Source: Patescibacteria group bacterium (GTDB lineage: Bacteria > Patescibacteriota > Minisyncoccia > Portnoybacterales > UBA2143). From it: a stretch of DNA of 64,000 nucleotides. Below, piece by piece: positions 1-64,000 of the stretch. The stretch lies in assembly GCA_018830295.1 (NCBI GenBank), contig JAHJSM010000001.1, forward strand, positions 65,980-129,979, in the 5' to 3' direction. The notes under the pieces are model-generated. The model was given only the letters and a program-made list of their open reading frames with translations. It was not told the origin of the DNA and did not search any database. A program made the position numbers and the translations under genes. Every line of letters starts with the position of its first letter. The first letter of the stretch is position 1.

Positions 1-390
1 TGTCTTCGCCGCCGCTTTCTTCTTTCCGCTAACCGCCATGCCGCGGACATTCCCCCTTACTGTCCGAGTATTCGTTTTGCTCCGCTGCCCTCTTGTCGGC
101 AATCCTTTGCTATGCCTTATTCCGCGATAACAGCCAATATCTTTCAACCGCTTAATATTCATCATCTTTTCCTGCCTCAAATCACCCTCAACCATATATT
201 TCTTTTCAATAATCTCCCGTAAATTATTAACCTCGTCATTAGACAACTTATTCGTCCTGGTATCCGGACTGATTTTCAGCTCCGACAAAATCTCCCTGCT
301 TAAAGAAACCCCTATTCCGTAGATATAGGTTAAAGCGATTTCTATTCTTTTGTTTTCCGGAATATTTATTCCCGCAATACGAACTGCCAT
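1..390 (-). CDS. rpsM: 30S ribosomal protein S13 (3' end runs off the window)
   Basis: Minus-strand translation starts [12 protein letters not shown] at 388-390 and reads ...[18 protein letters not shown] to position 1. There is no stop codon in the window. It lies in the conserved infA-rpmJ-rpsM order. Confidence 0.85.
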
Positions 391-407
391 AATATCAATA
401 TTTAAAA

Positions 408-521
408 TTATCCCTGCCTTTGCTTGTGTTTAGGGTTTTTGCAAATAACATAAACCCGACCTTTTCGTCGGACTATTTTGCACTGCGCGCATATTTTTTT
501 TACTGAAGCTTTAACTTTCAT
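408..521 (-). CDS. rpmJ: 50S ribosomal protein L36
   Basis: 38-codon [40 protein letters not shown], missed by the ORF track because it is short. It has the C-x2-C...C-x4-H zinc ribbon typical of L36 and sits between infA and rpsM. Confidence 0.85.
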
Positions 522-523
522 AC

Positions 524-748
524 TTATTTATCTCGATAAACAATTCTTCCTTTGGTCTTGTCGTAAGGACTTACTTCCAATCTAACCCTGTCTCCAATCA
601 AGACCTTAATGCGATACAACCGCATCTTCCCAGCAAGGTGAGCCAAAATCTCTTCCTCGCTCTCATTCAATTTAACTCTAAAAACCGCGTTAGGCAAACA
701 CTCTAAAACCACACCCTCTTTTGTGATTGTATCTTTTTCTTTTACCAC
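524..748 (-). CDS. infA: translation initiation factor IF-1
   Basis: 74 aa, [72 protein letters not shown]. This is a canonical IF-1 S1-like fold sequence. Confidence 0.9.
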
Positions 749-794
749 CCCCGTATGATAAACGATACGCTCAAATTAGTCAAATCTTTTTCAA

Positions 795-825
795 GGGGAC
801 AGTCCCTGCCGCGGGGACTGTCCCC
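795..825. repeat. REP-B hairpin: GGGGACAGTCCC-tgccgc-GGGGACTGTCCCC
   Basis: Two 13 nt GC palindromic units separated by 6 nt. It is one of six copies in the window and lies just 3' of the minus-strand gene 872..1480. Confidence 0.8.
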
Positions 826-837
826 GTCATAGTTCTG

Positions 838-858
838 TTCGGCTATCGGATAGCCGAA
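838..858. repeat. REP-A palindrome TTCGGCTATCGGATAGCCGAA
   Basis: Perfect 21 bp palindrome. It is one of seven copies or variants in the window. Confidence 0.8.
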
Positions 859-871
859 TTATTTTTATTTT

Positions 872-1480
872 TTATCTCCCGCAAATTCTTTTTATCTCAC
901 TAACTAATTCTGGAAATTCTGACTGATTAAAATGACCTCTATCCTTAAATATCCTTGCGGTCATGTCGGGCAAATCTTTTTGATATTTCTCGAGGTTAAG
1001 ATAAGGGACAACAGGATCATCTTCGCTATGATAAATAAATATCTTACCACCTTGCTTTTTAAACCTTTTTAAATCATTTAATATGGCAAAACCTCCTAAT
1101 GATTCTTCGATATCGCTTTCTTTATACGGCGGAGCGATTAGAATCGAAGCGCGAATTTTTTTGGGAAACTTATTTTCCGAAAGATATTTTGCTAAAAACA
1201 CTCCACCTAAAGAATGACCAATTAAAACAACATTATTATCTAACAGACGAGCGATTTTTCTAAACAATATCTTCCATTCGGCATATTTAGAATTCATCGG
1301 ATTTGGCATTTTCAATAACAAAACATCAAATCTATTCCCAAGTTCTTTCCGCAAAGAATCATTCCAATTTGTCTTTCTGTATTTATCCAAATCAACCTTC
1401 AAAAACTTCAAAAACGACAGATAATCTTTATCTGTTTCAAAAGAATTTCCACCATGAATTACAACAACTTGCTTTTTCAT
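872..1480 (-). CDS. alpha/beta-fold serine hydrolase (esterase/lipase-like)
   Basis: 202 aa. It has the nucleophile elbow LIGHSLGG and C-terminal Asp/His candidates (HSEDDP, DRGHF). Its size fits small RBBP9/YdeN-like hydrolases. Confidence 0.55.
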   Translation of the reverse strand: MKKQVVVIHGGNSFETDKDYLSFLKFLKVDLDKYRKTNWNDSLRKELGNRFDVLLLKMPNPMNSKYAEWKILFRKIARLLDNNVVLIGHSLGGVFLAKYLSENKFPKKIRASILIAPPYKESDIEESLGGFAILNDLKRFKKQGGKIFIYHSEDDPVVPYLNLEKYQKDLPDMTARIFKDRGHFNQSEFPELVSEIKRICGR

Positions 1481-1547
1481 AATATTTTCAGCAGATAAAA
1501 GACTATTAGAGCCTTTTTATCTTACCTTTTTATTTAACCTAAAAAAT

Positions 1548-1576
1548 TTGACATGTGTATAACTATTTGCTATACT
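1548..1576 (+). promoter_or_regulatory. near-consensus sigma70-like promoter (TTGACA-17-TATACT) with no plus-strand gene downstream
   Basis: TTGACA at 1548-1553, a 17 nt spacer and TATACT at 1571-1576. A compound GC hairpin (1591-1625) follows and then a T-run. Both neighbouring genes are on the minus strand. Confidence 0.3.
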
Positions 1577-1633
1577 TTGACCATATTTGGAAAAGGCGTT
1601 GGCTCGATTGGCCAATGGCCTTTTTCTTTTTGC

Positions 1634-2440
1634 CTACTTTTTATTATTTTCAACTTTTTTACCCTCGCTCTTTAAATCTTCTATATCTCCGTCATTTTTA
1701 TGAAAATGAATATTAAAACTATAATTTCTAAAATCTCGCGTTAAACTATTGACGCCTATCCCTTTTTTAAATTCCTCAACAAATTCCCATTTATATCGCG
1801 ATGGCGAACTTATCACTTTTTCTTTTAGGAGTAATTCATAATTTATTGAACCGATAATCAAATCTGCCATTTGTAATAAATCATTCGTTTTAGAATCTAA
1901 TCGGCAAACACCAGCAATGGCCAATCTTTTAAATTTATTATTCGTATGGTTTTTGACATTTACTTCAAATTTATTTCTTTTGGGAGCAACAAGATTATCA
2001 GCTAACACAATTAGCACTTCATTCTTCTTTAAATTACCCTCTAACAAATGTTTAGTAATTTGTTCATAAGCGACAAACGGGTCGCTATGAAATTCATTTT
2101 TAAAATACTGACTGCGTTTATCAATTGTATAGGACGAAAACCAAACACTGCGCGTTTGGAAAAAGGCGTCCAGAATTTCTTTAGCGGTTTTAATTTTAAC
2201 CTTATTTAAACCGCTAAATTTTAATTCCCACCAAAATCTATTTTTCTCTCTGATATATCGTATTTTTTGTTGTAAATAATACGGTTGCGAACATTTTATC
2301 ATTCCAACTGTAAAATATGGCTGGGTTTTAATATCTAATGTCCCTGATTCATCTAAAAAACAAAATGGCGTCCAGATTTTTTTATAATCAGACAATGTTA
2401 AATTATGATTATTTGCTTTTTTAAAAAATTTTTCTAACAT
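1634..2440 (-). CDS. hypothetical protein, possible DUF3800-like
   Basis: 268 aa. The N-terminal FCFLDESGTL resembles the DESG motif I recall from DUF3800. It has no transmembrane segment. Confidence 0.35.
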   Translation of the reverse strand: MLEKFFKKANNHNLTLSDYKKIWTPFCFLDESGTLDIKTQPYFTVGMIKCSQPYYLQQKIRYIREKNRFWWELKFSGLNKVKIKTAKEILDAFFQTRSVWFSSYTIDKRSQYFKNEFHSDPFVAYEQITKHLLEGNLKKNEVLIVLADNLVAPKRNKFEVNVKNHTNNKFKRLAIAGVCRLDSKTNDLLQMADLIIGSINYELLLKEKVISSPSRYKWEFVEEFKKGIGVNSLTRDFRNYSFNIHFHKNDGDIEDLKSEGKKVENNKK

Positions 2441-2565
2441 ATTTTTTAATTATTTTTTACTCTTGTTTGTATTTGCCATTATCCCATAAATTATATTCTT
2501 AATCAACCACCAACACAAATCAATCAAAAAAACCTCTTGGGAGGCGAAGTTTTTCCTTATCTCAA

Positions 2566-2596
2566 GGGGGACTGTCCCCTCTTAGGGACAGTCCCC
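2566..2596. repeat. REP-B hairpin: GGGGGACTGTCCCC-tcttag-GGACAGTCCCC
   Basis: Same palindromic unit pair as at 795-825. It lies 3' of the minus-strand gene 2620..4302. Confidence 0.8.
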
Positions 2597-2619
2597 AAAT
2601 TACAGCCCCTTCGGATATT

Positions 2620-4302
2620 TTAATACTCCTCCGCGTAGTCGTCTATTGTTATTTCAATCTTCTCTAACCGCGTTGGGATTTTTTTGACCCAGAATGGCCA
2701 GAAAGAAACCCTGGCTGTTTCAATTGTTGGCTGGCTGGATAAATATTTTCTGACTTCCACTTCGCTTTGTCCGGCTAAATCAGTTTTGAGCGACTGAACA
2801 TCAACCTTAAATGCCAAGTCCTCCGCGATGCTCAAAGAAAATTCCGCTTCTCCTTTGCCCCAATCAACTTCCACTTCGCTCCACGATATTTGCTGGCTGT
2901 TAGTCAAAGGCGTTTTATCTCCCGAAATCATTGAAATTAAATTGAAATCAATTAATTGTTTTAATTCTTCTTCGTTAAAAAGATAAGCGCTGATGACGGA
3001 CTTCATTTCAAGAGTAAATTTTTCCGCTTGTTCGCCCGCTTCGGTCGTCAAGGAAACTGTCTCTGTCTCTTCTCTTAAACTCTCTTCTATAATTTTTAAG
3101 TCCGATGGGATTTGCTCTTGGAACGCTTTTCTAATCGCATTTTTCAAATCCTCGCTTAAAATTTCTTCCGCTTTTTGAATATCCTCGGCGGAGACGACTT
3201 TCGCTTTCCCGACAATCCCGCCTGTCATCGCGTTTTCTGACTTGCCGTAAAAGCCAGCGAATTTGGAAGTTCCCTTAAATCCGGGAATTGTAAAATTAGT
3301 CGCGCCAATATTGTATTCCGCGCCCGGCTGGTCGGCGGTTACTTCCACTTCAAGAACACTTGCGATAATTTTTCCGTCCTCTATTTTAGCGCCAGGCACT
3401 GTCACGCCCGCGGAAATCCTGAAAACTTTTCCATCAGGCGATTCAAATCTTGTCCTCGCGACCAACGGCTGGGGCTCGGAACTATACTCGTTGTAAATGG
3501 TAATCACGCCTTTGGCTTTTTTAGTTAACTCCCTTTCGTCCGTCGCTAGAAATTCTCGGCTCTTTGTTTTTTCAACGCTAATTTCTTTAAGAGGAATTTT
3601 ATTTAAACTTTCGTCCGTTTGGGAAATGTCTCTCGCGCCGATAACTAAAAGGTCAAAATCAACTTTCTCTCTTTTAGGGAAAACAGTTATTTCCGTCGTC
3701 GGCAAAACTTGGTAGCCGACTGCGATTGCCGCCGCAAAAGATAAAATGATAAAAGCAGCGAAAATTTTAGGCCATTTTGAAGATGCTGATTTTTTCGCAA
3801 AAATTGGAGGCAGATTTTTCTTCTCGTTTTTAGTGCTGAAAACATTAACTTTAACTTCTTCTTTTTTTTCTTTTTTCACTTCTTCTTCTGTGTTAACAAT
3901 ATCAGCCATTCTTTTTTGGGGAGCGCTCGCGAACGAGAAAAACGAATTGGCTGATTCTTTATCCGATTCCAGACCTTCCGCCAAAAAGTCAATCATATCA
4001 TCTTTCATTTTGGGCTGGTTTTCGTTTTTCTGAATCGCTAACTCCGCCGAAAAATCGCCATCTTGTTTGATATTAAAACCGATTTTTTCAGCCATTTCCG
4101 CGTTCAAATCGCTTGCCACAACAAACGAAACATTTTTCCCAAGATTGTCCGCCTCCCGCTTAAGCAGTTTCAAATTAATTGAACTCTGCCAAATCTGCGC
4201 TCCCGAAGGAACGATCATATTAACTTGGTCGTCATCCGCCTGAACAAGGCGGTCAATGACTGAAATAATTTCCTCATCCGGCTCAAGATAAATATTTTTC
4301 AT
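2620..4302 (-). CDS. hypothetical single-pass membrane protein (cytoplasmic N-domain, one TM, ~360 aa outside domain)
   Basis: 560 aa. A hydrophobic helix WPKIFAAFIILSFAAAIAVGYQVL lies near residue 180, and a K/E-rich linker precedes it. It is immediately downstream of the ftsA-like gene. I could not recognise a family. Confidence 0.5.
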   Translation of the reverse strand: MKNIYLEPDEEIISVIDRLVQADDDQVNMIVPSGAQIWQSSINLKLLKREADNLGKNVSFVVASDLNAEMAEKIGFNIKQDGDFSAELAIQKNENQPKMKDDMIDFLAEGLESDKESANSFFSFASAPQKRMADIVNTEEEVKKEKKEEVKVNVFSTKNEKKNLPPIFAKKSASSKWPKIFAAFIILSFAAAIAVGYQVLPTTEITVFPKREKVDFDLLVIGARDISQTDESLNKIPLKEISVEKTKSREFLATDERELTKKAKGVITIYNEYSSEPQPLVARTRFESPDGKVFRISAGVTVPGAKIEDGKIIASVLEVEVTADQPGAEYNIGATNFTIPGFKGTSKFAGFYGKSENAMTGGIVGKAKVVSAEDIQKAEEILSEDLKNAIRKAFQEQIPSDLKIIEESLREETETVSLTTEAGEQAEKFTLEMKSVISAYLFNEEELKQLIDFNLISMISGDKTPLTNSQQISWSEVEVDWGKGEAEFSLSIAEDLAFKVDVQSLKTDLAGQSEVEVRKYLSSQPTIETARVSFWPFWVKKIPTRLEKIEITIDDYAEEY

Positions 4303-4315
4303 AGATATAATTTCT

Positions 4316-4488
4316 AATTATCAATTTCCAATTTTCAATTATCAAACAATTTCTTAATTTTCAAATAATATTTTAATTTCTAAATTCATTATCTTCTTCT
4401 CTTGTTTTTTCTTGTTTTTTCTTGTTTGAAAAATTAGTAAATTAATTCATTGAAAATTTTTTGAAAATTGATAATTGAAAATTGAAAA
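4316..4488. promoter_or_regulatory. structured intergenic region with inverted heptamer arrays and a (CTTGTTTTTT)x3 core
   Basis: Four tandem TTWTCAA heptamers lie at 4318-4345, with one more at 4358-4364. Tandem TTGAWAA heptamers lie at 4450-4488; these are the reverse complement. Between them, 4401-4430 is tcttgttttttcttgttttttcttgtttg. The region sits between the ftsA stop and the start of gene 2620..4302. Confidence 0.5.
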
Positions 4489-4496
4489 TTAATATT

Positions 4497-5816
4497 TTAC
4501 CTCATCATTCTGACCACTCTTCTTAAAATGGGAGGCAGGACTTTCTTTTTGTCGGTTGATATTTCCAATGTTAACCCCGCTAAAGCCAAAGGCGTAATAT
4601 TTTCAGGCCCCTCCAAAATATTTGTTTGGTCGGTTATGTTAATAATCTGGTCCGGCGTAATAAAATTAACTTGCGGCATTTGGCTAAACGGAAATTTTTT
4701 CAGCCACTCGTCGCTTGCCACTTTTTTGCTCAAAATATTTTTTATACCGCTCAATAAACTCCCTCCCCCACAAAGATAAATCGCGGACGGAAAATATTCG
4801 GTCTGACCAAATTCCTCCAAAACTATTTCCACGCCGCTCAACCATGTTTCTATGTCTTTTTTTAAAATTTGCCTGATTTTTCTCCGAACTCCTAAACTTA
4901 ATTTTTTTTGAGAATATCTGATTTTAACCTCTTCCGCTTCGGCGAAATTAAGACCTAAAGCCGACGATAGTCGTTTGGTAAATGTTCTTCCCGCCAAAGC
5001 AAAACTCTTAATTCCTTCCACTCTCCCTTGCCTTGCCAAAGCAACATCTGTCGTTCCTCCGCCGATATCAATAAAAATGGCGCCTGATTTTTGATTAAAT
5101 CCTGAAAGTTTGGTTAATGCGTAAGGCTCGGCCGCGACTGAAAGCAAATCCAAATTCAATTTTGAAGCGATACTCTCCAACGCCCGCAAATGAACCATGG
5201 GCGCATAAACATTAAAAATACTGATAAATATTTCTTTGCCTTGAAAATCAAGCGGGTTTGTCACTTGGTACCCGTCAATTCTAATTTCGGTAATTAAAGC
5301 GTTGACTAATCGTATCTCAATTTCCGAACGGCCCGTCTCCCAAGCCAGTTGCGCGCGAACCTGATTAAACGCCTTCCATTGCGCTTTTTGAATAATATTT
5401 TTAAGTTCGGATAAATCAATTTCTTCTTCTGGTTTTTCTCTTTGACAGACAAAATCTGTTGTGGCGCCTTTGATAAATTCTCCCGCCGCCCCGATGACCG
5501 CTTTTTTGGGCGTAATCCGCGCCATCTTCACAGCCCGATTAATCGCCCTTTGACACGAAGACGCAACACCCTCAATATCCGCCACTGCCCCAGCAAACAT
5601 ATGCCCCGATGACTGCTTCGCCCGCCCAACGCCGACGACAATCCCCTGGTCCTCCGTTTGGTCGTCAAAAAAACCGCTTTCAGCTCTAAAAATCACTGCT
5701 TTAACGAATTCCGTTCCAATATCCAAAGCCAGCAAATAGTCCTTCGCTCTCCTTTTTCCGCCCCACCTCCATAAATTATTTTTAAAAAATTTAATCAACG
5801 AACCCATTTCCCGCAT
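4497..5816 (-). CDS. ftsA: cell division protein FtsA-like (actin-fold ATPase, FtsA/PilM family)
   Basis: 439 aa. Motifs LALDIGTEFVKAVIF, VGVGRAKQSSGHMFAGAVADIEGVASSCQRAINRA, IDIGGGTTDVAL and LCGGGSLLSGI are present. Its length and extra subdomain fit FtsA better than PilM. Confidence 0.65.
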   Translation of the reverse strand: MREMGSLIKFFKNNLWRWGGKRRAKDYLLALDIGTEFVKAVIFRAESGFFDDQTEDQGIVVGVGRAKQSSGHMFAGAVADIEGVASSCQRAINRAVKMARITPKKAVIGAAGEFIKGATTDFVCQREKPEEEIDLSELKNIIQKAQWKAFNQVRAQLAWETGRSEIEIRLVNALITEIRIDGYQVTNPLDFQGKEIFISIFNVYAPMVHLRALESIASKLNLDLLSVAAEPYALTKLSGFNQKSGAIFIDIGGGTTDVALARQGRVEGIKSFALAGRTFTKRLSSALGLNFAEAEEVKIRYSQKKLSLGVRRKIRQILKKDIETWLSGVEIVLEEFGQTEYFPSAIYLCGGGSLLSGIKNILSKKVASDEWLKKFPFSQMPQVNFITPDQIINITDQTNILEGPENITPLALAGLTLEISTDKKKVLPPILRRVVRMMR

Positions 5817-5867
5817 TATACACTATTTCCGCTTTTCAGACAAATAACTACAGCAACTCCTAACTCC

Positions 5868-5902
5868 GGGGACAGTCCCCATTCTGAATGGGGACTGTCC
5901 CC
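5868..5902. repeat. REP-B hairpin: GGGGACAGTCCCC-attctgaat-GGGGACTGTCCCC
   Basis: 13-14 bp perfect stem. It lies 3' of the minus-strand gene 5915..7321. Confidence 0.8.
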
Positions 5903-5914
5903 TATTATAATTTC

Positions 5915-7321
5915 TTACACTAGCGGTTCCATTTCCTCTATATTATCCTCCTTTTCTTTCGGCAGTTCCTCGTCTTTCAATTTCTCTTTTACGCTTTCCA
6001 AAGAAAGAGCGTATTTCTCGCGGCTTTGATTCATGATTTCCTTTTTGTAAGAAAGATGCCCCGACGGCAAAACCTTAAGCGTTTCGGCAGAGAAAGGATC
6101 AAACGCTTCGCCATCAATGGTCATTTTGATATAAAATTCCCGCGCGCCTAAATTAATCATGTCCTCCGCCTGAAAAATCGGCGTCATTTCCATGGCCAAT
6201 TTCGCGGCGTCATCTCCGCCCACTCTGAAAACAACAATTGTCCCGATATTCCCCAAAACAGTCGCCACAACTTGCTGTAATAATTGCGCCATATATTGAT
6301 GAGCGACCGTGATGCAAAGCCCGTATTTTCTTGATTCGGTAAATAAATTTTCAAAAGTCGTCGTAATTAAATTTTGAAACTCATCCACATAAAGATAAAA
6401 ATCTTTCCTCTTATCTTCCGGCATAGACGCCCTTGCCATGCACGCCTGATAAAGTTTAGTGATAAACATTGAACCAAAAAAACTGCTGTTTTCCTCGCCC
6501 AATTTACCTTTCGCTAAATTGATTAAAAGAATTTTCTTGTCGTTCATAATTTTCTCTAAATCAATTTTGTTTTCTTTCTGCCCAAAAATGCTGCGCAACA
6601 TCGGATTGGAAAGAAATTGGCTCAACTTATTAACCAAAGGAATAATCGCCTCCGTATCAAACTTCTCCGACCAGTCGGCGAACTCAACCGCCCAGAATCT
6701 CTTGACCATATCGTCTTCAATATAGTCAGTAACTTTTTGCCGGTATCGTCTGTCTGTAAGCATAGAAATCATTCCGCGCATCGTCGCGTCAGGGTAATCA
6801 AGTAAAGCCAAAACAGTAAATCTAAAAACATGTTCTAATCGCGGCGTCCAGTTCGCTCCGAATTGCCGCTCCAAAACTTCAATCAACCCTTGGGCGACTT
6901 GGTGTTTTAATTCTGGGACAACATTCAAAAGAGGATTAAAAGAAACGGGAAAATTAATATCCGACGGGTCAATCACAACAATATCATTGATTCTTTCCTT
7001 GGGGATAAAATCCAAAATATTTTCAATCAAATCACCGTGGGGGTCAATCAAACAAACGCCATGCCCATAAGCGATATCCTGTCGGATTAAAAGTTCCAAA
7101 AATTTGGTTTTTCCCACGCCGCTTTTCCCAATAGAATAAATATGCTGTCTCCGGTCCACCCGTTTAATGCCAAAGATAAATTTTTTCGTCTCTAAAGCGG
7201 CCTCGTAATTTGTCCGGCCAAAAAAAGAGCACTCTTTCGCGTCCACATCCGCCGCTCCGTAAACCGGCAATTCCGTCGGAGGAGGCGCGCACTTAATTTT
7301 CCGAATCTTTTCTCTGGTCAT
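5915..7321 (-). CDS. VirD4/TraG/TrwB-like P-loop ATPase (T4SS coupling-protein-like), paralog 2
   Basis: 468 aa. Walker A GKSGVGKT, DPHGD shortly after it, Walker B LYVDEFQN, and a C-terminal AHQYMAQL motif are present. It is paralogous to 10975..12639. Confidence 0.5.
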   Translation of the reverse strand: MTREKIRKIKCAPPPTELPVYGAADVDAKECSFFGRTNYEAALETKKFIFGIKRVDRRQHIYSIGKSGVGKTKFLELLIRQDIAYGHGVCLIDPHGDLIENILDFIPKERINDIVVIDPSDINFPVSFNPLLNVVPELKHQVAQGLIEVLERQFGANWTPRLEHVFRFTVLALLDYPDATMRGMISMLTDRRYRQKVTDYIEDDMVKRFWAVEFADWSEKFDTEAIIPLVNKLSQFLSNPMLRSIFGQKENKIDLEKIMNDKKILLINLAKGKLGEENSSFFGSMFITKLYQACMARASMPEDKRKDFYLYVDEFQNLITTTFENLFTESRKYGLCITVAHQYMAQLLQQVVATVLGNIGTIVVFRVGGDDAAKLAMEMTPIFQAEDMINLGAREFYIKMTIDGEAFDPFSAETLKVLPSGHLSYKKEIMNQSREKYALSLESVKEKLKDEELPKEKEDNIEEMEPLV

Positions 7322-7327
7322 ATTAGT

Positions 7328-7987
7328 TTAACATATATTATTTTTCGTAAGAATTTTTTTCGCGATTCTATTGATAACAGTCCCGACAAAACCAAATCTT
7401 TTGTCGCGGATATAAAAATATCCAAAAAATGAAATAACCAACGCGCCTCCGGCATTAACCATTAAATCCAACATTGTATCCACCAAGCCGGATTTTTGCA
7501 TATTTAATCCAAACATCATATCCGCGCCAAACTCCATCATTTCCCAAATTGTTCCCAAAGACAAAGCGAAACAAAATGAAAAAACGGCAATAGTAATAGG
7601 ACTCGCTTTTATTTTATACTGCTGATAAAGAATAAGGAGCACTAAAAATCCAGCAAATGCTATAACAGTGCTAGACAAAGCGTGCAAGGCGATATCCCAC
7701 CACCAAATTTTAGTATAATAATTACGCGCCTCGCCAAGAAAAATAGCTGCGTAAACAAAAACAGCCACAATAAATTCCAATTCAATCGGCAAGTGAATTT
7801 TATAGTTTCGTTGGATTAAAGCAGGCAAAAAAGTAATGAACAAAACAAGCAAACTCACAAACAAGACCGTCCAATTTTGGAAAATAACTGATTCCGCGAC
7901 AGCCAAAAGCAAAACCAATCTTATAAAATAAGATATCGTCAATTGAATTTTGTCTATAATATCAATGTCTTTAGGAAAAAACAACAT
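7328..7987 (-). CDS. polytopic integral membrane protein (5-6 TM), hypothetical
   Basis: 219 aa and hydrophobic throughout. It lies immediately upstream, in transcription order, of ATPase 5915..7321. Confidence 0.5.
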   Translation of the reverse strand: MLFFPKDIDIIDKIQLTISYFIRLVLLLAVAESVIFQNWTVLFVSLLVLFITFLPALIQRNYKIHLPIELEFIVAVFVYAAIFLGEARNYYTKIWWWDIALHALSSTVIAFAGFLVLLILYQQYKIKASPITIAVFSFCFALSLGTIWEMMEFGADMMFGLNMQKSGLVDTMLDLMVNAGGALVISFFGYFYIRDKRFGFVGTVINRIAKKILTKNNIC

Positions 7988-7992
7988 ATAAT

Positions 7993-9204
7993 TTATCCTA
8001 TCTCATCCTTAGTTAAAAATTCTCTGATATTCATCTGTTTAATTCCTTTATACTCGCCTTTATCTATCATTTCATCCATGGAAACCACTATTTTAGGACA
8101 ATTATCCGGAATTGCCAATAAATTACCGAATTCTCTTTCATAATTTTCTTCGGTAATTTTATAAGCGACCTGAATATACAATCGCTTATTATTTTTTTCG
8201 CAGACAAAATCAACTTCCTTATTGCCAAGCTGTCCAACTGTCACTTTACAGCCAATAATTTGCATATGCAGAAAGACCAAATTTTCCAATATCTTATTAA
8301 TATCGGGCTGTTTATACCCCGCGATTGAATGCCTTAAGCCGAGATCTTCAAAATAATATTTGTCGTTGATTTCAAAAATCTTTTTGCCTTGAATGTCCGA
8401 CCGAGGAACCTTAAAAACAAAAAACGCTTGCGTCAAAAAAGACAAATAATCCAAAACGATATTAGGCGAAATATCTGTTTTTTGCGATTTTATAAAATCG
8501 CTGATTTTCTTGGCTGAAACCAAACTGCCAGTATTGTCAGCCAAATATTCAACCAACCTTTCTAAAAAAGCGGCATTGCGAATTTTGTGCCTATTGACCA
8601 CATCCTTAAAAAGAATTGTGTTATAAACATTTCTTAAATAATCGTAAACTATTGAGTCCTCTAATTCTAAATGAATTAAATAAGGCAGCCCACCGTATTT
8701 TATATATTTTAAAAACGACTCCTGATTATCCGATAATTTATGAAAAAATAAAAATTCTAAATAAGACAAACCGAAAACTTTAAATTCAATATACCTGCCG
8801 CTTAAATATGTCGCTAATTCTCCTGAAAGCAAATTAGCATTGCTGCCCGTGCAATAAATATCATACTTGCCTCTGGCGTTAAGGTCTCTTAATGCCTTCT
8901 CAAACTGTTTAATATCCTGAACTTCATCAATAAATATATAATTTTTTCTTCTCGTTTGAGTATTTCGCTTAACAAAATCTATAAGATCTTTATAGTTTTT
9001 AATTTCGTCAAATTCATTAAGTTCTTTGTTGATATAAATAATATTGGCGTTTTTGTGATTTTTCTTAACTACATCCATAAGTTGAAAAAGAAGATAACTT
9101 TTACCCACTCTCCTTTGCCCAACAATAACCTTAATAAGCCCTTTGTCCATAAAGGGGGCAATTTTTTTTAAGTAATATTTTCTTTTAATATACTTTTTGA
9201 TCAT
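7993..9204 (-). CDS. AAA+ ATPase of the DUF4143/COG1373 family
   Basis: 403 aa. Walker A IVGQRRVGKSYLL and Walker B YIFIDEVQ are present, and the C-terminal region fits DUF4143. A second, divergent copy lies at 32290..33591. Confidence 0.6.
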   Translation of the reverse strand: MIKKYIKRKYYLKKIAPFMDKGLIKVIVGQRRVGKSYLLFQLMDVVKKNHKNANIIYINKELNEFDEIKNYKDLIDFVKRNTQTRRKNYIFIDEVQDIKQFEKALRDLNARGKYDIYCTGSNANLLSGELATYLSGRYIEFKVFGLSYLEFLFFHKLSDNQESFLKYIKYGGLPYLIHLELEDSIVYDYLRNVYNTILFKDVVNRHKIRNAAFLERLVEYLADNTGSLVSAKKISDFIKSQKTDISPNIVLDYLSFLTQAFFVFKVPRSDIQGKKIFEINDKYYFEDLGLRHSIAGYKQPDINKILENLVFLHMQIIGCKVTVGQLGNKEVDFVCEKNNKRLYIQVAYKITEENYEREFGNLLAIPDNCPKIVVSMDEMIDKGEYKGIKQMNIREFLTKDEIG

Positions 9205-9252
9205 AAGATTTTTTGCGAGATATACTTAAAACTTTCTCGTATTCACTCTATG

Positions 9253-9270
9253 TTTTAAGTATACTTAAAA
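9253..9270. promoter_or_regulatory. perfect 18 bp palindrome TTTTAAGTATACTTAAAA with an upstream half-site copy (9220-9236)
   Basis: The sequence is its own reverse complement. The half-site ATATACTTAAAACTTTC repeats 39 bp upstream. Both lie in the 85 bp gap upstream of the DUF4143 ATPase start. Confidence 0.45.
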
Positions 9271-9289
9271 CTTTTCAAATGTCAATATT

Positions 9290-10975
9290 CTACCCCACCT
9301 CTTTAATATAACATCTTTTACAATAAATCTTCAATTCTTTTTGCTTGACTGGCGGGTAGGAGGTCTGTATTTCTTCACCACATTTGTCGCATTTAGTTTT
9401 CCAAAGTTTTGAAGGATTTCTTTTTTGGAACCTTTCCAACATTCTTTGATAGGGGCTCTTGGTTGGGATAGGTAAATGATGCTTTCTGTAAAAATCTAAT
9501 TCTGGTTCAATCAGACGAAATGGCTTGCCGGTAATTTCGCAAACAATCGCTTCGGGGATATCTACTAAATCAATGGGTATTTTGGGCTCATTATACCACT
9601 GCCATCCATTTTTTAAAACCTCGCTTTTTTTCAACGGAAATTCTATCATCGCGTAAGTGTTATTGTATGGATACAAACTCATTGATAAAGGAAAAAACTC
9701 TCCATATTCCCCGCCTTCAAGCATTTTTGTCTTGATTTTGTCCAACAATTTCCAGTATTCTTCTTTTGAATATTTTTTATTAAAAATATGATATTTCTTG
9801 CCGCGAAGTCCAACACAGCCAAAACAATGCTGGCAATTATGGCAAGCAATACAATACTCCAAATCAAGCGACTCCCGAACAAAGAAAGCGAATTTTAGAT
9901 TACTGCTGTTGACCGCTTCAACCGCTTCATAAGACAAAGAAACATTCGGTCCAACATCCCAGAGATCCATGCAATCTTTCGTCCCCGAAACCACATCTAC
10001 GCCGTAGCGGACATTTTCAACCCCGTAATCATTTCTGAAAACTTGATAACAATTTTTTGAATGCCACAATTGGTCGCCGACGCAATTAATATTTCTGCTG
10101 TCAAAATACAAATTTTGTCTGACAGTTTTTTTGAGCAAATCCTCAAATCTTTTTTTGTATCGTTCTAAAATATTCCTATCGCCCAAATTAATTTCTCTAA
10201 TTTTTTCTAAATATTCTTTTTTAGAATATTGTTTATTAAAAAAGCAATATGATTTATGCCTTAAATGCGTACAACCAAAACAACTCTGGCAATTGCGACA
10301 ATCGTAAAGAAAATATCCGTCAACACATTCTTCAGATCCGTGGCAAAAATGGCAGTTGTAAGAAGCGTAACAGTCAATCAATTCGTAACAATTCTCGCAA
10401 TGCGATGTGTTTAACAAGTCAAGGCAATCCTTAGAAGCGCCGACCCAGTAGGCATAATGAACATTTTCAAGACGCGCGGCGATCGAGACCAAATAGCAAT
10501 TTTTCAAATTAACGCCAGCGATTGTATAGGGGCTGTTAATCACGCCCTTCCAATAGTGAGTAATCGCCGGATGAGGAACGGAAAGATTTAAATTATCAAA
10601 TTGGTTAAAAAACGATTTTGAAAAATCGTATTCTCGGGCGCAGTCCTCGCCGCCCCATTGGTCCGACCACCAATATTTAAGGTCATAAATTTTATGACGA
10701 CTCTCTGGATGGAGAGTAGAAATAATTTCTTTGCCTGTCCGCGCGTCTTGTTTTTTGTAAAATTTTAGAACGGTGTTATAAAATCCGAACCTCCTTTGTT
10801 TTCGGCATTCAGGACACAATTTCGGAGGAGGAACCAGAAGTTTTTTGTAAAGCGCGATATCCTCTTTAAATATCTCAAACTTATTCTCGCATTGCTGACA
10901 TCTTACCTTTTGCGGTATAAAATTTTCTAAAATCCCCCCAAGCGCCTTATCAAAATTTGGTGTTGTGAATAACAT
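9290..10975 (-). CDS. large Cys-rich protein with internal duplication and terminal zinc ribbons, hypothetical
   Basis: 561 aa. An N-terminal ribbon (CQQC...CPEC) and two repeated modules are present, ending ...CRNCQSCFGCTHLRHKSYCFFNKQYSKKEY and ...CIACHNCQHCFGCVGLRGKKYHIFNKKYSKEEY. The C-terminal ribbon is CDKCGEEIQ...IYCKRCY. Confidence 0.5.
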   Translation of the reverse strand: MLFTTPNFDKALGGILENFIPQKVRCQQCENKFEIFKEDIALYKKLLVPPPKLCPECRKQRRFGFYNTVLKFYKKQDARTGKEIISTLHPESRHKIYDLKYWWSDQWGGEDCAREYDFSKSFFNQFDNLNLSVPHPAITHYWKGVINSPYTIAGVNLKNCYLVSIAARLENVHYAYWVGASKDCLDLLNTSHCENCYELIDCYASYNCHFCHGSEECVDGYFLYDCRNCQSCFGCTHLRHKSYCFFNKQYSKKEYLEKIREINLGDRNILERYKKRFEDLLKKTVRQNLYFDSRNINCVGDQLWHSKNCYQVFRNDYGVENVRYGVDVVSGTKDCMDLWDVGPNVSLSYEAVEAVNSSNLKFAFFVRESLDLEYCIACHNCQHCFGCVGLRGKKYHIFNKKYSKEEYWKLLDKIKTKMLEGGEYGEFFPLSMSLYPYNNTYAMIEFPLKKSEVLKNGWQWYNEPKIPIDLVDIPEAIVCEITGKPFRLIEPELDFYRKHHLPIPTKSPYQRMLERFQKRNPSKLWKTKCDKCGEEIQTSYPPVKQKELKIYCKRCYIKEVG

Positions 10976-12639
10976 TATTTCTTCCCTATCGCCTCGTCTA
11001 ATGTTTTTCTTAAATCTTTGAGATCAACTTTCACTCTTTTTTTTCTAAACGGGGTCGCTTCTTTTTTAAGAGCGTCCTCCAAAGAAACAGTTTCAAACTC
11101 TATTCCCAATTCTTTCAATTCTGTTTGCTGTCCTTGTTGTCGCGCTGGCTGTTCTTTTGGCCGTTCCGCGACTTGCGCTGTTTTGGGCTTAAAACCAAGA
11201 GAAACATTCTCGCCCGCTCTCACTTTTTCAAAACATGTTTTGCAGTAAATAGGTCTCTTACCGTCCGGCTCAAAACCAACTTCCGTTTCCTGCCCACAAC
11301 TCCAACAAGCGGTCTTATGCTTCGCTAAAGACGGCTCTTTTGACTCCTCCGCCGCCATACCACTCCACTTAATGATTTTTTCCTCAACCTCCTCCCGCGA
11401 ATTGGCGTATCTCTCTCTTGAAACGCCAATAATTTTATCCCTTTGACCCTTAACCCCATCCATCTCCATCGGCGGCAAAGTAGTCGCCGAAAAAGGACGG
11501 CTGCTAACTCCGTCTATCATTAATTTTAAATAGATATTATAATTTTCTAAATTAACCAAATCCTGAATCAAAAATTCCGGCGTAAATTCTTTTTCCAAAA
11601 ATTCCGCGTCAGCCGCGCCAACCCGAAAAGAAATAAGCGTGCCGACATTGCCAAAAACAGCGTCTCTGACCGTCGTCGTCGCGTCGCCTACTAATTGCCC
11701 AATATATTGATGGGCGATCGTTAAATTCAAACGATACTTTCTCGCCTCCGATAAAATATTGGCGAACGAATCGGTTGCAAAGTTCTGGAATTCGTCAACA
11801 TAGAGATAAAAATCTTTTCGTTCTTCTTCTGGAATTCTCACCCTCTCCATCGCCGCCAACTGAATTTTAGTAATAATCATCGCCCCCAGAAGCGCCGAAT
11901 TATCTTCTCCAATTCTTCCCTTAGCGACATTAACCAAAAGAATTTTATTGCTGTTCATTATTTCCGCGATATTAATCGTGCTTTTTGACTGACCAACAAT
12001 ATTGCGAATTAAAGAAGTTGAAAGAAACTGCCCAACCTTATTTTGAATTGCGGAAATCGCTTCATTTCTAAACTGTTCTTTCCAGCTGGCGTATTCGTTA
12101 ATCCAAAAAGACCGGACAACTGGGTCTTTAACATTGTCTATGATTTTTTGACGGTAATCTTTGTCAACCAAAATTTTCATAATCCCCAAAAGGGTCGTCC
12201 CAGGAGTATCCAAAAGCGCCAAAATACAATTACTCAAAATGTATTCCATTCGCGCCGACCAAACATTAGCCCAAATCTTTGTGAAAATTCCCATCAAGTC
12301 AGAGGAGACCAAATGCTTGTATTTAGGGTCTGATACCTGCAGAACATTAAAGCCAACTGGATAATCCATGTCTTCTGGATTAAAATAAATCACATCATTG
12401 ATTCTATGAGATGGAATTTTATCAATGACTTCCTCAACAAATTCTCCGTGAGGGTCAACAATACAAACTCCGTGGCCATTCTTAATATCCTGCAAAGCCA
12501 TATTTTTCAAAAGAACGGTCTTACCCACGCCCGTTTTTCCGATAACATAAGTATGCTGCCGTCGGTCAGGCGTCTTAATCCCAAAAACCTTCTCCCCCCC
12601 CCGAAAATTTGTCTTAGCAAAAATGTTTATATTAGACAT
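10975..12639 (-). CDS. VirD4/TraG/TrwB-like P-loop ATPase with C-terminal zinc ribbon and basic tail, paralog 1
   Basis: 554 aa. Walker A GKTGVGKT, DPHGE, Walker B LYVDEFQN and AHQYIGQL are present. The C-terminus carries CWSCGQETEVGFEPDGKRPIYCKTCF followed by a K/R-rich tail. Confidence 0.5.
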   Translation of the reverse strand: MSNINIFAKTNFRGGEKVFGIKTPDRRQHTYVIGKTGVGKTVLLKNMALQDIKNGHGVCIVDPHGEFVEEVIDKIPSHRINDVIYFNPEDMDYPVGFNVLQVSDPKYKHLVSSDLMGIFTKIWANVWSARMEYILSNCILALLDTPGTTLLGIMKILVDKDYRQKIIDNVKDPVVRSFWINEYASWKEQFRNEAISAIQNKVGQFLSTSLIRNIVGQSKSTINIAEIMNSNKILLVNVAKGRIGEDNSALLGAMIITKIQLAAMERVRIPEEERKDFYLYVDEFQNFATDSFANILSEARKYRLNLTIAHQYIGQLVGDATTTVRDAVFGNVGTLISFRVGAADAEFLEKEFTPEFLIQDLVNLENYNIYLKLMIDGVSSRPFSATTLPPMEMDGVKGQRDKIIGVSRERYANSREEVEEKIIKWSGMAAEESKEPSLAKHKTACWSCGQETEVGFEPDGKRPIYCKTCFEKVRAGENVSLGFKPKTAQVAERPKEQPARQQGQQTELKELGIEFETVSLEDALKKEATPFRKKRVKVDLKDLRKTLDEAIGKK

Positions 12640-12648
12640 AAAATAAAA

Positions 12649-14055
12649 TTACCCAATTGGTAGTCCCTTGGGGGGCTCGGCCTTTTTCGCTTCAACCTTT
12701 GGCACCAAAGGCGCTTTAACCGAGAAACTTGGATAATGATAAATCGTCGCCAGTTCCTCTATGCTTAAAACAAATGGTTTGCTCCTGATAAAAAACCAAT
12801 TTAAAACAGGAAACCGCTCAAATAAAAGCGGTTTAAAATATGAAATCACCTCCGAGTGCTGAACAAAATCTCTTTTTTTGTAATCGGCCAAAACTCTTTT
12901 CTTGCGATACGCCTCTCTGATTTTTTTGAATTGAATCGCGTAATCAATTTTAGTGGTTATTTTGCTGTTGGGCTTAAAACCATTAAGATTTTGGCTAGCG
13001 AATTGCTTATAACATCCAAAAACCGCCGCGATATTGGCTGGCCTAAAAGCTTCCTTCGGCGCCAAATACAAAAACCTGATAATTGTTTCGTATCCGATTT
13101 TTGATATATTTTCCTCAATCGCGTTAATGACACCCTGCTCCGCCTTGGTCGTTATCATTGAAAAGGGCTGTGGCTTCTCTTCTTTCTTTTCGCCCGCGCT
13201 CTCTCCCTCGCCGCCGCTAACCATTTTATTAGCTACATCAACAACCGCATCTCTCCACGCGGAAACTTCTTTAATGATTAAACTCTCTTTCTTCTTTTCT
13301 TCCCTCCCAATGAGTTTATCGCGCAATTTTTCGCCTGTTTCTTTCCATTTATCATCCACAGGTCTAACTAATGTTTGAATCCAAATCTGCTCCCCGTCCG
13401 ATATCTTATTCATCACTTCCAACAAAGAAGACATTGGGTCAACTCTTTGCTCCTCCGCTTTGGCTTCTTTTTCAAAAGCGGGATAGGTTTTAATTGGATA
13501 AGCGTCCTCTTTGGTTAAAATAAGTTCCGTCCCCCAAAGATCATAATTCTTGTTGGGAATATCAGAAGGAACAGAATTAACATAATCGTCAGTTTGCCTA
13601 ATCTCGGCTTCTGGATATTGCGCGTAAATATGCGCTTCAACCATATCGCGAAACGACGCGATAACCCTAATTAAAAAATGAATTTCTCCGCCCAAACTCA
13701 CAATTTCCAAACTAAACCATTTCTGAAATTCGCCTTTGATCTGTTTCTCTCGCCAGTTGGGACCGCCTTGAATCGCGTGCATGCCCGCGAAAAATTGCTC
13801 CATCGCTTGGGGAGTTTTTTGAACCTCGCGGGGAGGTCTAACTTCCAATAAAACCCATTCTAATTTGTTAACAAAATTTTGTCTTTGATGTTTAAACCAT
13901 AAATCCCTGGCAAGAATCAGAAGAAACCAGGGAACATAAATCCACCAGAGAGATAATAAAAACCCTCCAATTAGATAAGCGCCATTTAAGACAGTTAAAG
14001 AAATTTCTAAATAATTAGGCATAATCGCCGTAAAACTACAACTACTTCGCCACAC
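12649..14055 (-). CDS. hypothetical membrane-anchored protein (N-terminal TM hairpin plus ~400 aa soluble domain)
   Basis: 468 aa. The N-terminal hydrophobic segments are GAYLIGGFLLSLWWIYVPWFLLILA. It overlaps the upstream gene by 14 nt. A later start at MPNYL (14022) is possible. I could not recognise a family. Confidence 0.45.
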   Translation of the reverse strand: MWRSSCSFTAIMPNYLEISLTVLNGAYLIGGFLLSLWWIYVPWFLLILARDLWFKHQRQNFVNKLEWVLLEVRPPREVQKTPQAMEQFFAGMHAIQGGPNWREKQIKGEFQKWFSLEIVSLGGEIHFLIRVIASFRDMVEAHIYAQYPEAEIRQTDDYVNSVPSDIPNKNYDLWGTELILTKEDAYPIKTYPAFEKEAKAEEQRVDPMSSLLEVMNKISDGEQIWIQTLVRPVDDKWKETGEKLRDKLIGREEKKKESLIIKEVSAWRDAVVDVANKMVSGGEGESAGEKKEEKPQPFSMITTKAEQGVINAIEENISKIGYETIIRFLYLAPKEAFRPANIAAVFGCYKQFASQNLNGFKPNSKITTKIDYAIQFKKIREAYRKKRVLADYKKRDFVQHSEVISYFKPLLFERFPVLNWFFIRSKPFVLSIEELATIYHYPSFSVKAPLVPKVEAKKAEPPKGLPIG

Positions 14056-15064
14056 TATAAATATCGCCCTCTTTAGTAAAAAGCTGTCTATTCTGAAGAT
14101 TGATTAAAACAGTGTTTTTCTTAACTAAACGACTTTTAAGAACCTCATTCAAAATATCCTCCTTAGCCAAAGGTCCTTTATCCTTTAATGTTTGAATAAT
14201 GACATCTTTAATCGTGCCTGGCTGATAACCCCACTCTTTCAAAGCATAAGTTCCGCGGCCAACTAAAATAAAGCGAGCATCTTTAATGAGTTCGTTATGA
14301 ACTGTCTGCGCTTGAGCAAGATTAGTCCCCAATTTCGCTTCGTTAATTAAGTCCGCAACTTCTCTAAAATGCAATGGTCGTTTTTGGTCTTTGAAAACAA
14401 TATAGGCCTTGTCTTTGGCGCCGCGTGGATTAATTTCAGGCCATTTGCTTAAACCAAATCGTCCAAAATTATTTTGACTGATTTGCTTAGTCGCGTCGAG
14501 ATAAGAGCATAACACCTTTTTGTCTATCTGCGCGTTTGCTTCTTTAGAAAAATCAATAATATTATTTAATAAAACTGTCTCTTTGTTCCCTTCTATTCTC
14601 TCAACTAAATAGTCAACCACTAATTGCGCTTGCGACAAAGCGTCTTTAGAATTAACCCAAAGAGAATAAAATTTATCCGATTCAACTAATCGCTGATACG
14701 GATCGCCTAACGAAAGAATAAAAAAAACAGCTCCCTTAGAAGAATCGGGGGTCTCGCATCCAGACAAAGCGGAAAGCAACCGTTCTTCGCGAACGACTCT
14801 TCCTTCGCGATTAAAAAAAGCGTCAATTGAACGAAAGGCCGGCTTAAAAATATTGATTGAGGCGGGTCTTCTCAAGTCCGAAAGAGTGGCCTCTTCTATT
14901 TGGCGAACTCGCTCCCTGGTAATTCCGTAGTTCTTGCCAATACTTTCAAGCGTCTGTCGTTGTCCATCGTCCAAGCCAAAACGCAAACGAACAATCTCGC
15001 GCGTCCGATCATTAGAAACACCCTTTAAGGCGTCAAAGACCAATTTTTCATATTTAATGCTCAT
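14042..15064 (-). CDS. sigma-70 region 4 domain protein with C-terminal HARE-HTH-like domains
   Basis: 340 aa. REIVRLRFGLDDGQRQTLESIGKNYGITRERVRQIEEATLSDLRRP matches sigma70 region 4.2. The C-terminal DARFILVGRGTYALKEWGY and FGRFGLSKW resemble the HARE-HTH (RNAP delta N-domain) signature. Confidence 0.55.
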   Translation of the reverse strand: MSIKYEKLVFDALKGVSNDRTREIVRLRFGLDDGQRQTLESIGKNYGITRERVRQIEEATLSDLRRPASINIFKPAFRSIDAFFNREGRVVREERLLSALSGCETPDSSKGAVFFILSLGDPYQRLVESDKFYSLWVNSKDALSQAQLVVDYLVERIEGNKETVLLNNIIDFSKEANAQIDKKVLCSYLDATKQISQNNFGRFGLSKWPEINPRGAKDKAYIVFKDQKRPLHFREVADLINEAKLGTNLAQAQTVHNELIKDARFILVGRGTYALKEWGYQPGTIKDVIIQTLKDKGPLAKEDILNEVLKSRLVKKNTVLINLQNRQLFTKEGDIYSVAK

Positions 15065-15112
15065 ATATTTAAATTAAACCTACCACACTTTTTACCAGGT
15101 GTCAAATGGAAA

Positions 15113-15973
15113 TTACCTCCCCTTCCAAGAAACAATTAGCGAACTCGTGATAAAGATAGAAGAATATGTGCCGACAATAATGCCGACGATTAAAGCCAAC
15201 GAGAAATATTTAATACTTTCGCCTCCCAAGAAAAATATCGCCGACAAAACAATCAGAGTCGTCAGAGAAGTGTTCAAGCATCGCGTCAAACTTTGGTTGA
15301 CGCTTTGGTCAATTGTTTCTCCAAAATTATTCCAGTCGGTCTTCAAAAGATTCTCTCTAGCGCGGTCAAAAATAACTATACTATTATTAACAGAATAACC
15401 TAAGATTGTCAAGAAGGCGGCGACAAAAGGCAGCCCGATTTCAATTTGATTGAAATGCCCTAAGAGCGCGAAGAAGCCAACTGTGATAAAAACATCATGG
15501 AAAAGCGCGATAATCGCCACAATGGCGTACTGCCAAGAAGCGACTGGCTGGGAAACTTTTCGGAAGGCCCACGCAATGTAAACAATAATCGCGAAGAGCG
15601 CGACCACAATCGCCCAAAGCGCTTTACTTTTTAGTTCATCGCCAATGAGCGGCCCGATTGATTCAAATCTATCTTCTTTTGGGCTGCCTAATTTCTTGAG
15701 AATTTCCTGATGGGTCTCTTCATCAATTTCCCGAAGGCGCAAAATGACACCTCGTTCCCCTGTTGGTTGGATATTAATATCGGATATCTCGGCTAATTTA
15801 TCCTGAATTTCTTGGTTGCTCAACCGCGTCTCGGAAAATTCAACTTCCATCAATGTTCCGCCCGTAAAGTCAATTCCCAATTTCAAACCACAAAAAATCA
15901 AACTCGCCAAACTAACCAACATCAAAATGATAGACACAGAAAAATAAATTTTACGATATTTAATGATTTTCAT
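15113..15973 (-). CDS. secF: protein-export membrane protein SecF
   Basis: The start is taken at MKIIKYRKIYFSVSIILMLVSL (ATG at 15971-15973), just after the secD stop at 15984. The GIDFTGGT motif and multiple TM segments are present. The ORF-track N-terminal extension to 16024 overlaps secD and is unlikely. Confidence 0.8.
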   Translation of the reverse strand: MKIIKYRKIYFSVSIILMLVSLASLIFCGLKLGIDFTGGTLMEVEFSETRLSNQEIQDKLAEISDINIQPTGERGVILRLREIDEETHQEILKKLGSPKEDRFESIGPLIGDELKSKALWAIVVALFAIIVYIAWAFRKVSQPVASWQYAIVAIIALFHDVFITVGFFALLGHFNQIEIGLPFVAAFLTILGYSVNNSIVIFDRARENLLKTDWNNFGETIDQSVNQSLTRCLNTSLTTLIVLSAIFFLGGESIKYFSLALIVGIIVGTYSSIFITSSLIVSWKGR

Positions 15974-15983
15974 AATATTAAGG

Positions 15984-17432
15984 TTATCCCCAGATCTTTC
16001 TCTTCCCCTCCAATCGCCCCCCAATAAACAACCTTAAAAAACTCTTCGTCACAACAATCGCGCTAAACATACTGATAACAACCCCAATTCCTAATGTCAA
16101 AGCAAACCCCTTCACTAATCCTGTAGCGAAAATATATAAAATCAAACAAGTAATAATTGTTGAAATATTGCCGTCACGAATAGCCGACCAAGCGCGGCGG
16201 AAGCCCTCGTCAATACTGCCTCCCAGACCTTTGCCTTTTCTAAATTCTTCCTTAAATCTTTCAAATATTAAAATATTCGCGTCAACCGCCATTCCGATTG
16301 ATAAAATAAAGCCAGCGATGCCCGCCAAAGAAAGCGTGACTGGAATTAGTTTAAAAACAGCCAAAACCAAAGCGACATAAATAATTAAAGAGAAACAAGA
16401 AATCAAACCAAGTAAACGGTAATAAAAAATCATAAAAAGCAAAACCGCCAAAAATCCCCAAATCGCCGCTTGAAGCGATTTGTCCAAAGAAACCTGCCCC
16501 AAGCTCGCGCCGACCGTTTGCTGGCTAACTAAATTTATCGGTACGGGCAAAGCGCCCGCGTTCAATCGCTGGACCAATGTTTTCGCTTCTTCTAATGTAA
16601 AGTCACCCGTAATTTGCGCCTTACCTCCAGAAATCGCCTCTTGAACCATCGGCGCGCTAATCGCTTCTCCGTCCAAATAAATAGCCATTCTTTTCCCGAC
16701 ATTCTTTCTTGTTAAGTCCTCAAACATTTTGCTTCCCTCGTCGTCAAACTCCAAACCAATTTGCGATTGATATGTTTGCTGGTCAAACTGCATTTGAGCG
16801 CCCTCTAAATATCGCCCCGTTAAAAGCGTCGGCTTGAAGTATGGGTCCTCAAATAAAAGCGCTTGTTCCTCTTCGGTTATTTCCGTCCCCGCGTTAATTT
16901 TCGCGACAATTTCTTTTTGAGCGGCTAAAATATTTTCTGTTTCTGAACTATCTTTTTCCTCGCGAAAATCCAAAAAAGGCGTCTGACCAATCATTTCAAT
17001 CGCCTGATGAGTGTCCTTGATTCCCGCCAATTCAACAATTAAACGGTATCTGTCGCCCACCTTATTAATCTGAACGACCGGCTCAGCAACGCCAAAAAGA
17101 TTAACCCGCCTTTCAATCACATCGCGCGCGCCTTCCATTGAATCCATTCTGTCACCCGAAACGACATTGGAAAAATCCGCCTCGTAAATCAAATGCGCTC
17201 CACCCATCAAATCAAGTCCGAGATGAAATGGTTTATTATAAAAATGAGGCAGGATTGTTGTCCCCGCCTGATAATTAACCCAATCAGCGCCCTTGTCCCA
17301 AACATTGGGATAAATAAAAAAGCCCGCCAAAGCGCCCATAATTAAAATCAAAAAAACAGTCCAATATATTCTCCTTGAACCAATTTTTTTTCTCCGCGGT
17401 TTTTCGCTTGTATTTTTAACAAAAATCCCCAT
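15984..17432 (-). CDS. secD: protein-export membrane protein SecD
   Basis: 482 aa. An N-terminal TM segment, a periplasmic domain and C-terminal 6-TM RND-like region are present (LGLDLMGG, AGIAGFILSIGMAVDANILIFER). Confidence 0.85.
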   Translation of the reverse strand: MGIFVKNTSEKPRRKKIGSRRIYWTVFLILIMGALAGFFIYPNVWDKGADWVNYQAGTTILPHFYNKPFHLGLDLMGGAHLIYEADFSNVVSGDRMDSMEGARDVIERRVNLFGVAEPVVQINKVGDRYRLIVELAGIKDTHQAIEMIGQTPFLDFREEKDSSETENILAAQKEIVAKINAGTEITEEEQALLFEDPYFKPTLLTGRYLEGAQMQFDQQTYQSQIGLEFDDEGSKMFEDLTRKNVGKRMAIYLDGEAISAPMVQEAISGGKAQITGDFTLEEAKTLVQRLNAGALPVPINLVSQQTVGASLGQVSLDKSLQAAIWGFLAVLLFMIFYYRLLGLISCFSLIIYVALVLAVFKLIPVTLSLAGIAGFILSIGMAVDANILIFERFKEEFRKGKGLGGSIDEGFRRAWSAIRDGNISTIITCLILYIFATGLVKGFALTLGIGVVISMFSAIVVTKSFLRLFIGGRLEGKRKIWG

Positions 17433-17494
17433 AAAAAAATATTAAATAATTATTACCCCCAATCTACCTCATCACCGCTAATTTGTCAAAAAAA

Positions 17495-17525
17495 GGGGGC
17501 TGCCCCCGCAACGGGGGCAGCCCCC
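17495..17525. repeat. REP-B variant hairpin GGGGGCTGCCCCC-gcaac-GGGGGCAGCCCCC, terminator-like
   Basis: 13 bp stem. On the minus strand a run of U follows it (plus strand aaaaaaa at 17488-17494). It lies 3' of gene 17529..17852. Confidence 0.7.
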
Positions 17526-17528
17526 ATC

Positions 17529-17852
17529 TTAGTTCAAACCTAGCTCCCTTAAAATGTCATCCGGAATAAAAATCGGTTCGCCCTTCGGACTAATCCCCGG
17601 GTAACGCCAAGCCGAAATCATTTTTTTCTTCTTCCCGACCTGCTGATACATCAACCAAATCTCGCTCGGCTTCTTCGTGTCGGCGCGGCACATCAAAGCA
17701 ACCGTCTCCGGCGCAATCCCAACCTCGCTTCTCTGCGGACGCCGCAAAATCCGCCGCAACCGTCCCTCGCTAAGACGATAATACATCATCTTCTCCTTAA
17801 TATGCCGCGTCCAACAAATCTCCTTAGTGTCCTTCGGCCCCTCAAAAAACAT
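17529..17852 (-). CDS. hypothetical small protein, possible DUF4258-like
   Basis: 107 aa and basic. I have only a weak recollection of similarity to DUF4258. Confidence 0.3.
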   Translation of the reverse strand: MFFEGPKDTKEICWTRHIKEKMMYYRLSEGRLRRILRRPQRSEVGIAPETVALMCRADTKKPSEIWLMYQQVGKKKKMISAWRYPGISPKGEPIFIPDDILRELGLN

Positions 17853-17873
17853 AATATTTATTGTTAATGGCTA

Positions 17874-17894
17874 TTCGGCTATCGGATAGCCGAA
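17874..17894. repeat. REP-A palindrome TTCGGCTATCGGATAGCCGAA
   Basis: Perfect 21 bp palindrome lying 3' of the HD-domain gene. Confidence 0.8.
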
Positions 17895-17900
17895 TGATAT

Positions 17901-18917
17901 TTATCTGCTGAATTTTATGAAATACTCCTTTGGTTTGGATTCTTTCTCAACAAATTCCGCCCACCCTCCGTCAACCTCTGAAAGTCGTTTTATTGAATCG
18001 CTCTCTTTAAACAACGGGTCAACTATTCTTGATTTACAAAAAACCCGAGCATAATAATCGTTCGGATTATTTTCAAAAGATATTTTATTATTCATTCTAT
18101 CTAAAAACAAACTCATTTTGAGGTCTTTCTCCTTATATTTCTCAACCTTAGCCAAGACCTCATCTTCGGTCGTCCACAAATCATCTTTGGAAATATATTC
18201 CTTTTCTATAGCGTGCTTCATCGCATCACCAACCGTTCTAAACATAATCGCCGACGATAATCCCGCATAATAATTTTTATTTAAATTTGAAAACAACAAC
18301 GCGTATTTTTTAGCGCTTTTCAAATCGTTAAAAACCCACCTATTATTTTCAATCGCCAAACTATCTAAAAAATATTTTATTTCTTTGGTGTTCGTCTCTT
18401 GAAAATGCGTAGCTGACCTTAATGAATAATCAATTCTATCAGCGCATAAATCAGGTAATTTTTTCTCTAATAAAGGAAAATTTTCTTCATTCAAAATATA
18501 GTCCAAATCAAAATTATATTTTTCCAAAATGCTTGGAATTTTTGTCGTTCTAACAAAGTCCGCGAAGATATCGTCTTGATAACTTTGTTCTGTCTCCGAG
18601 CCCTCGTCAAAAACATAGTCAATACAATGAGAAAAAGCGGAATGCGAAAGGTCGTGAAGCAAACCAGACACCTGTTCCTCAAGAGAGGCGTTAAATTTTT
18701 TAAGCAGAATAAAAACGCCCACTGAATGGTCAAAACGGTTATGCTGCAATTGGCTCAAAGGAAGTGATTTAGGATTGGCGTAAAGAGGCAAATACCCCGC
18801 TTGGTCTATCCCCTTCAACCGCCGAAAACAAGCCGCCTCCATAATCTCCAAAACCAACGGCTCCCCAATCTCAACCCCTCCATAAACTTTATCAATATAT
18901 TTCATAATTTTCCCCAA
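17901..18917 (-). CDS. HD-domain metal-dependent phosphohydrolase
   Basis: 338 aa. HD-domain motifs are present: RFDHSVGV, LLHDLSHSAFSH and CADRIDYSLRSA. Confidence 0.6.
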   Translation of the reverse strand: MGKIMKYIDKVYGGVEIGEPLVLEIMEAACFRRLKGIDQAGYLPLYANPKSLPLSQLQHNRFDHSVGVFILLKKFNASLEEQVSGLLHDLSHSAFSHCIDYVFDEGSETEQSYQDDIFADFVRTTKIPSILEKYNFDLDYILNEENFPLLEKKLPDLCADRIDYSLRSATHFQETNTKEIKYFLDSLAIENNRWVFNDLKSAKKYALLFSNLNKNYYAGLSSAIMFRTVGDAMKHAIEKEYISKDDLWTTEDEVLAKVEKYKEKDLKMSLFLDRMNNKISFENNPNDYYARVFCKSRIVDPLFKESDSIKRLSEVDGGWAEFVEKESKPKEYFIKFSR

Positions 18918-18927
18918 TTTATTACAG

Positions 18928-18998
18928 TCGGCTTTACCAAAGCCGAATACTCTAACTTATGGCAATTGGCTATTCGGCTTTGGTAAAGCCGAATAGCC
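18928..18998. repeat. REP-A2 doublet: two inverted copies of TCGGCTTT(ACC/GGT)AAAGCCGA
   Basis: Element a lies at 18928-18949 and element b at 18968-18998 (GGCTATTCGGCTTTGGTAAAGCCGAATAGCC). They share the stem TTCGGCT/AGCCGAA with REP-A. Element b encodes the C-terminus (LFGFTKAE) and the stop codon of the RAYT gene. Confidence 0.75.
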
Positions 18999-19614
18999 AT
19001 TCCGTGAAATCTTTTTTAAATTGTTTTTTGTCTGCGATAAATAACTCAAAAAATTTATTTTGATTAGTGACAAATGAAAAATTATCTTTTCCAATAATAT
19101 CTAAATAACTTGACCATTTATAATCTTCTAAAAATTTTATCGTTTGTTTCTGATTGCTTAGACCGTTTTCCTTCCAATTTTTATCAATTAATTGAATTGG
19201 ATTAGCAAAAATATAAAATGGTAAATACGTAAAATGATTATCTTTCTTTATAAGGATTATTTTTGACTTACCTTGAAATAAAACTCCGCTTCGTTCGTTT
19301 TTCAAATTAAAATATTGAGTATAGCTACTATTTACTTTCTTAGAAAACATACTTGCGCCGCCGTCGCGCTTCTCTCGAACTAAAATATGATAATGATTAG
19401 ACATCAAGCACCAACACAAAACATCCACCAACCCATCATCATCGCTGGTCGGCTTTCGGATAGCCGACCGTCGTTTGTGGTATGACATAAATGTTTCGTT
19501 TTTATTGTTAAAGTCGTAGAGATTATGAACAAAACGCAAATAATCTCTTTCATCAAGAAAAATTTTACGCTTATCTACACCTCTATTTAAGATATGATAA
19601 ATATCTCCCTTCAT
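18970..19614 (-). CDS. IS200/IS605-family Y1 transposase of the REP-associated (RAYT, TnpA_REP) type
   Basis: 214 aa. YHILNRGVDKRKIF...LMSNHYHILV is the HuH motif, SSYTQYFN carries the candidate catalytic Tyr, and FQGKSK and YKWSSY follow. This pattern matches E. coli RAYT and IS200 TnpA. REP-A family palindromes flank it on both sides. Confidence 0.75.
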   Translation of the reverse strand: MKGDIYHILNRGVDKRKIFLDERDYLRFVHNLYDFNNKNETFMSYHKRRSAIRKPTSDDDGLVDVLCWCLMSNHYHILVREKRDGGASMFSKKVNSSYTQYFNLKNERSGVLFQGKSKIILIKKDNHFTYLPFYIFANPIQLIDKNWKENGLSNQKQTIKFLEDYKWSSYLDIIGKDNFSFVTNQNKFFELFIADKKQFKKDFTEWLFGFTKAE

Positions 19615-19617
19615 AAT

Positions 19618-20112
19618 TTATTTGTCTGTTCGGCTATCCGATAGCCGAATGATTGTATGAGTCAATATTTGAATAATTTTTCTTTTTGGTTTACCTTTTT
19701 TGTTTTTGCCGTAAGTATAGTGATGAATTGACGGAACGCCATTTTTTGAAGAGTTGCTAATCGCTTTGCCATCGCCTAAATAAAATCCTATGTGTCGATG
19801 TAATATTTCATCAACACCCTTTCTTTCTTCCCAAACAAGAACATTGCCTGGAACTAATTTCTTAGTTTTCTCCCATCCATTTTCGAGCATATCTTTAACT
19901 GTACTTTTGACTGTGGCATGGGGCGATAAAATCAAGCCGAAAAAATTTAAAATAGACGAAACATGATAGGCGCAAGAAAGATTGCCATTTTTAAGAATGT
20001 CTCTTTTCTTGCCGTTTTCTAAAACATAAAGCCGCCGAAACATTTTACAGCCCCGACTCGCCCTAATCGCCTCTAAATAATTTTGATAAACAAGAATTTT
20101 AAGTTTTGACAT
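19618..20112 (-). CDS. hypothetical protein, possible Cys/His hydrolase-like
   Basis: 164 aa. The last 11 residues are encoded by REP-A. Cys (LSCAYH) and His (HRHIGFYLG) positions could form a catalytic dyad. I could not assign a family. Confidence 0.35.
19629..19649. repeat. REP-A palindrome TTCGGCTATCCGATAGCCGAA
   Basis: Perfect 21 bp palindrome 15 bp upstream of the RAYT start. It also encodes the C-terminal [10 protein letters not shown] of ORF 19618..20112. Confidence 0.8.
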
Positions 20113-22045
20113 TTAAAAATTTGGCGTTAATAGCCACAATTACCGTGGAAAGCGACATCGATAATGCGCCGAGGGCGGGACTTAAAAGAACGCCCCAATT
20201 ATAAAAGACGCCGGCGGCGACTGGAATGGCGATAAGATTATAACCCGTCGCCCAAATTAAATTTTGAATCATCTTGCTATACGACGCGCGCGCCAAAAAG
20301 ACGACGCCGACAAGAGCCAAAGGGTTGCTTTTAACTAAAATCACATCAGCGGCCTCAATCGCCACATCCGTCCCTGCGCCCACCGCAATTCCAACATCGG
20401 CTTGAGCCAAAGCCGGCGCGTCGTTCACGCCATCGCCCGTCATCGCCACAATCAAACCGCGAGATTGAATCTCTTTAATTTTGGTCAACTTATCTTGAGG
20501 CAGAACCTCTGCCATAAACTCATCCAACCCTATTTCTTCAGCCACCCGTTCCGCGACCTGCCGATTATCCCCCGTCAGCATTATGCTTTTAATGCCCATC
20601 TTCCTCAACATCGCGACGGCCTCTTTTGATTCCGCCCTGACGACATCCGCCAAAGCGACCGCGCCAATCGGCTTGTTATCCGCCAAAACATAAACAATCG
20701 TCTTGCCCTCTTTTTTTATTTCCCCAATCTCTTTATTCTCCACCGTCACGCCCAACTCTTTCAAATATCCAAAACTGGCGACTGTTATTTTCCTGCCCAT
20801 AACCATTCCGCGCGCGCCTTTGCCCGGAATAGATTTAAAATCCGAAACAGCGTAAATTTCTCGAGCCGAAGCCGCGACGCTCTTGGCGATCGGATGGCTG
20901 GAATGGGAATCAACCGAAGCAGCCAAGTTCAAAACCTCGTCTTTGCTTAAATTTTCAAAAAAACTAATTATATCCGTCACTCCAAATTCACCTTTTGTTA
21001 AAGTACCCGTCTTGTCAAAAACAACCGTATTTATTTTTCTCATCTGCTCAAAGGCCGCTCTGTTCCTAATTAAAAATCCGTTGCTGGCGGCCAAAGAAAT
21101 TGAAACCGCCACGACCAAAGGAACGGCCAAACCCAAAGCGTGCGGACAAGCAATGACCATGACTGTCACCGCTCGCTCAATGGCAAAAAACAATTCTTTT
21201 TCAGAAAACATCAGCCATGAAAATAAAGTGAGCGCGCCGACAGACAAAGCGCCGACCGTCAGCCACAAAGCGGCCTTGTTCGCCAAATCCTGCGTTTTTG
21301 ACTTGCTCTCCTGGGCTTGGCGGACCAAATCAATTACTTGGGATAAATACGAATCCTTGCCCATCTTTTCCGCCCTGACAGTAATCGCCCCCTCGCCATT
21401 GACCGAAGCGCCAATGATTTTATCGCCAACTTTTTTGAAAACCGGTTCCGATTCGCCCGTGAGCATGGATTCATTGACTGATGTTTCTCCACTTATGACA
21501 ACGCCATCAACTGGCGCCTTCTCGCCCGGCTTAATTAATATCTTATCGCCCGCCTTCAAATTTTCAATCGCCACTTCTTCAAGCCCTCCATCTTCTTTGA
21601 CTTTATGCGCGGTGGAAGGCATTAATTTCGCCAATTCCTCCAAAGCCCGTCCAGCCCCCATAACAGACCTCATTTCAATCCAATGCCCCAAAAGCATAAT
21701 ATCTATCAAGGTGACTAACTCCCAAAAAAACAGATGCCCTGTCAAGCCAAAAACAACAGCCGAACTATACCCATAAGCGGTCGTAATCGCGACCGCGACC
21801 AAAGTCATCATCCCCGGCGTTTTCTTTTTCGCCTCGTCTAAAAACCCTTTCAAAAAAGGCCAGCCGCCGTAAAAATATATGATTGAAGACAAAGTAAATA
21901 AGACATATAAATTCTTATCCATCGACGAAAGCGCCAAAACAGGCAACGACAAAACCAAACAAACAAAAAACCGCCACCCAAAACCCCCCGCCGAATGAGC
22001 GCGATGATTCTGATGCCCCTTATGATTTTGATGATTCATATCCAT
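20099..22045 (-). CDS. P1B-type heavy-metal ATPase, CopB-like (CPH motif, His-rich N-terminus)
   Basis: 648 aa. The N-terminus [18 protein letters not shown] is His-rich. TM CPH ([11 protein letters not shown]), [21 protein letters not shown] and a TGES-like actuator are present. There is no N-terminal HMA domain. Confidence 0.75.
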
Positions 22046-22064
22046 ACTATTGATCCCCCTCTAT

Positions 22065-22097
22065 GGGGACAGTCCCCCGTCCGCGGGGGCTGCCCCC
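22065..22097. repeat. REP-B hairpin (mixed units GGGGACAGTCCCC / GGGGGCTGCCCCC)
   Basis: Same family as 795-825; this copy combines the two unit variants. Confidence 0.7.
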
Positions 22098-22114
22098 GTC
22101 ATCTTTCTCGGCTC

Positions 22115-22143
22115 AAGTGTTCAACCCTGAAGGTTGAACACTT
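22115..22143. other. 12 bp perfect hairpin AAGTGTTCAACC-ctga-GGTTGAACACTT abutting the higA stop
   Basis: Seen directly. A T-run follows it only on the plus strand. Confidence 0.4.
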
Positions 22144-22446
22144 TTACATCGCGGGCTGTAAAATCTTGACTTCGTAACGCAATTTTTCGGATAGTTGTTC
22201 TGTTTGCGTTTCTAACTCGTATCGCGATTGGAGATTGAGCCAAAATTGCGGAGACACGCCAAAATATCTGCCCAAACGCAGAGCTGTATTCGCCGTAATC
22301 GCCCTTGTTCCGTGGACAATTTCATTTATTCTTCGCGGCGAAACACTAATATCTTTCGCCAAACGATACTGTGTAATATTAAATGGCTTCAGAAATTCTT
22401 CTGAAAGAATTTCCCCCGGATGAATAGGTTGTATTTTTTTAGACAT
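22144..22446 (-). CDS. higA: HigA-family antitoxin (XRE-type HTH)
   Basis: 100 aa. IHPGEILSEEFLKPFNITQYRLAKDISVSPRRINEIVHGTRAITANTALRLGRYFGVSPQFWLNLQ matches the HigA signature. It lies directly downstream of higB. Confidence 0.8.
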   Translation of the reverse strand: MSKKIQPIHPGEILSEEFLKPFNITQYRLAKDISVSPRRINEIVHGTRAITANTALRLGRYFGVSPQFWLNLQSRYELETQTEQLSEKLRYEVKILQPAM

Positions 22447-22449
22447 AAT

Positions 22450-22731
22450 TTAGTGATAATCAATTATTTCCACATTATACGCGTCTCCCTGACGCCATTC
22501 AAAACAAATTCTCCATTTCTTATTAATGCGAATGCTGTGTTGTTTTTTTCTTTTCCCGCTTAATTTTTCAAGATGATTTGACGGAGGAATTCTTAAATCG
22601 TTTAGAAACATCGCGGCATCTATAATCCAAAGTTTACGCATAGCCACTCTTTGTATTGAACGAGAAAAACCGCGCGAATAATTCCTTTCAAATATTTTTC
22701 GCGTTTCTTTACATTGAAAACTTTTAATCAT
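22450..22731 (-). CDS. higB: HigB toxin (RelE/ParE superfamily)
   Basis: 93 aa. MIKSF...RKLWIIDAA...LRIPPSNHLEKLSGKRKKQHSIRINKKWRICFEWRQGDAYNVEIIDYH is classic HigB. Confidence 0.8.
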   Translation of the reverse strand: MIKSFQCKETRKIFERNYSRGFSRSIQRVAMRKLWIIDAAMFLNDLRIPPSNHLEKLSGKRKKQHSIRINKKWRICFEWRQGDAYNVEIIDYH

Positions 22732-22797
22732 GTATCATATTAACGCGTTGCGTTAGTAGTGTCAAGTATAGAATAGCTGAATTATACTTCTATTATT

Positions 22798-23178
22798 TTA
22801 TTTCAAGTTTTTTAAATATTCCTTTATTCTCTCCCGATTCTCGTTCTCCTTGTTTCCTTTGAAATATATCTCAATAAATTCAATCCCAATCATTTCTATT
22901 GTTTGATGATTTTCAATATAGGCGTAAATAATTCTTAAATCCTTTTTCTTTAAACTTCTGCAAAAAAATCTTGCTTTAATAATGTAAATAAAATCATTTT
23001 TCGCAATTACATTAAAATGTTTGCCAATCCCCAAGGGCGCCGCGCTCAAAACCTTTTTAAATTCGGTTAAATCATCATCCGTGGTCTTGAATTTTTTAGA
23101 TAATTTCTTAAAATCTTTTTGAAATTCCTCCGTATTTTTAAAGTTCATCGTCATAGTTTCTGACCGAGTGGTCATCAT
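22798..23178 (-). CDS. RelE/YafQ-like toxin paired with the Panacea-domain antitoxin
   Basis: 126 aa. The C-terminal KKDLRIIYAYIENHQTIEMIGIEFIEIY resembles the RelE/YafQ core. It overlaps the upstream antitoxin gene. The likely start is an internal Met (MNFKN, about 23148). Confidence 0.45.
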   Translation of the reverse strand: MMTTRSETMTMNFKNTEEFQKDFKKLSKKFKTTDDDLTEFKKVLSAAPLGIGKHFNVIAKNDFIYIIKARFFCRSLKKKDLRIIYAYIENHQTIEMIGIEFIEIYFKGNKENENRERIKEYLKNLK

Positions 23179-23923
23179 CGCGATAAAAAACGGTTTCGTA
23201 ACTAATTTCTTCGCCCGCCTCGTGAACTCTCCACGGAGTGTCCGAGTGCGAGTATTCGCTTAATTCTTTGGCATTTTTCCACGCCAAACGATTCAAAACA
23301 TTGTCAATGTGCTGGATTTCTTGGGCGGACAAAATTTTTAAATCAGCGGAACATCGCGGCAAATATTTTTTTTGTTCGTATTGAAAATGCTTGCTTTTTA
23401 CTTTTTCAATTTCCCCGTTAGCAATCATTCTGTCGGTTATTTTTTTAAACTCAATCGGCGTCGGACCAAAATGATTTTTAATATATTTGGCGCCAATCAA
23501 CTGCTCTTCAAACTTTTCGTAATAATCAAAATCAATAAAATAAAGCAACTTATATATCGCTGTCTCGCCGATATTCGGACGAGCGCCGACTTTTTCAAGA
23601 AGATAAAGTAAAACCTCTTTAAACTTTTGCGCATTCGCGCGCGGCATAATAATTCTCATCTCCGGTTTTGCTATTTTTTTTATTTTCTTTTCTTTCGCCA
23701 GTTCGGTTTCTATTTTCTTTTTTCCTTCGCTCAAAAAATCATTCAAAGACATACTAAAAAGAGACGCCAATTTTTGCGCCTCCAAAACGGTCAACTCCCG
23801 CCCGCCTTTTTCTATTTGCGTATAAGTCGGCCGCGACATCTTTAATTTTTCCGCCAAATACCCTTGTGAAAAATTATTTTCTTCGCGCAATAGTTTAATT
23901 TTCTTGAATAAATCCTTAACCAT
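23138..23923 (-). CDS. XRE-HTH plus Panacea (DUF4065) domain protein, PanA-like antitoxin
   Basis: 261 aa. The N-terminal HTH is GYLAEKLKMSRPTYTQIEKGGRELTVLEAQKLASLF. The C-terminal AIYKLLYFIDFDYY...GPTP pattern matches DUF4065/Panacea as I recall it. Confidence 0.55.
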   Translation of the reverse strand: MVKDLFKKIKLLREENNFSQGYLAEKLKMSRPTYTQIEKGGRELTVLEAQKLASLFSMSLNDFLSEGKKKIETELAKEKKIKKIAKPEMRIIMPRANAQKFKEVLLYLLEKVGARPNIGETAIYKLLYFIDFDYYEKFEEQLIGAKYIKNHFGPTPIEFKKITDRMIANGEIEKVKSKHFQYEQKKYLPRCSADLKILSAQEIQHIDNVLNRLAWKNAKELSEYSHSDTPWRVHEAGEEISYETVFYRDDDHSVRNYDDEL

Positions 23924-23994
23924 ATACCTCTATTATATATCCTGTAAAGAATTCTTGTCAAGTGGATAAGTAAGAATGCTTAACACCAGAATAA

Positions 23995-24015
23995 TTCGGC
24001 TATCCGATAGCCGAA
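23995..24015. repeat. REP-A palindrome (extended form AATTCGGCTATCCGATAGCCGAATT)
   Basis: Perfect palindrome 5 bp after the secA stop. Confidence 0.8.
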
Positions 24016-24019
24016 TTGT

Positions 24020-26572
24020 TTATTGCCCGCAGCATTTTTTGAATTTTTTTCCGGAGCCGCAGGGGCAGGGGTCGTTTCGGCCTGCTTTTGTCGCGGAGGC
24101 CGTTTTGGGGACAGTCCCCGCAACGGGGACTGTCCCCAAGGGTTGATGCGCTATTGGAGCGTTGGGCGAAATAGAGACCTTGTAAATCATATTAACGACT
24201 GTTGATTGGATTGCCGCCATTAATCTTTGAAAAAGACGAATCCCCTCGTTTTTGTATTCCACCAACGGATCTTTTTGCCCGTAAGCGCGCAAGCGGACGC
24301 TGTCTCGCAAGTGGTCCATATTGTCCAAGTGGTCCATCCAAAGCGTGTCCAGAGAACGCAAGAGAACATATTTTTCAACGCGACGCGCGTTATCTTCGCC
24401 CAAATCATCTTCCTTTTTTTTGTACGCCTCCTCGGCTAATTTAATTAAATAATCAGAAACCTCGCCCTCGCTTTTCAGTTCCGCCAACGCCCGCGGCAAT
24501 TCCTCTGTTTGAAAAATACTCCCAATGATTTGACTAACTTCTTCGCGAGCGGCAATTTTCTTAATTTCATCCTTAATCATTTCCACCACTTCCGTTCTGA
24601 CATTCTTTTCTCTCAAAACCGCTTTTCGTTTTTTGTAAATCGTCTCCCTCTGCTTATTCATAACATCATCGTATTCCAAAATATGCTTCCGCGCGTCAAG
24701 ATTATATCCCTCAATCCTGCCCTGCGCCGATTCAATCGCTTTGGAAACCAACTTGTTTTCAAGCGGTTGGTCTTCAGGCACTTTCAGCATCTCCATCATT
24801 GACTTAACCCTGTCCCCGCCAAAAACGCGCATCAAATCGTCTTCCAAGGAAACGAAAAATTGACTGGAACCGGGGTCGCCCTGCCGTCCCGCTCTTCCCC
24901 GCAACTGGTCGTCAATCCGCCTCGCCTCGTGCCTCTCCGTCCCGATAACATGGAGACCGCCCAGCCCCGCCACTTCGTCATGCTTCGCCTCCTTTTCGCT
25001 TTCCTCCAAATCCCGCCCGCCTAAAATAATATCAACGCCCCGACCTGCCATATTGGTCGCGACTGTCACCGCCCCCTTCTGCCCCGCTTGAGCAAGAATT
25101 CGCGCTTCCTGTTCGTGGTTTTTCGCGTTAAGAATTTGGTGAGGGATGCCTTCTTTTCCTAAATAAGCCGAAAGCAGTTCGTTTTTTTCAATAGAAACCG
25201 TTCCCACTAAAACGGGCTGTCCCGCCTGGTATCTCTTTTTAATATCCCCAACAATCGCCCGCAATTTCCCATTCTCGTTTTTGTAAATGCTATCCGGCAA
25301 ATCCTCTCGGATCGCCGGCTTGTTGGTCGGAACCTCAACCACTTTTAATTTGTAAACCTTGTCAAACTCCTCGGCGGAAGTCAGAGCCGTTCCCGTCATT
25401 CCCGAAAGTTTTTCATACATCCGAAAATAGTTTTGAAAAGTAATAGAAGCAAGCGTGCGGCTTTCCTGTTGAACGCGGACATTTTCTTTCGCCTCAAGCG
25501 CCTGATGTAAACCGTCCGAATATCTTCGTCCTGGCATTAAACGCCCCGTGAATTCATCAACGATAATCACCTGCCCGTCTTTAACAACATAATCCCTGTC
25601 TTTTTTGAAAATAACCTCCGCCCGAAGCGCCTGTTCCAAATGGTGAACATAACGAATGCCGCCTTCTTCATAAATATTGTCCATTCCCAATATTTTTTCC
25701 ACCTTGTCAGTGCCTTCCTCCGTCAGAGTCACCGCTTTCATTTTTTCGTCCAAATTGTAATCGGCGTTCTCTTTCAACTGTGGCGTAATCCGACAAAACT
25801 GCTCATACATTTTCGTTGACTCCGCGTCAGGCATGGAAATAATCAGAGGCGTTCGCGCTTCATCAATTAAAATGCTGTCTATCTCGTCAACAATCGCGAA
25901 ATACGGCTCGCGTTGAGCCATCGCCTCCAAAGAAGGCGCCATATTATCCCGCAAATAATCAAAACCGAATTCGTTGTTCGTCCCGTAGGTAATATCCGCC
26001 AAATACGCCTCTTTGCGGACGACCTCCTTAAGGTTTTCCATTTCAACCGTAATTTCGTTTTCGTCAGGCGCTGTTTGCGGTTCAAAAATAAATGACTTTT
26101 CGTGATTAAGACAGGCAACGGAAATTCCCAAAAGATGGAAAATCGGACCCATCCAGTTGGCGTCTCTTCGGGATAAATAGTCGTTAACTGTGACAATATG
26201 AACGCCCTTGCCCGTAAGCGCGTTTAAGTAGGCCGCCAAAACAGAGGACAAGGTTTTACCCTCGCCCGTTTTCATCTCGGCGATCTGCCCCCGATGCAAA
26301 ACAACCCCGCCAATTAATTGAACATCAAAATGCCTCTGTCCAAGAGTTCTTTTTGCCGCCTCGCGCGCCAAAGCAAACGCCTCGGGAAGCAAATCATCCA
26401 ACGACTCGCCTTTCTCTAAGCGCGCCTTAAATTCCGCCGTCTTATCCTTCAACTCCCCATCGGGAAGAGAAGCAAACTCCTTTTCAAGTTCGTTAATCCT
26501 CTCAACTAACGGCCCAACATCCCTCAAATTCTTCTCATTAGCATCCCCAAAAATTTTAGTAAAAAATGACAT
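24020..26572 (-). CDS. secA: preprotein translocase ATPase SecA
   Basis: 850 aa. The N-terminus MSFFTKIFGD...KTGEGKT is present. The C-terminal zinc-binding tail is CPCGSGKKFKKCCGQ. Confidence 0.9.
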   Translation of the reverse strand: MSFFTKIFGDANEKNLRDVGPLVERINELEKEFASLPDGELKDKTAEFKARLEKGESLDDLLPEAFALAREAAKRTLGQRHFDVQLIGGVVLHRGQIAEMKTGEGKTLSSVLAAYLNALTGKGVHIVTVNDYLSRRDANWMGPIFHLLGISVACLNHEKSFIFEPQTAPDENEITVEMENLKEVVRKEAYLADITYGTNNEFGFDYLRDNMAPSLEAMAQREPYFAIVDEIDSILIDEARTPLIISMPDAESTKMYEQFCRITPQLKENADYNLDEKMKAVTLTEEGTDKVEKILGMDNIYEEGGIRYVHHLEQALRAEVIFKKDRDYVVKDGQVIIVDEFTGRLMPGRRYSDGLHQALEAKENVRVQQESRTLASITFQNYFRMYEKLSGMTGTALTSAEEFDKVYKLKVVEVPTNKPAIREDLPDSIYKNENGKLRAIVGDIKKRYQAGQPVLVGTVSIEKNELLSAYLGKEGIPHQILNAKNHEQEARILAQAGQKGAVTVATNMAGRGVDIILGGRDLEESEKEAKHDEVAGLGGLHVIGTERHEARRIDDQLRGRAGRQGDPGSSQFFVSLEDDLMRVFGGDRVKSMMEMLKVPEDQPLENKLVSKAIESAQGRIEGYNLDARKHILEYDDVMNKQRETIYKKRKAVLREKNVRTEVVEMIKDEIKKIAAREEVSQIIGSIFQTEELPRALAELKSEGEVSDYLIKLAEEAYKKKEDDLGEDNARRVEKYVLLRSLDTLWMDHLDNMDHLRDSVRLRAYGQKDPLVEYKNEGIRLFQRLMAAIQSTVVNMIYKVSISPNAPIAHQPLGTVPVAGTVPKTASATKAGRNDPCPCGSGKKFKKCCGQ
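24107..24137. repeat. REP-B hairpin embedded in-frame in the secA C-terminal linker
   Basis: GGGGACAGTCCCC-gcaac-GGGGACTGTCCCC. Translated on the minus strand in the secA frame it gives GTVPVAGTVP. It lies 29 codons before the stop, between the body and the zinc-finger tail. Confidence 0.75.
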
Positions 26573-26634
26573 AAAGTTATTGTTATATCCTCACTATAAA
26601 ACGAATCGCCCCAAAAATCAATTATAAATTTTGT

Positions 26635-26662
26635 TTGACACAAATTTTTGATTTGTTATACT
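26635..26662 (+). promoter_or_regulatory. sigma70-like promoter for hicBA (TTGACA-16-TATACT)
   Basis: TTGACA at 26635-26640 and TATACT at 26657-26662, 7 nt before the hicB ATG at 26670. Confidence 0.45.
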
Positions 26663-26669
26663 GGGTTAT

Positions 26670-26915
26670 ATGAAGAAAACTAAGAAAAAAATTTATCATT
26701 TCCCAGTTGTTATTGAACAAGACGAAATGGGGTATTATATCGGCAAAGTTCCCGCTTTAAGAAGTTGCTACACCCAAGCCAAAACATTGCCCGAATTATA
26801 TAAACGCTTAAATGAAGTAGTTGGTCTTTGTGTTGAAGTTGAAAAAGAAAATTTTTCCCAAAGAATTGAACAAAACAAATTTATAGGCGTCCAACAATTA
26901 GAATTTTCTAGATAA
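26670..26915 (+). CDS. hicB: HicB-family antitoxin (UPF0150)
   Basis: 81 aa. YHFPVVIEQDEMGYYIGKVPALRSCYTQAKTLPELYKRLNEVVGLCVE matches the HicB N-domain signature. Confidence 0.7.
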   Translation: MKKTKKKIYHFPVVIEQDEMGYYIGKVPALRSCYTQAKTLPELYKRLNEVVGLCVEVEKENFSQRIEQNKFIGVQQLEFSR

Positions 26916-26921
26916 TCATAC

Positions 26922-27158
26922 ATGCCTAAACTTAATTTACTGCCAGCGAAAAAAATGGTAAAAATCTTAAAATGTTTGGGCTTCCAGAATATTAGAACAA
27001 AAGGCAGTCATTATTTTTTCTTCAATTCAACAACCAACAAAACCGCGACCGTCCCAGTTCACGGAAACGAATATTTAAGCATCGGAATTCTCAAGGAAAT
27101 TTTAAGAGATATTGAATTAAGCGTTGAGGAATATGAAAAGTTAAGAAGGAAAATTTAA
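26922..27158 (+). CDS. hicA: HicA toxin (YcfA-like mRNA interferase)
   Basis: 78 aa. KILKCLGFQNIRTKGSHYFF...VPVHGNEYLSIGILKEILRD matches the HicA signature. Confidence 0.7.
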   Translation: MPKLNLLPAKKMVKILKCLGFQNIRTKGSHYFFFNSTTNKTATVPVHGNEYLSIGILKEILRDIELSVEEYEKLRRKI

Positions 27159-27180
27159 AATTACTGTTATTTTTTAAATC

Positions 27181-27210
27181 AAAAAACAACCTTTATGGGT
27201 TGTTTTTTTT
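27181..27210. terminator. bidirectional intrinsic terminator between hicA(+) and hpf(-)
   Basis: AAAAACAACC-tttatg-GGTTGTTTTT is a 10 bp stem, flanked by an A-run upstream and a T-run downstream. Confidence 0.65.
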
Positions 27211-27226
27211 GGTTTATCATCACCCC

Positions 27227-27646
27227 CTAATCTTCATCCTCTTCCACCACATCCCCAACTTTGGAGGAACGGAACCTTGCCATAGGGTTGAACTGCCAAA
27301 ACTTTTTCCACGACCTCGCGCCGCGAATTTCTTTTGTTTCTTTTTTATGAGTGTATTGCCTGATTTTTCTCCTTAATTCATCTTTGACCAAATCAACCGC
27401 CGCGTGGAGCGAATGCCCTGTTTCCTCCGCCCGCAAAAGTTTCCCGCCAAGATTTAAATTTACTTCCGCCCTGAAAATCTCGCCCTGTCTCTGCCCTTTC
27501 TTGATTCTCCCGACCTCTACTCTCGCTTCCACTGTTTCGGGGTCAAATTTCCCCAAAAGTTTCTCCAGCCCGCCAATTTTCTCCTCGATGTATTGATTAA
27601 CACTTTGAGAAATATCCACATCTTTTGTCTTAATAATTATTTTCAT
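27227..27646 (-). CDS. hpf: ribosome hibernation promoting factor (HPF/RaiA family)
   Basis: 139 aa. MKIIIKTKDVDISQSVNQYIEEKIGGLEKL...VEVG...GEIFRAEVNLNLGGKLLRAEE...LHAAVDLVKDELRRKIRQY is present, followed by an acidic C-terminal tail. Confidence 0.75.
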   Translation of the reverse strand: MKIIIKTKDVDISQSVNQYIEEKIGGLEKLLGKFDPETVEARVEVGRIKKGQRQGEIFRAEVNLNLGGKLLRAEETGHSLHAAVDLVKDELRRKIRQYTHKKETKEIRGARSWKKFWQFNPMARFRSSKVGDVVEEDED

Positions 27647-27706
27647 AAAATTATATTGCTTATATCTTCATTTTAACAGATATATAAATTAACGCAAACC
27701 GCATTA

Positions 27707-27943
27707 TTATTTGTATGTATTATCAGATCGTCTTTCCACAGTCAAAAGAGTTATTTTTCTGTCTTGAACTCTATATATAATTCTAATATCGCCCCTTCTA
27801 ATTCTATACACATCGCGCCGCGTTTTTAATTTTTTGATTTTCAAGTCCTCAAAATCGCCTTTTTTAATTTTTTCTAAAATTACCTTAATCGCTTTTCGCT
27901 CTTTGGCAGAAAATTTTTTTAGCGCTTTGGCGATTTTATCCAT
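27707..27943 (-). CDS. RelE/ParE-family toxin
   Basis: 78 aa. YRIRRGDIRIIYRVQDRKITLLTVERR matches the RelE/ParE core. Confidence 0.65.
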   Translation of the reverse strand: MDKIAKALKKFSAKERKAIKVILEKIKKGDFEDLKIKKLKTRRDVYRIRRGDIRIIYRVQDRKITLLTVERRSDNTYK

Positions 27944-27946
27944 ATC

Positions 27947-28174
27947 TTATAAGCGGGATATTACATCATCAATATCAACGCCGCCTTTTTTAATTTTAGT
28001 AAAATCAACTACCTCTTCCCATTTCGCGCTTTTCTCAATTGGGCAAATTCTAAATAAAGGTTTTGACCTTTTGAAAATAATAAAAGAAGCGCCTTTTGCC
28101 ACCTTTTTAGCGTATTTAGGCATATTCACACGCAATTCTTTTAAATTTATAATATTTTCCATAAATTTTAACAA
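27947..28174 (-). CDS. Phd/YefM-like antitoxin
   Basis: 75 aa. LRVNMPKYAKKVAKGASFIIFKRSKPLFRICP resembles the Phd/YefM N-terminus. It lies directly upstream of the RelE-like toxin with a 3 nt gap. Confidence 0.5.
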   Translation of the reverse strand: MLKFMENIINLKELRVNMPKYAKKVAKGASFIIFKRSKPLFRICPIEKSAKWEEVVDFTKIKKGGVDIDDVISRL

Positions 28175-28238
28175 GTTTAAAGATTAACTAAAGTTTAACA
28201 AAAGATAATCTATGCGTCAAGGGTAGTGTTATCTATTA

Positions 28239-29018
28239 TCAAAACCCCACTCTCTCTATCTCTTCTTTTAAATCCAAACCGAATTTTTTCTTAACTTCTG
28301 TTTTCGCCAAAGCGATGAGCGCCGCGATATCTTTCGCTCGCGCGCCTCCAAGGTTGATAATGAAATTAGCGTGCTTTTTTGAAATCTCCGCTTCGCCCAT
28401 TCGCTCTCCTTTCAGCCCGCAATCATCAATCAGTTTTCCCGCGAAGCGCCCCGGCGGATTTTTAAAAATGCATCCCGCCGAAGGATAATTCAACGGCTGC
28501 GTTTCTTTTCTTTTTATAAAATATTCTCTAATTAATTTTTCGCTTTTTTCTTTGTCGCCTTTTTTTAATTCTAATTCAACCGAAAAAATAATATTGTCTT
28601 CTTTTTCAATATTTTTAACTAATTGAGAAATATCCGAACCAAAAGCATGCGCGTTAACTTTAACCGCTCCGCCAATTGTTCCTGGAATGCCAACAGCCCA
28701 TTCCAGCCCCGTCAAACCATTTTCCACGGACAACCTGACTAAATCGGATAATTTAACCCCTGCCTCACTCTTAATTATATTTTTACTCACTCTTCGCTGT
28801 TCATTGTTCGCCAATATCACCGTCCCATCAAACCCCTCGTCGCTCACCAAAAGGTTGCTCCCGCCGCCTAAAATAAAAAAAGGCAGTCCTTTCTCCTTCG
28901 CAAAGAAGACCGCCCTAACCAAATCGTCCTTATCCCGCGCGTCAAAAAAATACCTCGCCGCCCCGCCAACTCGAAACGAAGTCTGCCCCGCCAAAGAAAC
29001 ATTTTCTTGAATTTTCAT
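28239..29018 (-). CDS. murB: UDP-N-acetylenolpyruvoylglucosamine reductase (short form)
   Basis: 259 aa. TSFRVGGAARYFFDARDKDDLVRAVFFAKEKGLPFFILGGGSNLLVSDEGFDGTVI is an FAD-binding MurB N-domain. Confidence 0.7.
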   Translation of the reverse strand: MKIQENVSLAGQTSFRVGGAARYFFDARDKDDLVRAVFFAKEKGLPFFILGGGSNLLVSDEGFDGTVILANNEQRRVSKNIIKSEAGVKLSDLVRLSVENGLTGLEWAVGIPGTIGGAVKVNAHAFGSDISQLVKNIEKEDNIIFSVELELKKGDKEKSEKLIREYFIKRKETQPLNYPSAGCIFKNPPGRFAGKLIDDCGLKGERMGEAEISKKHANFIINLGGARAKDIAALIALAKTEVKKKFGLDLKEEIERVGF

Positions 29019-29028
29019 AAACGCGCCA

Positions 29029-29049
29029 TTCGGCTATCCGATAGCCGAA
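29029..29049. repeat. REP-A palindrome TTCGGCTATCCGATAGCCGAA
   Basis: Perfect 21 bp palindrome between the metalloprotease gene 3' end and the murB start. Confidence 0.8.
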
Positions 29050-29060
29050 TATTACGGCTA

Positions 29061-30824
29061 CTACCCCTTATACATCACATCCGCGCCTGTTTGGTAGAGG
29101 TCTCTTTCGGATGTGTTGATAATATAAACCATATCCCACAGACGGCCCGTGATGGAAAATTGCTCCGCCGTCATATTGAGCCAGTGTTTCGTTCCATCGC
29201 CGTTGACTTCGTAGACCCTCTTATCTCCGTCAGCCCGTATTAACCAACTCTCTCGATAACCCGACAATTCCTCTCGGCTCACTTCAATGATGCTTTCCCA
29301 ATTCAAATGCCCATAGTAATCAAAAATTTTCGAGTTTTGGATCCATCGCTTGTATCCGCCGTTGATAATATAAACTTTGTAATCGCCCTTCGCCCGAATT
29401 AAACTTCCGTCAGGATAATTAACGATTGGCTCAATAATTTCTTCCTCTTCAATAACCGGAACTTCGCTTTCTGTTACGCTTGAAGCAGTAAAAGAAAAAG
29501 AGACCGACACATCATTACTGCCAAAACCGCTCTTCTTGTATTGATTGAAAGGAATCATCACAACTGACTTGCCTAAACTGCTAAAATTAGGAATGTACGC
29601 TGTTCCTTTTTGATTATTTAGGGAAATAAATTGAACCGTTGACTCCCCGTTTTGGTCCGTCACAATATAGGGCGCTCTAAAATCGCCACGCAATTCCGAA
29701 CCAACAAATTCCAACTTCAAAGTATCGCGATCCGTCGCCTGCGCCGTTCCCTGTTTAAACTCATACCAATACGGCGACCAATCCTTGGAAGAACTACTCC
29801 GCGAAACAATCAAATTTGGGAACCCGCTATAACTCGCCGACTCGTCAACATTCAACCGCTGATAAGTTAAATTCTTATTAAGATAACAATAATCGCCTTC
29901 ACCAATCTCGCAATCGTTCAGATAATTAGCAACTGACCAATCGGCGAAAATATCCGAAAATGTTTCGGAAAAGCCCAAATCAGATAAAGCCGCGCTCACG
30001 CTCGCGATACCAACCTCATTATTAAGCGTCATCCGAGTAATCGCGTTCACCCCGTAATGGTCAACCAAATAATGCAAGAACAGACCAACTGCCCCGTAAT
30101 CCGACACATTGTTTTTCCACTCGCCCAACGGGTCAGAGGGCTCGTCCAAAAATGTATCCACCCGCTCGGCGAGATAACTGCCTTTGTAATTATCATTATA
30201 TCCGCAAACTGTCGGAGCGTATTCCGAACGCGCCTCATTCAACCAGACCTCTTCTTCTATCCCGTATAAAACCGTTTTTTGATAAAACGAAATTAAATGC
30301 TGAAATTCATGCGCCAAAACCGACTTCGCTTTCACATTAAAAATACCAAGCGCGTTAATATAAAACATCTCCCTCTCGTTGGAATTAGAAAATTGCGAAC
30401 GAGGATACTCATCGTTAATCTTAACATAACCACCAGCGCTATTAGTCAATTCACTCACCAAAACCGTAATTCTTTTATCGCCATCAATTCCAGGACTCCA
30501 TTCCGAACCAAAAACCGCTCTTTCTTTTGGATAAATTACCTTATCAAATTCATCGGCCAATTCTTCTAATTTTTCCCTCAACCCATTTTTATCCGTCCCG
30601 CTTAAATTATTCCAATAATAGTTATCAACATAAAAATAAATATTCTCGCCAATCGCCTTAAGCGAAGCCGTCAATTGAGAACGGTCTTGCGCGTCATACC
30701 CAGAATCAACATAAAAATTCACTTGTTCCTCCAAAACCGCCGCGCTCGCTCCCAAAGTGAAAACAAAAAAACCTCCCGCTAACAGGATTGTCAGACCAAA
30801 ATTGTAAATAAATCGCTTCTTCAT
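29061..30824 (-). CDS. secreted HExxH zinc metallopeptidase-like protein with C-terminal tandem ~40 aa repeats
   Basis: 587 aa. The N-terminus is a signal peptide (MKKRFIYNFGLTILLAGGFFVFTLGASA). HEFQH is present. The C-terminal repeats are LIRAKGDYKVYIINGGYKRWIQN and LIRADGDKRVYEVNGDGTKHWLN. Confidence 0.5.
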   Translation of the reverse strand: MKKRFIYNFGLTILLAGGFFVFTLGASAAVLEEQVNFYVDSGYDAQDRSQLTASLKAIGENIYFYVDNYYWNNLSGTDKNGLREKLEELADEFDKVIYPKERAVFGSEWSPGIDGDKRITVLVSELTNSAGGYVKINDEYPRSQFSNSNEREMFYINALGIFNVKAKSVLAHEFQHLISFYQKTVLYGIEEEVWLNEARSEYAPTVCGYNDNYKGSYLAERVDTFLDEPSDPLGEWKNNVSDYGAVGLFLHYLVDHYGVNAITRMTLNNEVGIASVSAALSDLGFSETFSDIFADWSVANYLNDCEIGEGDYCYLNKNLTYQRLNVDESASYSGFPNLIVSRSSSSKDWSPYWYEFKQGTAQATDRDTLKLEFVGSELRGDFRAPYIVTDQNGESTVQFISLNNQKGTAYIPNFSSLGKSVVMIPFNQYKKSGFGSNDVSVSFSFTASSVTESEVPVIEEEEIIEPIVNYPDGSLIRAKGDYKVYIINGGYKRWIQNSKIFDYYGHLNWESIIEVSREELSGYRESWLIRADGDKRVYEVNGDGTKHWLNMTAEQFSITGRLWDMVYIINTSERDLYQTGADVMYKG

Positions 30825-30843
30825 ACAATCATTTTACTCTAAC

Positions 30844-30868
30844 CACCTTGATTTATCAAGCCAAGGTG
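30844..30868. promoter_or_regulatory. nested palindrome CACCTTGATTTATCAAGCCAAGGTG over the putative promoter of the glycan locus
   Basis: The inner palindrome is CTTGAT-TT-ATCAAG and the outer arms are CACCTTG/CAAGGTG. It lies 14 nt upstream of the PGT ATG and overlaps TTGATT-16-TAGAAT. Confidence 0.4.
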
Positions 30869-30881
30869 ATAGAATAAAAAT

Positions 30882-32213
30882 ATGCCAAATATAAAACGAC
30901 TAGCCCTCATCTTAGGCGACATCGCCGTTTTGTACTTATCCCTCTGGTTCACCCTCTTTATTCGCTATGGGATTAGTTTTGATTTTCGTATCTGGCAACA
31001 GCACTTTTGGCCATTCACGATTATTTATCTCCTTTGGCTGACCATTTTCTATATCGCTGGCCTCTATGAATTAACTTTAGCCAGAAACAGTATTGATTTC
31101 TATTCCACTCTCTTGCGAGGAATGCTCATTAACATCGGACTCGCGATCGCCTTTTTTTACTTTATCCCATACTTCGGCATCGCCCCCAAAACAAACCTCT
31201 TTATAAATTTAGCCGTTTTCGCCCTGCTCTTTTCCGGCTGGCGGCAGTTATATAATCATTCCGTCAGAACATTCGCCTTCGCAAGCAATGTTTTAATCAT
31301 TGGCAAAAACAAAGAAATTGACCAAACAATCGCGGTTATTAAAAAAAATCCCCAACTGGGCTACAAAGTCATCAAACACATCGGACCCGAAGACATCCAA
31401 ACGCCCTTTGACCTTCTGGAAATGGCGACGCAAAAAAATATTAAAACAATTATCACGGCGATTGACCCCCACAAAAACAACCGATTAGTCCGAAGTTTGT
31501 ATCAATGCCTCCCTTTAAAAATCAGTTTCAGCGACCTGCCTTCTTTTTACGAAAAAATATTAGGCAAAGTGCCTGTTTCCGGCATCGGCGAAATTTGGTT
31601 TTTGGAAAATTTGACCGAGAGCCGAAAAAATTTCTACGAAGCGTTCAAACGCGTTTGCGATATGAGCGGCGCTTGTATCTTTGGCGCGATTAGTTTAATT
31701 TTTTATCCATTTATCGCCTTAGCGATTAAAATCGACAGCAAAGGACCAGTTTTTTATAAACAAATCAGAACAGGACAAGACGGACAAATTTTCAAAGTAA
31801 TCAAATTTCGTTCCATGATTGAAGAAGCGGAAAAAGACGGCGCCCAGTGGGCTGACCAGCAAGACCACCGCATCACGCGCGTCGGCAAGTTTATGAGAAA
31901 AACCCGCCTGGACGAACTGCCTCAATTGTGGAATGTCCTTGTCGGACAAATGAGTTTTATCGGACCCCGCCCCGAAAGAATAGAATTCGCCCAGCAATTG
32001 GAAAAAGAAATTCCCTACTACCAAATCCGCCACATCGTCAAACCGGGCCTAACCGGCTGGGCGCAAGTCAACTTTCGCTACGGCGCCTCCGTCGCAGACA
32101 GCATGGAAAAACTCCAATACGAACTCTACTACATCAAACACCGCTCCCTCGTCTTGGATTTAAGCATTCTTTTAAGAACGATTAAAATTATTTTGGGAGG
32201 ATTGGGAAGATAA
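30882..32213 (+). CDS. initiating polyprenyl-phosphate sugar-phosphate transferase (WbaP/Bac_transf family)
   Basis: 443 aa. N-terminal TM helices are present. The C-terminal GPVFYKQIRTGQDGQIFKVIKFRSM...DELPQLWNVLVGQMSFIGPRPE matches the bacterial sugar transferase domain. Confidence 0.8.
   Translation: MPNIKRLALILGDIAVLYLSLWFTLFIRYGISFDFRIWQQHFWPFTIIYLLWLTIFYIAGLYELTLARNSIDFYSTLLRGMLINIGLAIAFFYFIPYFGIAPKTNLFINLAVFALLFSGWRQLYNHSVRTFAFASNVLIIGKNKEIDQTIAVIKKNPQLGYKVIKHIGPEDIQTPFDLLEMATQKNIKTIITAIDPHKNNRLVRSLYQCLPLKISFSDLPSFYEKILGKVPVSGIGEIWFLENLTESRKNFYEAFKRVCDMSGACIFGAISLIFYPFIALAIKIDSKGPVFYKQIRTGQDGQIFKVIKFRSMIEEAEKDGAQWADQQDHRITRVGKFMRKTRLDELPQLWNVLVGQMSFIGPRPERIEFAQQLEKEIPYYQIRHIVKPGLTGWAQVNFRYGASVADSMEKLQYELYYIKHRSLVLDLSILLRTIKIILGGLGR
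32172..32211. repeat. 40 bp direct repeat, left copy (TTAAGAACGATTAAAATTATTTTGGGAGGATTGGGAAGAT)
   Basis: Identical at all 40 positions to 33598-33637. It encodes the last 13 codons of the PGT gene. Confidence 0.9.
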
Positions 32214-33597
32214 TCCTGTCCCCTAAATACTTGCAACCAAATCTTATTTATTATACTATAAGCAGTATAATAAATGTAATTATTATACTATGGATAATAT
32301 TATAAAAACAATCTTATACGAATGGCGAGAGCATAAACTTCCAAAAATAATTCGCAGAGAAACAGATTTAACAAAATATCTGAATTTAAAAACGCCTAAA
32401 ATTATAACCATAACCGGATTTAGAAGAGTGGGAAAAACTTATTTAATTTTTGATTTAATTGAAGAATTGTTAAAAACTCACCATAAAGAGGAAGTCGTTT
32501 ATATTAATTTTGAAGACGAGAGAATTCCAAGCGATATAAAAGTTCTAACACAATTAATCCCAACAATCAATGAAACATACAACCACACTACTAAATACTT
32601 ATTTTTAGATGAAATACAAAATATTCCAAACTGGAGCCAGTGGGTCAGACGAATTTATGATCAAGAAAATATAAAAATATTTATAACTGGTTCTTCGTCT
32701 AAATTATCATCAAAAGAGATTCCCACTGAATTAAGGGGTCGATGTATTGAAAAAACCATTATGCCATTGTCTTTTAGGGAATTTTTGCTTTTCAAGAACA
32801 TTAAAATAGACCTTGCGTCCCTTCCTTATTTAGACAAAGAAAAATCAAAAACCAATAAAGCATTAGAAGAATATCTTTATTATGGAGGACTGCCCGAAAT
32901 TGTATTAACAAGCAAGGAACATAAATTTGAAATTTTGCAGCAATATTATAAAACGGTGATAAGCCAAGACATAATGGACCGATTTAAAATAAAAAACGAA
33001 ACAATGTTAAAAGCGCTTTTAATGCTTCTTTTGAATTCCACGATTTATTCTATAAGTAAAATATACAAAACACTAAGAAGCGCTGGGCATAAAATAGGTC
33101 CAACCACTGTAATGAAATATATCTCATATATAGAAAATTCTTATTTTTTAAACAATCTTTTTATTTTTTCATACACAGTCAAAGACCGCCTTCAATATCC
33201 TAAAAAAATATATTTTATTGACAACGGTTTTATAAACGCGCTATCTTCAACTTTTTCTAAAAACACCGGGAGATTATTTGAAAATATTGTTTTTAATAAA
33301 ATAAAAAGCGAATTAAAAATTAATGAAGAATTGTTCTATTGGCAAGATAAAAGGCAAAAAGAAGTTGATTTTGTTGTTAAAAAGGGAAACAAAATAATAA
33401 ATTTAATCCAAGTATCGTCTAATTTAGATAATATCGGAACAAAAGAAAGGGAAATAAATAACCTTCTTAAAGCCGATAAAGAATTGAATTGCAATAATTT
33501 AACAATAATTAACAAAGACATAGACAGCAAGGAAAAAATAGGCGGTCAAACAATAAAATTTACTCCGCTTTATAAATTCTTGTTAGAATAAAACAAA
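32212..33597 (+). mobile_element. 1.39 kb insertion carrying a single DUF4143 AAA ATPase gene, bounded by the 40 bp direct repeats
   Basis: Deleting one repeat copy and the intervening segment would give a PGT stop overlapping the GT2 ATG (ATGA), with the GGGAGG Shine-Dalgarno intact. No recombinase gene lies in the segment. Confidence 0.45.
32290..33591 (+). CDS. AAA+ ATPase of the DUF4143/COG1373 family (second copy)
   Basis: 433 aa. Walker A ITGFRRVGKTYLI and Walker B YLFLDEIQ are present. It is divergent from 7993..9204. Confidence 0.6.
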   Translation: MDNIIKTILYEWREHKLPKIIRRETDLTKYLNLKTPKIITITGFRRVGKTYLIFDLIEELLKTHHKEEVVYINFEDERIPSDIKVLTQLIPTINETYNHTTKYLFLDEIQNIPNWSQWVRRIYDQENIKIFITGSSSKLSSKEIPTELRGRCIEKTIMPLSFREFLLFKNIKIDLASLPYLDKEKSKTNKALEEYLYYGGLPEIVLTSKEHKFEILQQYYKTVISQDIMDRFKIKNETMLKALLMLLLNSTIYSISKIYKTLRSAGHKIGPTTVMKYISYIENSYFLNNLFIFSYTVKDRLQYPKKIYFIDNGFINALSSTFSKNTGRLFENIVFNKIKSELKINEELFYWQDKRQKEVDFVVKKGNKIINLIQVSSNLDNIGTKEREINNLLKADKELNCNNLTIINKDIDSKEKIGGQTIKFTPLYKFLLE

Positions 33598-33637
33598 TTA
33601 AGAACGATTAAAATTATTTTGGGAGGATTGGGAAGAT
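33598..33637. repeat. 40 bp direct repeat, right copy
   Basis: Identical to 32172-32211. It supplies the RBS and the first two nucleotides of the GT2 start codon at 33636. Confidence 0.9.
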
Positions 33638-34502
33638 GAAAAAAATATCAGTCGTTATACCAGTTTACAATGAAGCGACAACCGTTGAAAAGGTGATTCA
33701 AGACCTGCGGTTGGTTTTGAGCGCGACTGCTGTTGATTATGAAATCATAGCCGTTGACGACGCCTCAAAAGACCAAAGCGGCGACATTCTTGAACAAATA
33801 AAAGACATTACTGTTATCCGCCATTCCGAAAATCAGGGCTATGGAGCGTCAATCAAAACCGGCGCTAAATCGGCGACCGGCGAATATATTTTGATTATTG
33901 ACGGCGACGCGACCTACCCCACCGAAGCCATTCCACGAATGATTGAACATATTGACCATTACGATCTGGTTTCTGGAGAACGCCGCGGGAAAAACTTTGA
34001 CGCGCGCTGGCTGTATTTGCAAAGAGTCGGAAAATTTGTTTTAAGAATGATTGCCAGTTATATCACACAACATAAAATCCCCGATATCAATTGCGGTTTA
34101 AGAATCTACAGAAAAGAAACATTTGATAAATTCCTATATTTATATCCAAATCAATTTTCCCTCACCACCACTTCATTGGTCGCCTTTTTGTCTAACAACT
34201 ATCGGGTTAAATTTATCCCGATTGATTATCATAAAAGAACTGGCAAATCAACGCTTAAGCCCCTCAAAAGTTTCGGACAATTTATCGGTCTACTTTTGAA
34301 AATTTCCCTTTTCTTCAAACCAATCAGAATTTTTCTACCGTTGAGCATGCTCTTGTTGTTGTCGGCCATATCAATCGCTTTCTATAGTTTATATTTCCAA
34401 GATATTTTTTACGACACAACAACCATTCTTCTCGCGACAACCGCCCTCCAAACCTTTTTCTTCGGCCTCTTGGCTGAAATCATCGTTCATAACCGCAGAT
34501 AA
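33636..34502 (+). CDS. GT2 glycosyltransferase, polyprenyl-phosphate sugar synthase-like (DPM1/GtrB/ArnC type) with C-terminal TM helices
   Basis: 288 aa. ISVVIPVYNEATTVEKV...YEIIAVDDASKDQS is present, with the DxD region at IIDGDATYP and two C-terminal TM segments. Confidence 0.7.
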   Translation: MKKISVVIPVYNEATTVEKVIQDLRLVLSATAVDYEIIAVDDASKDQSGDILEQIKDITVIRHSENQGYGASIKTGAKSATGEYILIIDGDATYPTEAIPRMIEHIDHYDLVSGERRGKNFDARWLYLQRVGKFVLRMIASYITQHKIPDINCGLRIYRKETFDKFLYLYPNQFSLTTTSLVAFLSNNYRVKFIPIDYHKRTGKSTLKPLKSFGQFIGLLLKISLFFKPIRIFLPLSMLLLLSAISIAFYSLYFQDIFYDTTTILLATTALQTFFFGLLAEIIVHNRR

Positions 34503-34507
34503 ACTCC

Positions 34508-35920
34508 ATGAAAATCCTGTTAATTAATCCTCCAACTTTTAATATGCTTCCAACAATGCTTCCCCGCTCTGTTGATGAAGCCCGCGGATACAATCCCCCT
34601 TTGGGGCTTTTATATTTAGCCGCCTATCTGCAAAAAAACAGCGAACACCAGGTTGAGATACTTGACTGCCAGGTGGAAGAATTGAATTACAAACAGATAG
34701 AAGAAAAAATAAAAGAAAACGCCCCAGACGCTATTGGATTAACCACGATGACTTTTACTTTGATTGATGTTCTTAATATCGTTAAAATAGCGAAAAAAAT
34801 AAATCCCGAAATCAAAACAATCTTAGGCGGTCCGCATGTTGATATTTATCCCGAAGAAACAATCAATCAACCCGGTGTTGATTATTTGGTTTTAGGAGAA
34901 GGTGAAAAACCATTAAAGGGCTTGCTGGATAATATAAATTCTCTTAATAATTTACGGCAAGTTAAAGGCGTTGTTTTTAAGGATAATAATAAAATAGTTA
35001 ATACCGGACGAGCTGAATTAAATCAAGATTTAGATTCCCTGCCTTTCCCCGCCCGCCGCTTAACACCCTACCAAAAATATTCTTCTGTTCTAAGCAAAGT
35101 CAGCCCCGTCACAACCATGTTTACTTCGCGAGGATGCCCTTACAAGTGCCTCTTCTGCGACCGCCCTCATTTAGGAAAATTTTTCAGAGCCCGTTCCGCT
35201 AAAAATGTGGTTGATGAAATGGAAGAATGTCAAAAAATGGGCATCAAAGAAATACTTATCTACGACGACACTTTTACCGTCAAACGGCAAAGGGTCATAG
35301 ATATTTGTTTAGAAATTCAAAAAAGAAATTTGAAAATAGATTGGGATGTCCGCGCTAGAGTGGACACAGTAGACAAAGAACTTCTTGAAATAATGAAAGA
35401 TAGCGGCTGCCAAAGAATTCATTATGGCGTAGAAGCGGGCACCCAAAAAATCCTTAATGTTTTAAGAAAAGGAATTACTTTAGAACAGGTTGAAAAAGCA
35501 TTCAAGTTGAGTAGAAAAATCGGACTTGAAACCCTCGCCTATTTTATGATTGGCTCGCCGACCGAGACAAAAGAAGATATTTTAGAAACAATTAAATTTG
35601 CCAAAAAAATTAATCCTGATTTTACCCACATTACCATTACCACCCCCTTCCCCGCCACCGATTTATATCGCATGGGGCTAGAACAAAAGATTTGGCCTAA
35701 TGACCACTGGCAAAAATTCGCCGAACGCCCGCGCGCCGATTTTCTCCCCCCTGTTTGGGAAAAAAATCTGAATAAAGAAGAACTGGTCTCGCTCAACCAA
35801 AAAGCGTATCGCGCTTTTTACTTCCGACCAAAATACCTTCTCAAAAGATTATTTAAACTAACATCCCTTGAGGAATTAAAAAGAAAAAGCAAAGCCGCCT
35901 GGGGAATGCTAAAAATATAA
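34508..35920 (+). CDS. B12-binding-domain radical SAM protein (class B), copy 1
   Basis: 470 aa. An N-terminal Rossmann-like B12-binding region is present (ILLINPP...GLLYLAAYL...ILGGPH). The cluster motif is TSRGCPYKCLFC (C-x3-C-x2-C). Confidence 0.7.
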   Translation: MKILLINPPTFNMLPTMLPRSVDEARGYNPPLGLLYLAAYLQKNSEHQVEILDCQVEELNYKQIEEKIKENAPDAIGLTTMTFTLIDVLNIVKIAKKINPEIKTILGGPHVDIYPEETINQPGVDYLVLGEGEKPLKGLLDNINSLNNLRQVKGVVFKDNNKIVNTGRAELNQDLDSLPFPARRLTPYQKYSSVLSKVSPVTTMFTSRGCPYKCLFCDRPHLGKFFRARSAKNVVDEMEECQKMGIKEILIYDDTFTVKRQRVIDICLEIQKRNLKIDWDVRARVDTVDKELLEIMKDSGCQRIHYGVEAGTQKILNVLRKGITLEQVEKAFKLSRKIGLETLAYFMIGSPTETKEDILETIKFAKKINPDFTHITITTPFPATDLYRMGLEQKIWPNDHWQKFAERPRADFLPPVWEKNLNKEELVSLNQKAYRAFYFRPKYLLKRLFKLTSLEELKRKSKAAWGMLKI

Positions 35921-36861
35921 TGAAAAAATATTCTTTTTTAATCGGCATCATAATTTTTATTTTAATAATCGCCCGATTAGATTTCCGCGAACTGATTATT
36001 GTTTTAAGCGATATCAATTATTTTTATCTTTTTTTAGGGTTTCTGTTGTTGTTTCCTATAATAACGACCAAAGTTTATCGTTGGAATTATTTAATGAAAA
36101 AGCAGAATATTAATTATTCTTTTAAGGAAGCTCTTTTAATGTACGGTTCTGGAATGTATATAGGAATTATTACGCCCGGCCGCGTAGGCGACTTTACCAA
36201 AATCGCTTATTTAAAAAACGACCATTGCTCTTTGGGAAAATCGGCCGTAAGCGTTATTTTAGACCGAGTGTTTGATTTGCTTTTTTTAGCGATATTCGGT
36301 TATCTGGGTCTTTTTTTATTTTTTTCGCTTTTTAAGAATCTTATTTTTATATTAACTTTCATTTTAATTTTTGGTTTAATTTTATTAATTATCTTTTTAA
36401 GGACTGACTCCCATAAAACGCTTCTTAAAAAAATGTTTAATTTAATAGTTCCCGTTAAATATCAAAATTCATGGAGAGTCAATTTACGGGACTTTATTAA
36501 CGGATTAAAGGTTTACAAAGTTTATAATTATCTGTTTGTCTTTTTAATCACTGGTTTTTCTTGGTTGATTTATTATTTCCAAACATTTCTTTTGATTAAA
36601 AGCGTTCATATTAATAACATTTCTTTTCTGTACGCGTCTGTCGCCATAAGCATCGTCGGATTAGCCGGTCTTTTGCCTATTTCAATTTTGGGGGTGGGCA
36701 CCCGAGAAGCTATTTTAATTTTGCTTTTTTCGTTTTTTTCCATTAGTCAGGAAACAACTGTCAGTTTTGCTCTTTTAACCTTATTAATAGCCGTCTCAAC
36801 TGGACTAATCTGCTCTATCTGCTGGTTGATTAAACCTATCCAGTTTTCTAAAATATGTTAA
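35920..36861 (+). CDS. UPF0104 / lysylphosphatidylglycerol-synthase-TM-like flippase-like membrane protein
   Basis: 313 aa with 7-8 TM segments. The architecture is typical of LPG_synthase_TM proteins that accompany GT2 genes. Confidence 0.5.
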   Translation: MKKYSFLIGIIIFILIIARLDFRELIIVLSDINYFYLFLGFLLLFPIITTKVYRWNYLMKKQNINYSFKEALLMYGSGMYIGIITPGRVGDFTKIAYLKNDHCSLGKSAVSVILDRVFDLLFLAIFGYLGLFLFFSLFKNLIFILTFILIFGLILLIIFLRTDSHKTLLKKMFNLIVPVKYQNSWRVNLRDFINGLKVYKVYNYLFVFLITGFSWLIYYFQTFLLIKSVHINNISFLYASVAISIVGLAGLLPISILGVGTREAILILLFSFFSISQETTVSFALLTLLIAVSTGLICSICWLIKPIQFSKIC

Positions 36862-37727
36862 ATAATCTCTCAAAAATACTTTGTTCGAAAGATTATAAAA
36901 TTATAGATGGTGTTTTTGTTTTTGAGAAAGAAAAGATTAAAGAATACAAAATTCTTGAAAAAGCGCCATCCGACAATCCATTTAAATATTCTCTTCATTT
37001 TTGGCTTTATAAGAAATATTTAAGGAATTATTTAAAAGCAAAACCTAATGATTTAATCTTAGACATCGGTTGCGGAATAGGACACTCCTTGGATTATTTA
37101 AGCCGATTTTCAAATAATTTAGTCGGCATAGATACCGACCTGACTTCTCTGCTCTACGCGCGAAAAACAACTCAAGCCAAATATGTTTTAACCAAGGCGG
37201 AAAAACTACCATTCAAAGACAATACTTTCGACAAAATAATCAGTTTTAATGTTTTAGAGCATATTAATAATGACCAAGAAGCCATCAAAGAAATGAGAAG
37301 AGTCGCGAAAAACGGAGCAGAAATATTAATTTGGGTCCCATCTCTTGAAGGACCAAGAACAGATTCAAAATTAAAAAAATTAATGCACGAAGAAGAAAGT
37401 GGCGACGAAAAACATTTCAGAGATGGCTATTATATGAACGACCTTAAAAAACTTTTAATTAAAAATGGTATTGAAGTTATAAAGTCCCGTCATACTATAT
37501 TTCTTTTTGCCGAACTTTTCACGGAACTGACTAAATTTTTTTATTCAAAGAAACAAAAAAAATACCAGCGTCAAACTGATATATTTAATGTCACGGAAAG
37601 CAAACTTTTTGCTTTTTACAAAACAATTATGCCCCTAATAGCGCGAGTCGCGTTATTAGAAGATTTTTTATTTTCTTATTCTAAAAAAGGACATGCCTTG
37701 GTGGTTAAAGGAATAGTTAATAAATAA
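36855..37727 (+). CDS. class I SAM-dependent methyltransferase
   Basis: 290 aa. LDIGCGIGHSL (motif I), FDKIISFNVLEHI and a post-motif region are present. Confidence 0.65.
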   Translation: MLNNLSKILCSKDYKIIDGVFVFEKEKIKEYKILEKAPSDNPFKYSLHFWLYKKYLRNYLKAKPNDLILDIGCGIGHSLDYLSRFSNNLVGIDTDLTSLLYARKTTQAKYVLTKAEKLPFKDNTFDKIISFNVLEHINNDQEAIKEMRRVAKNGAEILIWVPSLEGPRTDSKLKKLMHEEESGDEKHFRDGYYMNDLKKLLIKNGIEVIKSRHTIFLFAELFTELTKFFYSKKQKKYQRQTDIFNVTESKLFAFYKTIMPLIARVALLEDFLFSYSKKGHALVVKGIVNK

Positions 37728-37728
37728 T

Positions 37729-39447
37729 TTACTTAACTAAATTCATTAGCCACCCCTTGTTCGCGGAAACTTCTATTTCTATTGGTTCAATTGAATTAGA
37801 AGCAATACTTATAACATCACTATAATTAGTGATTTTTTTATTTAATTCGTCGCTATATCCTAAAATATATTTCACTCCGAATTTTTCAAAGGCCTCGTTC
37901 AATTTGTTTTCTTCCAATAAATCCTCTACTGTTTTTTCTTGAAACGAAATAAGGGACTTATCTGTCATATAGTTCAAGTTATTTATTTCTGACGGATTTA
38001 AATTAACAGCAATAATATCTTCATCAGAAATATTCATCTTTTCTATCTCTTGAGCGTATGACTTAATTACTAAGTTAGTATTATGGTCATAAATATTATT
38101 CCAAACAACATGACCAACCAAAACAAAATTATACGAAACCAACATCACAATCACCGCATAGACAACAATTAATTTTTTGCCTTTTAATCCAAAATAATTT
38201 GCGATAGCTTCGGATAAAGATAATATTCCTAAGGTAATTAGTAAAGACAAAGCCCAGCCAAAATCCATTAAATGTGACCTGCTCACTAAAACAGCATATG
38301 AGAAAATAAGAATGGAGGAAATAATCCAATAGAAAATAAAATAATACAAATCCTTATTTTTTCTTCTAATCGCGGCTCCACCAATTAAAATTAGAAGAAA
38401 AACAAAAGCGCCGCCAATACCTTCTAATGAAAAGAATTTTGATATGTGTTTTGATAGCATCATTGTTCCAACCATTAATCTGTCAAACGGATTAATGCGG
38501 CCAAAAGCCAAATTGCTCATATTTTTTTTAAAGTATACTTCGCTTGATAAATCAAGTTCATTATTTTCTATTTGATTTTGAATGTTTCCTATAAATTCAT
38601 CAAACTTAAAATGATAGGTGTATGGGTCAGGAAAAAGATGTCCGTATGAAGCAAAATCAGAGGATTTAGTTTCTTCCGATGTCTCCGTAAATAGAAGTTT
38701 TATATTCGTATTTTCTGTCGCGCTCGGCAGCCAAAAAACAGCGAAGATAATTACAAAAGGAATAAGAATATATGTTAGGGCTAATTTTTTTTTGTAAAAC
38801 AATAAATAAAAGAATAAAAACGGAACAATCAATAAAAATGTCTCTTTAGACAATCCAGCTAAAGCCAAAAACACTCCCGAAATAACTAAATAAAAATAAT
38901 TTTTATTTTCGTTTGTCCCTAAAAAGTAAAACAAGAAAAACAAAGATGAAAAGAATAAGGCAAACTCATAATTACCGAAATAATACGGCAATTGCCAATT
39001 AAATGGTATGAAAACATAAATTAGAGAAAAAATTAAAGCTGTTTTAATATTAAATAAATAAAGAACAACTATTGTGAATATTAATAAAGTTAAAGCATGG
39101 ATAATAACAGATAACAACAGAAAACGACTCTCGCTTGGAAAACCCGTAAATTTAAAAACTTCAGCGTAAGAAAAAGAAGTCAGTTTGTTGCCAAATCTTG
39201 AAAGATGTCCTTCTTCTTCAACCAAATTTGAAGAAAGCAACACATTCAAATCATTCTCTATTGAAAAAGAATCAACCAAATAAAGGTTTCTGGCAATCAA
39301 CGCGTTGGGAGAAACAGTGTAAGCCGTATATCCCTTAAATAAAGCTGGAGCGCGCCAAACAACCACTGCCGAAACAAACACGGCCGCCAAAAATAAGCCA
39401 ACAAGTAAAAAATGTTTAATTTTGCTATTTAAAATTTTTTGTGACAT
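37729..39447 (-). CDS. polytopic membrane protein, putative GT-C-fold glycosyltransferase or polymerase
   Basis: 572 aa. There are about 11 TM segments and a C-terminal ~130 aa soluble domain, as in ArnT/PMT-like proteins. Confidence 0.4.
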   Translation of the reverse strand: MSQKILNSKIKHFLLVGLFLAAVFVSAVVVWRAPALFKGYTAYTVSPNALIARNLYLVDSFSIENDLNVLLSSNLVEEEGHLSRFGNKLTSFSYAEVFKFTGFPSESRFLLLSVIIHALTLLIFTIVVLYLFNIKTALIFSLIYVFIPFNWQLPYYFGNYEFALFFSSLFFLFYFLGTNENKNYFYLVISGVFLALAGLSKETFLLIVPFLFFYLLFYKKKLALTYILIPFVIIFAVFWLPSATENTNIKLLFTETSEETKSSDFASYGHLFPDPYTYHFKFDEFIGNIQNQIENNELDLSSEVYFKKNMSNLAFGRINPFDRLMVGTMMLSKHISKFFSLEGIGGAFVFLLILIGGAAIRRKNKDLYYFIFYWIISSILIFSYAVLVSRSHLMDFGWALSLLITLGILSLSEAIANYFGLKGKKLIVVYAVIVMLVSYNFVLVGHVVWNNIYDHNTNLVIKSYAQEIEKMNISDEDIIAVNLNPSEINNLNYMTDKSLISFQEKTVEDLLEENKLNEAFEKFGVKYILGYSDELNKKITNYSDVISIASNSIEPIEIEVSANKGWLMNLVK

Positions 39448-39448
39448 T

Positions 39449-40357
39449 TTATTTTGTCGCTTTCTTTATTCCTTGAACGCGATAATAATCTAAAATTTTG
39501 ACATAAATTATTTTGGGCAAGGGAATAAGCAACTTATCTAAAAAACAAATAATTTCGGTCGTTAAAAACATTATTGGCTTACTAAAAATAAGTTTTTTAA
39601 AAAATAATCTTATCGGATTCTTAGTTTCTTTATATTTAGACTTATATTCAAGTGCTGGGATTTTTTGAGCAAGAATAATAGATGATTGTCCTTTGTTAAA
39701 CATTGTTTTTTGATAACTCTTAAAATTAATTGGATGATTGTGATAAGCGACTGCCTTTTTATTAAAAACTGTTCTCATCCCATTTTTAAATAATCTATAT
39801 CCCAATTCTGAATCTTCGTAGGCGGCATACGGAAATTCTTCGTCAAATAATTCTGTTTTTTCTAAAAATTTTTTACGAATAGAAACATTAGAGGTATAAA
39901 AATATCCCCAATCAACATTGTTTTCATCGTTAATAGACGGATAAGCGAAATGATAATCGGTAATATATTTTCTAAAAGGAGTTATTCTGATTTGAGGCGC
40001 CCATTTAGTATAACCCAAAACTGATATATTCTCATTTGCTGTTCTGTGAATATTAATATGTTCCTCAAGTAAATTTTCTGAAGGAATTATGTCATCTCCT
40101 GTGAAAAAAATAATTTCGTTTTTTGCTTGTTTGATGCCAAGATTTCGAGCGCTGGCAGGACCTTTATTCTGTTGGAAAATATATTTTATTTTGAGAGACA
40201 AATTTATCCCTTTAACAACCTCCTCTGTCCCATCAGTGCTTCCATCGTCCACAATAATAATTTCAAAATTTTTGTATGATTGTCGAGAAAATGCTTTAAG
40301 CGTTTCAATTAAAGTATCTCTTCTATTGTAAGTTGGGATAACTACACTTAATTTCAT
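39449..40357 (-). CDS. GT2 glycosyltransferase
   Basis: 302 aa. LSVVIPTYNRRDTLIETLKAFSRQSYKNFEIIIVDDGSTDGT and a DDI motif are present. Confidence 0.75.
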   Translation of the reverse strand: MKLSVVIPTYNRRDTLIETLKAFSRQSYKNFEIIIVDDGSTDGTEEVVKGINLSLKIKYIFQQNKGPASARNLGIKQAKNEIIFFTGDDIIPSENLLEEHINIHRTANENISVLGYTKWAPQIRITPFRKYITDYHFAYPSINDENNVDWGYFYTSNVSIRKKFLEKTELFDEEFPYAAYEDSELGYRLFKNGMRTVFNKKAVAYHNHPINFKSYQKTMFNKGQSSIILAQKIPALEYKSKYKETKNPIRLFFKKLIFSKPIMFLTTEIICFLDKLLIPLPKIIYVKILDYYRVQGIKKATK

Positions 40358-41442
40358 TAATATTCACCTTTAATAATTTTGAAAATCATTTTTGGGCTTA
40401 AATAAATATTTGGAATTTGGTAGCATGAATGCGCGCAATAACATTCTTTTTTTCTAATTGATTTTCTCATTCTTTTTGCTTCTTCTGATTGCCAGATTTC
40501 AGTCAAATCATAATCAAATTCTCTTAAGTTGCCAATTTTTTTTCTGTTTTCGCAAGGGTAAACATTACCCAAGGCGTCAACCACTGGATAAAAAGCGGAT
40601 ATGCGGCAAGAGATAATTTGCTTTTTTTTTCTCAAAATATCCAAAGATAATCTGTGATAAATCGGAATAATCACTCTTTTATAAAAATTATTTTCGTTTT
40701 TATTTTCTTTTTTTAATATCTCTACAACTTGGGCAAATTTGTTCAAATCCGCTTCCTTTACTTTACTTTGATTATAATCCCCTCTCAATAACTCTAATCC
40801 GCCATAAATATCCGCCTCTGGTAGATTGTTTTCAACATATTTTACTAAATCAACAACTTTATCAATGTTTAAGTTAAAAACCGTCGTACATATTCTTAAT
40901 CTTAATTTTGAATATTTTTTCTTTAATTTAGACAGCCCCCTATAGGTTTCCAAGAATTTTTCAAAATTACCTTCAATTCCCCTAATTTTATCATGGTCCT
41001 TGCCAATGCCATCCAATGACAATCCAATCTTAACTCCGCCCTTAAATCTATTTAATATTTCCTCTGTTTTGGTTAAAATTTTATCAACCGATAAACAGTT
41101 GGTCGGAATAGCCACCATCTTAATATTGTTGTTTCTATTAAAACAACCAACGATTTCCACTAAATCATCCCGTAAAAATGGCTCGCCGCCCCCGATAGTT
41201 ACGGTATGCAAATCACCCAATTTTTTAGTAAATTTTTCTATCTCTTTTAGGGTCAACTCTTTATCTATGTCTTTGTTTAAAATTTTCCAATTAAAACAAG
41301 TAACACAACGAGAATTGCAAACATTAGTTATTTGAAAAATCAAACTATAAAAAGGTTTGGATCTCCCAGGCAAAGACCTCAAAAAAAACTTTATATAATC
41401 TGGATTATTTTTATAAAAACTTAACAATGGTCTAAAATTCAT
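40357..41442 (-). CDS. radical SAM protein with C-terminal SPASM/twitch-like Cys cluster, copy A
   Basis: 361 aa. CNSRCVTCFNW (C-x3-C-x2-C) and IGGGEPFLRDD are present. The C-terminal Cys residues are CRISAF..PCE...CYCAHSC. It shares a start/stop nucleotide with GT2 39449..40357 and overlaps GT2 41432..42421. Confidence 0.65.
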   Translation of the reverse strand: MNFRPLLSFYKNNPDYIKFFLRSLPGRSKPFYSLIFQITNVCNSRCVTCFNWKILNKDIDKELTLKEIEKFTKKLGDLHTVTIGGGEPFLRDDLVEIVGCFNRNNNIKMVAIPTNCLSVDKILTKTEEILNRFKGGVKIGLSLDGIGKDHDKIRGIEGNFEKFLETYRGLSKLKKKYSKLRLRICTTVFNLNIDKVVDLVKYVENNLPEADIYGGLELLRGDYNQSKVKEADLNKFAQVVEILKKENKNENNFYKRVIIPIYHRLSLDILRKKKQIISCRISAFYPVVDALGNVYPCENRKKIGNLREFDYDLTEIWQSEEAKRMRKSIRKKECYCAHSCYQIPNIYLSPKMIFKIIKGEY

Positions 41443-42421
41443 AAATGCGCTTTTTAATTATTTTTAACATATACCACGGCGTCCAAACAAGAACCGTCCA
41501 CAAAAATTGAGGAGTAAAAATGAAAACGAATCTAATTAAAAAAGTAATCTTATACTTAAAATTAGCATGTCTTATATAAAAGATAAAGCGGTTTCTGTAA
41601 TGCCTATATTTTTGTCCATTAACATTAGACAAATATCGTCTAATTATTTTTAGGTAAATTTTAATTCTTGCGATTATTTTTTTATTCTCAATCTGCGACA
41701 TTAAATCATCTAAAAAAACATGACTAGCCGTAGCTGACTTAATGTGCCAAACGCCACCAAATGGAATATAGAGAACTTGATAGCCGGCTTTTTTTGCTTT
41801 TTGACACCAATCAGCATCTTCATAAAAAGCAAAGAACACATCATCTAATAATCCAATCTTATCCACTACTTCTTTTTTAATCATTAATGAACAACCCGTA
41901 ATAAAATCGACTTCTTTTTTTGAATCGCCTATCAATTCTTTGTCTGTTAATCCTCTGCCCAAATGGAAACTATCGCTCTTTGCCCAATCTATTTTCCCGC
42001 CAGCAAACCAAATTTCATTTGGCTTGTCCATGAAGTATATTTTTGGACCAACGATGCCCATCTCCGGCGAACTTTCTAACTCCCCAACCAAAACCTCAAT
42101 TAGTTTTGAATGAATTTTTGTGTCATCATTCAATAAAAAAAGAATTTCTCCTTCTGCCTGTTTTATTCCTTCATTATTACCCCCTGTAAAACCTAAGTTT
42201 TTTTCTTTTTTAATCAACCTGACTTCTGGAAATTTTTTACTAATCAATTCTGGCGTTCCATCTTTTGAACCATTATCAACCACGATAATTTCATAATTTG
42301 GATAAGTTGATTTAAGAACCGATTCAAGACAATCAGAGACATGCCGGATGCCATTCCATGTGACAATAATAATGGATACTTTAGGATAATTTTTCATTTT
42401 TAAAAATATTTCTAACAACAA
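41432..42421 (-). CDS. GT2 glycosyltransferase
   Basis: 329 aa. VSIIIVTWNGIRHVSDCLESVLKSTYPNYEIIVVDNGSKDGT and a DDT motif are present. Confidence 0.75.
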   Translation of the reverse strand: MLLEIFLKMKNYPKVSIIIVTWNGIRHVSDCLESVLKSTYPNYEIIVVDNGSKDGTPELISKKFPEVRLIKKEKNLGFTGGNNEGIKQAEGEILFLLNDDTKIHSKLIEVLVGELESSPEMGIVGPKIYFMDKPNEIWFAGGKIDWAKSDSFHLGRGLTDKELIGDSKKEVDFITGCSLMIKKEVVDKIGLLDDVFFAFYEDADWCQKAKKAGYQVLYIPFGGVWHIKSATASHVFLDDLMSQIENKKIIARIKIYLKIIRRYLSNVNGQKYRHYRNRFIFYIRHANFKYKITFLIRFVFIFTPQFLWTVLVWTPWYMLKIIKKRIYEF

Positions 42422-43700
42422 AAAGATGTAACGCCAAAAAGAAAGCAGAACAAAAAATTAAGGATAAAATCACGGCCATTAGAGCGCTATAAATTTTCAC
42501 TAAAATAAATATCAACAAAGCCATTACCGCCACATGGAAAATATTGAGTATAATGGAAATTTTCATTTTATTGACCGTTCTATAAAAAGCGCTCAAACCG
42601 ACGCTAAAACCGGAAAAAATAATTAAAACAGCCAAATAATACACTATCTGGATACTGTGAATATACTCCATCCCATAAAAAAATTTAATTAGATAAGGAG
42701 CTAAAATAATAAAAGGAATAATCAACAGAGCAGAGATAAAACCCGAATAAAAAACTGTTTTGTAAAAATGGTTTTTTAGAGTTTGTAAATTATATGTCTT
42801 AGATTTCGGCAATTGAACAGTCAAAAGACGAGCAACTGGCTCCAAAAGCATTGAGGGAATAGCAATATATCCAAAAGCAATTTTAAAATAACCTACTTCC
42901 TGAACAGAAGCAAAAATACCTAAAAATATAACTGGCAAAATAGAAATAAGATTACCTATATTCTTATCCAAGGCAATTGAAAAACCAAAATTAAAATATT
43001 TCTTTAATCTTATTTGCTTGAAATTAGAAAATATTTGTCTAAAGGTTGGTAAAAGCTCGTCTTTCTTAATTAACGAAAAATAATAGATGATAGATAAAAT
43101 AAAAAGAACAAGAGCAGATATAAAATTACCCCAAACCACTCCAAGCAAACCCCAGCCCAATAAAACAAAAACGATGGGCAACAAACTATAAATGAATTTA
43201 TTAAAGGTCTCTAAAATTGTTAACTCTTTAATTCTGCGAAGAACCTGTAAAACAATTATAAGAAAATTATAAATAACACTCAAAAAAGTAGCTAATAAAA
43301 CCATTCTTGCCCAATGGCCTATCTGACTATTATGATAAAGCAAATTAGTTAAAAAGGGGGCTAAAAAAACGCTTAGTATCCCTACCGCGCCAACAGCCAA
43401 AAGAGTAATTTTTAAAAAATAAGTCAGAACATTCTTAATTTCCTGTTTATCCTTTTTAGCATAGACCCCAGCCAAAAGCGTCAAACCAGCATACATTCCG
43501 CCCCAATTCATAAAAATTCCAACTAAACCAACAAAAGCAAAAATCAAGCCGTAAATTCCATATAATTCAGGACGCAACAAACGAGCCAAAACAACAGAAG
43601 TAGATACGCTCAGAAGAATAGAAAAAAACTTACCCACCTGCAAAATACCGACATCTTGGACAAATGATATTTTAGTAAAATCTTTAAATTTAGAAATCAT
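42381..43700 (-). CDS. Wzx-like oligosaccharide flippase (MOP superfamily polysaccharide biosynthesis protein)
   Basis: 439 aa with about 12 TM segments. The N-terminal VVLARLLRPELYGIYGLIFAF pattern is typical of Wzx. Confidence 0.55.
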   Translation of the reverse strand: MISKFKDFTKISFVQDVGILQVGKFFSILLSVSTSVVLARLLRPELYGIYGLIFAFVGLVGIFMNWGGMYAGLTLLAGVYAKKDKQEIKNVLTYFLKITLLAVGAVGILSVFLAPFLTNLLYHNSQIGHWARMVLLATFLSVIYNFLIIVLQVLRRIKELTILETFNKFIYSLLPIVFVLLGWGLLGVVWGNFISALVLFILSIIYYFSLIKKDELLPTFRQIFSNFKQIRLKKYFNFGFSIALDKNIGNLISILPVIFLGIFASVQEVGYFKIAFGYIAIPSMLLEPVARLLTVQLPKSKTYNLQTLKNHFYKTVFYSGFISALLIIPFIILAPYLIKFFYGMEYIHSIQIVYYLAVLIIFSGFSVGLSAFYRTVNKMKISIILNIFHVAVMALLIFILVKIYSALMAVILSLIFCSAFFLALHLFVVRNIFKNEKLS

Positions 43701-43713
43701 TTTTCGGTCTTCA

Positions 43714-45735
43714 TTAAATTACTTTCCACAGAAAATATCCTTCTTTTTCAAAAATTAATTCAAATAAATCAGGTCTTCCTTTTATTGTGTTAAAAAAATC
43801 TTGCCAAAAAGAACGATGCGCGTTTTCGGTGATATATTTAATATCATTTTTTTGGAAAAGATCATAAATTTCTTGAGCCGTTAAACTGTTGCAAGGCCGC
43901 AAATCATTAGTAACGCGGTAAAGAGTGTGACTATCCGGACCAACTACCTTGTAATTATGGTACCACGCCAAATAAGTGGGGAAAGCCACATAAATATAAA
44001 AATCCTTATTATCACCCTCTATTTCTTTAATTTGACTGGCGACTTCGGGCAAAATGCCATACGCTTCCATTTTAGGAAAAACAAACTGCTTATGATTTAT
44101 AAAAAACATTAAAGCCAACCCAAAAGTATTGATAATTAACAAAATAACAATATATCCGATAACTAACTTTCGTAAAAGTATCCCTTCAAATCGCTGTAAA
44201 TATCTCCAAGTTAGAATAACAAGAATTAAAAATAAAATAGGCAGCCAAATATTGAGCCAACTAATTTGAATTGTGCTTATAGTAACTAAATAAGAACAAA
44301 ATATCAACAAAAAGAGATATGAACAATATTTCTTTTTAGACAATAAAAAATAAAAAAAGAGCGACAACACTATTGCCATAGCCAACCTGTGTTCGTAGAT
44401 GAATTGGCTGAAAACAAAAAAAATGTTTAATGATTTTTCGAAAAGAGCGATAAAATAACTTTTAGATGAATATACCTCCGTTCTTAATATCCCCAAAAGC
44501 GCCAAAAAAAAGAAAAAAGACGAAAGAACTCTTGATTTAAGATGTTCTATGCCAATTAAGCCATAAATTACTAAAATCCCTAAAACTGGATACAAATAAC
44601 GAGTAATCGCGCCTGGGGCAAGAAAAAAGAAATTTGTTAAAAATAAAAATAGCAAAATTAGAAACATATATTGAATTTTCTTCTTTTTCCAAAATCCATA
44701 AAAAGAAAAAAGAACAAAAGGAAAAACAAACAAAAATTCCTTGGCAATAAATCCAAATCTAATAAATATATTATTAAAAGAAGACGGGGTGTATAGAGCA
44801 TACGACGCGCTCGCGGCTTTAATCAATTCATAATACCGCCCTCTAAATAATTCGTTAAAAAAGGCCGCCATCGGATTATCGTAAATAATATAATTTCTAG
44901 CAAGCCAAAAAATAATTGGCAAGAAAATGAAAACAGAATAAGACCAGAAATACTTTCTAATTGCTTTGTCTTTAATGATTATTAGAAGTAACGGCAATAC
45001 TAAAAACAAACCAGTAAATTTTGAAGCAATAGCTAAAACCGAACTAAAAAGCATTAAAAAGAAATAAAATAAATTATTGCTTTGTTGATACTTTTCTAAA
45101 TAATAGAAAAAAGCAGTAAAGAAAAATATAATTAGCGGTTCTTGAATGAGATCCCATCCGTATTTTATTGTCACAGGATTAACCAAAAAAAGCAGAACAA
45201 CAAAAATAAGATATTTTTTAGTTATCCCACTTTCTCGCGCCCATTGATATAACAAAAGAGCCGTTGCCGCCATAAAAAAAAGTGGCACAGCAAAGACAAA
45301 GATTTCTTTAAACGGCAAAAAAACAAAAACTGTTGCGAACAAAAGCGGCAAGAACGGCATCCGACAATTTATAAAAGAGGGGATATTCAATAAAAAGTCC
45401 GGCATTTTACCTTGTAAAACAATTTCCCTTGCCCAAGGCAACCAATAATTCAAAGCATCTCCGGTAAAATATCCCTTAAACAAGAAAAAACCAATAAATA
45501 GTAACGGAACGAAAATAAAAAAATAAAGATAATATTTAGAAAATACAATCCGGCGGTGAAAAACAAAAACAAAAAAAACAGCTACCAAAAAAACCGCGCT
45601 TATCCAGTATTTATTAAATAAGCCCGACAAACTTAGAAACAACAAAACAGAAAAAAGATAATAAGACAAAACAACAATTAGATCTATAAGATCAATTTTA
45701 ATTGTTTCCGAGAAATATTTTTTTATTTTATCCAT
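43714..45735 (-). CDS. large polytopic membrane protein, putative GT-C glycosyltransferase/polymerase with C-terminal periplasmic domain
   Basis: 673 aa. More than 14 TM segments are followed by a ~170 aa soluble C-terminal domain. Confidence 0.4.
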   Translation of the reverse strand: MDKIKKYFSETIKIDLIDLIVVLSYYLFSVLLFLSLSGLFNKYWISAVFLVAVFFVFVFHRRIVFSKYYLYFFIFVPLLFIGFFLFKGYFTGDALNYWLPWAREIVLQGKMPDFLLNIPSFINCRMPFLPLLFATVFVFLPFKEIFVFAVPLFFMAATALLLYQWARESGITKKYLIFVVLLFLVNPVTIKYGWDLIQEPLIIFFFTAFFYYLEKYQQSNNLFYFFLMLFSSVLAIASKFTGLFLVLPLLLIIIKDKAIRKYFWSYSVFIFLPIIFWLARNYIIYDNPMAAFFNELFRGRYYELIKAASASYALYTPSSFNNIFIRFGFIAKEFLFVFPFVLFSFYGFWKKKKIQYMFLILLFLFLTNFFFLAPGAITRYLYPVLGILVIYGLIGIEHLKSRVLSSFFFFLALLGILRTEVYSSKSYFIALFEKSLNIFFVFSQFIYEHRLAMAIVLSLFFYFLLSKKKYCSYLFLLIFCSYLVTISTIQISWLNIWLPILFLILVILTWRYLQRFEGILLRKLVIGYIVILLIINTFGLALMFFINHKQFVFPKMEAYGILPEVASQIKEIEGDNKDFYIYVAFPTYLAWYHNYKVVGPDSHTLYRVTNDLRPCNSLTAQEIYDLFQKNDIKYITENAHRSFWQDFFNTIKGRPDLFELIFEKEGYFLWKVI

Positions 45736-45804
45736 TGTTTCATCTCTTCTTATTCTAATTGAATTGTGGACAAAAAGCCAGAAAACAGATAGAATGGGAT
45801 AAGA

Positions 45805-46488
45805 GTGAATTTAATAATTATGAACCCTTTCGTAATCATTCCGGCTTGCAATGAAGAGAAAACCATATCTCAAGTTATTGAGGGGGTTAGAGAATATACT
45901 GAAAATATTATTGTTATTGACGACGGATCAAATGATAGCACTTATGAATTGGCTCGCAAATCAACCCAAAACATTCAAAACGCCGTTGTCTTAAGACATA
46001 ATGTCAATTTAGGAAAGGGCGCCGCGCTGAAAACAGGATGCCAAGCGGCAATTCAATTAGGTTCCGAGGTAATTGTTTTAATAGACGCCGATGGTCAGCA
46101 CTCTCCTGCAGACATACCAAATTTGGTCAAGAAACTACAAGAAGAAAAATTAGATATTGTTTTTGGGTCAAGAAAAATCAATAGAGAAATTCCTTTTGTA
46201 AGGTTTTTAGGAAACAGATTTTTAACTAAATCAATAAACTTCCTTTCATGTGTGTCAATAACTGATACTCAATCAGGATTTAAAGCATTCAGGTCTGAAA
46301 TTTACCCAAAGATCGCATGGACATCAAGTGATTATAGAGCTGAAACAGAAATGATTATTAATGTAGGGAAAAATAATTTAAAATACGGGCAAACACCAAT
46401 TCAAACAATTTACAAAAACGCTCATAAGGGCGCGACTATTATTGACGGGATAAAAATATTTTTTAATCTTTTGAAGTGGAAGTTATAA
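45805..46488 (+). CDS. GT2 glycosyltransferase (DPM1-like, soluble)
   Basis: 227 aa. VIIPACNEEKTISQVIEGV...IIVIDDGSNDST and DADGQH are present. Confidence 0.7.
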   Translation: MNLIIMNPFVIIPACNEEKTISQVIEGVREYTENIIVIDDGSNDSTYELARKSTQNIQNAVVLRHNVNLGKGAALKTGCQAAIQLGSEVIVLIDADGQHSPADIPNLVKKLQEEKLDIVFGSRKINREIPFVRFLGNRFLTKSINFLSCVSITDTQSGFKAFRSEIYPKIAWTSSDYRAETEMIINVGKNNLKYGQTPIQTIYKNAHKGATIIDGIKIFFNLLKWKL

Positions 46489-46492
46489 TTTT

Positions 46493-46825
46493 ATGATTTT
46501 AGGAATTCAAATTATAGGAATCATTTTCGGCCTTTTAATGATTTATTTTAGTTTTCTGCATTATAAGCGCCAAGAATTTAGCAAGATTCAATTTTTGTTT
46601 TGGGAGATTGTTTGGGGCGTATTTATCTTAATTGTTGTTTTTCCAAAAATAACCAATGGCATTGTTCATAAAATGGGCGTAAATAGAGCGATGGATCTGC
46701 TAACAATTTTAGGGCTTATGTTTATCACCTTTATGACTTTCTATAATTACACTTCAATTTATAGGCTTAAACAAAAATTAGAAGAAAAAGTCAGAAAAGA
46801 AACCTTGAGAGAATTAGACAAATGA
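46493..46825 (+). CDS. small 3-TM membrane protein, DUF2304-like partner of the preceding GT2
   Basis: 110 aa. Its position and size fit the GT2+DUF2304 pairs I recall. Confidence 0.45.
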   Translation: MILGIQIIGIIFGLLMIYFSFLHYKRQEFSKIQFLFWEIVWGVFILIVVFPKITNGIVHKMGVNRAMDLLTILGLMFITFMTFYNYTSIYRLKQKLEEKVRKETLRELDK

Positions 46826-48255
46826 AAATTTTATTACTTAATCCGCCCTTTAAAAAAAGATTTTCTAGGACATCTCGCAGTCCGTCCGTAACCAGAGGTG
46901 GAACAATTTATTATCCATTTTGGCTGGCCTACACGGCCGGCGTTCTTGATAAAGAAGGTTTTGATCTGACTATTATTGACGCTCCTGCCGAAAATTATAA
47001 CTTAAGCCATGTTTTAGAAAAAACAATAAAATTTCAGCCGCAATTAATAGTAATTGACACAAGCACGCCAAGTATTTTTAACGATATTAAAGTAGCGGAG
47101 CGCTTGAAAAAACTCCTGCCCAACGCCTTTATTGTTCTAGTCGGCACGCACCCGTCTGCCGTTCCAGAAGAAACCTTGGGTTTTAGCAACAAAATAGACG
47201 CTGTCGCTAAAGGAGAATACGATTATACGATTAGAGATTTGGCTTATTGTTTAAAAAACAAAGATGGATTAGAAAAAGTTGACGGTTTAATCTTCAGAAA
47301 AAACAGCCAAATAATCATCAATCAGCCACGAATCTTAATCGAAAATCTTGACGAAATCCCCTTTGTTAGTCAAGTTTATAAAAAATACTTTAATATTAAA
47401 AAATATTTTTTCGCCGCTTCTGATTACCCTTTTGTTATGATGATTACCGGCAGAGGATGCCCTTTTCGCTGTTTTTTTTGTGTTTATCCGCAAACATTTC
47501 ATAGTAGAAAATATCGCTTTAGAAGCCCTGAAAATGTAGTTAAAGAATTTGAATATATTGTTGAAAATCTTCCAGAAGTAAAAGAAATAGGCATTGAAGA
47601 CGATACCTTTACAGCTGATCGCAAGAGAACAGTTAAAATTTGCCAACTACTTATTGAAAGACAAATTAAAATGAAATGGTATTGCAATGTCCGAGCCGAC
47701 TTGGATTTAGCAACAATGAAATGGATGAAAAAAGCCGGATGCCATTTGCTGACGATCGGTTTTGAAAGCGGGAATCAAAATGTTCTTAATAATATTCATA
47801 AAGGAATAACCATAGAACAAATCAAGGAATTTACTAAAAACGCAAGAAAAACAGACATTTTAGTTCATGGTTGTTTTATGGCTGGCAATCCAGGAGAGAC
47901 AAAAGAAACATTAGAAGAGACATTAACCCTCGCTAAGGAAATAAATTGCGACAGTATGCAATTTTATCCCTTGATAGTTTACCCGGGAACCGAAGCGTAT
48001 CAATGGGCAAAAGAAAATAAATATTTAATCAGTTCAGATTATAGACAATGGGCAACTAAAGAAGGGATGTACAATTGCATTCTTAATTTCCCCCACTTAA
48101 GCTCTCAAGAAATTCTTAATTACTGCAACCGAGCGACAAGAGAATATTATTTAAGGCCTGCCTATATTTTAATGAAAATCAAACAGATGATTCTCCATCC
48201 TCAAGAAATTGGAAGGACGATAAAGTCAGCTAAAACATTTTTTAAATACCTATGA
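46822..48255 (+). CDS. B12-binding-domain radical SAM protein, copy 2
   Basis: 477 aa. TGRGCPFRCFFC is present. The N-terminal B12-binding-like domain carries VGTHPS. Confidence 0.7.
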   Translation: MKILLLNPPFKKRFSRTSRSPSVTRGGTIYYPFWLAYTAGVLDKEGFDLTIIDAPAENYNLSHVLEKTIKFQPQLIVIDTSTPSIFNDIKVAERLKKLLPNAFIVLVGTHPSAVPEETLGFSNKIDAVAKGEYDYTIRDLAYCLKNKDGLEKVDGLIFRKNSQIIINQPRILIENLDEIPFVSQVYKKYFNIKKYFFAASDYPFVMMITGRGCPFRCFFCVYPQTFHSRKYRFRSPENVVKEFEYIVENLPEVKEIGIEDDTFTADRKRTVKICQLLIERQIKMKWYCNVRADLDLATMKWMKKAGCHLLTIGFESGNQNVLNNIHKGITIEQIKEFTKNARKTDILVHGCFMAGNPGETKETLEETLTLAKEINCDSMQFYPLIVYPGTEAYQWAKENKYLISSDYRQWATKEGMYNCILNFPHLSSQEILNYCNRATREYYLRPAYILMKIKQMILHPQEIGRTIKSAKTFFKYL

Positions 48256-49541
48256 TTCAAGCAGTTATTCTCGCGGGAGGCAAGGGTACGCGACTTAACG
48301 CAAAAACTAAAAAAATCCCCAAACCGATGATAAAAATCGGTTTTTTACCTGTGTTAGAACACCAAATTAACCTGCTCAAAAGATATGGTATAAAAGATAT
48401 TTTTATTTTAACCGGTTACTTGTCGGAAGTTATTGAAAATCATTTTGAAAATAAAAAATTCCCGGGCATAAAAATCACTTGCCTTAAATCAGATGAAAAC
48501 ATTGGACCAGCCGACAGAGTTAAATCAGCTGAAAATTACTTAACTGATGATTTTCTTGTTTTTTACGGAGATGTTATGTTGGATATGGATTTGAAAAAAT
48601 TGCTTGATTTCCACAAAAGCAAAAATGGAATTGCTACTTTAACAATCCATCCAAACGATCATCCCTATGACAGCGATTTAGTTGAAATAGATAATAACCA
48701 ACAAATCGTCGCATTTCACTCAAAACCGCATCAGCCAGGAAAATATTTAAGAAATCTCGATAACGCTTGCGTTTATATATTTTCTAAAAAAATATTCAAA
48801 TATCTTAAACCTCAAAAAAATACTATCTTAGACTTCGGTAAGCATATTTTCCCAAAAATATATAAAAAAGAAAAACTTTTCGGCTATAATACACCAGAAT
48901 ACATTAAAGATATGGGAACTCCAGAACGGTTAAAACAAGTAACCAAGGATTATTTAAGCGGAAAAATTAAAAGATTGAATATAAAGAATAAAAGAAGGGC
49001 TATTTTTTTAGATAGAGATGGAGTCATTAATTATGACCCTGATAATTTGTCAGACATAAATGACTTTAAACTTTTATCAGGCGCGGCAAAAGCCACTAAG
49101 TTAATTAACTCATCCGAGTATTTATCTATTTTAGTCACAAACCAACCGATGGTCGCTAAGGGGTTTATTACTTTTAAGGATTTAGAACAAATACACAAAA
49201 AAATGGAAACTCTTTTAGGAGAAAAAGGAGCGAAATTAGACGGTATTTATTTTTGCCCCCATCATCCAGAAAAAAACTTTCCTGGTGTTCCTAAATTAAG
49301 AATTAAATGCGATTGCAGAAAGCCGAAACCAGGAATGATTTTCAGGGCGCGAAAAGATTACAATATTGATTTAAAAAAATCTTGGATAATTGGAGATTCC
49401 CAAAGAGATATAGAAGCGGGAATAAACGCTGGCATTAAAACAATATTGGTTAAAAAAAACCAAAGAAAATTTGAAGAATGCCAAATAAAGACAAAAAGAA
49501 CAAACAATATTTATTCAGCGGTTAGATATGTATTAAAATGA
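48252..49541 (+). CDS. bifunctional D-glycero-alpha-D-manno-heptose-1-phosphate guanylyltransferase (HddC-like) fused to D,D-heptose-1,7-bisphosphate phosphatase (GmhB)
   Basis: 429 aa. The N-terminal MIQAVILAGGKGTRL is the nucleotidyltransferase signature. The C-terminal AIFLDRDGVIN...CRKPKPGM...GDSQRDIEAG is the HAD-IIIA GmhB signature. Confidence 0.75.
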   Translation: MIQAVILAGGKGTRLNAKTKKIPKPMIKIGFLPVLEHQINLLKRYGIKDIFILTGYLSEVIENHFENKKFPGIKITCLKSDENIGPADRVKSAENYLTDDFLVFYGDVMLDMDLKKLLDFHKSKNGIATLTIHPNDHPYDSDLVEIDNNQQIVAFHSKPHQPGKYLRNLDNACVYIFSKKIFKYLKPQKNTILDFGKHIFPKIYKKEKLFGYNTPEYIKDMGTPERLKQVTKDYLSGKIKRLNIKNKRRAIFLDRDGVINYDPDNLSDINDFKLLSGAAKATKLINSSEYLSILVTNQPMVAKGFITFKDLEQIHKKMETLLGEKGAKLDGIYFCPHHPEKNFPGVPKLRIKCDCRKPKPGMIFRARKDYNIDLKKSWIIGDSQRDIEAGINAGIKTILVKKNQRKFEECQIKTKRTNNIYSAVRYVLK

Positions 49542-50512
49542 TAATTTCCAAGACGCCATTAAGAATCAGTTTCGTGGGGGGAGGAACTGATTTAGAAGCA
49601 TTTTACAAACATCATTATGGCATGGTGGTTAACGCCGCGATTAATAAATATATCTATATTTGCGTCCATAGACATTTTGACGGAAACAAATTTTTGCTCA
49701 AATATTCAAAGATAGAAGAAGGGTATGATGTTAATAAAATAAAGAACAACCTCATCAGGGAGGCCATGAAATTGACCAAGGTAAGCGGAGTGGAAATTGT
49801 TTCTATGTCCGATATGCCCGTCACGGGCACAGGGTTGGGGTCTTCAAGCAGTTTTATTGTGGGCGTCCTCAACGCTTTGTACGCTTATAAAGGCGAATAT
49901 AAATCGCCTGAAGAATTAGCAAGGGACGCCTGTAAAATAGAAATTGATATATTAAATAATCCTATTGGAAAGCAAGACCAATATATCGCCGCTTACGGCG
50001 GTTTAAGATCTTTTACATTTCACAAGAACGGACAAGTAAAAATGAAAGAAATTGTATTAAATAAAAATCAAAAAAAAGAGTTGGACTCTAATCTGCTTTT
50101 GTTTTATACTGACAAGACAAGAAAGGCGAATAGCATTTTAAGCAAGCAAAAAGACAAAACGGAAGAAAAAATAAAGTCCCTTCTTAAAATGAGAAATTTG
50201 GCAAAAACAATGAAAGAGTGTATGGATAATTGTCAATTAGATAAATTTGGAGAATTATTGCGTCAAAATTGGATAGAAAAAAGACAATTAGTTGACGGCA
50301 TAACCGACTCAAAAATAGATTATTACTATCAAAAAGCCATAGACAACGGAGCTGTTGGCGGGAAGTTATGCGGCGCGGGAGGAGGCGGGTTTTTGCTTTT
50401 CTATTGCGAAAAAAATAAGCAAAATCGCCTCCGAAAAGCGTTAAGCGACTTAGAGGAAACACCGTTTAGTTTTGAACTAAACGGGAGCAAAATAATACAC
50501 GATATATTATAA
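49538..50512 (+). CDS. hddA: GHMP sugar kinase, probable D-glycero-alpha-D-manno-heptose-7-phosphate kinase
   Basis: 324 aa. PLRISFVGGGTDL and the GHMP motif VTGTGLGSSSSF are present. Context: it lies between HddC-GmhB and GmhA. Confidence 0.6.
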   Translation: MIISKTPLRISFVGGGTDLEAFYKHHYGMVVNAAINKYIYICVHRHFDGNKFLLKYSKIEEGYDVNKIKNNLIREAMKLTKVSGVEIVSMSDMPVTGTGLGSSSSFIVGVLNALYAYKGEYKSPEELARDACKIEIDILNNPIGKQDQYIAAYGGLRSFTFHKNGQVKMKEIVLNKNQKKELDSNLLLFYTDKTRKANSILSKQKDKTEEKIKSLLKMRNLAKTMKECMDNCQLDKFGELLRQNWIEKRQLVDGITDSKIDYYYQKAIDNGAVGGKLCGAGGGGFLLFYCEKNKQNRLRKALSDLEETPFSFELNGSKIIHDIL

Positions 50513-50533
50513 TTAGATAATTTACTTAAAAAA

Positions 50534-51955
50534 ATGAAATTATTTTTAGTGATGCCACCAATTGCTATATCTAAAGGTTATTACTCAACTAATAGTGATT
50601 TTGAGTTTCCTGTGTCTCTCTGCTATATAGCTGCTTTAATGGAAAAAAATGGTAAAAAAGTTAAAGTTTTTGATGGTCGCTTATCCCAAAATTTAGAAGA
50701 AGAATTCTCTAATTTACTTGATAAGAATAATTTTGATGTTATAGGCTTTAGTACGGTTACTCCTTCTATCACAAGCACTATGAGATTGGCAGCATTAGCT
50801 AAACAAAAAAACCCCTGTATTATTACGATTATTGGAGGGGCTCATCCTACGGTGGTTGGACCTAAAGTATTAGAACAATTCCAAGATATTGATATTGCAG
50901 TCTTTGGAGAGGGCGAACAAACCGTAATAGAACTTTTGCAAAATTTAGAAGAAAAAAAGCCATTGGAAAAAGTTTGTGGAATAGCTTTTCGAAAAGATTC
51001 AAAAATAGTGCAAACCGGCAAACGAGAGCTAATTAAAGATTTAGATGCTCTTCCTTATCCAGCTTACCATATGGTAGATCTTTTAAAATATGGAACTAAT
51101 CCCGGATTGTTTTTTGAAAAACCAATAATTGCAATAATTACTTCTCGAGGATGTCCTTTTGACTGTAATTTTTGCGCTGATACACTTATATGGCAAGGCA
51201 AGGTTCGCTTCCGTAGTGCTCAAAAAGTAGTTGACGAGATGCAGCTTTTGGTAAAAGAATATGGAGTTAAAGAGATAAAGTTTTTTGATGATACATTTAC
51301 GATAAATAGAAAGCGGGCAGTAGAAATTTGTAATGAAATTTTAAAGAGAAAGCTAAATGTAATATGGAGATGTGCTTCTAGGGTAGATGCAGTTGATCTT
51401 GAATTGCTGAAATTGATGAAAAAAAGTGGATGTTGTAGTATCTCTTTTGGTCTTGAGTCTGGAAGTGACGAAATTTTAAAAAGGATGAATAAAAGAACAA
51501 CCACTCAACAAGGAAGAGTTGCTGTAAAATTAGCTAAACAGGCAGGCTTATATGTAAACGGTCTTTTTATGTTAAATTATCCTGGAGATACCATAGAAAC
51601 CACTGAACAGACAATACGTTTTTCCCGAGAATTAGATCTTGATTATGCTGGTTTTAATCTAGTTATCCCACATTTTGGCACCAAAATGTATAAAGAAATA
51701 AAAGACAACTATAGAGTAGAGCCAAAAGTATGGGACAACCCTGATGCACCTTTGGGTAACCAAATTTATTTTTATCAAGATTCTTTGCCATCAGATTACT
51801 TAATAAAGGCTTATCGGAGAGCAAGTTTAGGGTTTTATATGCGACCAAAGATAGTTTTTAAAAGTCTATTACGAATTAAAAATTTTGCAATGCTAAAAAG
51901 TTATATCATTGGCGCATTACAGTTACTTAAGCTTCGGGCTAAAAAAAGCAATTAA
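50534..51955 (+). CDS. B12-binding-domain radical SAM protein, copy 3
   Basis: 473 aa. TSRGCPFDCNFC and IGGAHPT are present. Confidence 0.7.
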   Translation: MKLFLVMPPIAISKGYYSTNSDFEFPVSLCYIAALMEKNGKKVKVFDGRLSQNLEEEFSNLLDKNNFDVIGFSTVTPSITSTMRLAALAKQKNPCIITIIGGAHPTVVGPKVLEQFQDIDIAVFGEGEQTVIELLQNLEEKKPLEKVCGIAFRKDSKIVQTGKRELIKDLDALPYPAYHMVDLLKYGTNPGLFFEKPIIAIITSRGCPFDCNFCADTLIWQGKVRFRSAQKVVDEMQLLVKEYGVKEIKFFDDTFTINRKRAVEICNEILKRKLNVIWRCASRVDAVDLELLKLMKKSGCCSISFGLESGSDEILKRMNKRTTTQQGRVAVKLAKQAGLYVNGLFMLNYPGDTIETTEQTIRFSRELDLDYAGFNLVIPHFGTKMYKEIKDNYRVEPKVWDNPDAPLGNQIYFYQDSLPSDYLIKAYRRASLGFYMRPKIVFKSLLRIKNFAMLKSYIIGALQLLKLRAKKSN

Positions 51956-51976
51956 TACAACAATACACAATGAACA

Positions 51977-52564
51977 ATGAAAAAATTAACCGAAAATTAC
52001 TTCAGTGAAATTAAGCAAACGCTGGATAAAATACCTCTTAAAGATATAGAAAAATTTGCTTCAACGCTTTATAATGTCTATCTAAAGGGAGGACATATTT
52101 TTATTATGGGCAACGGAGGAAGCGCTTCAACCGCCTCGCATTTCGCTTGCGATTTAAGCAAGGGCGTTTTATCTCCGAAAAATCATAAAAAGATTAAAAG
52201 ATTAAAAGTAACATCTTTAACGGACAACATGGCAACCATTACCGCGTGGAGCAATGATCTTAGTTATGAAAAAATTTTTTCGGAACAATTAAACAACTTG
52301 TCGCGCGAAGGCGACGCGGTCATAGGAATTAGCGCTAGTGGCAATTCCCCTAATATTATAGACGCCATAAAAACAGCGAAAAAGAAAAAAACGATTACTC
52401 TTGGTTTGGCTGGATTTAATGGAGGAAAATTGGCTAAAATGGCTGATATTTGTATCACAGCAAAAGTAGATAAATATGATATCGCGGAAGATATTCATTT
52501 AATGTTGGCGCACATTATTACCCGACATTTTTTTAATTTAATAAATAAAAAAAATTATGAGTAA
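51977..52564 (+). CDS. gmhA: sedoheptulose-7-phosphate isomerase (SIS domain)
   Basis: 195 aa. IFIMGNGGSASTASHFACDL and GISASGNSPNIIDAI...LGLAGFNGGKLAKMAD match the GmhA signature. Confidence 0.8.
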   Translation: MKKLTENYFSEIKQTLDKIPLKDIEKFASTLYNVYLKGGHIFIMGNGGSASTASHFACDLSKGVLSPKNHKKIKRLKVTSLTDNMATITAWSNDLSYEKIFSEQLNNLSREGDAVIGISASGNSPNIIDAIKTAKKKKTITLGLAGFNGGKLAKMADICITAKVDKYDIAEDIHLMLAHIITRHFFNLINKKNYE

Positions 52565-53243
52565 AGAAAACACAAAAGAAGGATGGGGAGGACATTGGGG
52601 TTCTAAAGATGTGATTAAAAGATTAAAAGAAGCAAATACGGCATATCCAGAAGTTGTTAAATTGCTTCTAAATTTAAGCGATGAAAATTCAAATTGTATT
52701 GAACTCGGCTGTGGCAGTGGAACTTACGCCATTGAATTATTAGCCAATAACAGAAAATGCATCGCCTCGGATTTTTCCGAAGACGCGTTAAAATTAACTA
52801 AAAAAAGAGGATTGAAACTTCATAATATAGATGTCCCAACCCAATTGATAAATATATATAATATCCCCTATCCTGATAATTCGTTTGATTTAATTTTCTC
52901 TGATGGGGTTATTGAACATCTTGATATTCCAAAAGCGTTAAAAGAGATGAAAAGAGTATTAAAACCAAACGGATGGATGATCGCGAAAGTCCCTAGTGGG
53001 TCTCTATTGTATAGAATTATTTTCCATTTATTAAGTCCAATAGAAAATCGTCCTTATGAAGCATGGTTTTGTAAAAAAGATTGGCAAAAGTTAGTCGTTA
53101 ACGAAAATTATCAAAATGTTGATATTTCTAAATGCGGTAGCGTTTTGACAGGATTCGCAATGAGGATTCATAAAATGAAAAATCTATTGAGTCGCTTACC
53201 ATCTATCGGAAGAATCTATTTTCTAATTAAGGCGCAAAAATAA
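52557..53243 (+). CDS. class I SAM-dependent methyltransferase
   Basis: 228 aa. IELGCGSGTYA and FDLIFSDGVIEHL are present. Confidence 0.65.
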   Translation: MSKENTKEGWGGHWGSKDVIKRLKEANTAYPEVVKLLLNLSDENSNCIELGCGSGTYAIELLANNRKCIASDFSEDALKLTKKRGLKLHNIDVPTQLINIYNIPYPDNSFDLIFSDGVIEHLDIPKALKEMKRVLKPNGWMIAKVPSGSLLYRIIFHLLSPIENRPYEAWFCKKDWQKLVVNENYQNVDISKCGSVLTGFAMRIHKMKNLLSRLPSIGRIYFLIKAQK

Positions 53244-53245
53244 TT

Positions 53246-54682
53246 ATGAAAATATTGATTGTTTGGCCAAATATTGAAAGCAATGCCCGTTACGAAGTTA
53301 ATATGGGTATTTGTTTAATTTCTTCAATCTTAAAAAAGGCGGGACATCAAACTCTTTTTTTTAATCCAAATACTTTCTCTAAAAAAGAATTTATTTCAAT
53401 AATCAATAGATTTAACCCTGACTTGGTTGGTTTTTCGGTTACCACTCATCAATTTAAATACGCTATTGAATATGCGAAAGTTGCGAAACAAACCAGAGAT
53501 GTCCTTACAATTTTCGGCGGTTTTCATCCAACTCTTTCTCCTGAAAGCGCGATATCAAACCCGTATGTAGATATTGTTTGTCGAGGCGAAGGCGAATTCG
53601 CTGTCCTTGAATTAGTCAACGCCTTGGAGAAAAAAGAAGATTACACAAAAATTCCTAATCTTTGGGTCAAAAAGAACGGAAAAATTATCAAAAATAATTT
53701 ACGCCGATTAGTAGAAAACCTTGACTCGCTCCCCTTCCCCGACAGAGAGTTTATTAATCAAGAGGAAATCCTTAAAAATAATGGCTTCCGCTTAGACATA
53801 GCCATCGGACGCGGTTGTCCTTATAATTGTCCTTACTGCTGTAATTCGGCTCTTCGTAAAATTTACCAAAATAACGGACAATTTATCCGCTTAAGAAGCG
53901 TGGATAATGTTCTAACTGAGTTAAACAATATTTTAAAAAAATATCGCGTTAATGAAATTCATTTTCAAGACGATATGTTCTTACTTAACAAAGAATGGAT
54001 AAGAGAGTTTGCGGATAAATATTCCGCAAGCTGCCAAATCCCATTTCATATTAGCGCGAGAATCGAACATATTGACGAAGAGGCGGTAAAATTATTAAAA
54101 AGGGCCAATTGTGTGAGTGTCACCGTGGGGGTAGAAAGCGGAAATGAATGGCTTAGAAAAACAATTCTCAACAAAAAAACAAGCAACGAAGAAATATTAA
54201 AAGCCAGGGCATTATTAAAAGATGCTGGTATTAAAATTTGTTCTTTAAATATGGTTGGCATTCCCGAAGAAACACCAGAGATGATTAGAGAAACGATAAA
54301 CTTCAATAAGAAATTAGATCCCGATTGGTTGGCTTGTTCTATTTTTTCTCCATACCCAGGAACAGATCTCTATAATCTTTGCAAAGAAAAAAAATTTATT
54401 AAAAAAGATTTTATGCATTTTTCCTCAAGTTATTTGAATGAAAAAAGCGCTTCAATTTTAAAATTGCCAACAATCTCGGAAAAGGAAGTTATCACTGGCC
54501 ACCGCCAATTTATGAATTTTGCCATTAAAAAATATATTGAAGAAAAATATCCGCTATTGCTTCCTTTTTTTATTATCATTTCTCCGTTGTTAAAAACGCC
54601 ATTAAGGGGATATATTATTAAAGTTGGAACATTTTTAATTTTTGACAAAGGCATATTTAGAAAAAAAGCGAATAATTCTTAA
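53246..54682 (+). CDS. B12-binding-domain radical SAM protein, copy 4
   Basis: 478 aa. IGRGCPYNCPYC and FGGFHPT are present. Confidence 0.7.
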   Translation: MKILIVWPNIESNARYEVNMGICLISSILKKAGHQTLFFNPNTFSKKEFISIINRFNPDLVGFSVTTHQFKYAIEYAKVAKQTRDVLTIFGGFHPTLSPESAISNPYVDIVCRGEGEFAVLELVNALEKKEDYTKIPNLWVKKNGKIIKNNLRRLVENLDSLPFPDREFINQEEILKNNGFRLDIAIGRGCPYNCPYCCNSALRKIYQNNGQFIRLRSVDNVLTELNNILKKYRVNEIHFQDDMFLLNKEWIREFADKYSASCQIPFHISARIEHIDEEAVKLLKRANCVSVTVGVESGNEWLRKTILNKKTSNEEILKARALLKDAGIKICSLNMVGIPEETPEMIRETINFNKKLDPDWLACSIFSPYPGTDLYNLCKEKKFIKKDFMHFSSSYLNEKSASILKLPTISEKEVITGHRQFMNFAIKKYIEEKYPLLLPFFIIISPLLKTPLRGYIIKVGTFLIFDKGIFRKKANNS

Positions 54683-54688
54683 AAATAT

Positions 54689-56104
54689 ATGAAAACGCGC
54701 TTGAATGGAAATAAAAAAAACGCAAAAGTTCTTTTAGTCCAACCTAATTATTCCCAGCAAAAAAAATATACGAGATACAGTATTAGTCCGCCATTGGGAC
54801 TGGCGTATATCGCGGCTACTTTGGAAAAAAATGGAATATGTGTTGAAATACTTGACGCTAATGCGTTGAATTTAAGTGTTCAAGATGTTGTCCGGAAAGT
54901 AAAAGAAATTCAAGCCGATATCGTTGGCGTAAGTATTTTAATGACTGGATATAAATACGGCGTAGAAATCGCGAGGAAAATTCCAAAAAATATTTTATCT
55001 GTTTGCGGAGGAGCTTATCCAAGCAGTGTTCCAGAACAAATCATAAAAGATGGCTTTGATATTGCCGTTAAAGGAAGAGGGGAGCAGCCGATGTTGGACT
55101 TGGCTTTAGGCAAAAAAATAGAGGATATTCCTGGTATATATTATCAAAAAGATAAAAAAATAAACCATAATCCTCCGCATGCCGCAAATAACCTTAAATC
55201 AGACCCCTTGCCCTTGCCTGCCAGACATTTATTAATTAATAACGGAGTAAATTTACCCTACCAGTTGGCTGGAACAATGTACTTCCCTTGGTCGCCTATA
55301 TTTACAAGTATCGGATGTCCTTACCAATGTTATTATTGTAGCAAGCAAGTTTTTGATAGATTTATGCCCAGAAGTCCAGAAGATATTTTCAATGAGATAG
55401 AATTTTTAGTAAAACAATATCAAGTAAAAGAAATTGATGTTTATGATGACTGTTTTAATGCCGACATTAATAGAGCCGAAAAAATTCTTGATTTGATTAT
55501 TAAAAGCGGATTAGATATAAAACTACGATTTCCAAATGGAATTAGAGCGAATAATGTTAATGAATTATTCATTAAGAAAATGAAAAAAGCCGGTTGCGTC
55601 GAGATAGCCTACGGTATTGAATCTGGGAATCAAGAGGTCTTAAACAAAATACCAAAAGCGCTCTTATTGGAAGATGTGAGAAAAGCAGTTCAATACACTA
55701 AAAAAGAAAATATTTTAACTATTGGTTTTTTTATTTTAGGTCTCCGCGGAGATAACGAAAAAAGTATGCAAGAAACAATTGATTTTGCTAAAGAACTTAG
55801 CGTAGATGTCCCATTTTTTAGCATCCTTACTCCATATCCAGGAACGCCGCTTTGGAAAACAATTGAAGAAAATGGAGAATTCCTAATTGAAGACTATGAC
55901 GACCTTCATCAAAGCAGCGGAAAAATGATTTTTTCCCATCCTGATTTTCCATCACCCGAGTTGGTTGAAAAAATGTATAAAAAAGCGTATCGCGAAATAT
56001 ATTTTTCATTTAAATATATATTTCAAACTATATCAAAATTAACACGGAAACAATTCGTCTTAGGTGTTAAAGGATTGCCAAGCATAATTAAAAATTCTTT
56101 TTAA
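54689..56104 (+). CDS. B12-binding-domain radical SAM protein, copy 5
   Basis: 471 aa. TSIGCPYQCYYC and CGGAYPS are present. Confidence 0.7.
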   Translation: MKTRLNGNKKNAKVLLVQPNYSQQKKYTRYSISPPLGLAYIAATLEKNGICVEILDANALNLSVQDVVRKVKEIQADIVGVSILMTGYKYGVEIARKIPKNILSVCGGAYPSSVPEQIIKDGFDIAVKGRGEQPMLDLALGKKIEDIPGIYYQKDKKINHNPPHAANNLKSDPLPLPARHLLINNGVNLPYQLAGTMYFPWSPIFTSIGCPYQCYYCSKQVFDRFMPRSPEDIFNEIEFLVKQYQVKEIDVYDDCFNADINRAEKILDLIIKSGLDIKLRFPNGIRANNVNELFIKKMKKAGCVEIAYGIESGNQEVLNKIPKALLLEDVRKAVQYTKKENILTIGFFILGLRGDNEKSMQETIDFAKELSVDVPFFSILTPYPGTPLWKTIEENGEFLIEDYDDLHQSSGKMIFSHPDFPSPELVEKMYKKAYREIYFSFKYIFQTISKLTRKQFVLGVKGLPSIIKNSF

Positions 56105-56110
56105 AAACCA

Positions 56111-57193
56111 ATGAATAAAATTTATTACTTAATTTATCGAATCGGACTTACTTTTAAATATGGTTTCTTATGGAGAAAACCATTCTTTTTAGCAAAAGCG
56201 ATAAAAAATACTCTTCTTCACCGATTAAATTTAAAAAAAACATTTACTTTGCGCTCTTTATGTTTGGCTATCACTTATGCCTGTAATTACAATTGCCCTT
56301 ACTGTCTTACTAGGGAAATGATGAAAAAAAGAGGCAAGGAAGAATTTTTAAAGTTGACTGACTATAAAAGAATCTCCAAAGAAGCAAAAAAAATGGGGGC
56401 TATCTCTTACGCCTTTCAAGGGGGAGAAATTTGGCTTCGTAAAGATTTTAGAGAAATTATTCAGGCCTTTGAACCAAAAAAAAATTACATAACTATTACT
56501 ACTAATGGAACCTTTCTTAATGAAAAAGAAATCCAAAAATTGGTAGATTTGAAAATTGATAAGATATTATTTAGTTTAGAAAGTGGCTTGCCTTATGAAC
56601 ATGATAAGGCAGTCCATCAACCTGGAGCCTACGATGCTATTATGAAGGTCATCAATCTCACCTTAAAGAATAAAATAAAGGTTGGAATTAATTTAACTTT
56701 ATCAAAAAGAAACCTTTATTCTGAAGGATTTAAAAAGCTAATAGAATTTTGCGATCAACAAAAAATACTCTTAAACATTATTTTTGGCTGCGCTTTGGGT
56801 AATTGGAAGAAATATCGAAGCGCAATGTTATCTGAAAAAGATATAGAATATTATAATAAAAATATAGTCCCCCTTTCTCCGTGTCTTAATAGGCATTTAA
56901 ATTTTAATTATAACGGTCATTATGGTTGTCCAGCCGCTAAGGAGATTTTTTATATTAACCCTTGGGGAGATGTCTTAGCTTGTCCTTTTAACCACACATT
57001 TTTTGGCAGCCTCAAAAAAGACTCTTTAAGAAAAATTCATAATCGTGTTTCAAAAATTAAATGGTTTAGTCATTTTCACCCCCGATGTTTAGTCGCCGAA
57101 GAAAAAGCCTTTATGGATGATTATTATCCATCTTTGGGCCAAAGCCAGTACGGCTATATCGACTATACTCACTGGATAAAAAAACAAAAATGA
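56111..57193 (+). CDS. radical SAM protein with C-terminal SPASM/twitch-like Cys cluster, copy B
   Basis: 360 aa. CNYNCPYCL and FQGGEIWLRKD are present. The C-terminal Cys residues are SPCLN...GCPA...ACPF...RCL. Its 3' end overlaps the start of GT2 57190..58158. Confidence 0.65.
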   Translation: MNKIYYLIYRIGLTFKYGFLWRKPFFLAKAIKNTLLHRLNLKKTFTLRSLCLAITYACNYNCPYCLTREMMKKRGKEEFLKLTDYKRISKEAKKMGAISYAFQGGEIWLRKDFREIIQAFEPKKNYITITTNGTFLNEKEIQKLVDLKIDKILFSLESGLPYEHDKAVHQPGAYDAIMKVINLTLKNKIKVGINLTLSKRNLYSEGFKKLIEFCDQQKILLNIIFGCALGNWKKYRSAMLSEKDIEYYNKNIVPLSPCLNRHLNFNYNGHYGCPAAKEIFYINPWGDVLACPFNHTFFGSLKKDSLRKIHNRVSKIKWFSHFHPRCLVAEEKAFMDDYYPSLGQSQYGYIDYTHWIKKQK

Positions 57194-58158
57194 ATAAAAA
57201 AACAACTATTTTAGTGGCTGTTTTTAATAAAAAAGAAACAATTGTAAATTGCGTGGAATCTTTACTGAATCTCGATTCTCCTCCCGCAAGACTTTTATTT
57301 CTTGATGGCGGTTCAACTGATGGAACTTATCAAATTTTAGAAAAGGAATATAAAAATAAGATAGATTTAATCCAACTTCCTATAAGCCATTCTGAAAGAA
57401 TGAATTGGGCGTTAGATAATATTAATACAGAATATACCGCCTTAACGGACGCTGATTGCGTAGTTGAACCGGATTGGCTTACCGAGTTATTGAAAGGATT
57501 TTCTGAAGAAAAAAATATTGTCGCTACTGCCGGTTATTGCGGTACTCCAAAAAAGACTTCATTTCTCCAAAAATTAATCGGGATGGATATGGATAATAGA
57601 TTTGATAACCTTCCTCGTTATTTATGCCGCGCGCCAACTATGAATTTATGTTTTAGAACTGATATAGCGAGAAATGTTAAATTTGATGAAAAACAAAAAG
57701 TAGCGATAGAAACAGATTTTGGATTTAGATTAAGCAAACACGGTAAAATACTTTATGTTCCAAAATCCAAAGTTTGGCATTATCACCGAAGCGACTTAAA
57801 AAGTTATTTTAATCAACAAAAAAATCAGGCCAAATGGGGCCCGAGATTAATTCTTAAACATAAACAGAGAGCTATTTCGGATCCAATTACCGGATTAGGT
57901 ATGACTATCCAAATTCCGCTTTTAATGGCGGGGATTGTTTTTTTGTTTTTATCTTTGTTTAATCAAATATTTATTTATTTTGCTATAGTTTCTTTCTCGA
58001 TTCTTCTTTCAATTTATATAAAAAATATTGTCAAAATAAACCCCTCTCCTCTGTATTACTTAATTTTACCATTTTTCTTTCTTTATCGAACATTTGCTTG
58101 GACAATTGGCGTAATTGAGGGGTCTTTTCTTTTACTTTTAGACAAATCCTTAAGATAA
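57190..58158 (+). CDS. GT2 glycosyltransferase with C-terminal TM helices
   Basis: 322 aa. TILVAVFNKKETIVNCVESL...FLDGGSTDGT, TDADC and two C-terminal TM helices are present. Confidence 0.7.
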   Translation: MNKKTTILVAVFNKKETIVNCVESLLNLDSPPARLLFLDGGSTDGTYQILEKEYKNKIDLIQLPISHSERMNWALDNINTEYTALTDADCVVEPDWLTELLKGFSEEKNIVATAGYCGTPKKTSFLQKLIGMDMDNRFDNLPRYLCRAPTMNLCFRTDIARNVKFDEKQKVAIETDFGFRLSKHGKILYVPKSKVWHYHRSDLKSYFNQQKNQAKWGPRLILKHKQRAISDPITGLGMTIQIPLLMAGIVFLFLSLFNQIFIYFAIVSFSILLSIYIKNIVKINPSPLYYLILPFFFLYRTFAWTIGVIEGSFLLLLDKSLR

Positions 58159-59235
58159 CGGCTTTCTTCTAAAAAAACCTATTAAAATATGAAAAAGGTG
58201 GCGGGGATTAAATAAAGTATTTGAGGTCATAGCGCATTCAAAGGTGCAAAAACATTTGCTTTTTCTTATTTTTTTCCTAACCGTCTCTGATTTTTTAGAA
58301 AACCATAGTTTTTTTAAATTAAAATCAAAATCTTTAAGATTGCCCATTTTGTTACTCAACATTTCACACGGATAAACATCTCCGTTTTCTTTTAAAATCG
58401 CTAATAAATTACCAGCATAACAGGGAGTAATATATTTTTTTTCCGAATATATTCTACTTAAAATCCGCGAACCATAATATTGCCTTGATGAAAGAATTCT
58501 CTCTATCCATGAGGGATTTTTTTTGTAAGTCTTTTCTAAAAAATCATTCCTTAATTTAAACATAATGTTGTCATAATGTTTTATATCCAACTCTTTTAAG
58601 GACATATCCCTAACCTCTGAACGAATTATGTTTACCCCAACATTCTCAACGCCTAAATCTTTCTCCAAAAAATCAACTATTTCCCCTACTTCTTCTTGAT
58701 TATCTTTGGTAATAGTAACTATATTGCCAAGGCGAAAGTTACTAAATTCTTTTTCTAACTCTTTAAGTTTTTTTATTGTTTTTACCGCTTTTTCAAAACA
58801 ACCGTCAACCTGCCTGATTTGATTATGTTTTTCTCCTAAATTATCTATGGAAATGCCAACAGCAACCCTGATATCTTTGCGACAAACTTCCAAAATATTT
58901 TTAGTTGTCCTAAATATACGGTCTGTTAAAATTCCATTCGTCGGTATTTGGAGATTAGCTACTTTAGTAAACCGACTAAAAATAGAAGCCACTTCAACTA
59001 AGTTATCCCTTAAAAATGGTTCTCCCCCAGTTAAAGTAACTGTGAGAAGGTCGGGCGCGCTTTTCGCGACTTTTTCTATTTCAAGCAAACTTAACTCATC
59101 TTTAATTGTATTAATTTTTTGCCAATAAAAACAATGCCTGCATTTGGCGTTGCATTTGGAAGTAACAAAAAATATTAAATTAAGCGGCATCCCTCGTTTT
59201 ATAAAAACACGAGAAATTTGTTTTAATAGACACAT
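58150..59235 (-). CDS. radical SAM protein with C-terminal SPASM/twitch-like Cys cluster, copy C (close paralog of copy A)
   Basis: 361 aa. CNAKCRHCFYW, LTGGEPFLRDN and the C-terminal PCYAG...PCE...CFCTFEC are present. It is collinear with 40357..41442 throughout. Confidence 0.65.
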   Translation of the reverse strand: MCLLKQISRVFIKRGMPLNLIFFVTSKCNAKCRHCFYWQKINTIKDELSLLEIEKVAKSAPDLLTVTLTGGEPFLRDNLVEVASIFSRFTKVANLQIPTNGILTDRIFRTTKNILEVCRKDIRVAVGISIDNLGEKHNQIRQVDGCFEKAVKTIKKLKELEKEFSNFRLGNIVTITKDNQEEVGEIVDFLEKDLGVENVGVNIIRSEVRDMSLKELDIKHYDNIMFKLRNDFLEKTYKKNPSWIERILSSRQYYGSRILSRIYSEKKYITPCYAGNLLAILKENGDVYPCEMLSNKMGNLKDFDFNLKKLWFSKKSETVRKKIRKSKCFCTFECAMTSNTLFNPRHLFHILIGFFRRKPLS

Positions 59236-59239
59236 ATAA

Positions 59240-60253
59240 TTAATTTTTTATTTTGAAATATATTTGAAAATAAAGCCCGCAGACAGCGGCAAAAAACATT
59301 TCAATTGCGGAAAACAACACAGACAAAACAGCAAAAAAAACGCCCTTTCTTCTCTTGAAATATTTAAAAAACTCTGTTTGAACCCAAAAAAACATTAAAA
59401 CCGAAAATAAAAAACCGAAAATAAAAAACCAGTAGATAAATGATAAAATAAGAAAGATAGATGCCAAAATTATTGGATACAGCGATTTGCCTGAAGATGA
59501 TTTAGACATATTTAAATATGTCTTCCGAAGTTCCTTCTCTTGGATAATTCTAACAATACTCCCTATTCTTAAACAATTCGTCCTTAAAAGAGATTTTAGA
59601 TTGTGTTTTTTATGATGCTCCCCTTTTATTCTGTTATCTTGTAAAATCTTTTTATTTTCATTTAAAGACAATCTTAAAGTAAATTCTATGTCTTCCGCCG
59701 TCGCCCCAAGATAATTCTCATTAAATCCGTTCGCTTTAAAAAACATTTCTCTGGGTATAGCTAATATGGCCGAATCGGCGGCAAAATTAAATTTTGAAGC
59801 AATTTTTTTCCCTAAACACATGTACAAATGCTTGTAGGTGCTGAAAAAATCGCTGAAAACTATTCTTTCGTCATAAACACCGGAAACTCCGCATACATCA
59901 AATGATTTAAAATCATCTTTGATATGTTTAATAATATCCCTGGAAGACAAAACAATATCGCTATCAACAAAAAGCAATATCTCGCCTTTTGCATTTTTAG
60001 CGCCTAAATTGCGAGTAGCGGCAACTCCCTTGTTCACTGGGTTAGAAACAACTTTAACTCCATGTTTTTTGGCGATTAGAACGGAAGTATCAACTGAAGC
60101 GTCATTGGCTACAATTAGTTCGCATTTTTCAAAATCTTTTATTTTAGTTATTGCCTCCAAGCATTTATCTAAAGTCTTCTCGCCGTTAAAGACAGGAACA
60201 ATAATAGATAAAAAGATTGATGGCCTTTCTTTGTCTGTCATAAAATTACTCAA
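59240..60253 (-). CDS. GT2 glycosyltransferase with C-terminal TM helices
   Basis: 337 aa. LSIIVPVFNGEKTLDKCLEAI...ELIVANDASVDTS, VDSD and C-terminal TM helices are present. Confidence 0.7.
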   Translation of the reverse strand: MSNFMTDKERPSIFLSIIVPVFNGEKTLDKCLEAITKIKDFEKCELIVANDASVDTSVLIAKKHGVKVVSNPVNKGVAATRNLGAKNAKGEILLFVDSDIVLSSRDIIKHIKDDFKSFDVCGVSGVYDERIVFSDFFSTYKHLYMCLGKKIASKFNFAADSAILAIPREMFFKANGFNENYLGATAEDIEFTLRLSLNENKKILQDNRIKGEHHKKHNLKSLLRTNCLRIGSIVRIIQEKELRKTYLNMSKSSSGKSLYPIILASIFLILSFIYWFFIFGFLFSVLMFFWVQTEFFKYFKRRKGVFFAVLSVLFSAIEMFFAAVCGLYFQIYFKIKN

Positions 60254-60287
60254 AAAAATTATTCATTTATCGATTTTTTAAAAATCT

Positions 60288-61397
60288 TTAAATCTTGAAA
60301 TCATAAACCTGAATATATTGTTCAACCATATTAGGCCAATCCATTTTTTGGGCCTGCTTCAATCCATTTTGACTTAATTTTTCAGCTAAACTTGGATTAT
60401 CTAAAATATTTAAAATAGCTTGGCTAGTTTTTTCTATATCATTTTGAGGAACCAATAATCCATTAAACCCATCTATAATTGCATCTTCGGCGCCACAACC
60501 ATAAGTACCAATAACTGGTTTCCCGCAAGCATTGGCTTCCAAATAAACTAAACCAAATCCTTCAAAATTATTATCAATATTCACGGGTGTAAGTAGAAAC
60601 AAATCTGCTTGATGATAAAGTTTTAATAATTTTCGTTCTGAAATGTTTTGCAAAAAAACTATATTATCCTCTAAATTATATTTTTTAACCAAATCTTTAA
60701 GTTGAGAAAAATATTTTTTGTTCTTTTGGTTTCCGACAATGTAATATTTTAAATTTGAGTATTTTTTTACAACTTTTCCAACGGCTGAAATGGCAATATA
60801 GTATCCCTTGCGAAAAACTAATGCCCCAACGCTAATAATTTTTTTATTATTATTTTTTGTTTTTCTTTCGTCTTGATACATTCGGAACTTTTTATAATCA
60901 ATACCATTATTAATAACTATAGTATTATCAACTTGAACTTTTTTTAAGAATACTTGTTGAGTAAATCTGCTAACACAAATTATTTTTTTAGCATTTTTAT
61001 AAACCCTCTTGTACAATCCCCTTAAATACCACTTATTTAAGGCATCTACGGCATAAGTTCCATGTAAAGTGATTAACGTTGGACGCTTCCGACATGTCCA
61101 ATAAGAGATTAGACTATACGGTTCAGCTAAAATATGAACCATGTCCGCCGATTGGATAAATTTCCTAATTTGATAAAAATTCTTTATTAAAAAATATATT
61201 TTTATCCAACGACTAACAAATAATGGAGGTAGAATTTTATAATCCTTAATTGAAGATAAGTCATTTTGCTGGCTTCGCGTTGACGACAAAACCAAACAAT
61301 CAACACCTTGTTTTGACAAATGTTCAATTAAATTAACTGCGTAACTCCCCCATCCATCCCTAGAAGATAATTGATTAACCAAAAAACAAATTTTCAT
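60288..61397 (-). CDS. GT4-family (GT-B fold) glycosyltransferase
   Basis: 369 aa. EGFGLVYLEANACGKPVIGTYGCGAEDAI contains the E-x7-E motif region. Confidence 0.7.
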   Translation of the reverse strand: MKICFLVNQLSSRDGWGSYAVNLIEHLSKQGVDCLVLSSTRSQQNDLSSIKDYKILPPLFVSRWIKIYFLIKNFYQIRKFIQSADMVHILAEPYSLISYWTCRKRPTLITLHGTYAVDALNKWYLRGLYKRVYKNAKKIICVSRFTQQVFLKKVQVDNTIVINNGIDYKKFRMYQDERKTKNNNKKIISVGALVFRKGYYIAISAVGKVVKKYSNLKYYIVGNQKNKKYFSQLKDLVKKYNLEDNIVFLQNISERKLLKLYHQADLFLLTPVNIDNNFEGFGLVYLEANACGKPVIGTYGCGAEDAIIDGFNGLLVPQNDIEKTSQAILNILDNPSLAEKLSQNGLKQAQKMDWPNMVEQYIQVYDFKI

Positions 61398-62776
61398 AAT
61401 TGTTTAGCTAAACGATAAACCGGCTTCCCTATTTTGTAAAGCAAGGGCGTTGAAATAATAAATTTTTTAATACTTCTCATTTTTTCTTGAATAGCCCTTT
61501 TAACATTATACTGCCTATAAACATTATATTCAAAATTCCTGACCGCCTTTTTTATTTGATTAGAACTCAAACCAGGCAGTTCTAAAACCGACTCATCCAT
61601 ATAAGAATCAATATGATCTTTAGTGATTAACCCTTGTTCAATACATTTTTGACCCAATAGTGTTTCAGGGTAAGGATAAAAAGCAGTTACTTGCATAAAA
61701 TCAGGCTTAATTTTAGCATTTAAATTAATTGTTTCTTGAATAGTTTTTTTAGTTTCTCCGGGAATGCCAATCATATTAAAAGAAAAAGTTAAAATACCAA
61801 TCTCTTTGGCCAAATTAAACAATTCAATGACTTGATTATTAGAAATATTCCTTCCTAAAATCTTCTTTCTTAATTTTTCATTGCCCGTTTCTAAACCAAC
61901 TTTGATTAGATTACAACCTGCTTTTTTTAAAGCCACTAAAGTTTCTTTGTCAACCGCGCCAATTCTAACATTACATTCAAAACTCATATTAAACTCTTTT
62001 GAATATTTATGACAGAATTCTAAAACCCAATTCTTATTCAAAGAAAAAGTATCATCATCAATTTTAAAATGTTTAAAATTATATTGCTTCTTCAAATCCC
62101 TAATTTGTTCAATAGCCCAATCAACGCTCATAAATCTTAAATACCGACCATGTCCAAAATAAATTTTCTTAAAAACATGATTACAACAATAAGTACAGTT
62201 AAAAGGGCATCCACGGGAAAATATAAAACGGGGAGTAATCTCTTTTTGACCGGCATTTTTAAAATATTTAAAAATAGAATAATCAGGAAAGGGTAATTGA
62301 TCTAAATCAATCAACAAAGGACCAATTCTATTCTTAATAACCTTGCCCTGTCGTTTAAACCAAAAATTGTTAATGTCAGTATAGTCCTGTTTTTGCTCAA
62401 TTCGTCTAACTAATTCTAAAAGAGAATCTTCCGCCTCACCAATACAGATACCGTCAAAGCTTTCTTCCTTAATTACTTCTTCTGGTCTAATAGTAGCATG
62501 AACTCCTCCTAAAAATATTGCAATATCAAACTCTGATTTGATTCTTTTAGCTATCTCAACTGCGTGAATATATTGATGAGAATTTACTGATAAACAAATA
62601 ATTTGCGGCTGATACGATTCAACAAAAGAATTGATCTGATCAATTTCTTTTTTGTCTTCTATTTCCAACAACTCAATCTGATACCCATCTTTTTTTAAAA
62701 CAGCCGAAAGAAAAGATACTCCAACCAACCACTTCGCTTGTGAGCCAATTTTAGGAACAATAAATAAGACTTTCAT
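61394..62776 (-). CDS. B12-binding-domain radical SAM protein, copy 6
   Basis: 460 aa. FSRGCPFNCTYC and LGGVHAT are present. Confidence 0.7.
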   Translation of the reverse strand: MKVLFIVPKIGSQAKWLVGVSFLSAVLKKDGYQIELLEIEDKKEIDQINSFVESYQPQIICLSVNSHQYIHAVEIAKRIKSEFDIAIFLGGVHATIRPEEVIKEESFDGICIGEAEDSLLELVRRIEQKQDYTDINNFWFKRQGKVIKNRIGPLLIDLDQLPFPDYSIFKYFKNAGQKEITPRFIFSRGCPFNCTYCCNHVFKKIYFGHGRYLRFMSVDWAIEQIRDLKKQYNFKHFKIDDDTFSLNKNWVLEFCHKYSKEFNMSFECNVRIGAVDKETLVALKKAGCNLIKVGLETGNEKLRKKILGRNISNNQVIELFNLAKEIGILTFSFNMIGIPGETKKTIQETINLNAKIKPDFMQVTAFYPYPETLLGQKCIEQGLITKDHIDSYMDESVLELPGLSSNQIKKAVRNFEYNVYRQYNVKRAIQEKMRSIKKFIISTPLLYKIGKPVYRLAKQL

Positions 62777-62833
62777 AATAGGGTTAAATAAATACGTTAA
62801 AAGAATTAGAGAATAAAAAAATTATTAATTTTA

Positions 62834-64000
62834 TCATTTTAATTTAAAAACTTTAAATTCATTAATTTCATAAATTTGCTCAAAAAATGAATATTGCTCA
62901 ATCTTCCATTGAGGATATTTTAAAGTATCCCAAAGTAAATAATCTGTCTGATATTTTCTCAAGATATTCTCCAAAGGAATAGCCAAAAATTCTCTATATT
63001 TATCAACAAAAAAATAAAGTTTTTCATCTGGAATTAATTCATAACCACCCATTCGCTTTCGATAATATTCACCATAAACCTTTAAAGAAAGATCTGCTTT
63101 ATTTTCAAAAAAATATTTATATAAAATCTCGTCATTTCCTTTTAACCCATTAAAGCGAAGTATTAGAAATATTCTTTCTAATAATTGTTTTTCATCAGCT
63201 GCTAACGAATGACGCCCATCCTCACAATTAACTACATTAAGTGGAGTATAAGTAGCAATTGAATAAGAATTAATTTCATCTCCCACAATTACTTGATCTT
63301 TTTGAGTATTATTACGCAACCATTCAAAAATTGGTCCATAGCGCTGATTCTCAATGGCTATAGGTTTTTGACGATCATAAAGAGAAACTTGAAGCACCCA
63401 AGCATTATAAAAATTAATAAATAAAATCAATATAATCAAACTTAACCAGCTTATTTTTTTTAAAAAAGAATTATTAATTTTCTTTTCAAGCAATTCAAAA
63501 ACAATTATTATAATAAAAATAATCGCTAAGGGACTATGAAAATACCAATGATAATGATCTGGAATCATAATCATTCCAGTAATAATCTGTTGATTAAGAA
63601 CAACAAAAGGCGTTAAAATAAGACTTAGGCAAAAATAATATCTATCTTTCCACTCTCGTGAAAAAAACAATAAAAAAACAGCTAAAAGAATTAGGACCAA
63701 TGCTCCCACCTGAGGAGAATGTGTTTTCATTAAACCAAAACGAGAAGCTACCTCTGAATACAATGGATGCTGCATCGCTTGCCATAAATTCCAAAAATAA
63801 GGAATAGCTATTAATAAAGCAATAAAAGCGATCAAAATAATATCTTTAATTTTAGTCCATTCTTTCTTCCAAAGAAAAATAAGTATCAAACAGCCAAGGA
63901 ATGCAAAAATAAATGTCCAAGTATAAGGATATTCGTAAAAAGAAAGACCCAAAAGAACACCACTAGAAATACCATAAATCCATTGTCTTTTTTGTAAAAA
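62834..64000 (-). CDS. polytopic membrane protein with C-terminal soluble domain, putative GT-C-like (5' end runs off the window)
   Basis: The frame stays open to position 64000, and the first in-window start is TTG at 63952. About 9 TM segments are followed by a ~170 aa soluble domain. Confidence 0.4.
   Translation of the reverse strand, partial: FLQKRQWIYGISSGVLLGLSFYEYPYTWTFIFAFLGCLILIFLWKKEWTKIKDIILIAFIALLIAIPYFWNLWQAMQHPLYSEVASRFGLMKTHSPQVGALVLILLAVFLLFFSREWKDRYYFCLSLILTPFVVLNQQIITGMIMIPDHYHWYFHSPLAIIFIIIIVFELLEKKINNSFLKKISWLSLIILILFINFYNAWVLQVSLYDRQKPIAIENQRYGPIFEWLRNNTQKDQVIVGDEINSYSIATYTPLNVVNCEDGRHSLAADEKQLLERIFLILRFNGLKGNDEILYKYFFENKADLSLKVYGEYYRKRMGGYELIPDEKLYFFVDKYREFLAIPLENILRKYQTDYLLWDTLKYPQWKIEQYSFFEQIYEINEFKVFKLK

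Follow-up and report, generated by a model that had tools for sequence, protein, structure and literature searches.

The window, by which we mean the whole 64-kb stretch of DNA that was analysed, carries a phosphoglycosyl transferase (PGT) gene (30882..32213, + strand; Pfam Bac_transf, E 5e-66) and a GT2 glycosyltransferase gene (33636..34502, + strand; Pfam Glycos_transf_2, E 4e-33), here called target genes X and Y. Between them lies an open reading frame on the same strand (32290..33591) for a 433-aa ATPase, assigned by Pfam to AAA_14 and DUF4143 and by PADLOC to PDC-S01. At 32172-32211 and 33598-33637 on the + strand, exactly where the preliminary description had placed them, are two identical copies of the 40-mer TTAAGAACGATTAAAATTATTTTGGGAGGATTGGGAAGAT, with no third copy in the window at up to three mismatches and a chance expectation of 0 for such a pair (100 shuffles). 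The repeat measures exactly 40 nt, and the adjoining bases differ between the copies (t/a before, a/g after). The left, attL-like copy closes the PGT coding sequence, comprising its final 13 codons (39 nt, 3′ end) and the T of the TAA stop codon. The right, attR-like copy supplies the GT2 gene with its ribosome-binding site, a GGGAGGA Shine-Dalgarno sequence, and with the AT of its ATG.

The 1,386 bp between the copies hold a 78-nt AT-rich leader (32212..32289, + strand), the ATPase gene as the single ORF and a 6-nt trailer, AACAAA (33592..33597, + strand), which forms the right edge of the insert between the ATPase stop codon and the right repeat; the earlier claim that a DUF4143 ATPase gene and a short leader are all the insert contains is thus borne out. 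The edges of this cassette are tight, 19 nt ahead of the −35 box and 6 nt beyond the stop codon; the ATPase gene ends in …GAATAAAACAAA and the leader begins AATCCTGTCCCC…. With a GC content of 0.275, as against 0.36 for the window, 0.43 for the PGT gene and 0.41 for the GT2 gene, the insert is the lowest-GC stretch of its length anywhere in the window. Removing it in silico together with one repeat copy gives ...GGGAAGATGAAAAAA, in which the PGT and GT2 genes share an ATGA stop/start overlap.

Promoter-like elements are present in the leader as TTGCAA (32231-32236) and TATACT (32252-32257), and the homologous leaders of two related loci (L089/L090; L numbers denote the loci compared) read TTGACA-16-TATACT. 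A consensus scan did not call the promoter of the window leader because its spacer is 15 nt, and the promoter/terminator scan found no terminator-like site in the insert. Abutting the ATG is an operator-like palindrome (32264..32289, + strand) with the arms AGTATAA (32264-32270) and TTATACT (32283-32289). Conservation of the palindrome extends over 76 leaders from the clade, in the form TAGTACAA-N13-TTGTACTA, with 91% of cells paired and compensatory changes in six of eight pairs, a pairing score that none of 500 shuffles equalled. Rfam gave no match in the insert. These signals are best explained by a self-contained cassette, with a putative promoter of its own, a palindromic operator-like site and a single ATPase gene.

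The encoded protein combines an AAA_14 domain (PF13173, E 1.3e-38, residues 36-166) with a DUF4143 domain (PF13635, E 2.9e-22, residues 226-377), and neither its Walker A motif GxxGKT (K49) nor the DE of Walker B varies in the family. Beyond these domains Pfam returned only weak AAA families, with no transposase or integrase in the sole ORF of the insert. The PADLOC profile PDLC04787 (PDC-S01) matches over the full length (E 5.1e-106, 353 bits); NCBIfam and PHROG gave no family for the ORF, a PDB sequence search gave no match, and a fold search gave only generic AAA+ relatives (RFC, Orc1/Cdc6, DnaA). In an AF2 model (pLDDT 81) the AAA+ module is closest to RFC/Orc1, and residues 326-426 form an alpha-beta-beta-beta-alpha-beta core that is PD-(D/E)xK-like. 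This nuclease-like domain carries the motif E358-x-D360...Q374-V-S, in which E358 and D360 are conserved, as is E331; family-wide the motif is E-x-D...Q-V-S/C rather than the canonical ExK, the (D/E)xK triad being replaced by Q-V-S/C throughout. The literature found for DUF4143 and COG1373 states only "function unknown", and on its sequence the gene is a candidate anti-phage gene of the PDC-S01 type.

That the ATPase gene had been inserted between the two glycan genes, as the preliminary description proposed, is confirmed by a natural empty allele in related sequence (L003, contig ERZ27247124 k141_410436). It has one 40-mer and the ATGA overlap, so that the sequence predicted by removal of the insert exists in nature, and it co-occurs in one sample with a filled allele (L173). 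The 40 bp are indeed duplicated target: the sequence is single-copy in the empty allele and both neighbours are preserved, only the PGT stop codon being altered, from TGA in the empty allele to TAA in the filled allele of the window. The 40-mer is the exact break point of several short-read assemblies (L001, L002, L006-L008), which could suggest that a mis-join at the repeat had produced the duplication or the position of the insert. However, each of five independent contigs, derived from different samples and with different assemblers, reads through both junctions (L005/L169, L170, L171, L172 and L173), the repeat copies carry differing SNPs, unlike a collapse artefact, and the empty allele comes from an assembly with k=141, larger than the repeat. 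An assembly artefact, against which a check had been advised, is therefore vanishingly improbable, and the ATPase gene is a real insertion at a site that is polymorphic for filled and empty alleles.

The insertion had also been called recent, which the data do not support. The insert occupies the identical site in strains whose GT2 genes have diverged by up to 8%, in most strains 2-3 of the 40 positions distinguish the left copy from the right, with mosaic haplotypes, and the empty allele is nested among the filled strains. In other strains the left repeat varies at its positions 9, 18 and 24; the haplotypes GTG, ATA, ACA and GCA are spread over left and right copies, and sites 9 and 18 show all four gametes. 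Downstream of the site, identity between the empty allele and filled strains is 99.6-99.75%, other filled strains being 92-96% identical at GT2, and the perfect match of the two repeat copies in the present genome is therefore no guide to the age of the insertion.

Junction repeats recur throughout the family. Flanking direct repeats (score of at least 18) were detected at 36 of 146 homologous ATPase genes, and among these positives L089/L090, L011/L076, L050/51/53 and L145/L020 are not independent; the control ORFs, taken from those loci as well, had them in 9 of 253 cases (Fisher p = 6e-10), an enrichment of about 7-fold over neighbouring genes. The control background of 3.6% is an overestimate, because most of the positive controls are tandem paralogues (response regulators, Bro-N/KilA-N) or genes adjoining an ATPase cassette. 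Long direct repeats, for which a search around other DUF4143 genes had been advised, thus do flank such genes; they range from 17 to 223 nt, and about 75% of the homologues have no detectable flanking repeat. A 52-nt repeat at L077 seemed the longest example and was discounted as part of a multi-copy REP-like palindromic element. The footprint is found in bacteria and archaea, and a second pair of filled and empty sites occurs in Woesearchaeota, where a 148-nt repeat in L147/L151 is single-copy in L184-L199 and 3 nt separate gene X from GT2 in the empty sites.

In each of the cases resolved the repeat is the end of a neighbouring gene, either the 3′ end (L147, L104, L089, L053, L012, L117) or the 5′ end (L145, L067, L158). 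Identical cores of 13-68 nt are accompanied by arms with synonymous-type differences, the reading frames being kept in both copies (L089, L088, L053, L076, L145). The left junction falls between −7 and +5 nt of the upstream stop codon in the window and in L117, L147, L053, L089 and L104, and the right repeat begins 0-16 nt past the ATPase stop codon in about 15 repeat-positive loci. Tandem accretion, absent from the window locus itself, is seen at L151 (X-DR-ATPaseA-DR-ATPaseB-DR-GT2), L043 (DR-ATPase'-DR-ATPase-DR), L107 (DR-ATPase-DR-AbiEi/AbiEii-DR-ATPase-DR) and L157. At such loci one repeat is reused in 3-4 copies that alternate with different cassettes, which at L107 include an AbiE cassette without an ATPase between the same repeats, and the 3′ ends that tandem cassettes have in common are recombinant.

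With two seeds only, both tyrosine recombinases (plasmid integrases), jackhmmer detected no member of that class among 1,076 ORFs, taken from the window and from every locus compared (~5 kb around 170 cassettes), and no helper of that class for a shared att site. Nor do terminal inverted repeats pair 32212-32240 with 33570-33597. Short ATPase-only contigs lacked the terminal overlaps of circles, except for L002, whose 20-nt overlap is what a k=31 graph is expected to give for a 40-nt repeat and was rejected as a circle. No tRNA was found at the repeats in 26 positive loci; the sole tRNA case is L176/L177, with a 13-nt repeat. Two distant homologues on plasmids adjoin integrase genes, and the plasmid homologues (34-38% identity) have no flanking repeats.

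Several mechanisms could leave such a footprint. The cassette might mobilise itself, with the DUF4143 ATPase making wide staggered nicks at a gene boundary and gap repair leaving a target-site duplication that is long and varies in length, a mechanism that would be new and akin to transposition. It would account for a repeat of pure target sequence, perfect in this genome, around the ATPase as sole gene, for the tight cassette edges and the strong repeat enrichment around the family, and for left junctions that lie, in several targets independently, at the stop codon upstream; the nuclease-like fold with its conserved E331, E358 and D360 would provide the activity. We nevertheless regard it as unlikely, given repeat lengths of 17-223 nt without terminal inverted repeats, coding-type substitutions in many repeat arms, as if one copy came from another genome, the AbiE cassette lacking an ATPase between the same repeats, the recombinant 3′ ends common to tandem cassettes and the Q-V-S/C that stands in place of the catalytic triad. 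The broader proposition that the AAA+/DUF4143 protein itself drives a new class of minimal mobile elements, embedding themselves at gene boundaries with long, variable, neighbour-sparing duplications, is slightly more doubtful again. Insertion sequences and transposons likewise bracket their insert with duplicated target, but this cassette has neither a transposase domain nor terminal inverted repeats, and its duplication, 40 nt here and highly variable in relatives, is far longer than their fixed 2-14 bp, as the preliminary description had remarked. Cas1 integration also yields unusually long target duplications, of roughly 14-15 bp for casposons and about 28-37 bp for the CRISPR repeat; the cassette differs in having no Cas1, no terminal inverted repeats and a duplication that varies from 17 to 223 nt.

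A one-off illegitimate capture is a possible but doubtful explanation. Here template switching or microhomology joining, with the polymerase re-entering 40 nt behind its exit, would have placed the cassette, long-flank homologous recombination would have spread it, and selection would have retained only insertions that left the two neighbours intact. The failure to find a recombinase, the variable repeat lengths, the foreign composition of the cassette and the sharing of one insertion by diverged strains all fit, and with gene spacers of 0-4 nt only junction-spanning duplications would survive. Yet such accidents would not be expected to produce a ~7-fold enrichment of repeats at one gene family over its neighbours, different cassettes reusing the same junction with 3-4 repeat copies, cassette limits from promoter to stop codon that are consistent across phyla, or the foreign-like arms of the mosaic repeats. 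Very unlikely, in our view, is a site-specific recombinase of the tyrosine, serine or Xer type acting in trans on the 40-mer as att site, with the cassette as a CIME-like non-autonomous element. Direct repeats around a recombinase-free element with one copy at the empty site, the tandem arrays at related loci and the integrase genes beside the two plasmid homologues argue for it. The sequence and length of the repeats are, however, unrelated between loci and correspond merely to the local gene end, the same pattern spans bacteria and archaea, the integrase-adjacent plasmid homologues lack flanking repeats, and neither the 64-kb window nor the ~5 kb around the 170 cassettes yielded an integrase in the tyrosine-recombinase search.

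We therefore favour, with a probability of about 0.5, a reading in which the repeat copies are attachment-like sites for the recombinational gain, stacking and precise loss of cassettes rather than the footprint of a transposase. For the target duplication, which the preliminary description had ascribed to a site-specific, replicative or template-switch insertion, the evidence from relatives leans towards an att-like, recombination-mediated type and away from a staggered cut, because lengths vary between 17 and 223 nt, the cores have arms with coding-type divergence, and repeats are reused 3-4 times, including by AbiE. In this model, a cassette that brings along a single copy of the end of a host gene, and is probably a small circle at this stage, would integrate at a matching gene end by short-homology (Campbell-type) recombination. 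At the window locus, embedding would have doubled the 40-bp PGT/GT2 junction within the glycan operon, so that the left copy retains the PGT C-terminus and the right copy the ribosome-binding site and start of GT2. With no predicted terminator in the insert, the operon should stay functional. Recombination between the copies would excise the cassette precisely and restore the ATGA overlap, recombination at repeat copies would stack further cassettes into arrays, and gene conversion between the copies or with other alleles would shuffle the repeat polymorphisms. The recombination functions would be those of host homologous recombination, outside the cassette unless the ATPase contributes. The circular intermediate, the dependence on homologous recombination and the first capture of a new junction are steps that we infer.

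Some observations sit less easily with attachment-like recombination. Neither a circular form nor a product of excision was seen in the assembled sequences. Identical cores of 13-40 nt are at or below the lengths efficient for RecA-type recombination, and about three quarters of the homologues are repeat-free by detection. The model leaves the first acquisition of a new junction unexplained; at least one illegitimate or enzyme-driven event is needed, because the PGT/GT2 junction is lineage-specific. Selection alone may not suffice for the precision of the left junction near stop codons, which could indicate a dedicated mechanism. Homology-facilitated illegitimate recombination as the sole explanation was rejected, since it predicts identical left parts of the copies and is contradicted by L089, L088 and L053.

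Comparison with known systems places the cassettes near, but not within, established classes. In Campbell-type single crossover, familiar from suicide plasmids and ends-in recombination, a circle with short homology integrates; the shared homology is duplicated on both sides, the copies are mosaic if the partners differ, and the event is reversible. The cassettes match this, except that their homologies are very short, with cores of 13-68 nt, and that no circle was seen among the contigs examined. CIMEs are non-autonomous att-flanked elements, and tandem accretion at one att site is known from ICESt1/ICESt3-type elements. They resemble the cassettes in having direct repeats around a recombinase-free element, one copy left after loss and stacked elements separated by a repeat; at the window locus, too, an identical core flanks the cassette and is single at the empty site, with no integrase inside the element. 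The cassettes differ in their single-gene cargo, in repeats without a shared sequence, each being just the end of a local gene, in their occurrence in Patescibacteria and DPANN archaea, and in that no cognate integrase-bearing element was found. Integron cassettes are likewise single-gene units in arrays that alternate with similar repeats, with defence genes as frequent cargo, but here each cassette has its own promoter, the arrays stand at ordinary gene junctions and no IntI was found. The repeat at the window locus is PGT coding sequence and GT2 ribosome-binding site, that is, host sequence rather than an attC hairpin, with neither an attC-type palindrome nor intI.

PDC-S01 emerged from a guilt-by-embedding search as a single-gene "phage defence candidate" (Payne et al., bioRxiv 10.1101/2024.01.29.577857); it is reported to rank fourth in frequency among defence-type genes of prokaryotes and to have passed repeatedly between bacteria and archaea (PMC12988326). 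The window ATPase belongs to the same family, an ATPase fused to a PD-(D/E)xK-like domain, and shares with it the habit of a lone gene embedded between co-oriented operon genes and the many transfers between bacteria and archaea; its host operon, however, is a glycan pathway, whereas the published hosts are BREX and DISARM as well as type I RM. Both papers leave the embedding mechanism for future exploration, and a text search of the discovery paper found direct repeats mentioned nowhere (10.1101/2024.01.29.577857). In the literature searched we found no description of the junction duplication or of filled and empty alleles.

The footprint reported here, a junction duplication that rebuilds both neighbours, with natural alleles that carry or lack the insert in two phyla, repeats that serve several cassettes and no recombinase gene found in or near the cassette, turns the question of how PDC-S01 becomes embedded into a concrete, testable form and gives a hint of how these genes might travel while encoding no recombinase themselves. 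It also indicates that these genes can enter biosynthetic operons of the tiny, packed genomes of Patescibacteria and DPANN archaea while leaving the operons unbroken. If the ATPase drives the process, a new kind of mobile element would be defined, and a "defence candidate" that ranks among the most abundant in prokaryotes would turn out to be, at least partly, a selfish gene that embeds itself through an undescribed recombination chemistry. If host recombination suffices, the cassettes would illustrate a general way for single genes with promoters of their own to spread and to become stacked at the ends of genes.

The 40-mer TTAAGAACGATTAAAATTATTTTGGGAGGATTGGGAAGAT is present in exactly two copies across the 64-kb window, with no third copy there even when three mismatches are allowed and none expected from shuffled sequence, and its length is exactly 40 nt because the bases adjoining the two copies differ at either side. 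The left copy (32172-32211) lies in frame with the final 13 codons of a Bac_transf phosphoglycosyl transferase gene (PGT, 30882-32213), its last base being the T of the PGT TAA stop, and the right copy (33598-33637) contains the GGGAGGA ribosome-binding site and the AT of the ATG start of a family-2 glycosyltransferase gene (GT2, 33636-34502). The 1,386 bp between them consist of a 78-nt leader, a single ATPase ORF (32290-33591; 433 aa; AAA_14, E 1e-38; DUF4143, E 3e-22) and six trailing bases, with a GC content of 0.275, the window minimum for that length (PGT 0.43, GT2 0.41). Eighteen nucleotides of the 40-mer (32186-32203 / 33612-33629) are 83% complementary to early ATPase coding sequence (32335-32352), probably by chance in AT-rich sequence.

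Retrieval of the same locus from other assemblies through exact-protein look-ups revealed that the PGT/GT2 site is polymorphic in nature. The contig L003 (ERZ27247124 k141_410436) carries a natural empty allele, comprising the PGT 3' end, one 40-mer and GT2, and reads ...GGGAAGATGAAAAAA. This bears out the preliminary description, which took the ATPase gene to be an insertion and predicted an ATGA overlap at the empty site; that overlap is present in L003. The repeat is target sequence, and both neighbouring genes are preserved. Both junctions of the filled allele are crossed by five contigs from other samples and assemblers (L005/L169, L170, L171, L172 and L173), L173 sharing a sample with the empty L003, and the short-read assemblies L001, L002 and L006-L008 break at the repeat, as expected for a 40-nt repeat in a k=31 graph; together with the empty allele, these observations exclude an assembly artefact. 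The same operon shows a further presence/absence polymorphism, a nitroreductase gene between GT2 and a B12-binding radical SAM gene in L170 (SRR13662871_1101, 2579-3232) that the window lacks.

The 40-mer varies among strains at positions 9, 18 and 24, which read GTG in both window copies and in the sole copy of L003, ATA (left) and GTG (right) in L005, GTG and ACA in L170, GCA and ATA in L171-L174, and ATA in L004 and L009, for the right copy alone. All four combinations at sites 9 and 18 are present, which implies recombination or conversion between 40-mer copies or between alleles. Identity among strains is 98.8-99.3% for the insert, 97.3-97.7% for full-length PGT (partial 3'-end matches down to 95.8%) and 91.8-99.3% for GT2. 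Along the 3.2 kb downstream, the empty L003 shares 99.56-99.75% identity with the filled window, L004 and L005, whereas the filled L170 and L173 reach just 96% and 92% at GT2, so the empty allele is nested among filled ones. Such nesting fits two histories: precise loss of the insert, with the two repeats recombining, or recombination that spread the insert. With repeat copies polymorphic in strains and the empty allele nested in this way, the "recent" insertion originally proposed is a poor match for the data, which do not resemble a fresh event in this genome. At the same site, L009 (Ga0180007_10168285) carries a mosaic ATPase whose first ~340 nt are unalignable to the window insert and whose other 1,008 nt match it at 98.3% identity (88% amino-acid identity overall), suggesting recombination between ATPase variants.

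Along its whole length the window ATPase matches PADLOC's PDC-S01 model (E 5e-106), which stands for a "phage defence candidate" made up of one gene. Its authors left open for exploration what its embedding signifies and how it arose (10.1101/2024.01.29.577857); a 2026 survey ranks it fourth in frequency among defences across prokaryotes, with multiple between-domain transfers and a defence role that lacks experimental validation (PMC12988326). Homologues sharing 53-61% identity come from Patescibacteria, DPANN archaea, Thermoplasmatota, methanogens, WOR-3 and others. We found no solved structure related by sequence. In the AlphaFold model (pLDDT 81) the predicted AAA+ module is nearest to RFC, Orc1/Cdc6 and DnaA, and a predicted C-terminal nuclease-like core has the order alpha-beta-beta-beta-alpha-beta. 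Residues E331, E358-x-D360 and Q374-V-S/C are kept in the family, and the canonical (D/E)xK triad is missing across the whole of it.

The window leader aligns to the leaders of its nearest relatives, L089 and L090 (TTGACA-16-TATACT), and has a promoter-like TTGCAA-15-TATACT at 32231-32257, on which the consensus promoter scan was silent because the spacer is 15 nt; a consensus scan found no terminator-like site in the insert. Directly before the ATG lies a palindrome (AGTATAA / TTATACT, 32264-32270 / 32283-32289). Over 76 bacterial and archaeal leaders of the ATPase clade (alignment A6) its consensus is TAGTACAA-N13-TTGTACTA, with 91% of cells paired and compensatory changes in 6/8 pairs, values matched by 0/500 shuffles; archaeal leaders also have a TTTAAATA box ~30 nt upstream of the ATG. 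It may serve as an operator bound by a dimer, or alternatively as a hairpin at the 5' end. Leader promoter, conserved palindrome and gene therefore define the mobile unit as "promoter + operator-like palindrome + gene", a promoter-bearing single-gene cassette that sits inserted at an operon junction.

Elsewhere in the window, a second, distantly related DUF4143 ATPase (7993-9204, minus strand; 29% identical to the first, E 1e-36) lies embedded between genes of the same orientation. A gap of 5 nt separates it from the gene downstream, and no direct repeat flanks it; within its leader (9205-9289) are a perfect 12-nt palindrome (9221-9232 / 9252-9263) and a direct repeat of 15 nt. Two intergenic palindrome families, TTCGGCTATCGGATAGCCGAA (835-868, 17871-17904, 19445-19659, 23992-24025, 29026-29059) and GGGGACAGTCCCC...GGGGACTGTCCCC (795-825, 17495-17525, 24107-24137), are probably terminator hairpins, and the insert's opening bases AATCCTGTCCCC (32212-32223) resemble half of the latter. 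GC below 0.30, comparable to the insert, recurs at 37200-40400 and 59900-64000, stretches that may be foreign DNA; one holds a 572-aa ORF (37729-39447, minus strand) with a matching gene in L003 and L004 that has no recorded Pfam hit.

This architecture is repeated throughout the family, in bacteria and archaea alike, and also forms arrays, among them one with a cassette that is not an ATPase. For 160 fetched homologue loci, the 500 nt upstream of each ATPase gene were compared with the 500 nt downstream, direct repeats scoring at least 18 being counted as positive and other ORFs of at least 250 aa from the same loci serving as controls. Flanking repeats were found for 36/146 ATPase genes versus 9/253 control ORFs (odds ratio 8.9, Fisher p = 6e-10), several of the positive controls being tandem paralogues or genes abutting a cassette. 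The repeats span 17-223 nt at 77-100% identity, and the right copy frequently begins 0-16 nt past the ATPase stop codon, the window being one such case. They consist of the end of a neighbouring gene: the 3' end of an upstream co-oriented gene (L147, L104, L089, L053, L012, L117), the 5' end of a downstream gene (L145/L020, L067, L158) or the 3' end of a convergent gene (L107, L017). At several independent targets the left junction lies within a few bases of the upstream stop codon. In L117 and in the window the cassette alters only the final stop-codon base or bases (TAA versus TAG in L117, TAA versus TGA in the window).

A second filled/empty pair comes from Woesearchaeota. In L147 a 148-nt repeat (95% identical), made up of the final 146 nt of a 396-aa gene plus 2 nt, brackets the ATPase; sixteen contigs with orthologues of that gene (L184-L199, 81-89% identical) have a single copy of the segment, and GT2 starts 3-5 nt after the orthologue (TAA-AAA-ATG in L184). 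At an L147-type junction, L151 carries two distinct ATPase cassettes and three repeat copies. L043 reads repeat-ATPase'-repeat-ATPase-repeat, its ATPases belonging to two different DUF4143 subfamilies, and in L107 four copies of a 55-77-nt repeat set apart two ATPases and the AbiEi/AbiEii-like pair that lies between them, the final copy overlapping an Lhr-type helicase gene at its 3' end. Tandem cassettes have near-identical 3' ends (139-234 nt, 84-97%) though their proteins are only ~40% identical. Repeats in L089, L088, L053, L076 and L145 share an identical 13-32-nt core between arms that differ mostly at synonymous-type positions, with the open frame to the stop retained in both copies. 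The orthologous loci L089 and L090 are 74-86% identical, yet the L090 repeat shows no mismatch over 68 nt and that of L089 is 88% identical, so the copies are at times homogenised.

Other contigs show related arrangements. A 66%-identical ATPase in L176/L177 lies just downstream of an AbiEii gene, with a tRNA gene 25 nt after it; the tRNA's last 13 nt (CACCTTCGCCCAC) are repeated upstream of the leader, the features in question lying ~145 nt upstream and 25-100 nt downstream of the ATPase. Some Woesearchaeota contigs (L184/L187, 84-1331) have a DUF4143 ATPase between an HTH/sigma-70-region-4 gene and a Laminin_G_3 gene, in place of which the related L192/L193 have PIN/RHH toxin-antitoxin genes.

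We infer that the repeats act as attachment-like sites. In this model, a cassette with one repeat copy, plausibly circular, would integrate by short-homology Campbell-type recombination; recombination between copies would delete it precisely, and recombination at any copy would stack cassettes. The model explains why the repeats are mosaic and of variable length, why there are arrays, why a recombinase is lacking and why bacteria and archaea both show the pattern. The insert has no transposase or integrase domain, and no terminal inverted repeats, tRNA at the repeats or Rfam match were found; a two-seed search of 1,076 ORFs, covering the window and every locus, detected no tyrosine recombinase. 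Two of the more distant plasmid homologues adjoin integrases, and these homologues lack flanking repeats; such homologues are found on 332 plasmids, 174 of them from Acinetobacter.

Attachment-like recombination leaves the first capture of a new junction and the frequent stop-codon left junction unexplained, and three alternatives to it are kept for this reason. One-off template-switch events, subsequently filtered by selection, are an unlikely source of the pattern, and a dedicated staggered-cut mechanism, possibly driven by the ATPase itself, appears somewhat more doubtful still; an unseen recombinase acting in trans seems very improbable. The ATPase gene family and the embedding phenomenon were already known, while junction duplication, filled and empty alleles and repeat reuse were not found in the searchable literature. 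We file the attachment-like unit as an att-flanked, recombinase-less integrative cassette, with a modest chance that it represents a new kind of mobile element.

Follow-up and report, generated by a model that had tools for sequence, protein, structure and literature searches.

Twitch-type radical SAM proteins linked to membrane glycosyltransferases in a Patescibacteria glycan island

A functional linkage to glycosyltransferases (GTs) is strongly supported for two radical SAM proteins, rSAM_A and rSAM_C, encoded in a cell-surface sugar island of a tiny, uncultured member of the Patescibacteria. Their family recurs beside membrane GTs, co-evolves with them or is fused to them, and the pairs therefore look like real two-step sugar-building units. 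The best explanation, held with moderate confidence, is that rSAM_A and rSAM_C are twitch-type radical SAM proteins with a single auxiliary cluster that act as dedicated GT partners and tailor a lipid-linked sugar.

The window, a stretch of 64,000 nucleotides of Parcubacteria (Patescibacteria) DNA, contains a glycan island of the lipid-carrier kind. Besides an initiating phosphoglycosyl transferase (30882-32213) and many GTs, the island encodes a Wzx-like flippase and has heptose nucleotide-sugar genes. The genes rSAM_A (40357-41442, minus strand, 361 aa), rSAM_B (56111-57193, plus strand), and rSAM_C (58150-59235, minus strand, 361 aa) all match the Pfam Radical_SAM domain (PF04055). Their neighbors GT2_1 (39449-40357), GT2_2 (41432-42421), and GT2_4 (59240-60253) on the minus strand and GT2_3 (57190-58158) on the plus strand all match PF00535. 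The seven ORFs were verified where the original prediction had placed them, as were the overlaps and Pfam domains. On the coding strand, GT2_2 lies upstream of rSAM_A with an 11-nt overlap, and GT2_4 lies upstream of rSAM_C with a 4-nt gap. GT2_1 lies downstream of rSAM_A with a 1-nt overlap (TAATG), and GT2_3 lies downstream of rSAM_B with a 4-nt overlap (ATGA). Reading these junctions from the sequence confirmed the spacing that had been proposed. The rSAM_A operon begins with a polytopic membrane protein (43714-45735, minus strand), followed by a Wzx/MATE-like flippase (42381-43700, minus strand; PF13440, PF01943, and, more weakly, MatE) upstream of GT2_2. Another polytopic membrane protein (37729-39447, minus strand) is encoded directly downstream of GT2_1. 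Both are possible GT-C enzymes, a merely suggestive assignment with PMT_2 scores of 16.4 and 23.4 bits, respectively, under the Pfam cutoff of 26.1. The rSAM_C operon is headed by a B12-binding radical SAM gene (61394-62776, minus strand; PF02310 and PF04055) and includes a GT4 gene (60288-61397, minus strand; PF00534 and PF13439) together with GT2_4 and rSAM_C. The island is in effect a set of GT and radical-SAM tailoring modules. By itself, the window is weak evidence for pairing. When the gene order of the island (6 GT2 genes among 27) was permuted, all three rSAM genes touched a GT2 gene in 5.7% of random orders (P = 0.057). This result is a point for incidental adjacency, in which GT and rSAM genes become neighbors by chance in an island full of both and short overlaps are simply normal in compact Patescibacteria genomes.

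In a full-length pairwise alignment (E 1e-66), rSAM_A and rSAM_C show 34% identity. They are not the close paralogs of the original prediction, but both belong to one uncharacterised family (the A/C family) that is widespread in bacteria and archaea. The family has 3,134 cluster representatives at E<=1e-30, and a word-index search gave 823 matches. The original prediction had called the proteins SPASM-type. Matches to the Pfam SPASM domain (PF13186) do exceed the gathering score of 21.5, but barely (rSAM_A 36.3, rSAM_B 23.7, and rSAM_C 22.0 bits), and the invariant C-terminal cysteines number only four in the A/C family and three in rSAM_B. A strict SPASM assignment, with seven cysteines and two clusters, was rejected, and the cysteine spacing is that of a twitch-type auxiliary-cluster pattern. 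In rSAM_A the CX3CX2C motif is C42/46/49. The four invariant C-terminal cysteines of the family (C279, C297, C334, and C336) are present in 180/180 members, and 162/180 have no cysteine beyond position 340. The pattern C-x12-G-x4-C-x36-CxC agrees with both the twitch definition and the CX33CXC of SkfB (PMC6231123), and it also mirrors the four-cysteine ligation of BtrN. Other twitch proteins (BtrN, SkfB, MoaA, and the sugar-acting SpeY, HygY, and NeoN) share with the A/C family a CX3CX2C core and a truncated SPASM domain containing the hairpin C-x(9-15)-G-x4-C. One auxiliary cluster is bound by each of these proteins, and a single auxiliary Fe-S cluster is likewise predicted for the A/C family. 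A/C genes lie outside aminoglycoside and cofactor clusters, and the family is set apart by its GT partnership and occasional GT fusion. A hint of the chemistry comes from a glutamate, E298, which follows the hairpin cysteine in 152/180 members and aligns with the Asp following C276 of anSME, the proposed catalytic base. The AF2 model of rSAM_A has a pLDDT of 92. The nearest solved structures (SkfB, MoaA, CteB, anSME, BlsE, and DesII) have TM-scores of 0.5-0.6. Because the family has no characterised member and these structures are only 15-21% identical, its chemistry is a guess.

The evidence for pairing comes mainly from other genomes. A GT immediately adjoins the rSAM gene in 26/68 non-redundant A/C family loci and in 14/20 of the closest homologues, with GT neighbors confirmed by Pfam scans. 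The 42/68 loci without an immediately adjoining GT count against the pairing, though crude ORF calling in high-GC genomes may lie behind part of them. The adjacency recurs across phyla and domains, and pairs also occur outside glycan islands. One rSAM and GT2 pair stands alone in a 3.3-Mb genome (L003), and a trio of B12-rSAM, rSAM, and GT4 genes lies amid archaeal housekeeping genes (L004). B12-binding rSAMs adjoin the family in 9/68 loci. A cassette of B12-rSAM, GT4, GT2, and rSAM genes recurs in two Patescibacteria loci (L001 and L009), where GT2_2-like GT2s lie directly upstream of A-like rSAMs. Partner GT2 clades match rSAM subclades: GT2_2-like GT2s are paired with A-like rSAMs, and GT2_4-like GT2s with C-like rSAMs, the latter in six phyla. 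In two loci (L050 and L064), the gene directly downstream of a family rSAM encodes a GT2 resembling GT2_1 (35-40% identity). The best 150 of the 3,134 representatives include nine GT2-TM-TM-rSAM fusions and one rSAM-GT26 (WecG/TagA) fusion, and a B12-rSAM-GT2 fusion was found in L174. In the fusion protein P0171, the N-terminal half is 45% identical to GT2_4 and the C-terminal half is 63% identical to rSAM_C. P0171 is the orthologue of the GT2_4 and rSAM_C pair as one polypeptide. From the GT2 side, pairing is not obligate. Most GT2_4-like GT2s (25-37% identity) lack an rSAM neighbor, with one within 3 kb in ~8/80 metagenome loci. This fact would suit incidental adjacency, as would the absence of rSAM_B-GT2_3 coupling in a 68%-identical relative. 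Because of the fusion proteins, however, incidental adjacency is contradicted for rSAM_A and rSAM_C; the matched clades and the pairs outside glycan islands also argue against it, and we consider it very improbable. As a result, the proposal of a functional rSAM and GT module stands for rSAM_A and rSAM_C, and the linkage is demonstrated at this level. It does not extend to rSAM_B, for which coupling is not conserved.

The partners are associated with the membrane. GT2_4 has C-terminal hydrophobic segments at residues 255-296 and 303-331. Its AF2 model (pLDDT 94), that of a membrane GT2 of the PcManGT or cellulose-synthase type, has the membrane mannosyltransferase PcManGT as its best PDB match and gives the highest TM-scores to cellulose and hyaluronan synthases. 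GT2_1 is EpsD-like, with 194 bits against the NCBIfam EpsD model, under its cutoff of 370. The substrate, step order, and chemistry of the module are inferred. The membrane-embedded GT2, which has a transmembrane hairpin C-terminal to its GT-A domain, would work at the cytoplasmic membrane face and transfer a sugar onto a lipid-linked acceptor. Candidate acceptors are a polyprenyl-phosphate-linked glycan and a membrane lipid. The rSAM would be held at the GT2 site, covalently in organisms with fusions, and would abstract a hydrogen atom from the added sugar before tailoring it, most likely by BtrN/anSME-style oxidation or epimerisation at an unactivated carbon. The auxiliary cluster, fully ligated by cysteines, would serve as an electron conduit. 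Once flipped by a Wzx/MATE-like or PF03706-type protein, the product would serve GT-C-like enzymes outside the membrane.

The two steps could also run in the reverse order. Like DesII or BlsE, the rSAM would first turn a common, soluble nucleotide sugar into an unusual one, which the adjacent dedicated GT would then transfer. The GT partners of the family span three folds (GT2, GT4, and GT26), which is most easily explained by a common donor sugar and which suits a shared donor no less than a shared product. The structural neighbors BlsE, DesII, MoaA, and viperin act on nucleotide-linked substrates, and an NTP-transferase-GT4 fusion adjoins a GT2-rSAM fusion in L173. The placement of the rSAM in fusions argues otherwise. 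It comes right after the GT2 transmembrane hairpin or after the polytopic PF03706 domain (MprF flippase-like; L049, L072, and L080), which points to a membrane-bound substrate as more probable than a soluble one. Some members, such as P0188, also have their own N-terminal hydrophobic anchor. This reverse order is possible, but on balance unlikely.

A membrane-bound substrate could instead be a glycolipid whose head group is remodelled. In the pairs of HpnI (GT2) with HpnJ (rSAM) in hopanoid cyclitol-ether synthesis and of a Sulfolobus GT with the calditol synthase Cds, the GT is proposed to put a sugar on a lipid and the rSAM to rearrange that sugar (PMC13459092), which is a precedent for such chemistry and the same GT-then-rSAM logic as proposed here. 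Self-contained units of two or three genes without other glycan genes (L003 and L004) and fusion to the MprF-type lipid-flippase domain would suit this reading, and an HpnJ-like B12-rSAM (435 bits, full length) is encoded by a distinct gene (46822-48255) in the same island. We regard it as doubtful all the same, given that a classic lipid-carrier glycan island surrounds the window pairs and that rSAM_A, rSAM_B, and rSAM_C fall outside the HpnJ and MftC families. In contrast to HpnJ, they have no B12-binding domain, and they do not match its model. Hopanoid production is not known in Patescibacteria. The cluster for mycofactocin likewise combines a SPASM/twitch-clan rSAM (MftC) with a GT2 (MftF), but the matches here are weak, at 45-57 bits for MftC (cutoff 265) and 64-85 bits for MftF (cutoff 280). 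The setting also differs, being a glycan island with neither an MftA peptide nor MftB rather than a redox-cofactor cluster. Since all NCBIfam scores are far under their cutoffs, the proteins are not members of the HpnI/HpnJ or MftC/MftF families, and the likeness drawn originally to these partnerships holds as an analogy only.

Another known parallel is three-component extracytoplasmic glycosylation, which combines a polyprenyl-phosphate sugar synthase, a flippase, and a GT-C, with auxiliary enzymes that diversify the lipid-linked donor (PMC11127046). In the rSAM_A operon, a MATE/Wzx-like flippase and PMT_2-like polytopic proteins accompany the membrane GT2, an architecture similar to that of such systems (ArnC/ArnD/ArnT, DprE1/E2, and GT136), with the reservation that the GT-C assignment here is sub-threshold. 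The auxiliary enzyme in those systems is an SDR/flavoenzyme epimerase or a deformylase, whereas here it would be a radical SAM protein. GT2_4 is also closer to PcManGT and cellulose-synthase-like GT2s than demonstrably to a GtrB/DPMS-type synthase.

In a RiPP reading, the rSAMs would instead mature a glycosylated peptide into, for example, a glycocin- or sactipeptide-like product. SPASM/twitch rSAMs, which the Pfam SPASM matches recall, are typical of RiPP systems, the sactisynthase SkfB is the best structural and sequence neighbor, and GT2_2 has a very weak SunS-family match (31.5 bits, cutoff 350). However, no free-standing small ORF of at least 20 aa was found between the rSAM and GT2 genes or adjoining any of the three rSAM genes, in agreement with the original prediction, and neither a precursor peptide nor a RiPP recognition element (RRE) is present there. 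The stretch before the CX3CX2C motif, only ~30-45 residues long, is too short for an RRE domain, and in this the A/C family is unlike SkfB. Peptide-maturase NCBIfam models all stay far from their cutoffs, and the partner genes, in glycan loci, encode membrane GT2s. A peptide substrate is hardly credible, and GT adjacency, clade matching, and fusions uphold glycan assembly for rSAM_A and rSAM_C.

rSAM_B is only 22-26% identical to rSAM_A or rSAM_C, in the core alone. Its invariant cysteines are C58/62/65, C273, C291, and C326, and the three at the C-terminus mirror those of MoaA, its best NCBIfam match (85 bits, cutoff 284). It forms a separate, narrow Patescibacteria family, with only 18 homologues found. 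Its neighbor GT2_3 is a membrane GT2 that also matches PF13632. A B12-binding radical SAM gene (54689-56104, plus strand; PF02310 and PF04055) lies directly upstream of rSAM_B, and a B12-binding rSAM immediately adjoins its homologues in all of L089, L090, and L091. In these relatives the GT2 is one or two genes away, and the translational coupling between rSAM_B and GT2 is therefore not conserved. In L089, two genes separate the rSAM_B orthologue from a GT2_3 orthologue (59% identity). The constant companions of rSAM_B are a B12-binding rSAM and, close by, a GT2, and these three make up a trio.

All of the open reading frames named in the original prediction are present at their coordinates in the surface-glycan island of the window. 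Three of them, rSAM_A (40357-41442, minus strand), rSAM_B (56111-57193, plus strand) and rSAM_C (58150-59235, minus strand), score 62-74 bits with Pfam Radical_SAM (PF04055; cutoff 29.5) and belong to the radical SAM superfamily. Their neighbours are GT2_1 (39449-40357) and GT2_2 (41432-42421) for rSAM_A, GT2_3 (57190-58158) for rSAM_B and GT2_4 (59240-60253) for rSAM_C. All four carry PF00535 (73-111 bits, cutoff 23.3), and across the aligned GT2_4 family the DXD motif D97-x-D99 never varies, as befits a GT2 (GT-A) enzyme. Read from the sequence, the rSAM_A/GT2_1 junction is TAATG, GT2_2 and rSAM_A overlap by 11 nt, rSAM_B and GT2_3 meet at ATGA, and a 4-nt gap separates GT2_4 from rSAM_C. 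Along the full length, rSAM_A and rSAM_C share 34% identity, whereas rSAM_B reaches 22-26% with each of them, in the core alone. The three genes are thus members of two families, A/C and B, rather than one family in triplicate. With six GT2 genes among the 27 of the island, random shuffling of gene order places every one of the three radical SAM genes next to a GT2 in 5.7% of cases. Taken alone, adjacency inside the window proves little.

The three proteins had been described as SPASM-type, and all of them pass the Pfam SPASM model PF13186 (rSAM_A 36.3, rSAM_B 23.7 and rSAM_C 22.0 bits, against 21.5). SPASM denotes a seven-Cys pattern, CX9-15GX4C-gap-CX2CX5CX3C-gap-C, that ligates two auxiliary clusters, and twitch is its truncated form, in which one auxiliary cluster is bound (PMC6231123). 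In the A/C family, the CX3CX2C motif (C42/46/49) is kept in 179 of the 180 members of an alignment made with hmmalign. Exactly four C-terminal Cys residues are universally kept, both in this alignment and in a separate one of 25 sequences, with the spacing C279-x12-G292-x4-C297-x36-C334-x-C336; C340 occurs in 72% of the members, and 162/180 have no Cys beyond position 340. In the rSAM_B family only C273, C291 and C326 are invariant C-terminally (C273-x12-G-x4-C291-x34-C326). Despite the passed Pfam model, four and three invariant Cys do not make up the strict seven-Cys, two-cluster pattern, and SPASM is thus an apt label solely in the sense of a Pfam clan match. With twitch defined as C-x9-15-G-x4-C around a beta-hairpin plus a Cys after the next helix, both families fall within the definition by their sequence pattern, and a single auxiliary cluster is predicted for each. 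The A/C Cys pattern aligns with the twitch Cys of SkfB, CxC included. rSAM_B shares with MoaA only the three-Cys auxiliary pattern, and by this analogy one iron site of its auxiliary cluster may be open.

None of the NCBIfam equivalogs comes near its cutoff with rSAM_A, rSAM_B or rSAM_C. The radical SAM-GT2 pairs had been likened to hopanoid and mycofactocin biosynthesis, and as family membership this comparison fails. The three proteins lack PF02310 and do not have HpnJ (TIGR03471, cutoff 577.6) among their matches. MftC (TIGR03962, cutoff 265) is matched at 44.9 bits by rSAM_A and 56.5 bits by rSAM_B, and the GT2s of the window score 64-85 bits against MftF (TIGR03965, cutoff 280). The best NCBIfam match of rSAM_B is the MoaA model TIGR02666, at 85.3 bits over the core only; this is far under the cutoff of 284, and MoaA membership was rejected. 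Membership of NirJ and AhbD was ruled out on the NCBIfam cutoffs as well. A profile search of PDB sequences returned only generic SPASM/twitch relatives. The AF2 model of rSAM_A (pLDDT 92), with a core of alternating beta/alpha, matches SkfB, MoaA, CteB, anSME, BlsE and DesII with TM-scores of 0.5-0.6 and identities of 15-21%.

The A/C family is large and widespread. A word-indexed search gave 823 matches, and 3,134 representatives were found at E<=1e-30 among 1.84 billion. Family members occur in Patescibacteria, DPANN archaea, Acidobacteriota, Chloroflexota, Planctomycetota, Omnitrophota, Desulfobacterota and Firmicutes. A search of databases for co-occurrence with glycosyltransferases, as the original prediction proposed, bears out the association for this family. 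A GT is directly adjacent to the A/C radical SAM gene in 26 of 68 non-redundant loci and in 14/20 of the closest homologues; of the 68 loci, 15 have an adjacent GT2, 12 a GT4 and nine a B12-binding radical SAM (B12-rSAM). Pfam scans point the same way: upstream neighbours include GT2 (11/61), B12-rSAM (7/61) and GT4 (6/61), and downstream neighbours include GT4 (6/68), SDR epimerase/dehydratase (5/68) and GT2 (4/68). All of these neighbour counts are approximate, as ORFs in the fetched loci were called by a longest-ORF heuristic, and the 80 genome loci, which were the best tblastn matches to a single pattern, do not form a random sample. Annotated contigs illustrate the arrangements: GT4-B12rSAM-GT2-rSAM in a patescibacterium (L001), a radical SAM and GT2 pair standing alone in a 3.3-Mb genome (L003), a B12rSAM-rSAM-GT4 operon isolated among archaeal ribosomal genes (L004), and GT2-rSAM-SDR-YfhO in a member of the Woesearchaeota (L006).

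By sequence comparison, the partner GT2s of the A/C radical SAMs are not a random set. GT2s resembling GT2_4, which are 30-40% identical mutually, lie directly upstream of a radical SAM gene and share its strand, both in the window and in Woesearchaeota, Omnitrophota, Planctomycetia, Chloroflexia and Binatia, and the radical SAMs paired with them are nearer to rSAM_C than to rSAM_A. GT2_2-like enzymes are paired with A-like radical SAMs, and GT2_1-like enzymes recur downstream. In the reciprocal test from the GT2 side, the A/C radical SAM was found within 3 kb in only ~8/80 metagenome loci with GT2_4-like GT2s, which indicates that it serves as an accessory to some of these GT2s and not to all. 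The clade of GT2s extends well beyond the pair, and the idea of an obligate two-way module was dropped.

Gene fusions provide the decisive evidence. Nine of the best 150 A/C representatives are GT2-rSAM fusions of 618-719 aa, in which an N-terminal GT2 is followed by two hydrophobic segments and a C-terminal radical SAM. In one of them, P0171, residues 1-326 are 45% identical to GT2_4 and residues 339-695 are 63% identical to rSAM_C; its gene is single and stands beside housekeeping genes. Each fusion was seen on a single contig, and because there are nine independent representatives at <=50% identity, assembly artefacts are an unlikely source. The idea that radical SAM and GT genes are adjacent by chance is contradicted by these fusions and is hardly credible. 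The predicted radical SAM plus GT module is therefore well supported for the A/C family, with its fusions and matched partners; for rSAM_B, the direct coupling to GT2_3 is not kept. One further protein among the best 150, P0262 (608 aa), joins an A/C radical SAM to a C-terminal WecG/TagA (GT26) domain, that is, to a GT fold other than GT2. L174 (6001-11355) encodes, in this order, a GT2-rSAM fusion of 719 aa, a B12-binding-rSAM-GT2 fusion of 733 aa and a third radical SAM of 331 aa. Two small unannotated ORFs upstream of the first fusion (5642-5830 and 5877-6008) have translations without precursor-like features. In L173 (464-4550), beside another GT2-rSAM fusion, a radical SAM/SPASM gene is split by an intein (Intein_splicing, LAGLIDADG), and the same neighbourhood encodes an NTP-transferase-GT4 fusion protein.

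Several observations place the radical SAM beside the GT at the membrane. A/C radical SAMs are joined N-terminally to PF03706 (LPG_synthase_TM, MprF flippase-like) in L049 (3774-6014), L072 (3429-5534) and L080 (3906-6068). Long radical SAM ORFs of high-GC genomes had been suspected as ORF-calling artefacts, and Pfam showed these three to be real fusions. Some A/C members have a hydrophobic N-terminal extension of their own. GT2_4 has a predicted C-terminal transmembrane hairpin, and its model (pLDDT 94), of the GT-A GT2 fold, has the membrane mannosyltransferase PcManGT as its best match and also gives high TM-scores against cellulose and hyaluronan synthases. On this basis we propose three steps. 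The GT2 would glycosylate a lipid-linked acceptor, the twitch radical SAM would then tailor the newly attached sugar, and the product would be flipped and used outside the membrane. These steps resemble those of known three-component systems with auxiliary epimerases (PMC11127046). Such lipid-linked donor systems encode a polyprenyl-phosphate sugar synthase, a flippase and a GT-C transferase together; the island has a flippase-like gene, membrane-anchored GT2s that may or may not be synthases, and GT-C matches that are sub-threshold. More tentatively, the A/C proteins and GT2-rSAM fusions would be an undescribed class of membrane-associated, two-activity glycan-building enzymes that link sugar transfer directly to radical C-H chemistry on the lipid-linked sugar just added.

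The main competing explanation is that the radical SAM works on the nucleotide-sugar donor before transfer. It would fit the pairing of A/C radical SAMs with three GT folds, and with the membrane fusions speaking against it, we consider it rather unlikely. A variant, less probable still, is a glycolipid head-group role by analogy with HpnI/HpnJ or Cds (PMC13459092), which would suit the isolated operons. A role of the radical SAMs in RiPP biosynthesis is very improbable. The absence of a nearby precursor peptide ORF had been noted, and the check for small ORFs agrees, with no free-standing ORF of >=20 aa at any radical SAM junction; only 27-57 residues precede CX3CX2C in rSAM_A, rSAM_B and rSAM_C, and an RRE was not found. 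For tailoring of the lipid-linked sugar, oxidation in the manner of BtrN/anSME, or else epimerisation, is the favoured chemistry, because the auxiliary cluster appears fully Cys-ligated and the residue after the hairpin Cys is a conserved Glu. This Glu, present in 152/180 A/C members, is aligned with the residue that follows C276 in anSME, Asp277, reportedly the proposed catalytic base. Ring contraction or C-C bond formation is a possible alternative.

The rSAM_B family is small, with only 18 homologues found, apparently all in Patescibacteria. In L089, which encodes a 68% identical protein, the order is GT2, a short A/C-like radical SAM, B, B12rSAM, EamA and a GT2_3 orthologue (59% identical). 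In L090 and L091, with relatives 37% identical to rSAM_B, a B-like gene is followed by an HpnJ-like B12rSAM and a GT2. These gene orders show that the ATGA coupling of rSAM_B and GT2_3 is not conserved, and this pair does not recur as had been predicted. Conservation lies in a trio within one operon, namely B, a B12-binding radical SAM and a GT2. Where L089 encodes its short A/C-like protein (7096-8004; 302 aa; C...GxxxC...CGC), between the GT2 and the rSAM_B orthologue, the window has no equivalent.

Radical SAM tailoring of sugars has been described for a few antibiotic and lipid head-group pathways and is not known as a routine modular part of surface-glycan assembly. Such tailoring beside a GT is already known. 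In the literature searched on radical SAM and glycosyltransferase themes, no description was found of the A/C family, its breadth, its co-evolution with GT2s or the GT2-rSAM fusions. The only consistent partners of its ~3,100 representatives, in many bacterial phyla and archaea, are glycosyltransferases, a linkage confirmed by fusion. If the proposal is correct, anaerobes, among them CPR bacteria and members of the DPANN archaea, would gain sugars or cyclitols beyond conventional nucleotide-sugar pathways, and the B12-rSAM-GT2 fusion of L174 carries the same principle into cobalamin-dependent chemistry. Natural single-polypeptide GT2-rSAM enzymes and homologues in cultured strains, such as Pelotomaculum terephthalicicum JT (L028) and strain NaphS2 (L065), provide a handle for new sugar chemistry. 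The surface of Parcubacteria episymbionts is poorly understood, and A/C modules may help to explain the nine radical SAM genes in one Parcubacteria surface-glycan island.

These nine genes, six B12-binding and three twitch-type, lie within ~30 kb (33636-64000) of a 744,622-bp contig that is possibly most of the genome. The island (30.9-64 kb) is of the lipid-carrier glycan type and encodes an initiating phosphoglycosyl transferase, six GT2s, one GT4, a Wzx/MATE-like flippase (PF13440/PF01943), a PF03706 membrane protein, two methyltransferases and a heptose nucleotide-sugar pathway. Its polytopic proteins match PMT_2 (GT-C) at 16-23 bits, under the cutoff of 26.1. The island is poorer in GC (0.29-0.34) than the DNA upstream of it (0.35-0.48). 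The stand-alone PF03706 gene (35920-36861) directly follows a B12-rSAM. At 45805-48255 (plus strand), a short GT2 (227 aa), a DUF2304 membrane protein and a B12-rSAM (46822-48255) form a second kind of GT and radical SAM module, nearer to the HpnI/HpnJ analogy than the pairs of rSAM_A, rSAM_B and rSAM_C. Against the HpnJ model this B12-rSAM aligns full-length with 435 bits, under the cutoff of 577.6, and it has 59% identical orthologues right after the rSAM_B-like genes of L090 and L091. The heptose-type pathway (48252-52564, plus strand) comprises an NTP-transferase-HAD phosphatase fusion, a GHMP kinase and a SIS isomerase, with a B12-rSAM (50534-51955) interleaved; L089 and L090 carry the same gene set next to their rSAM_B homologues. 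An AAA_14/DUF4143 ATPase (32290-33591, plus strand) is located between the phosphoglycosyl transferase (30882-32213) and the first island GT2. Upstream of the island, a TrwB/TraG-like coupling-protein ATPase, type IV secretion-like (5915-7321, minus strand), is found among Sec genes, with SecD at 15984-17432 and SecA at 24020-26572.
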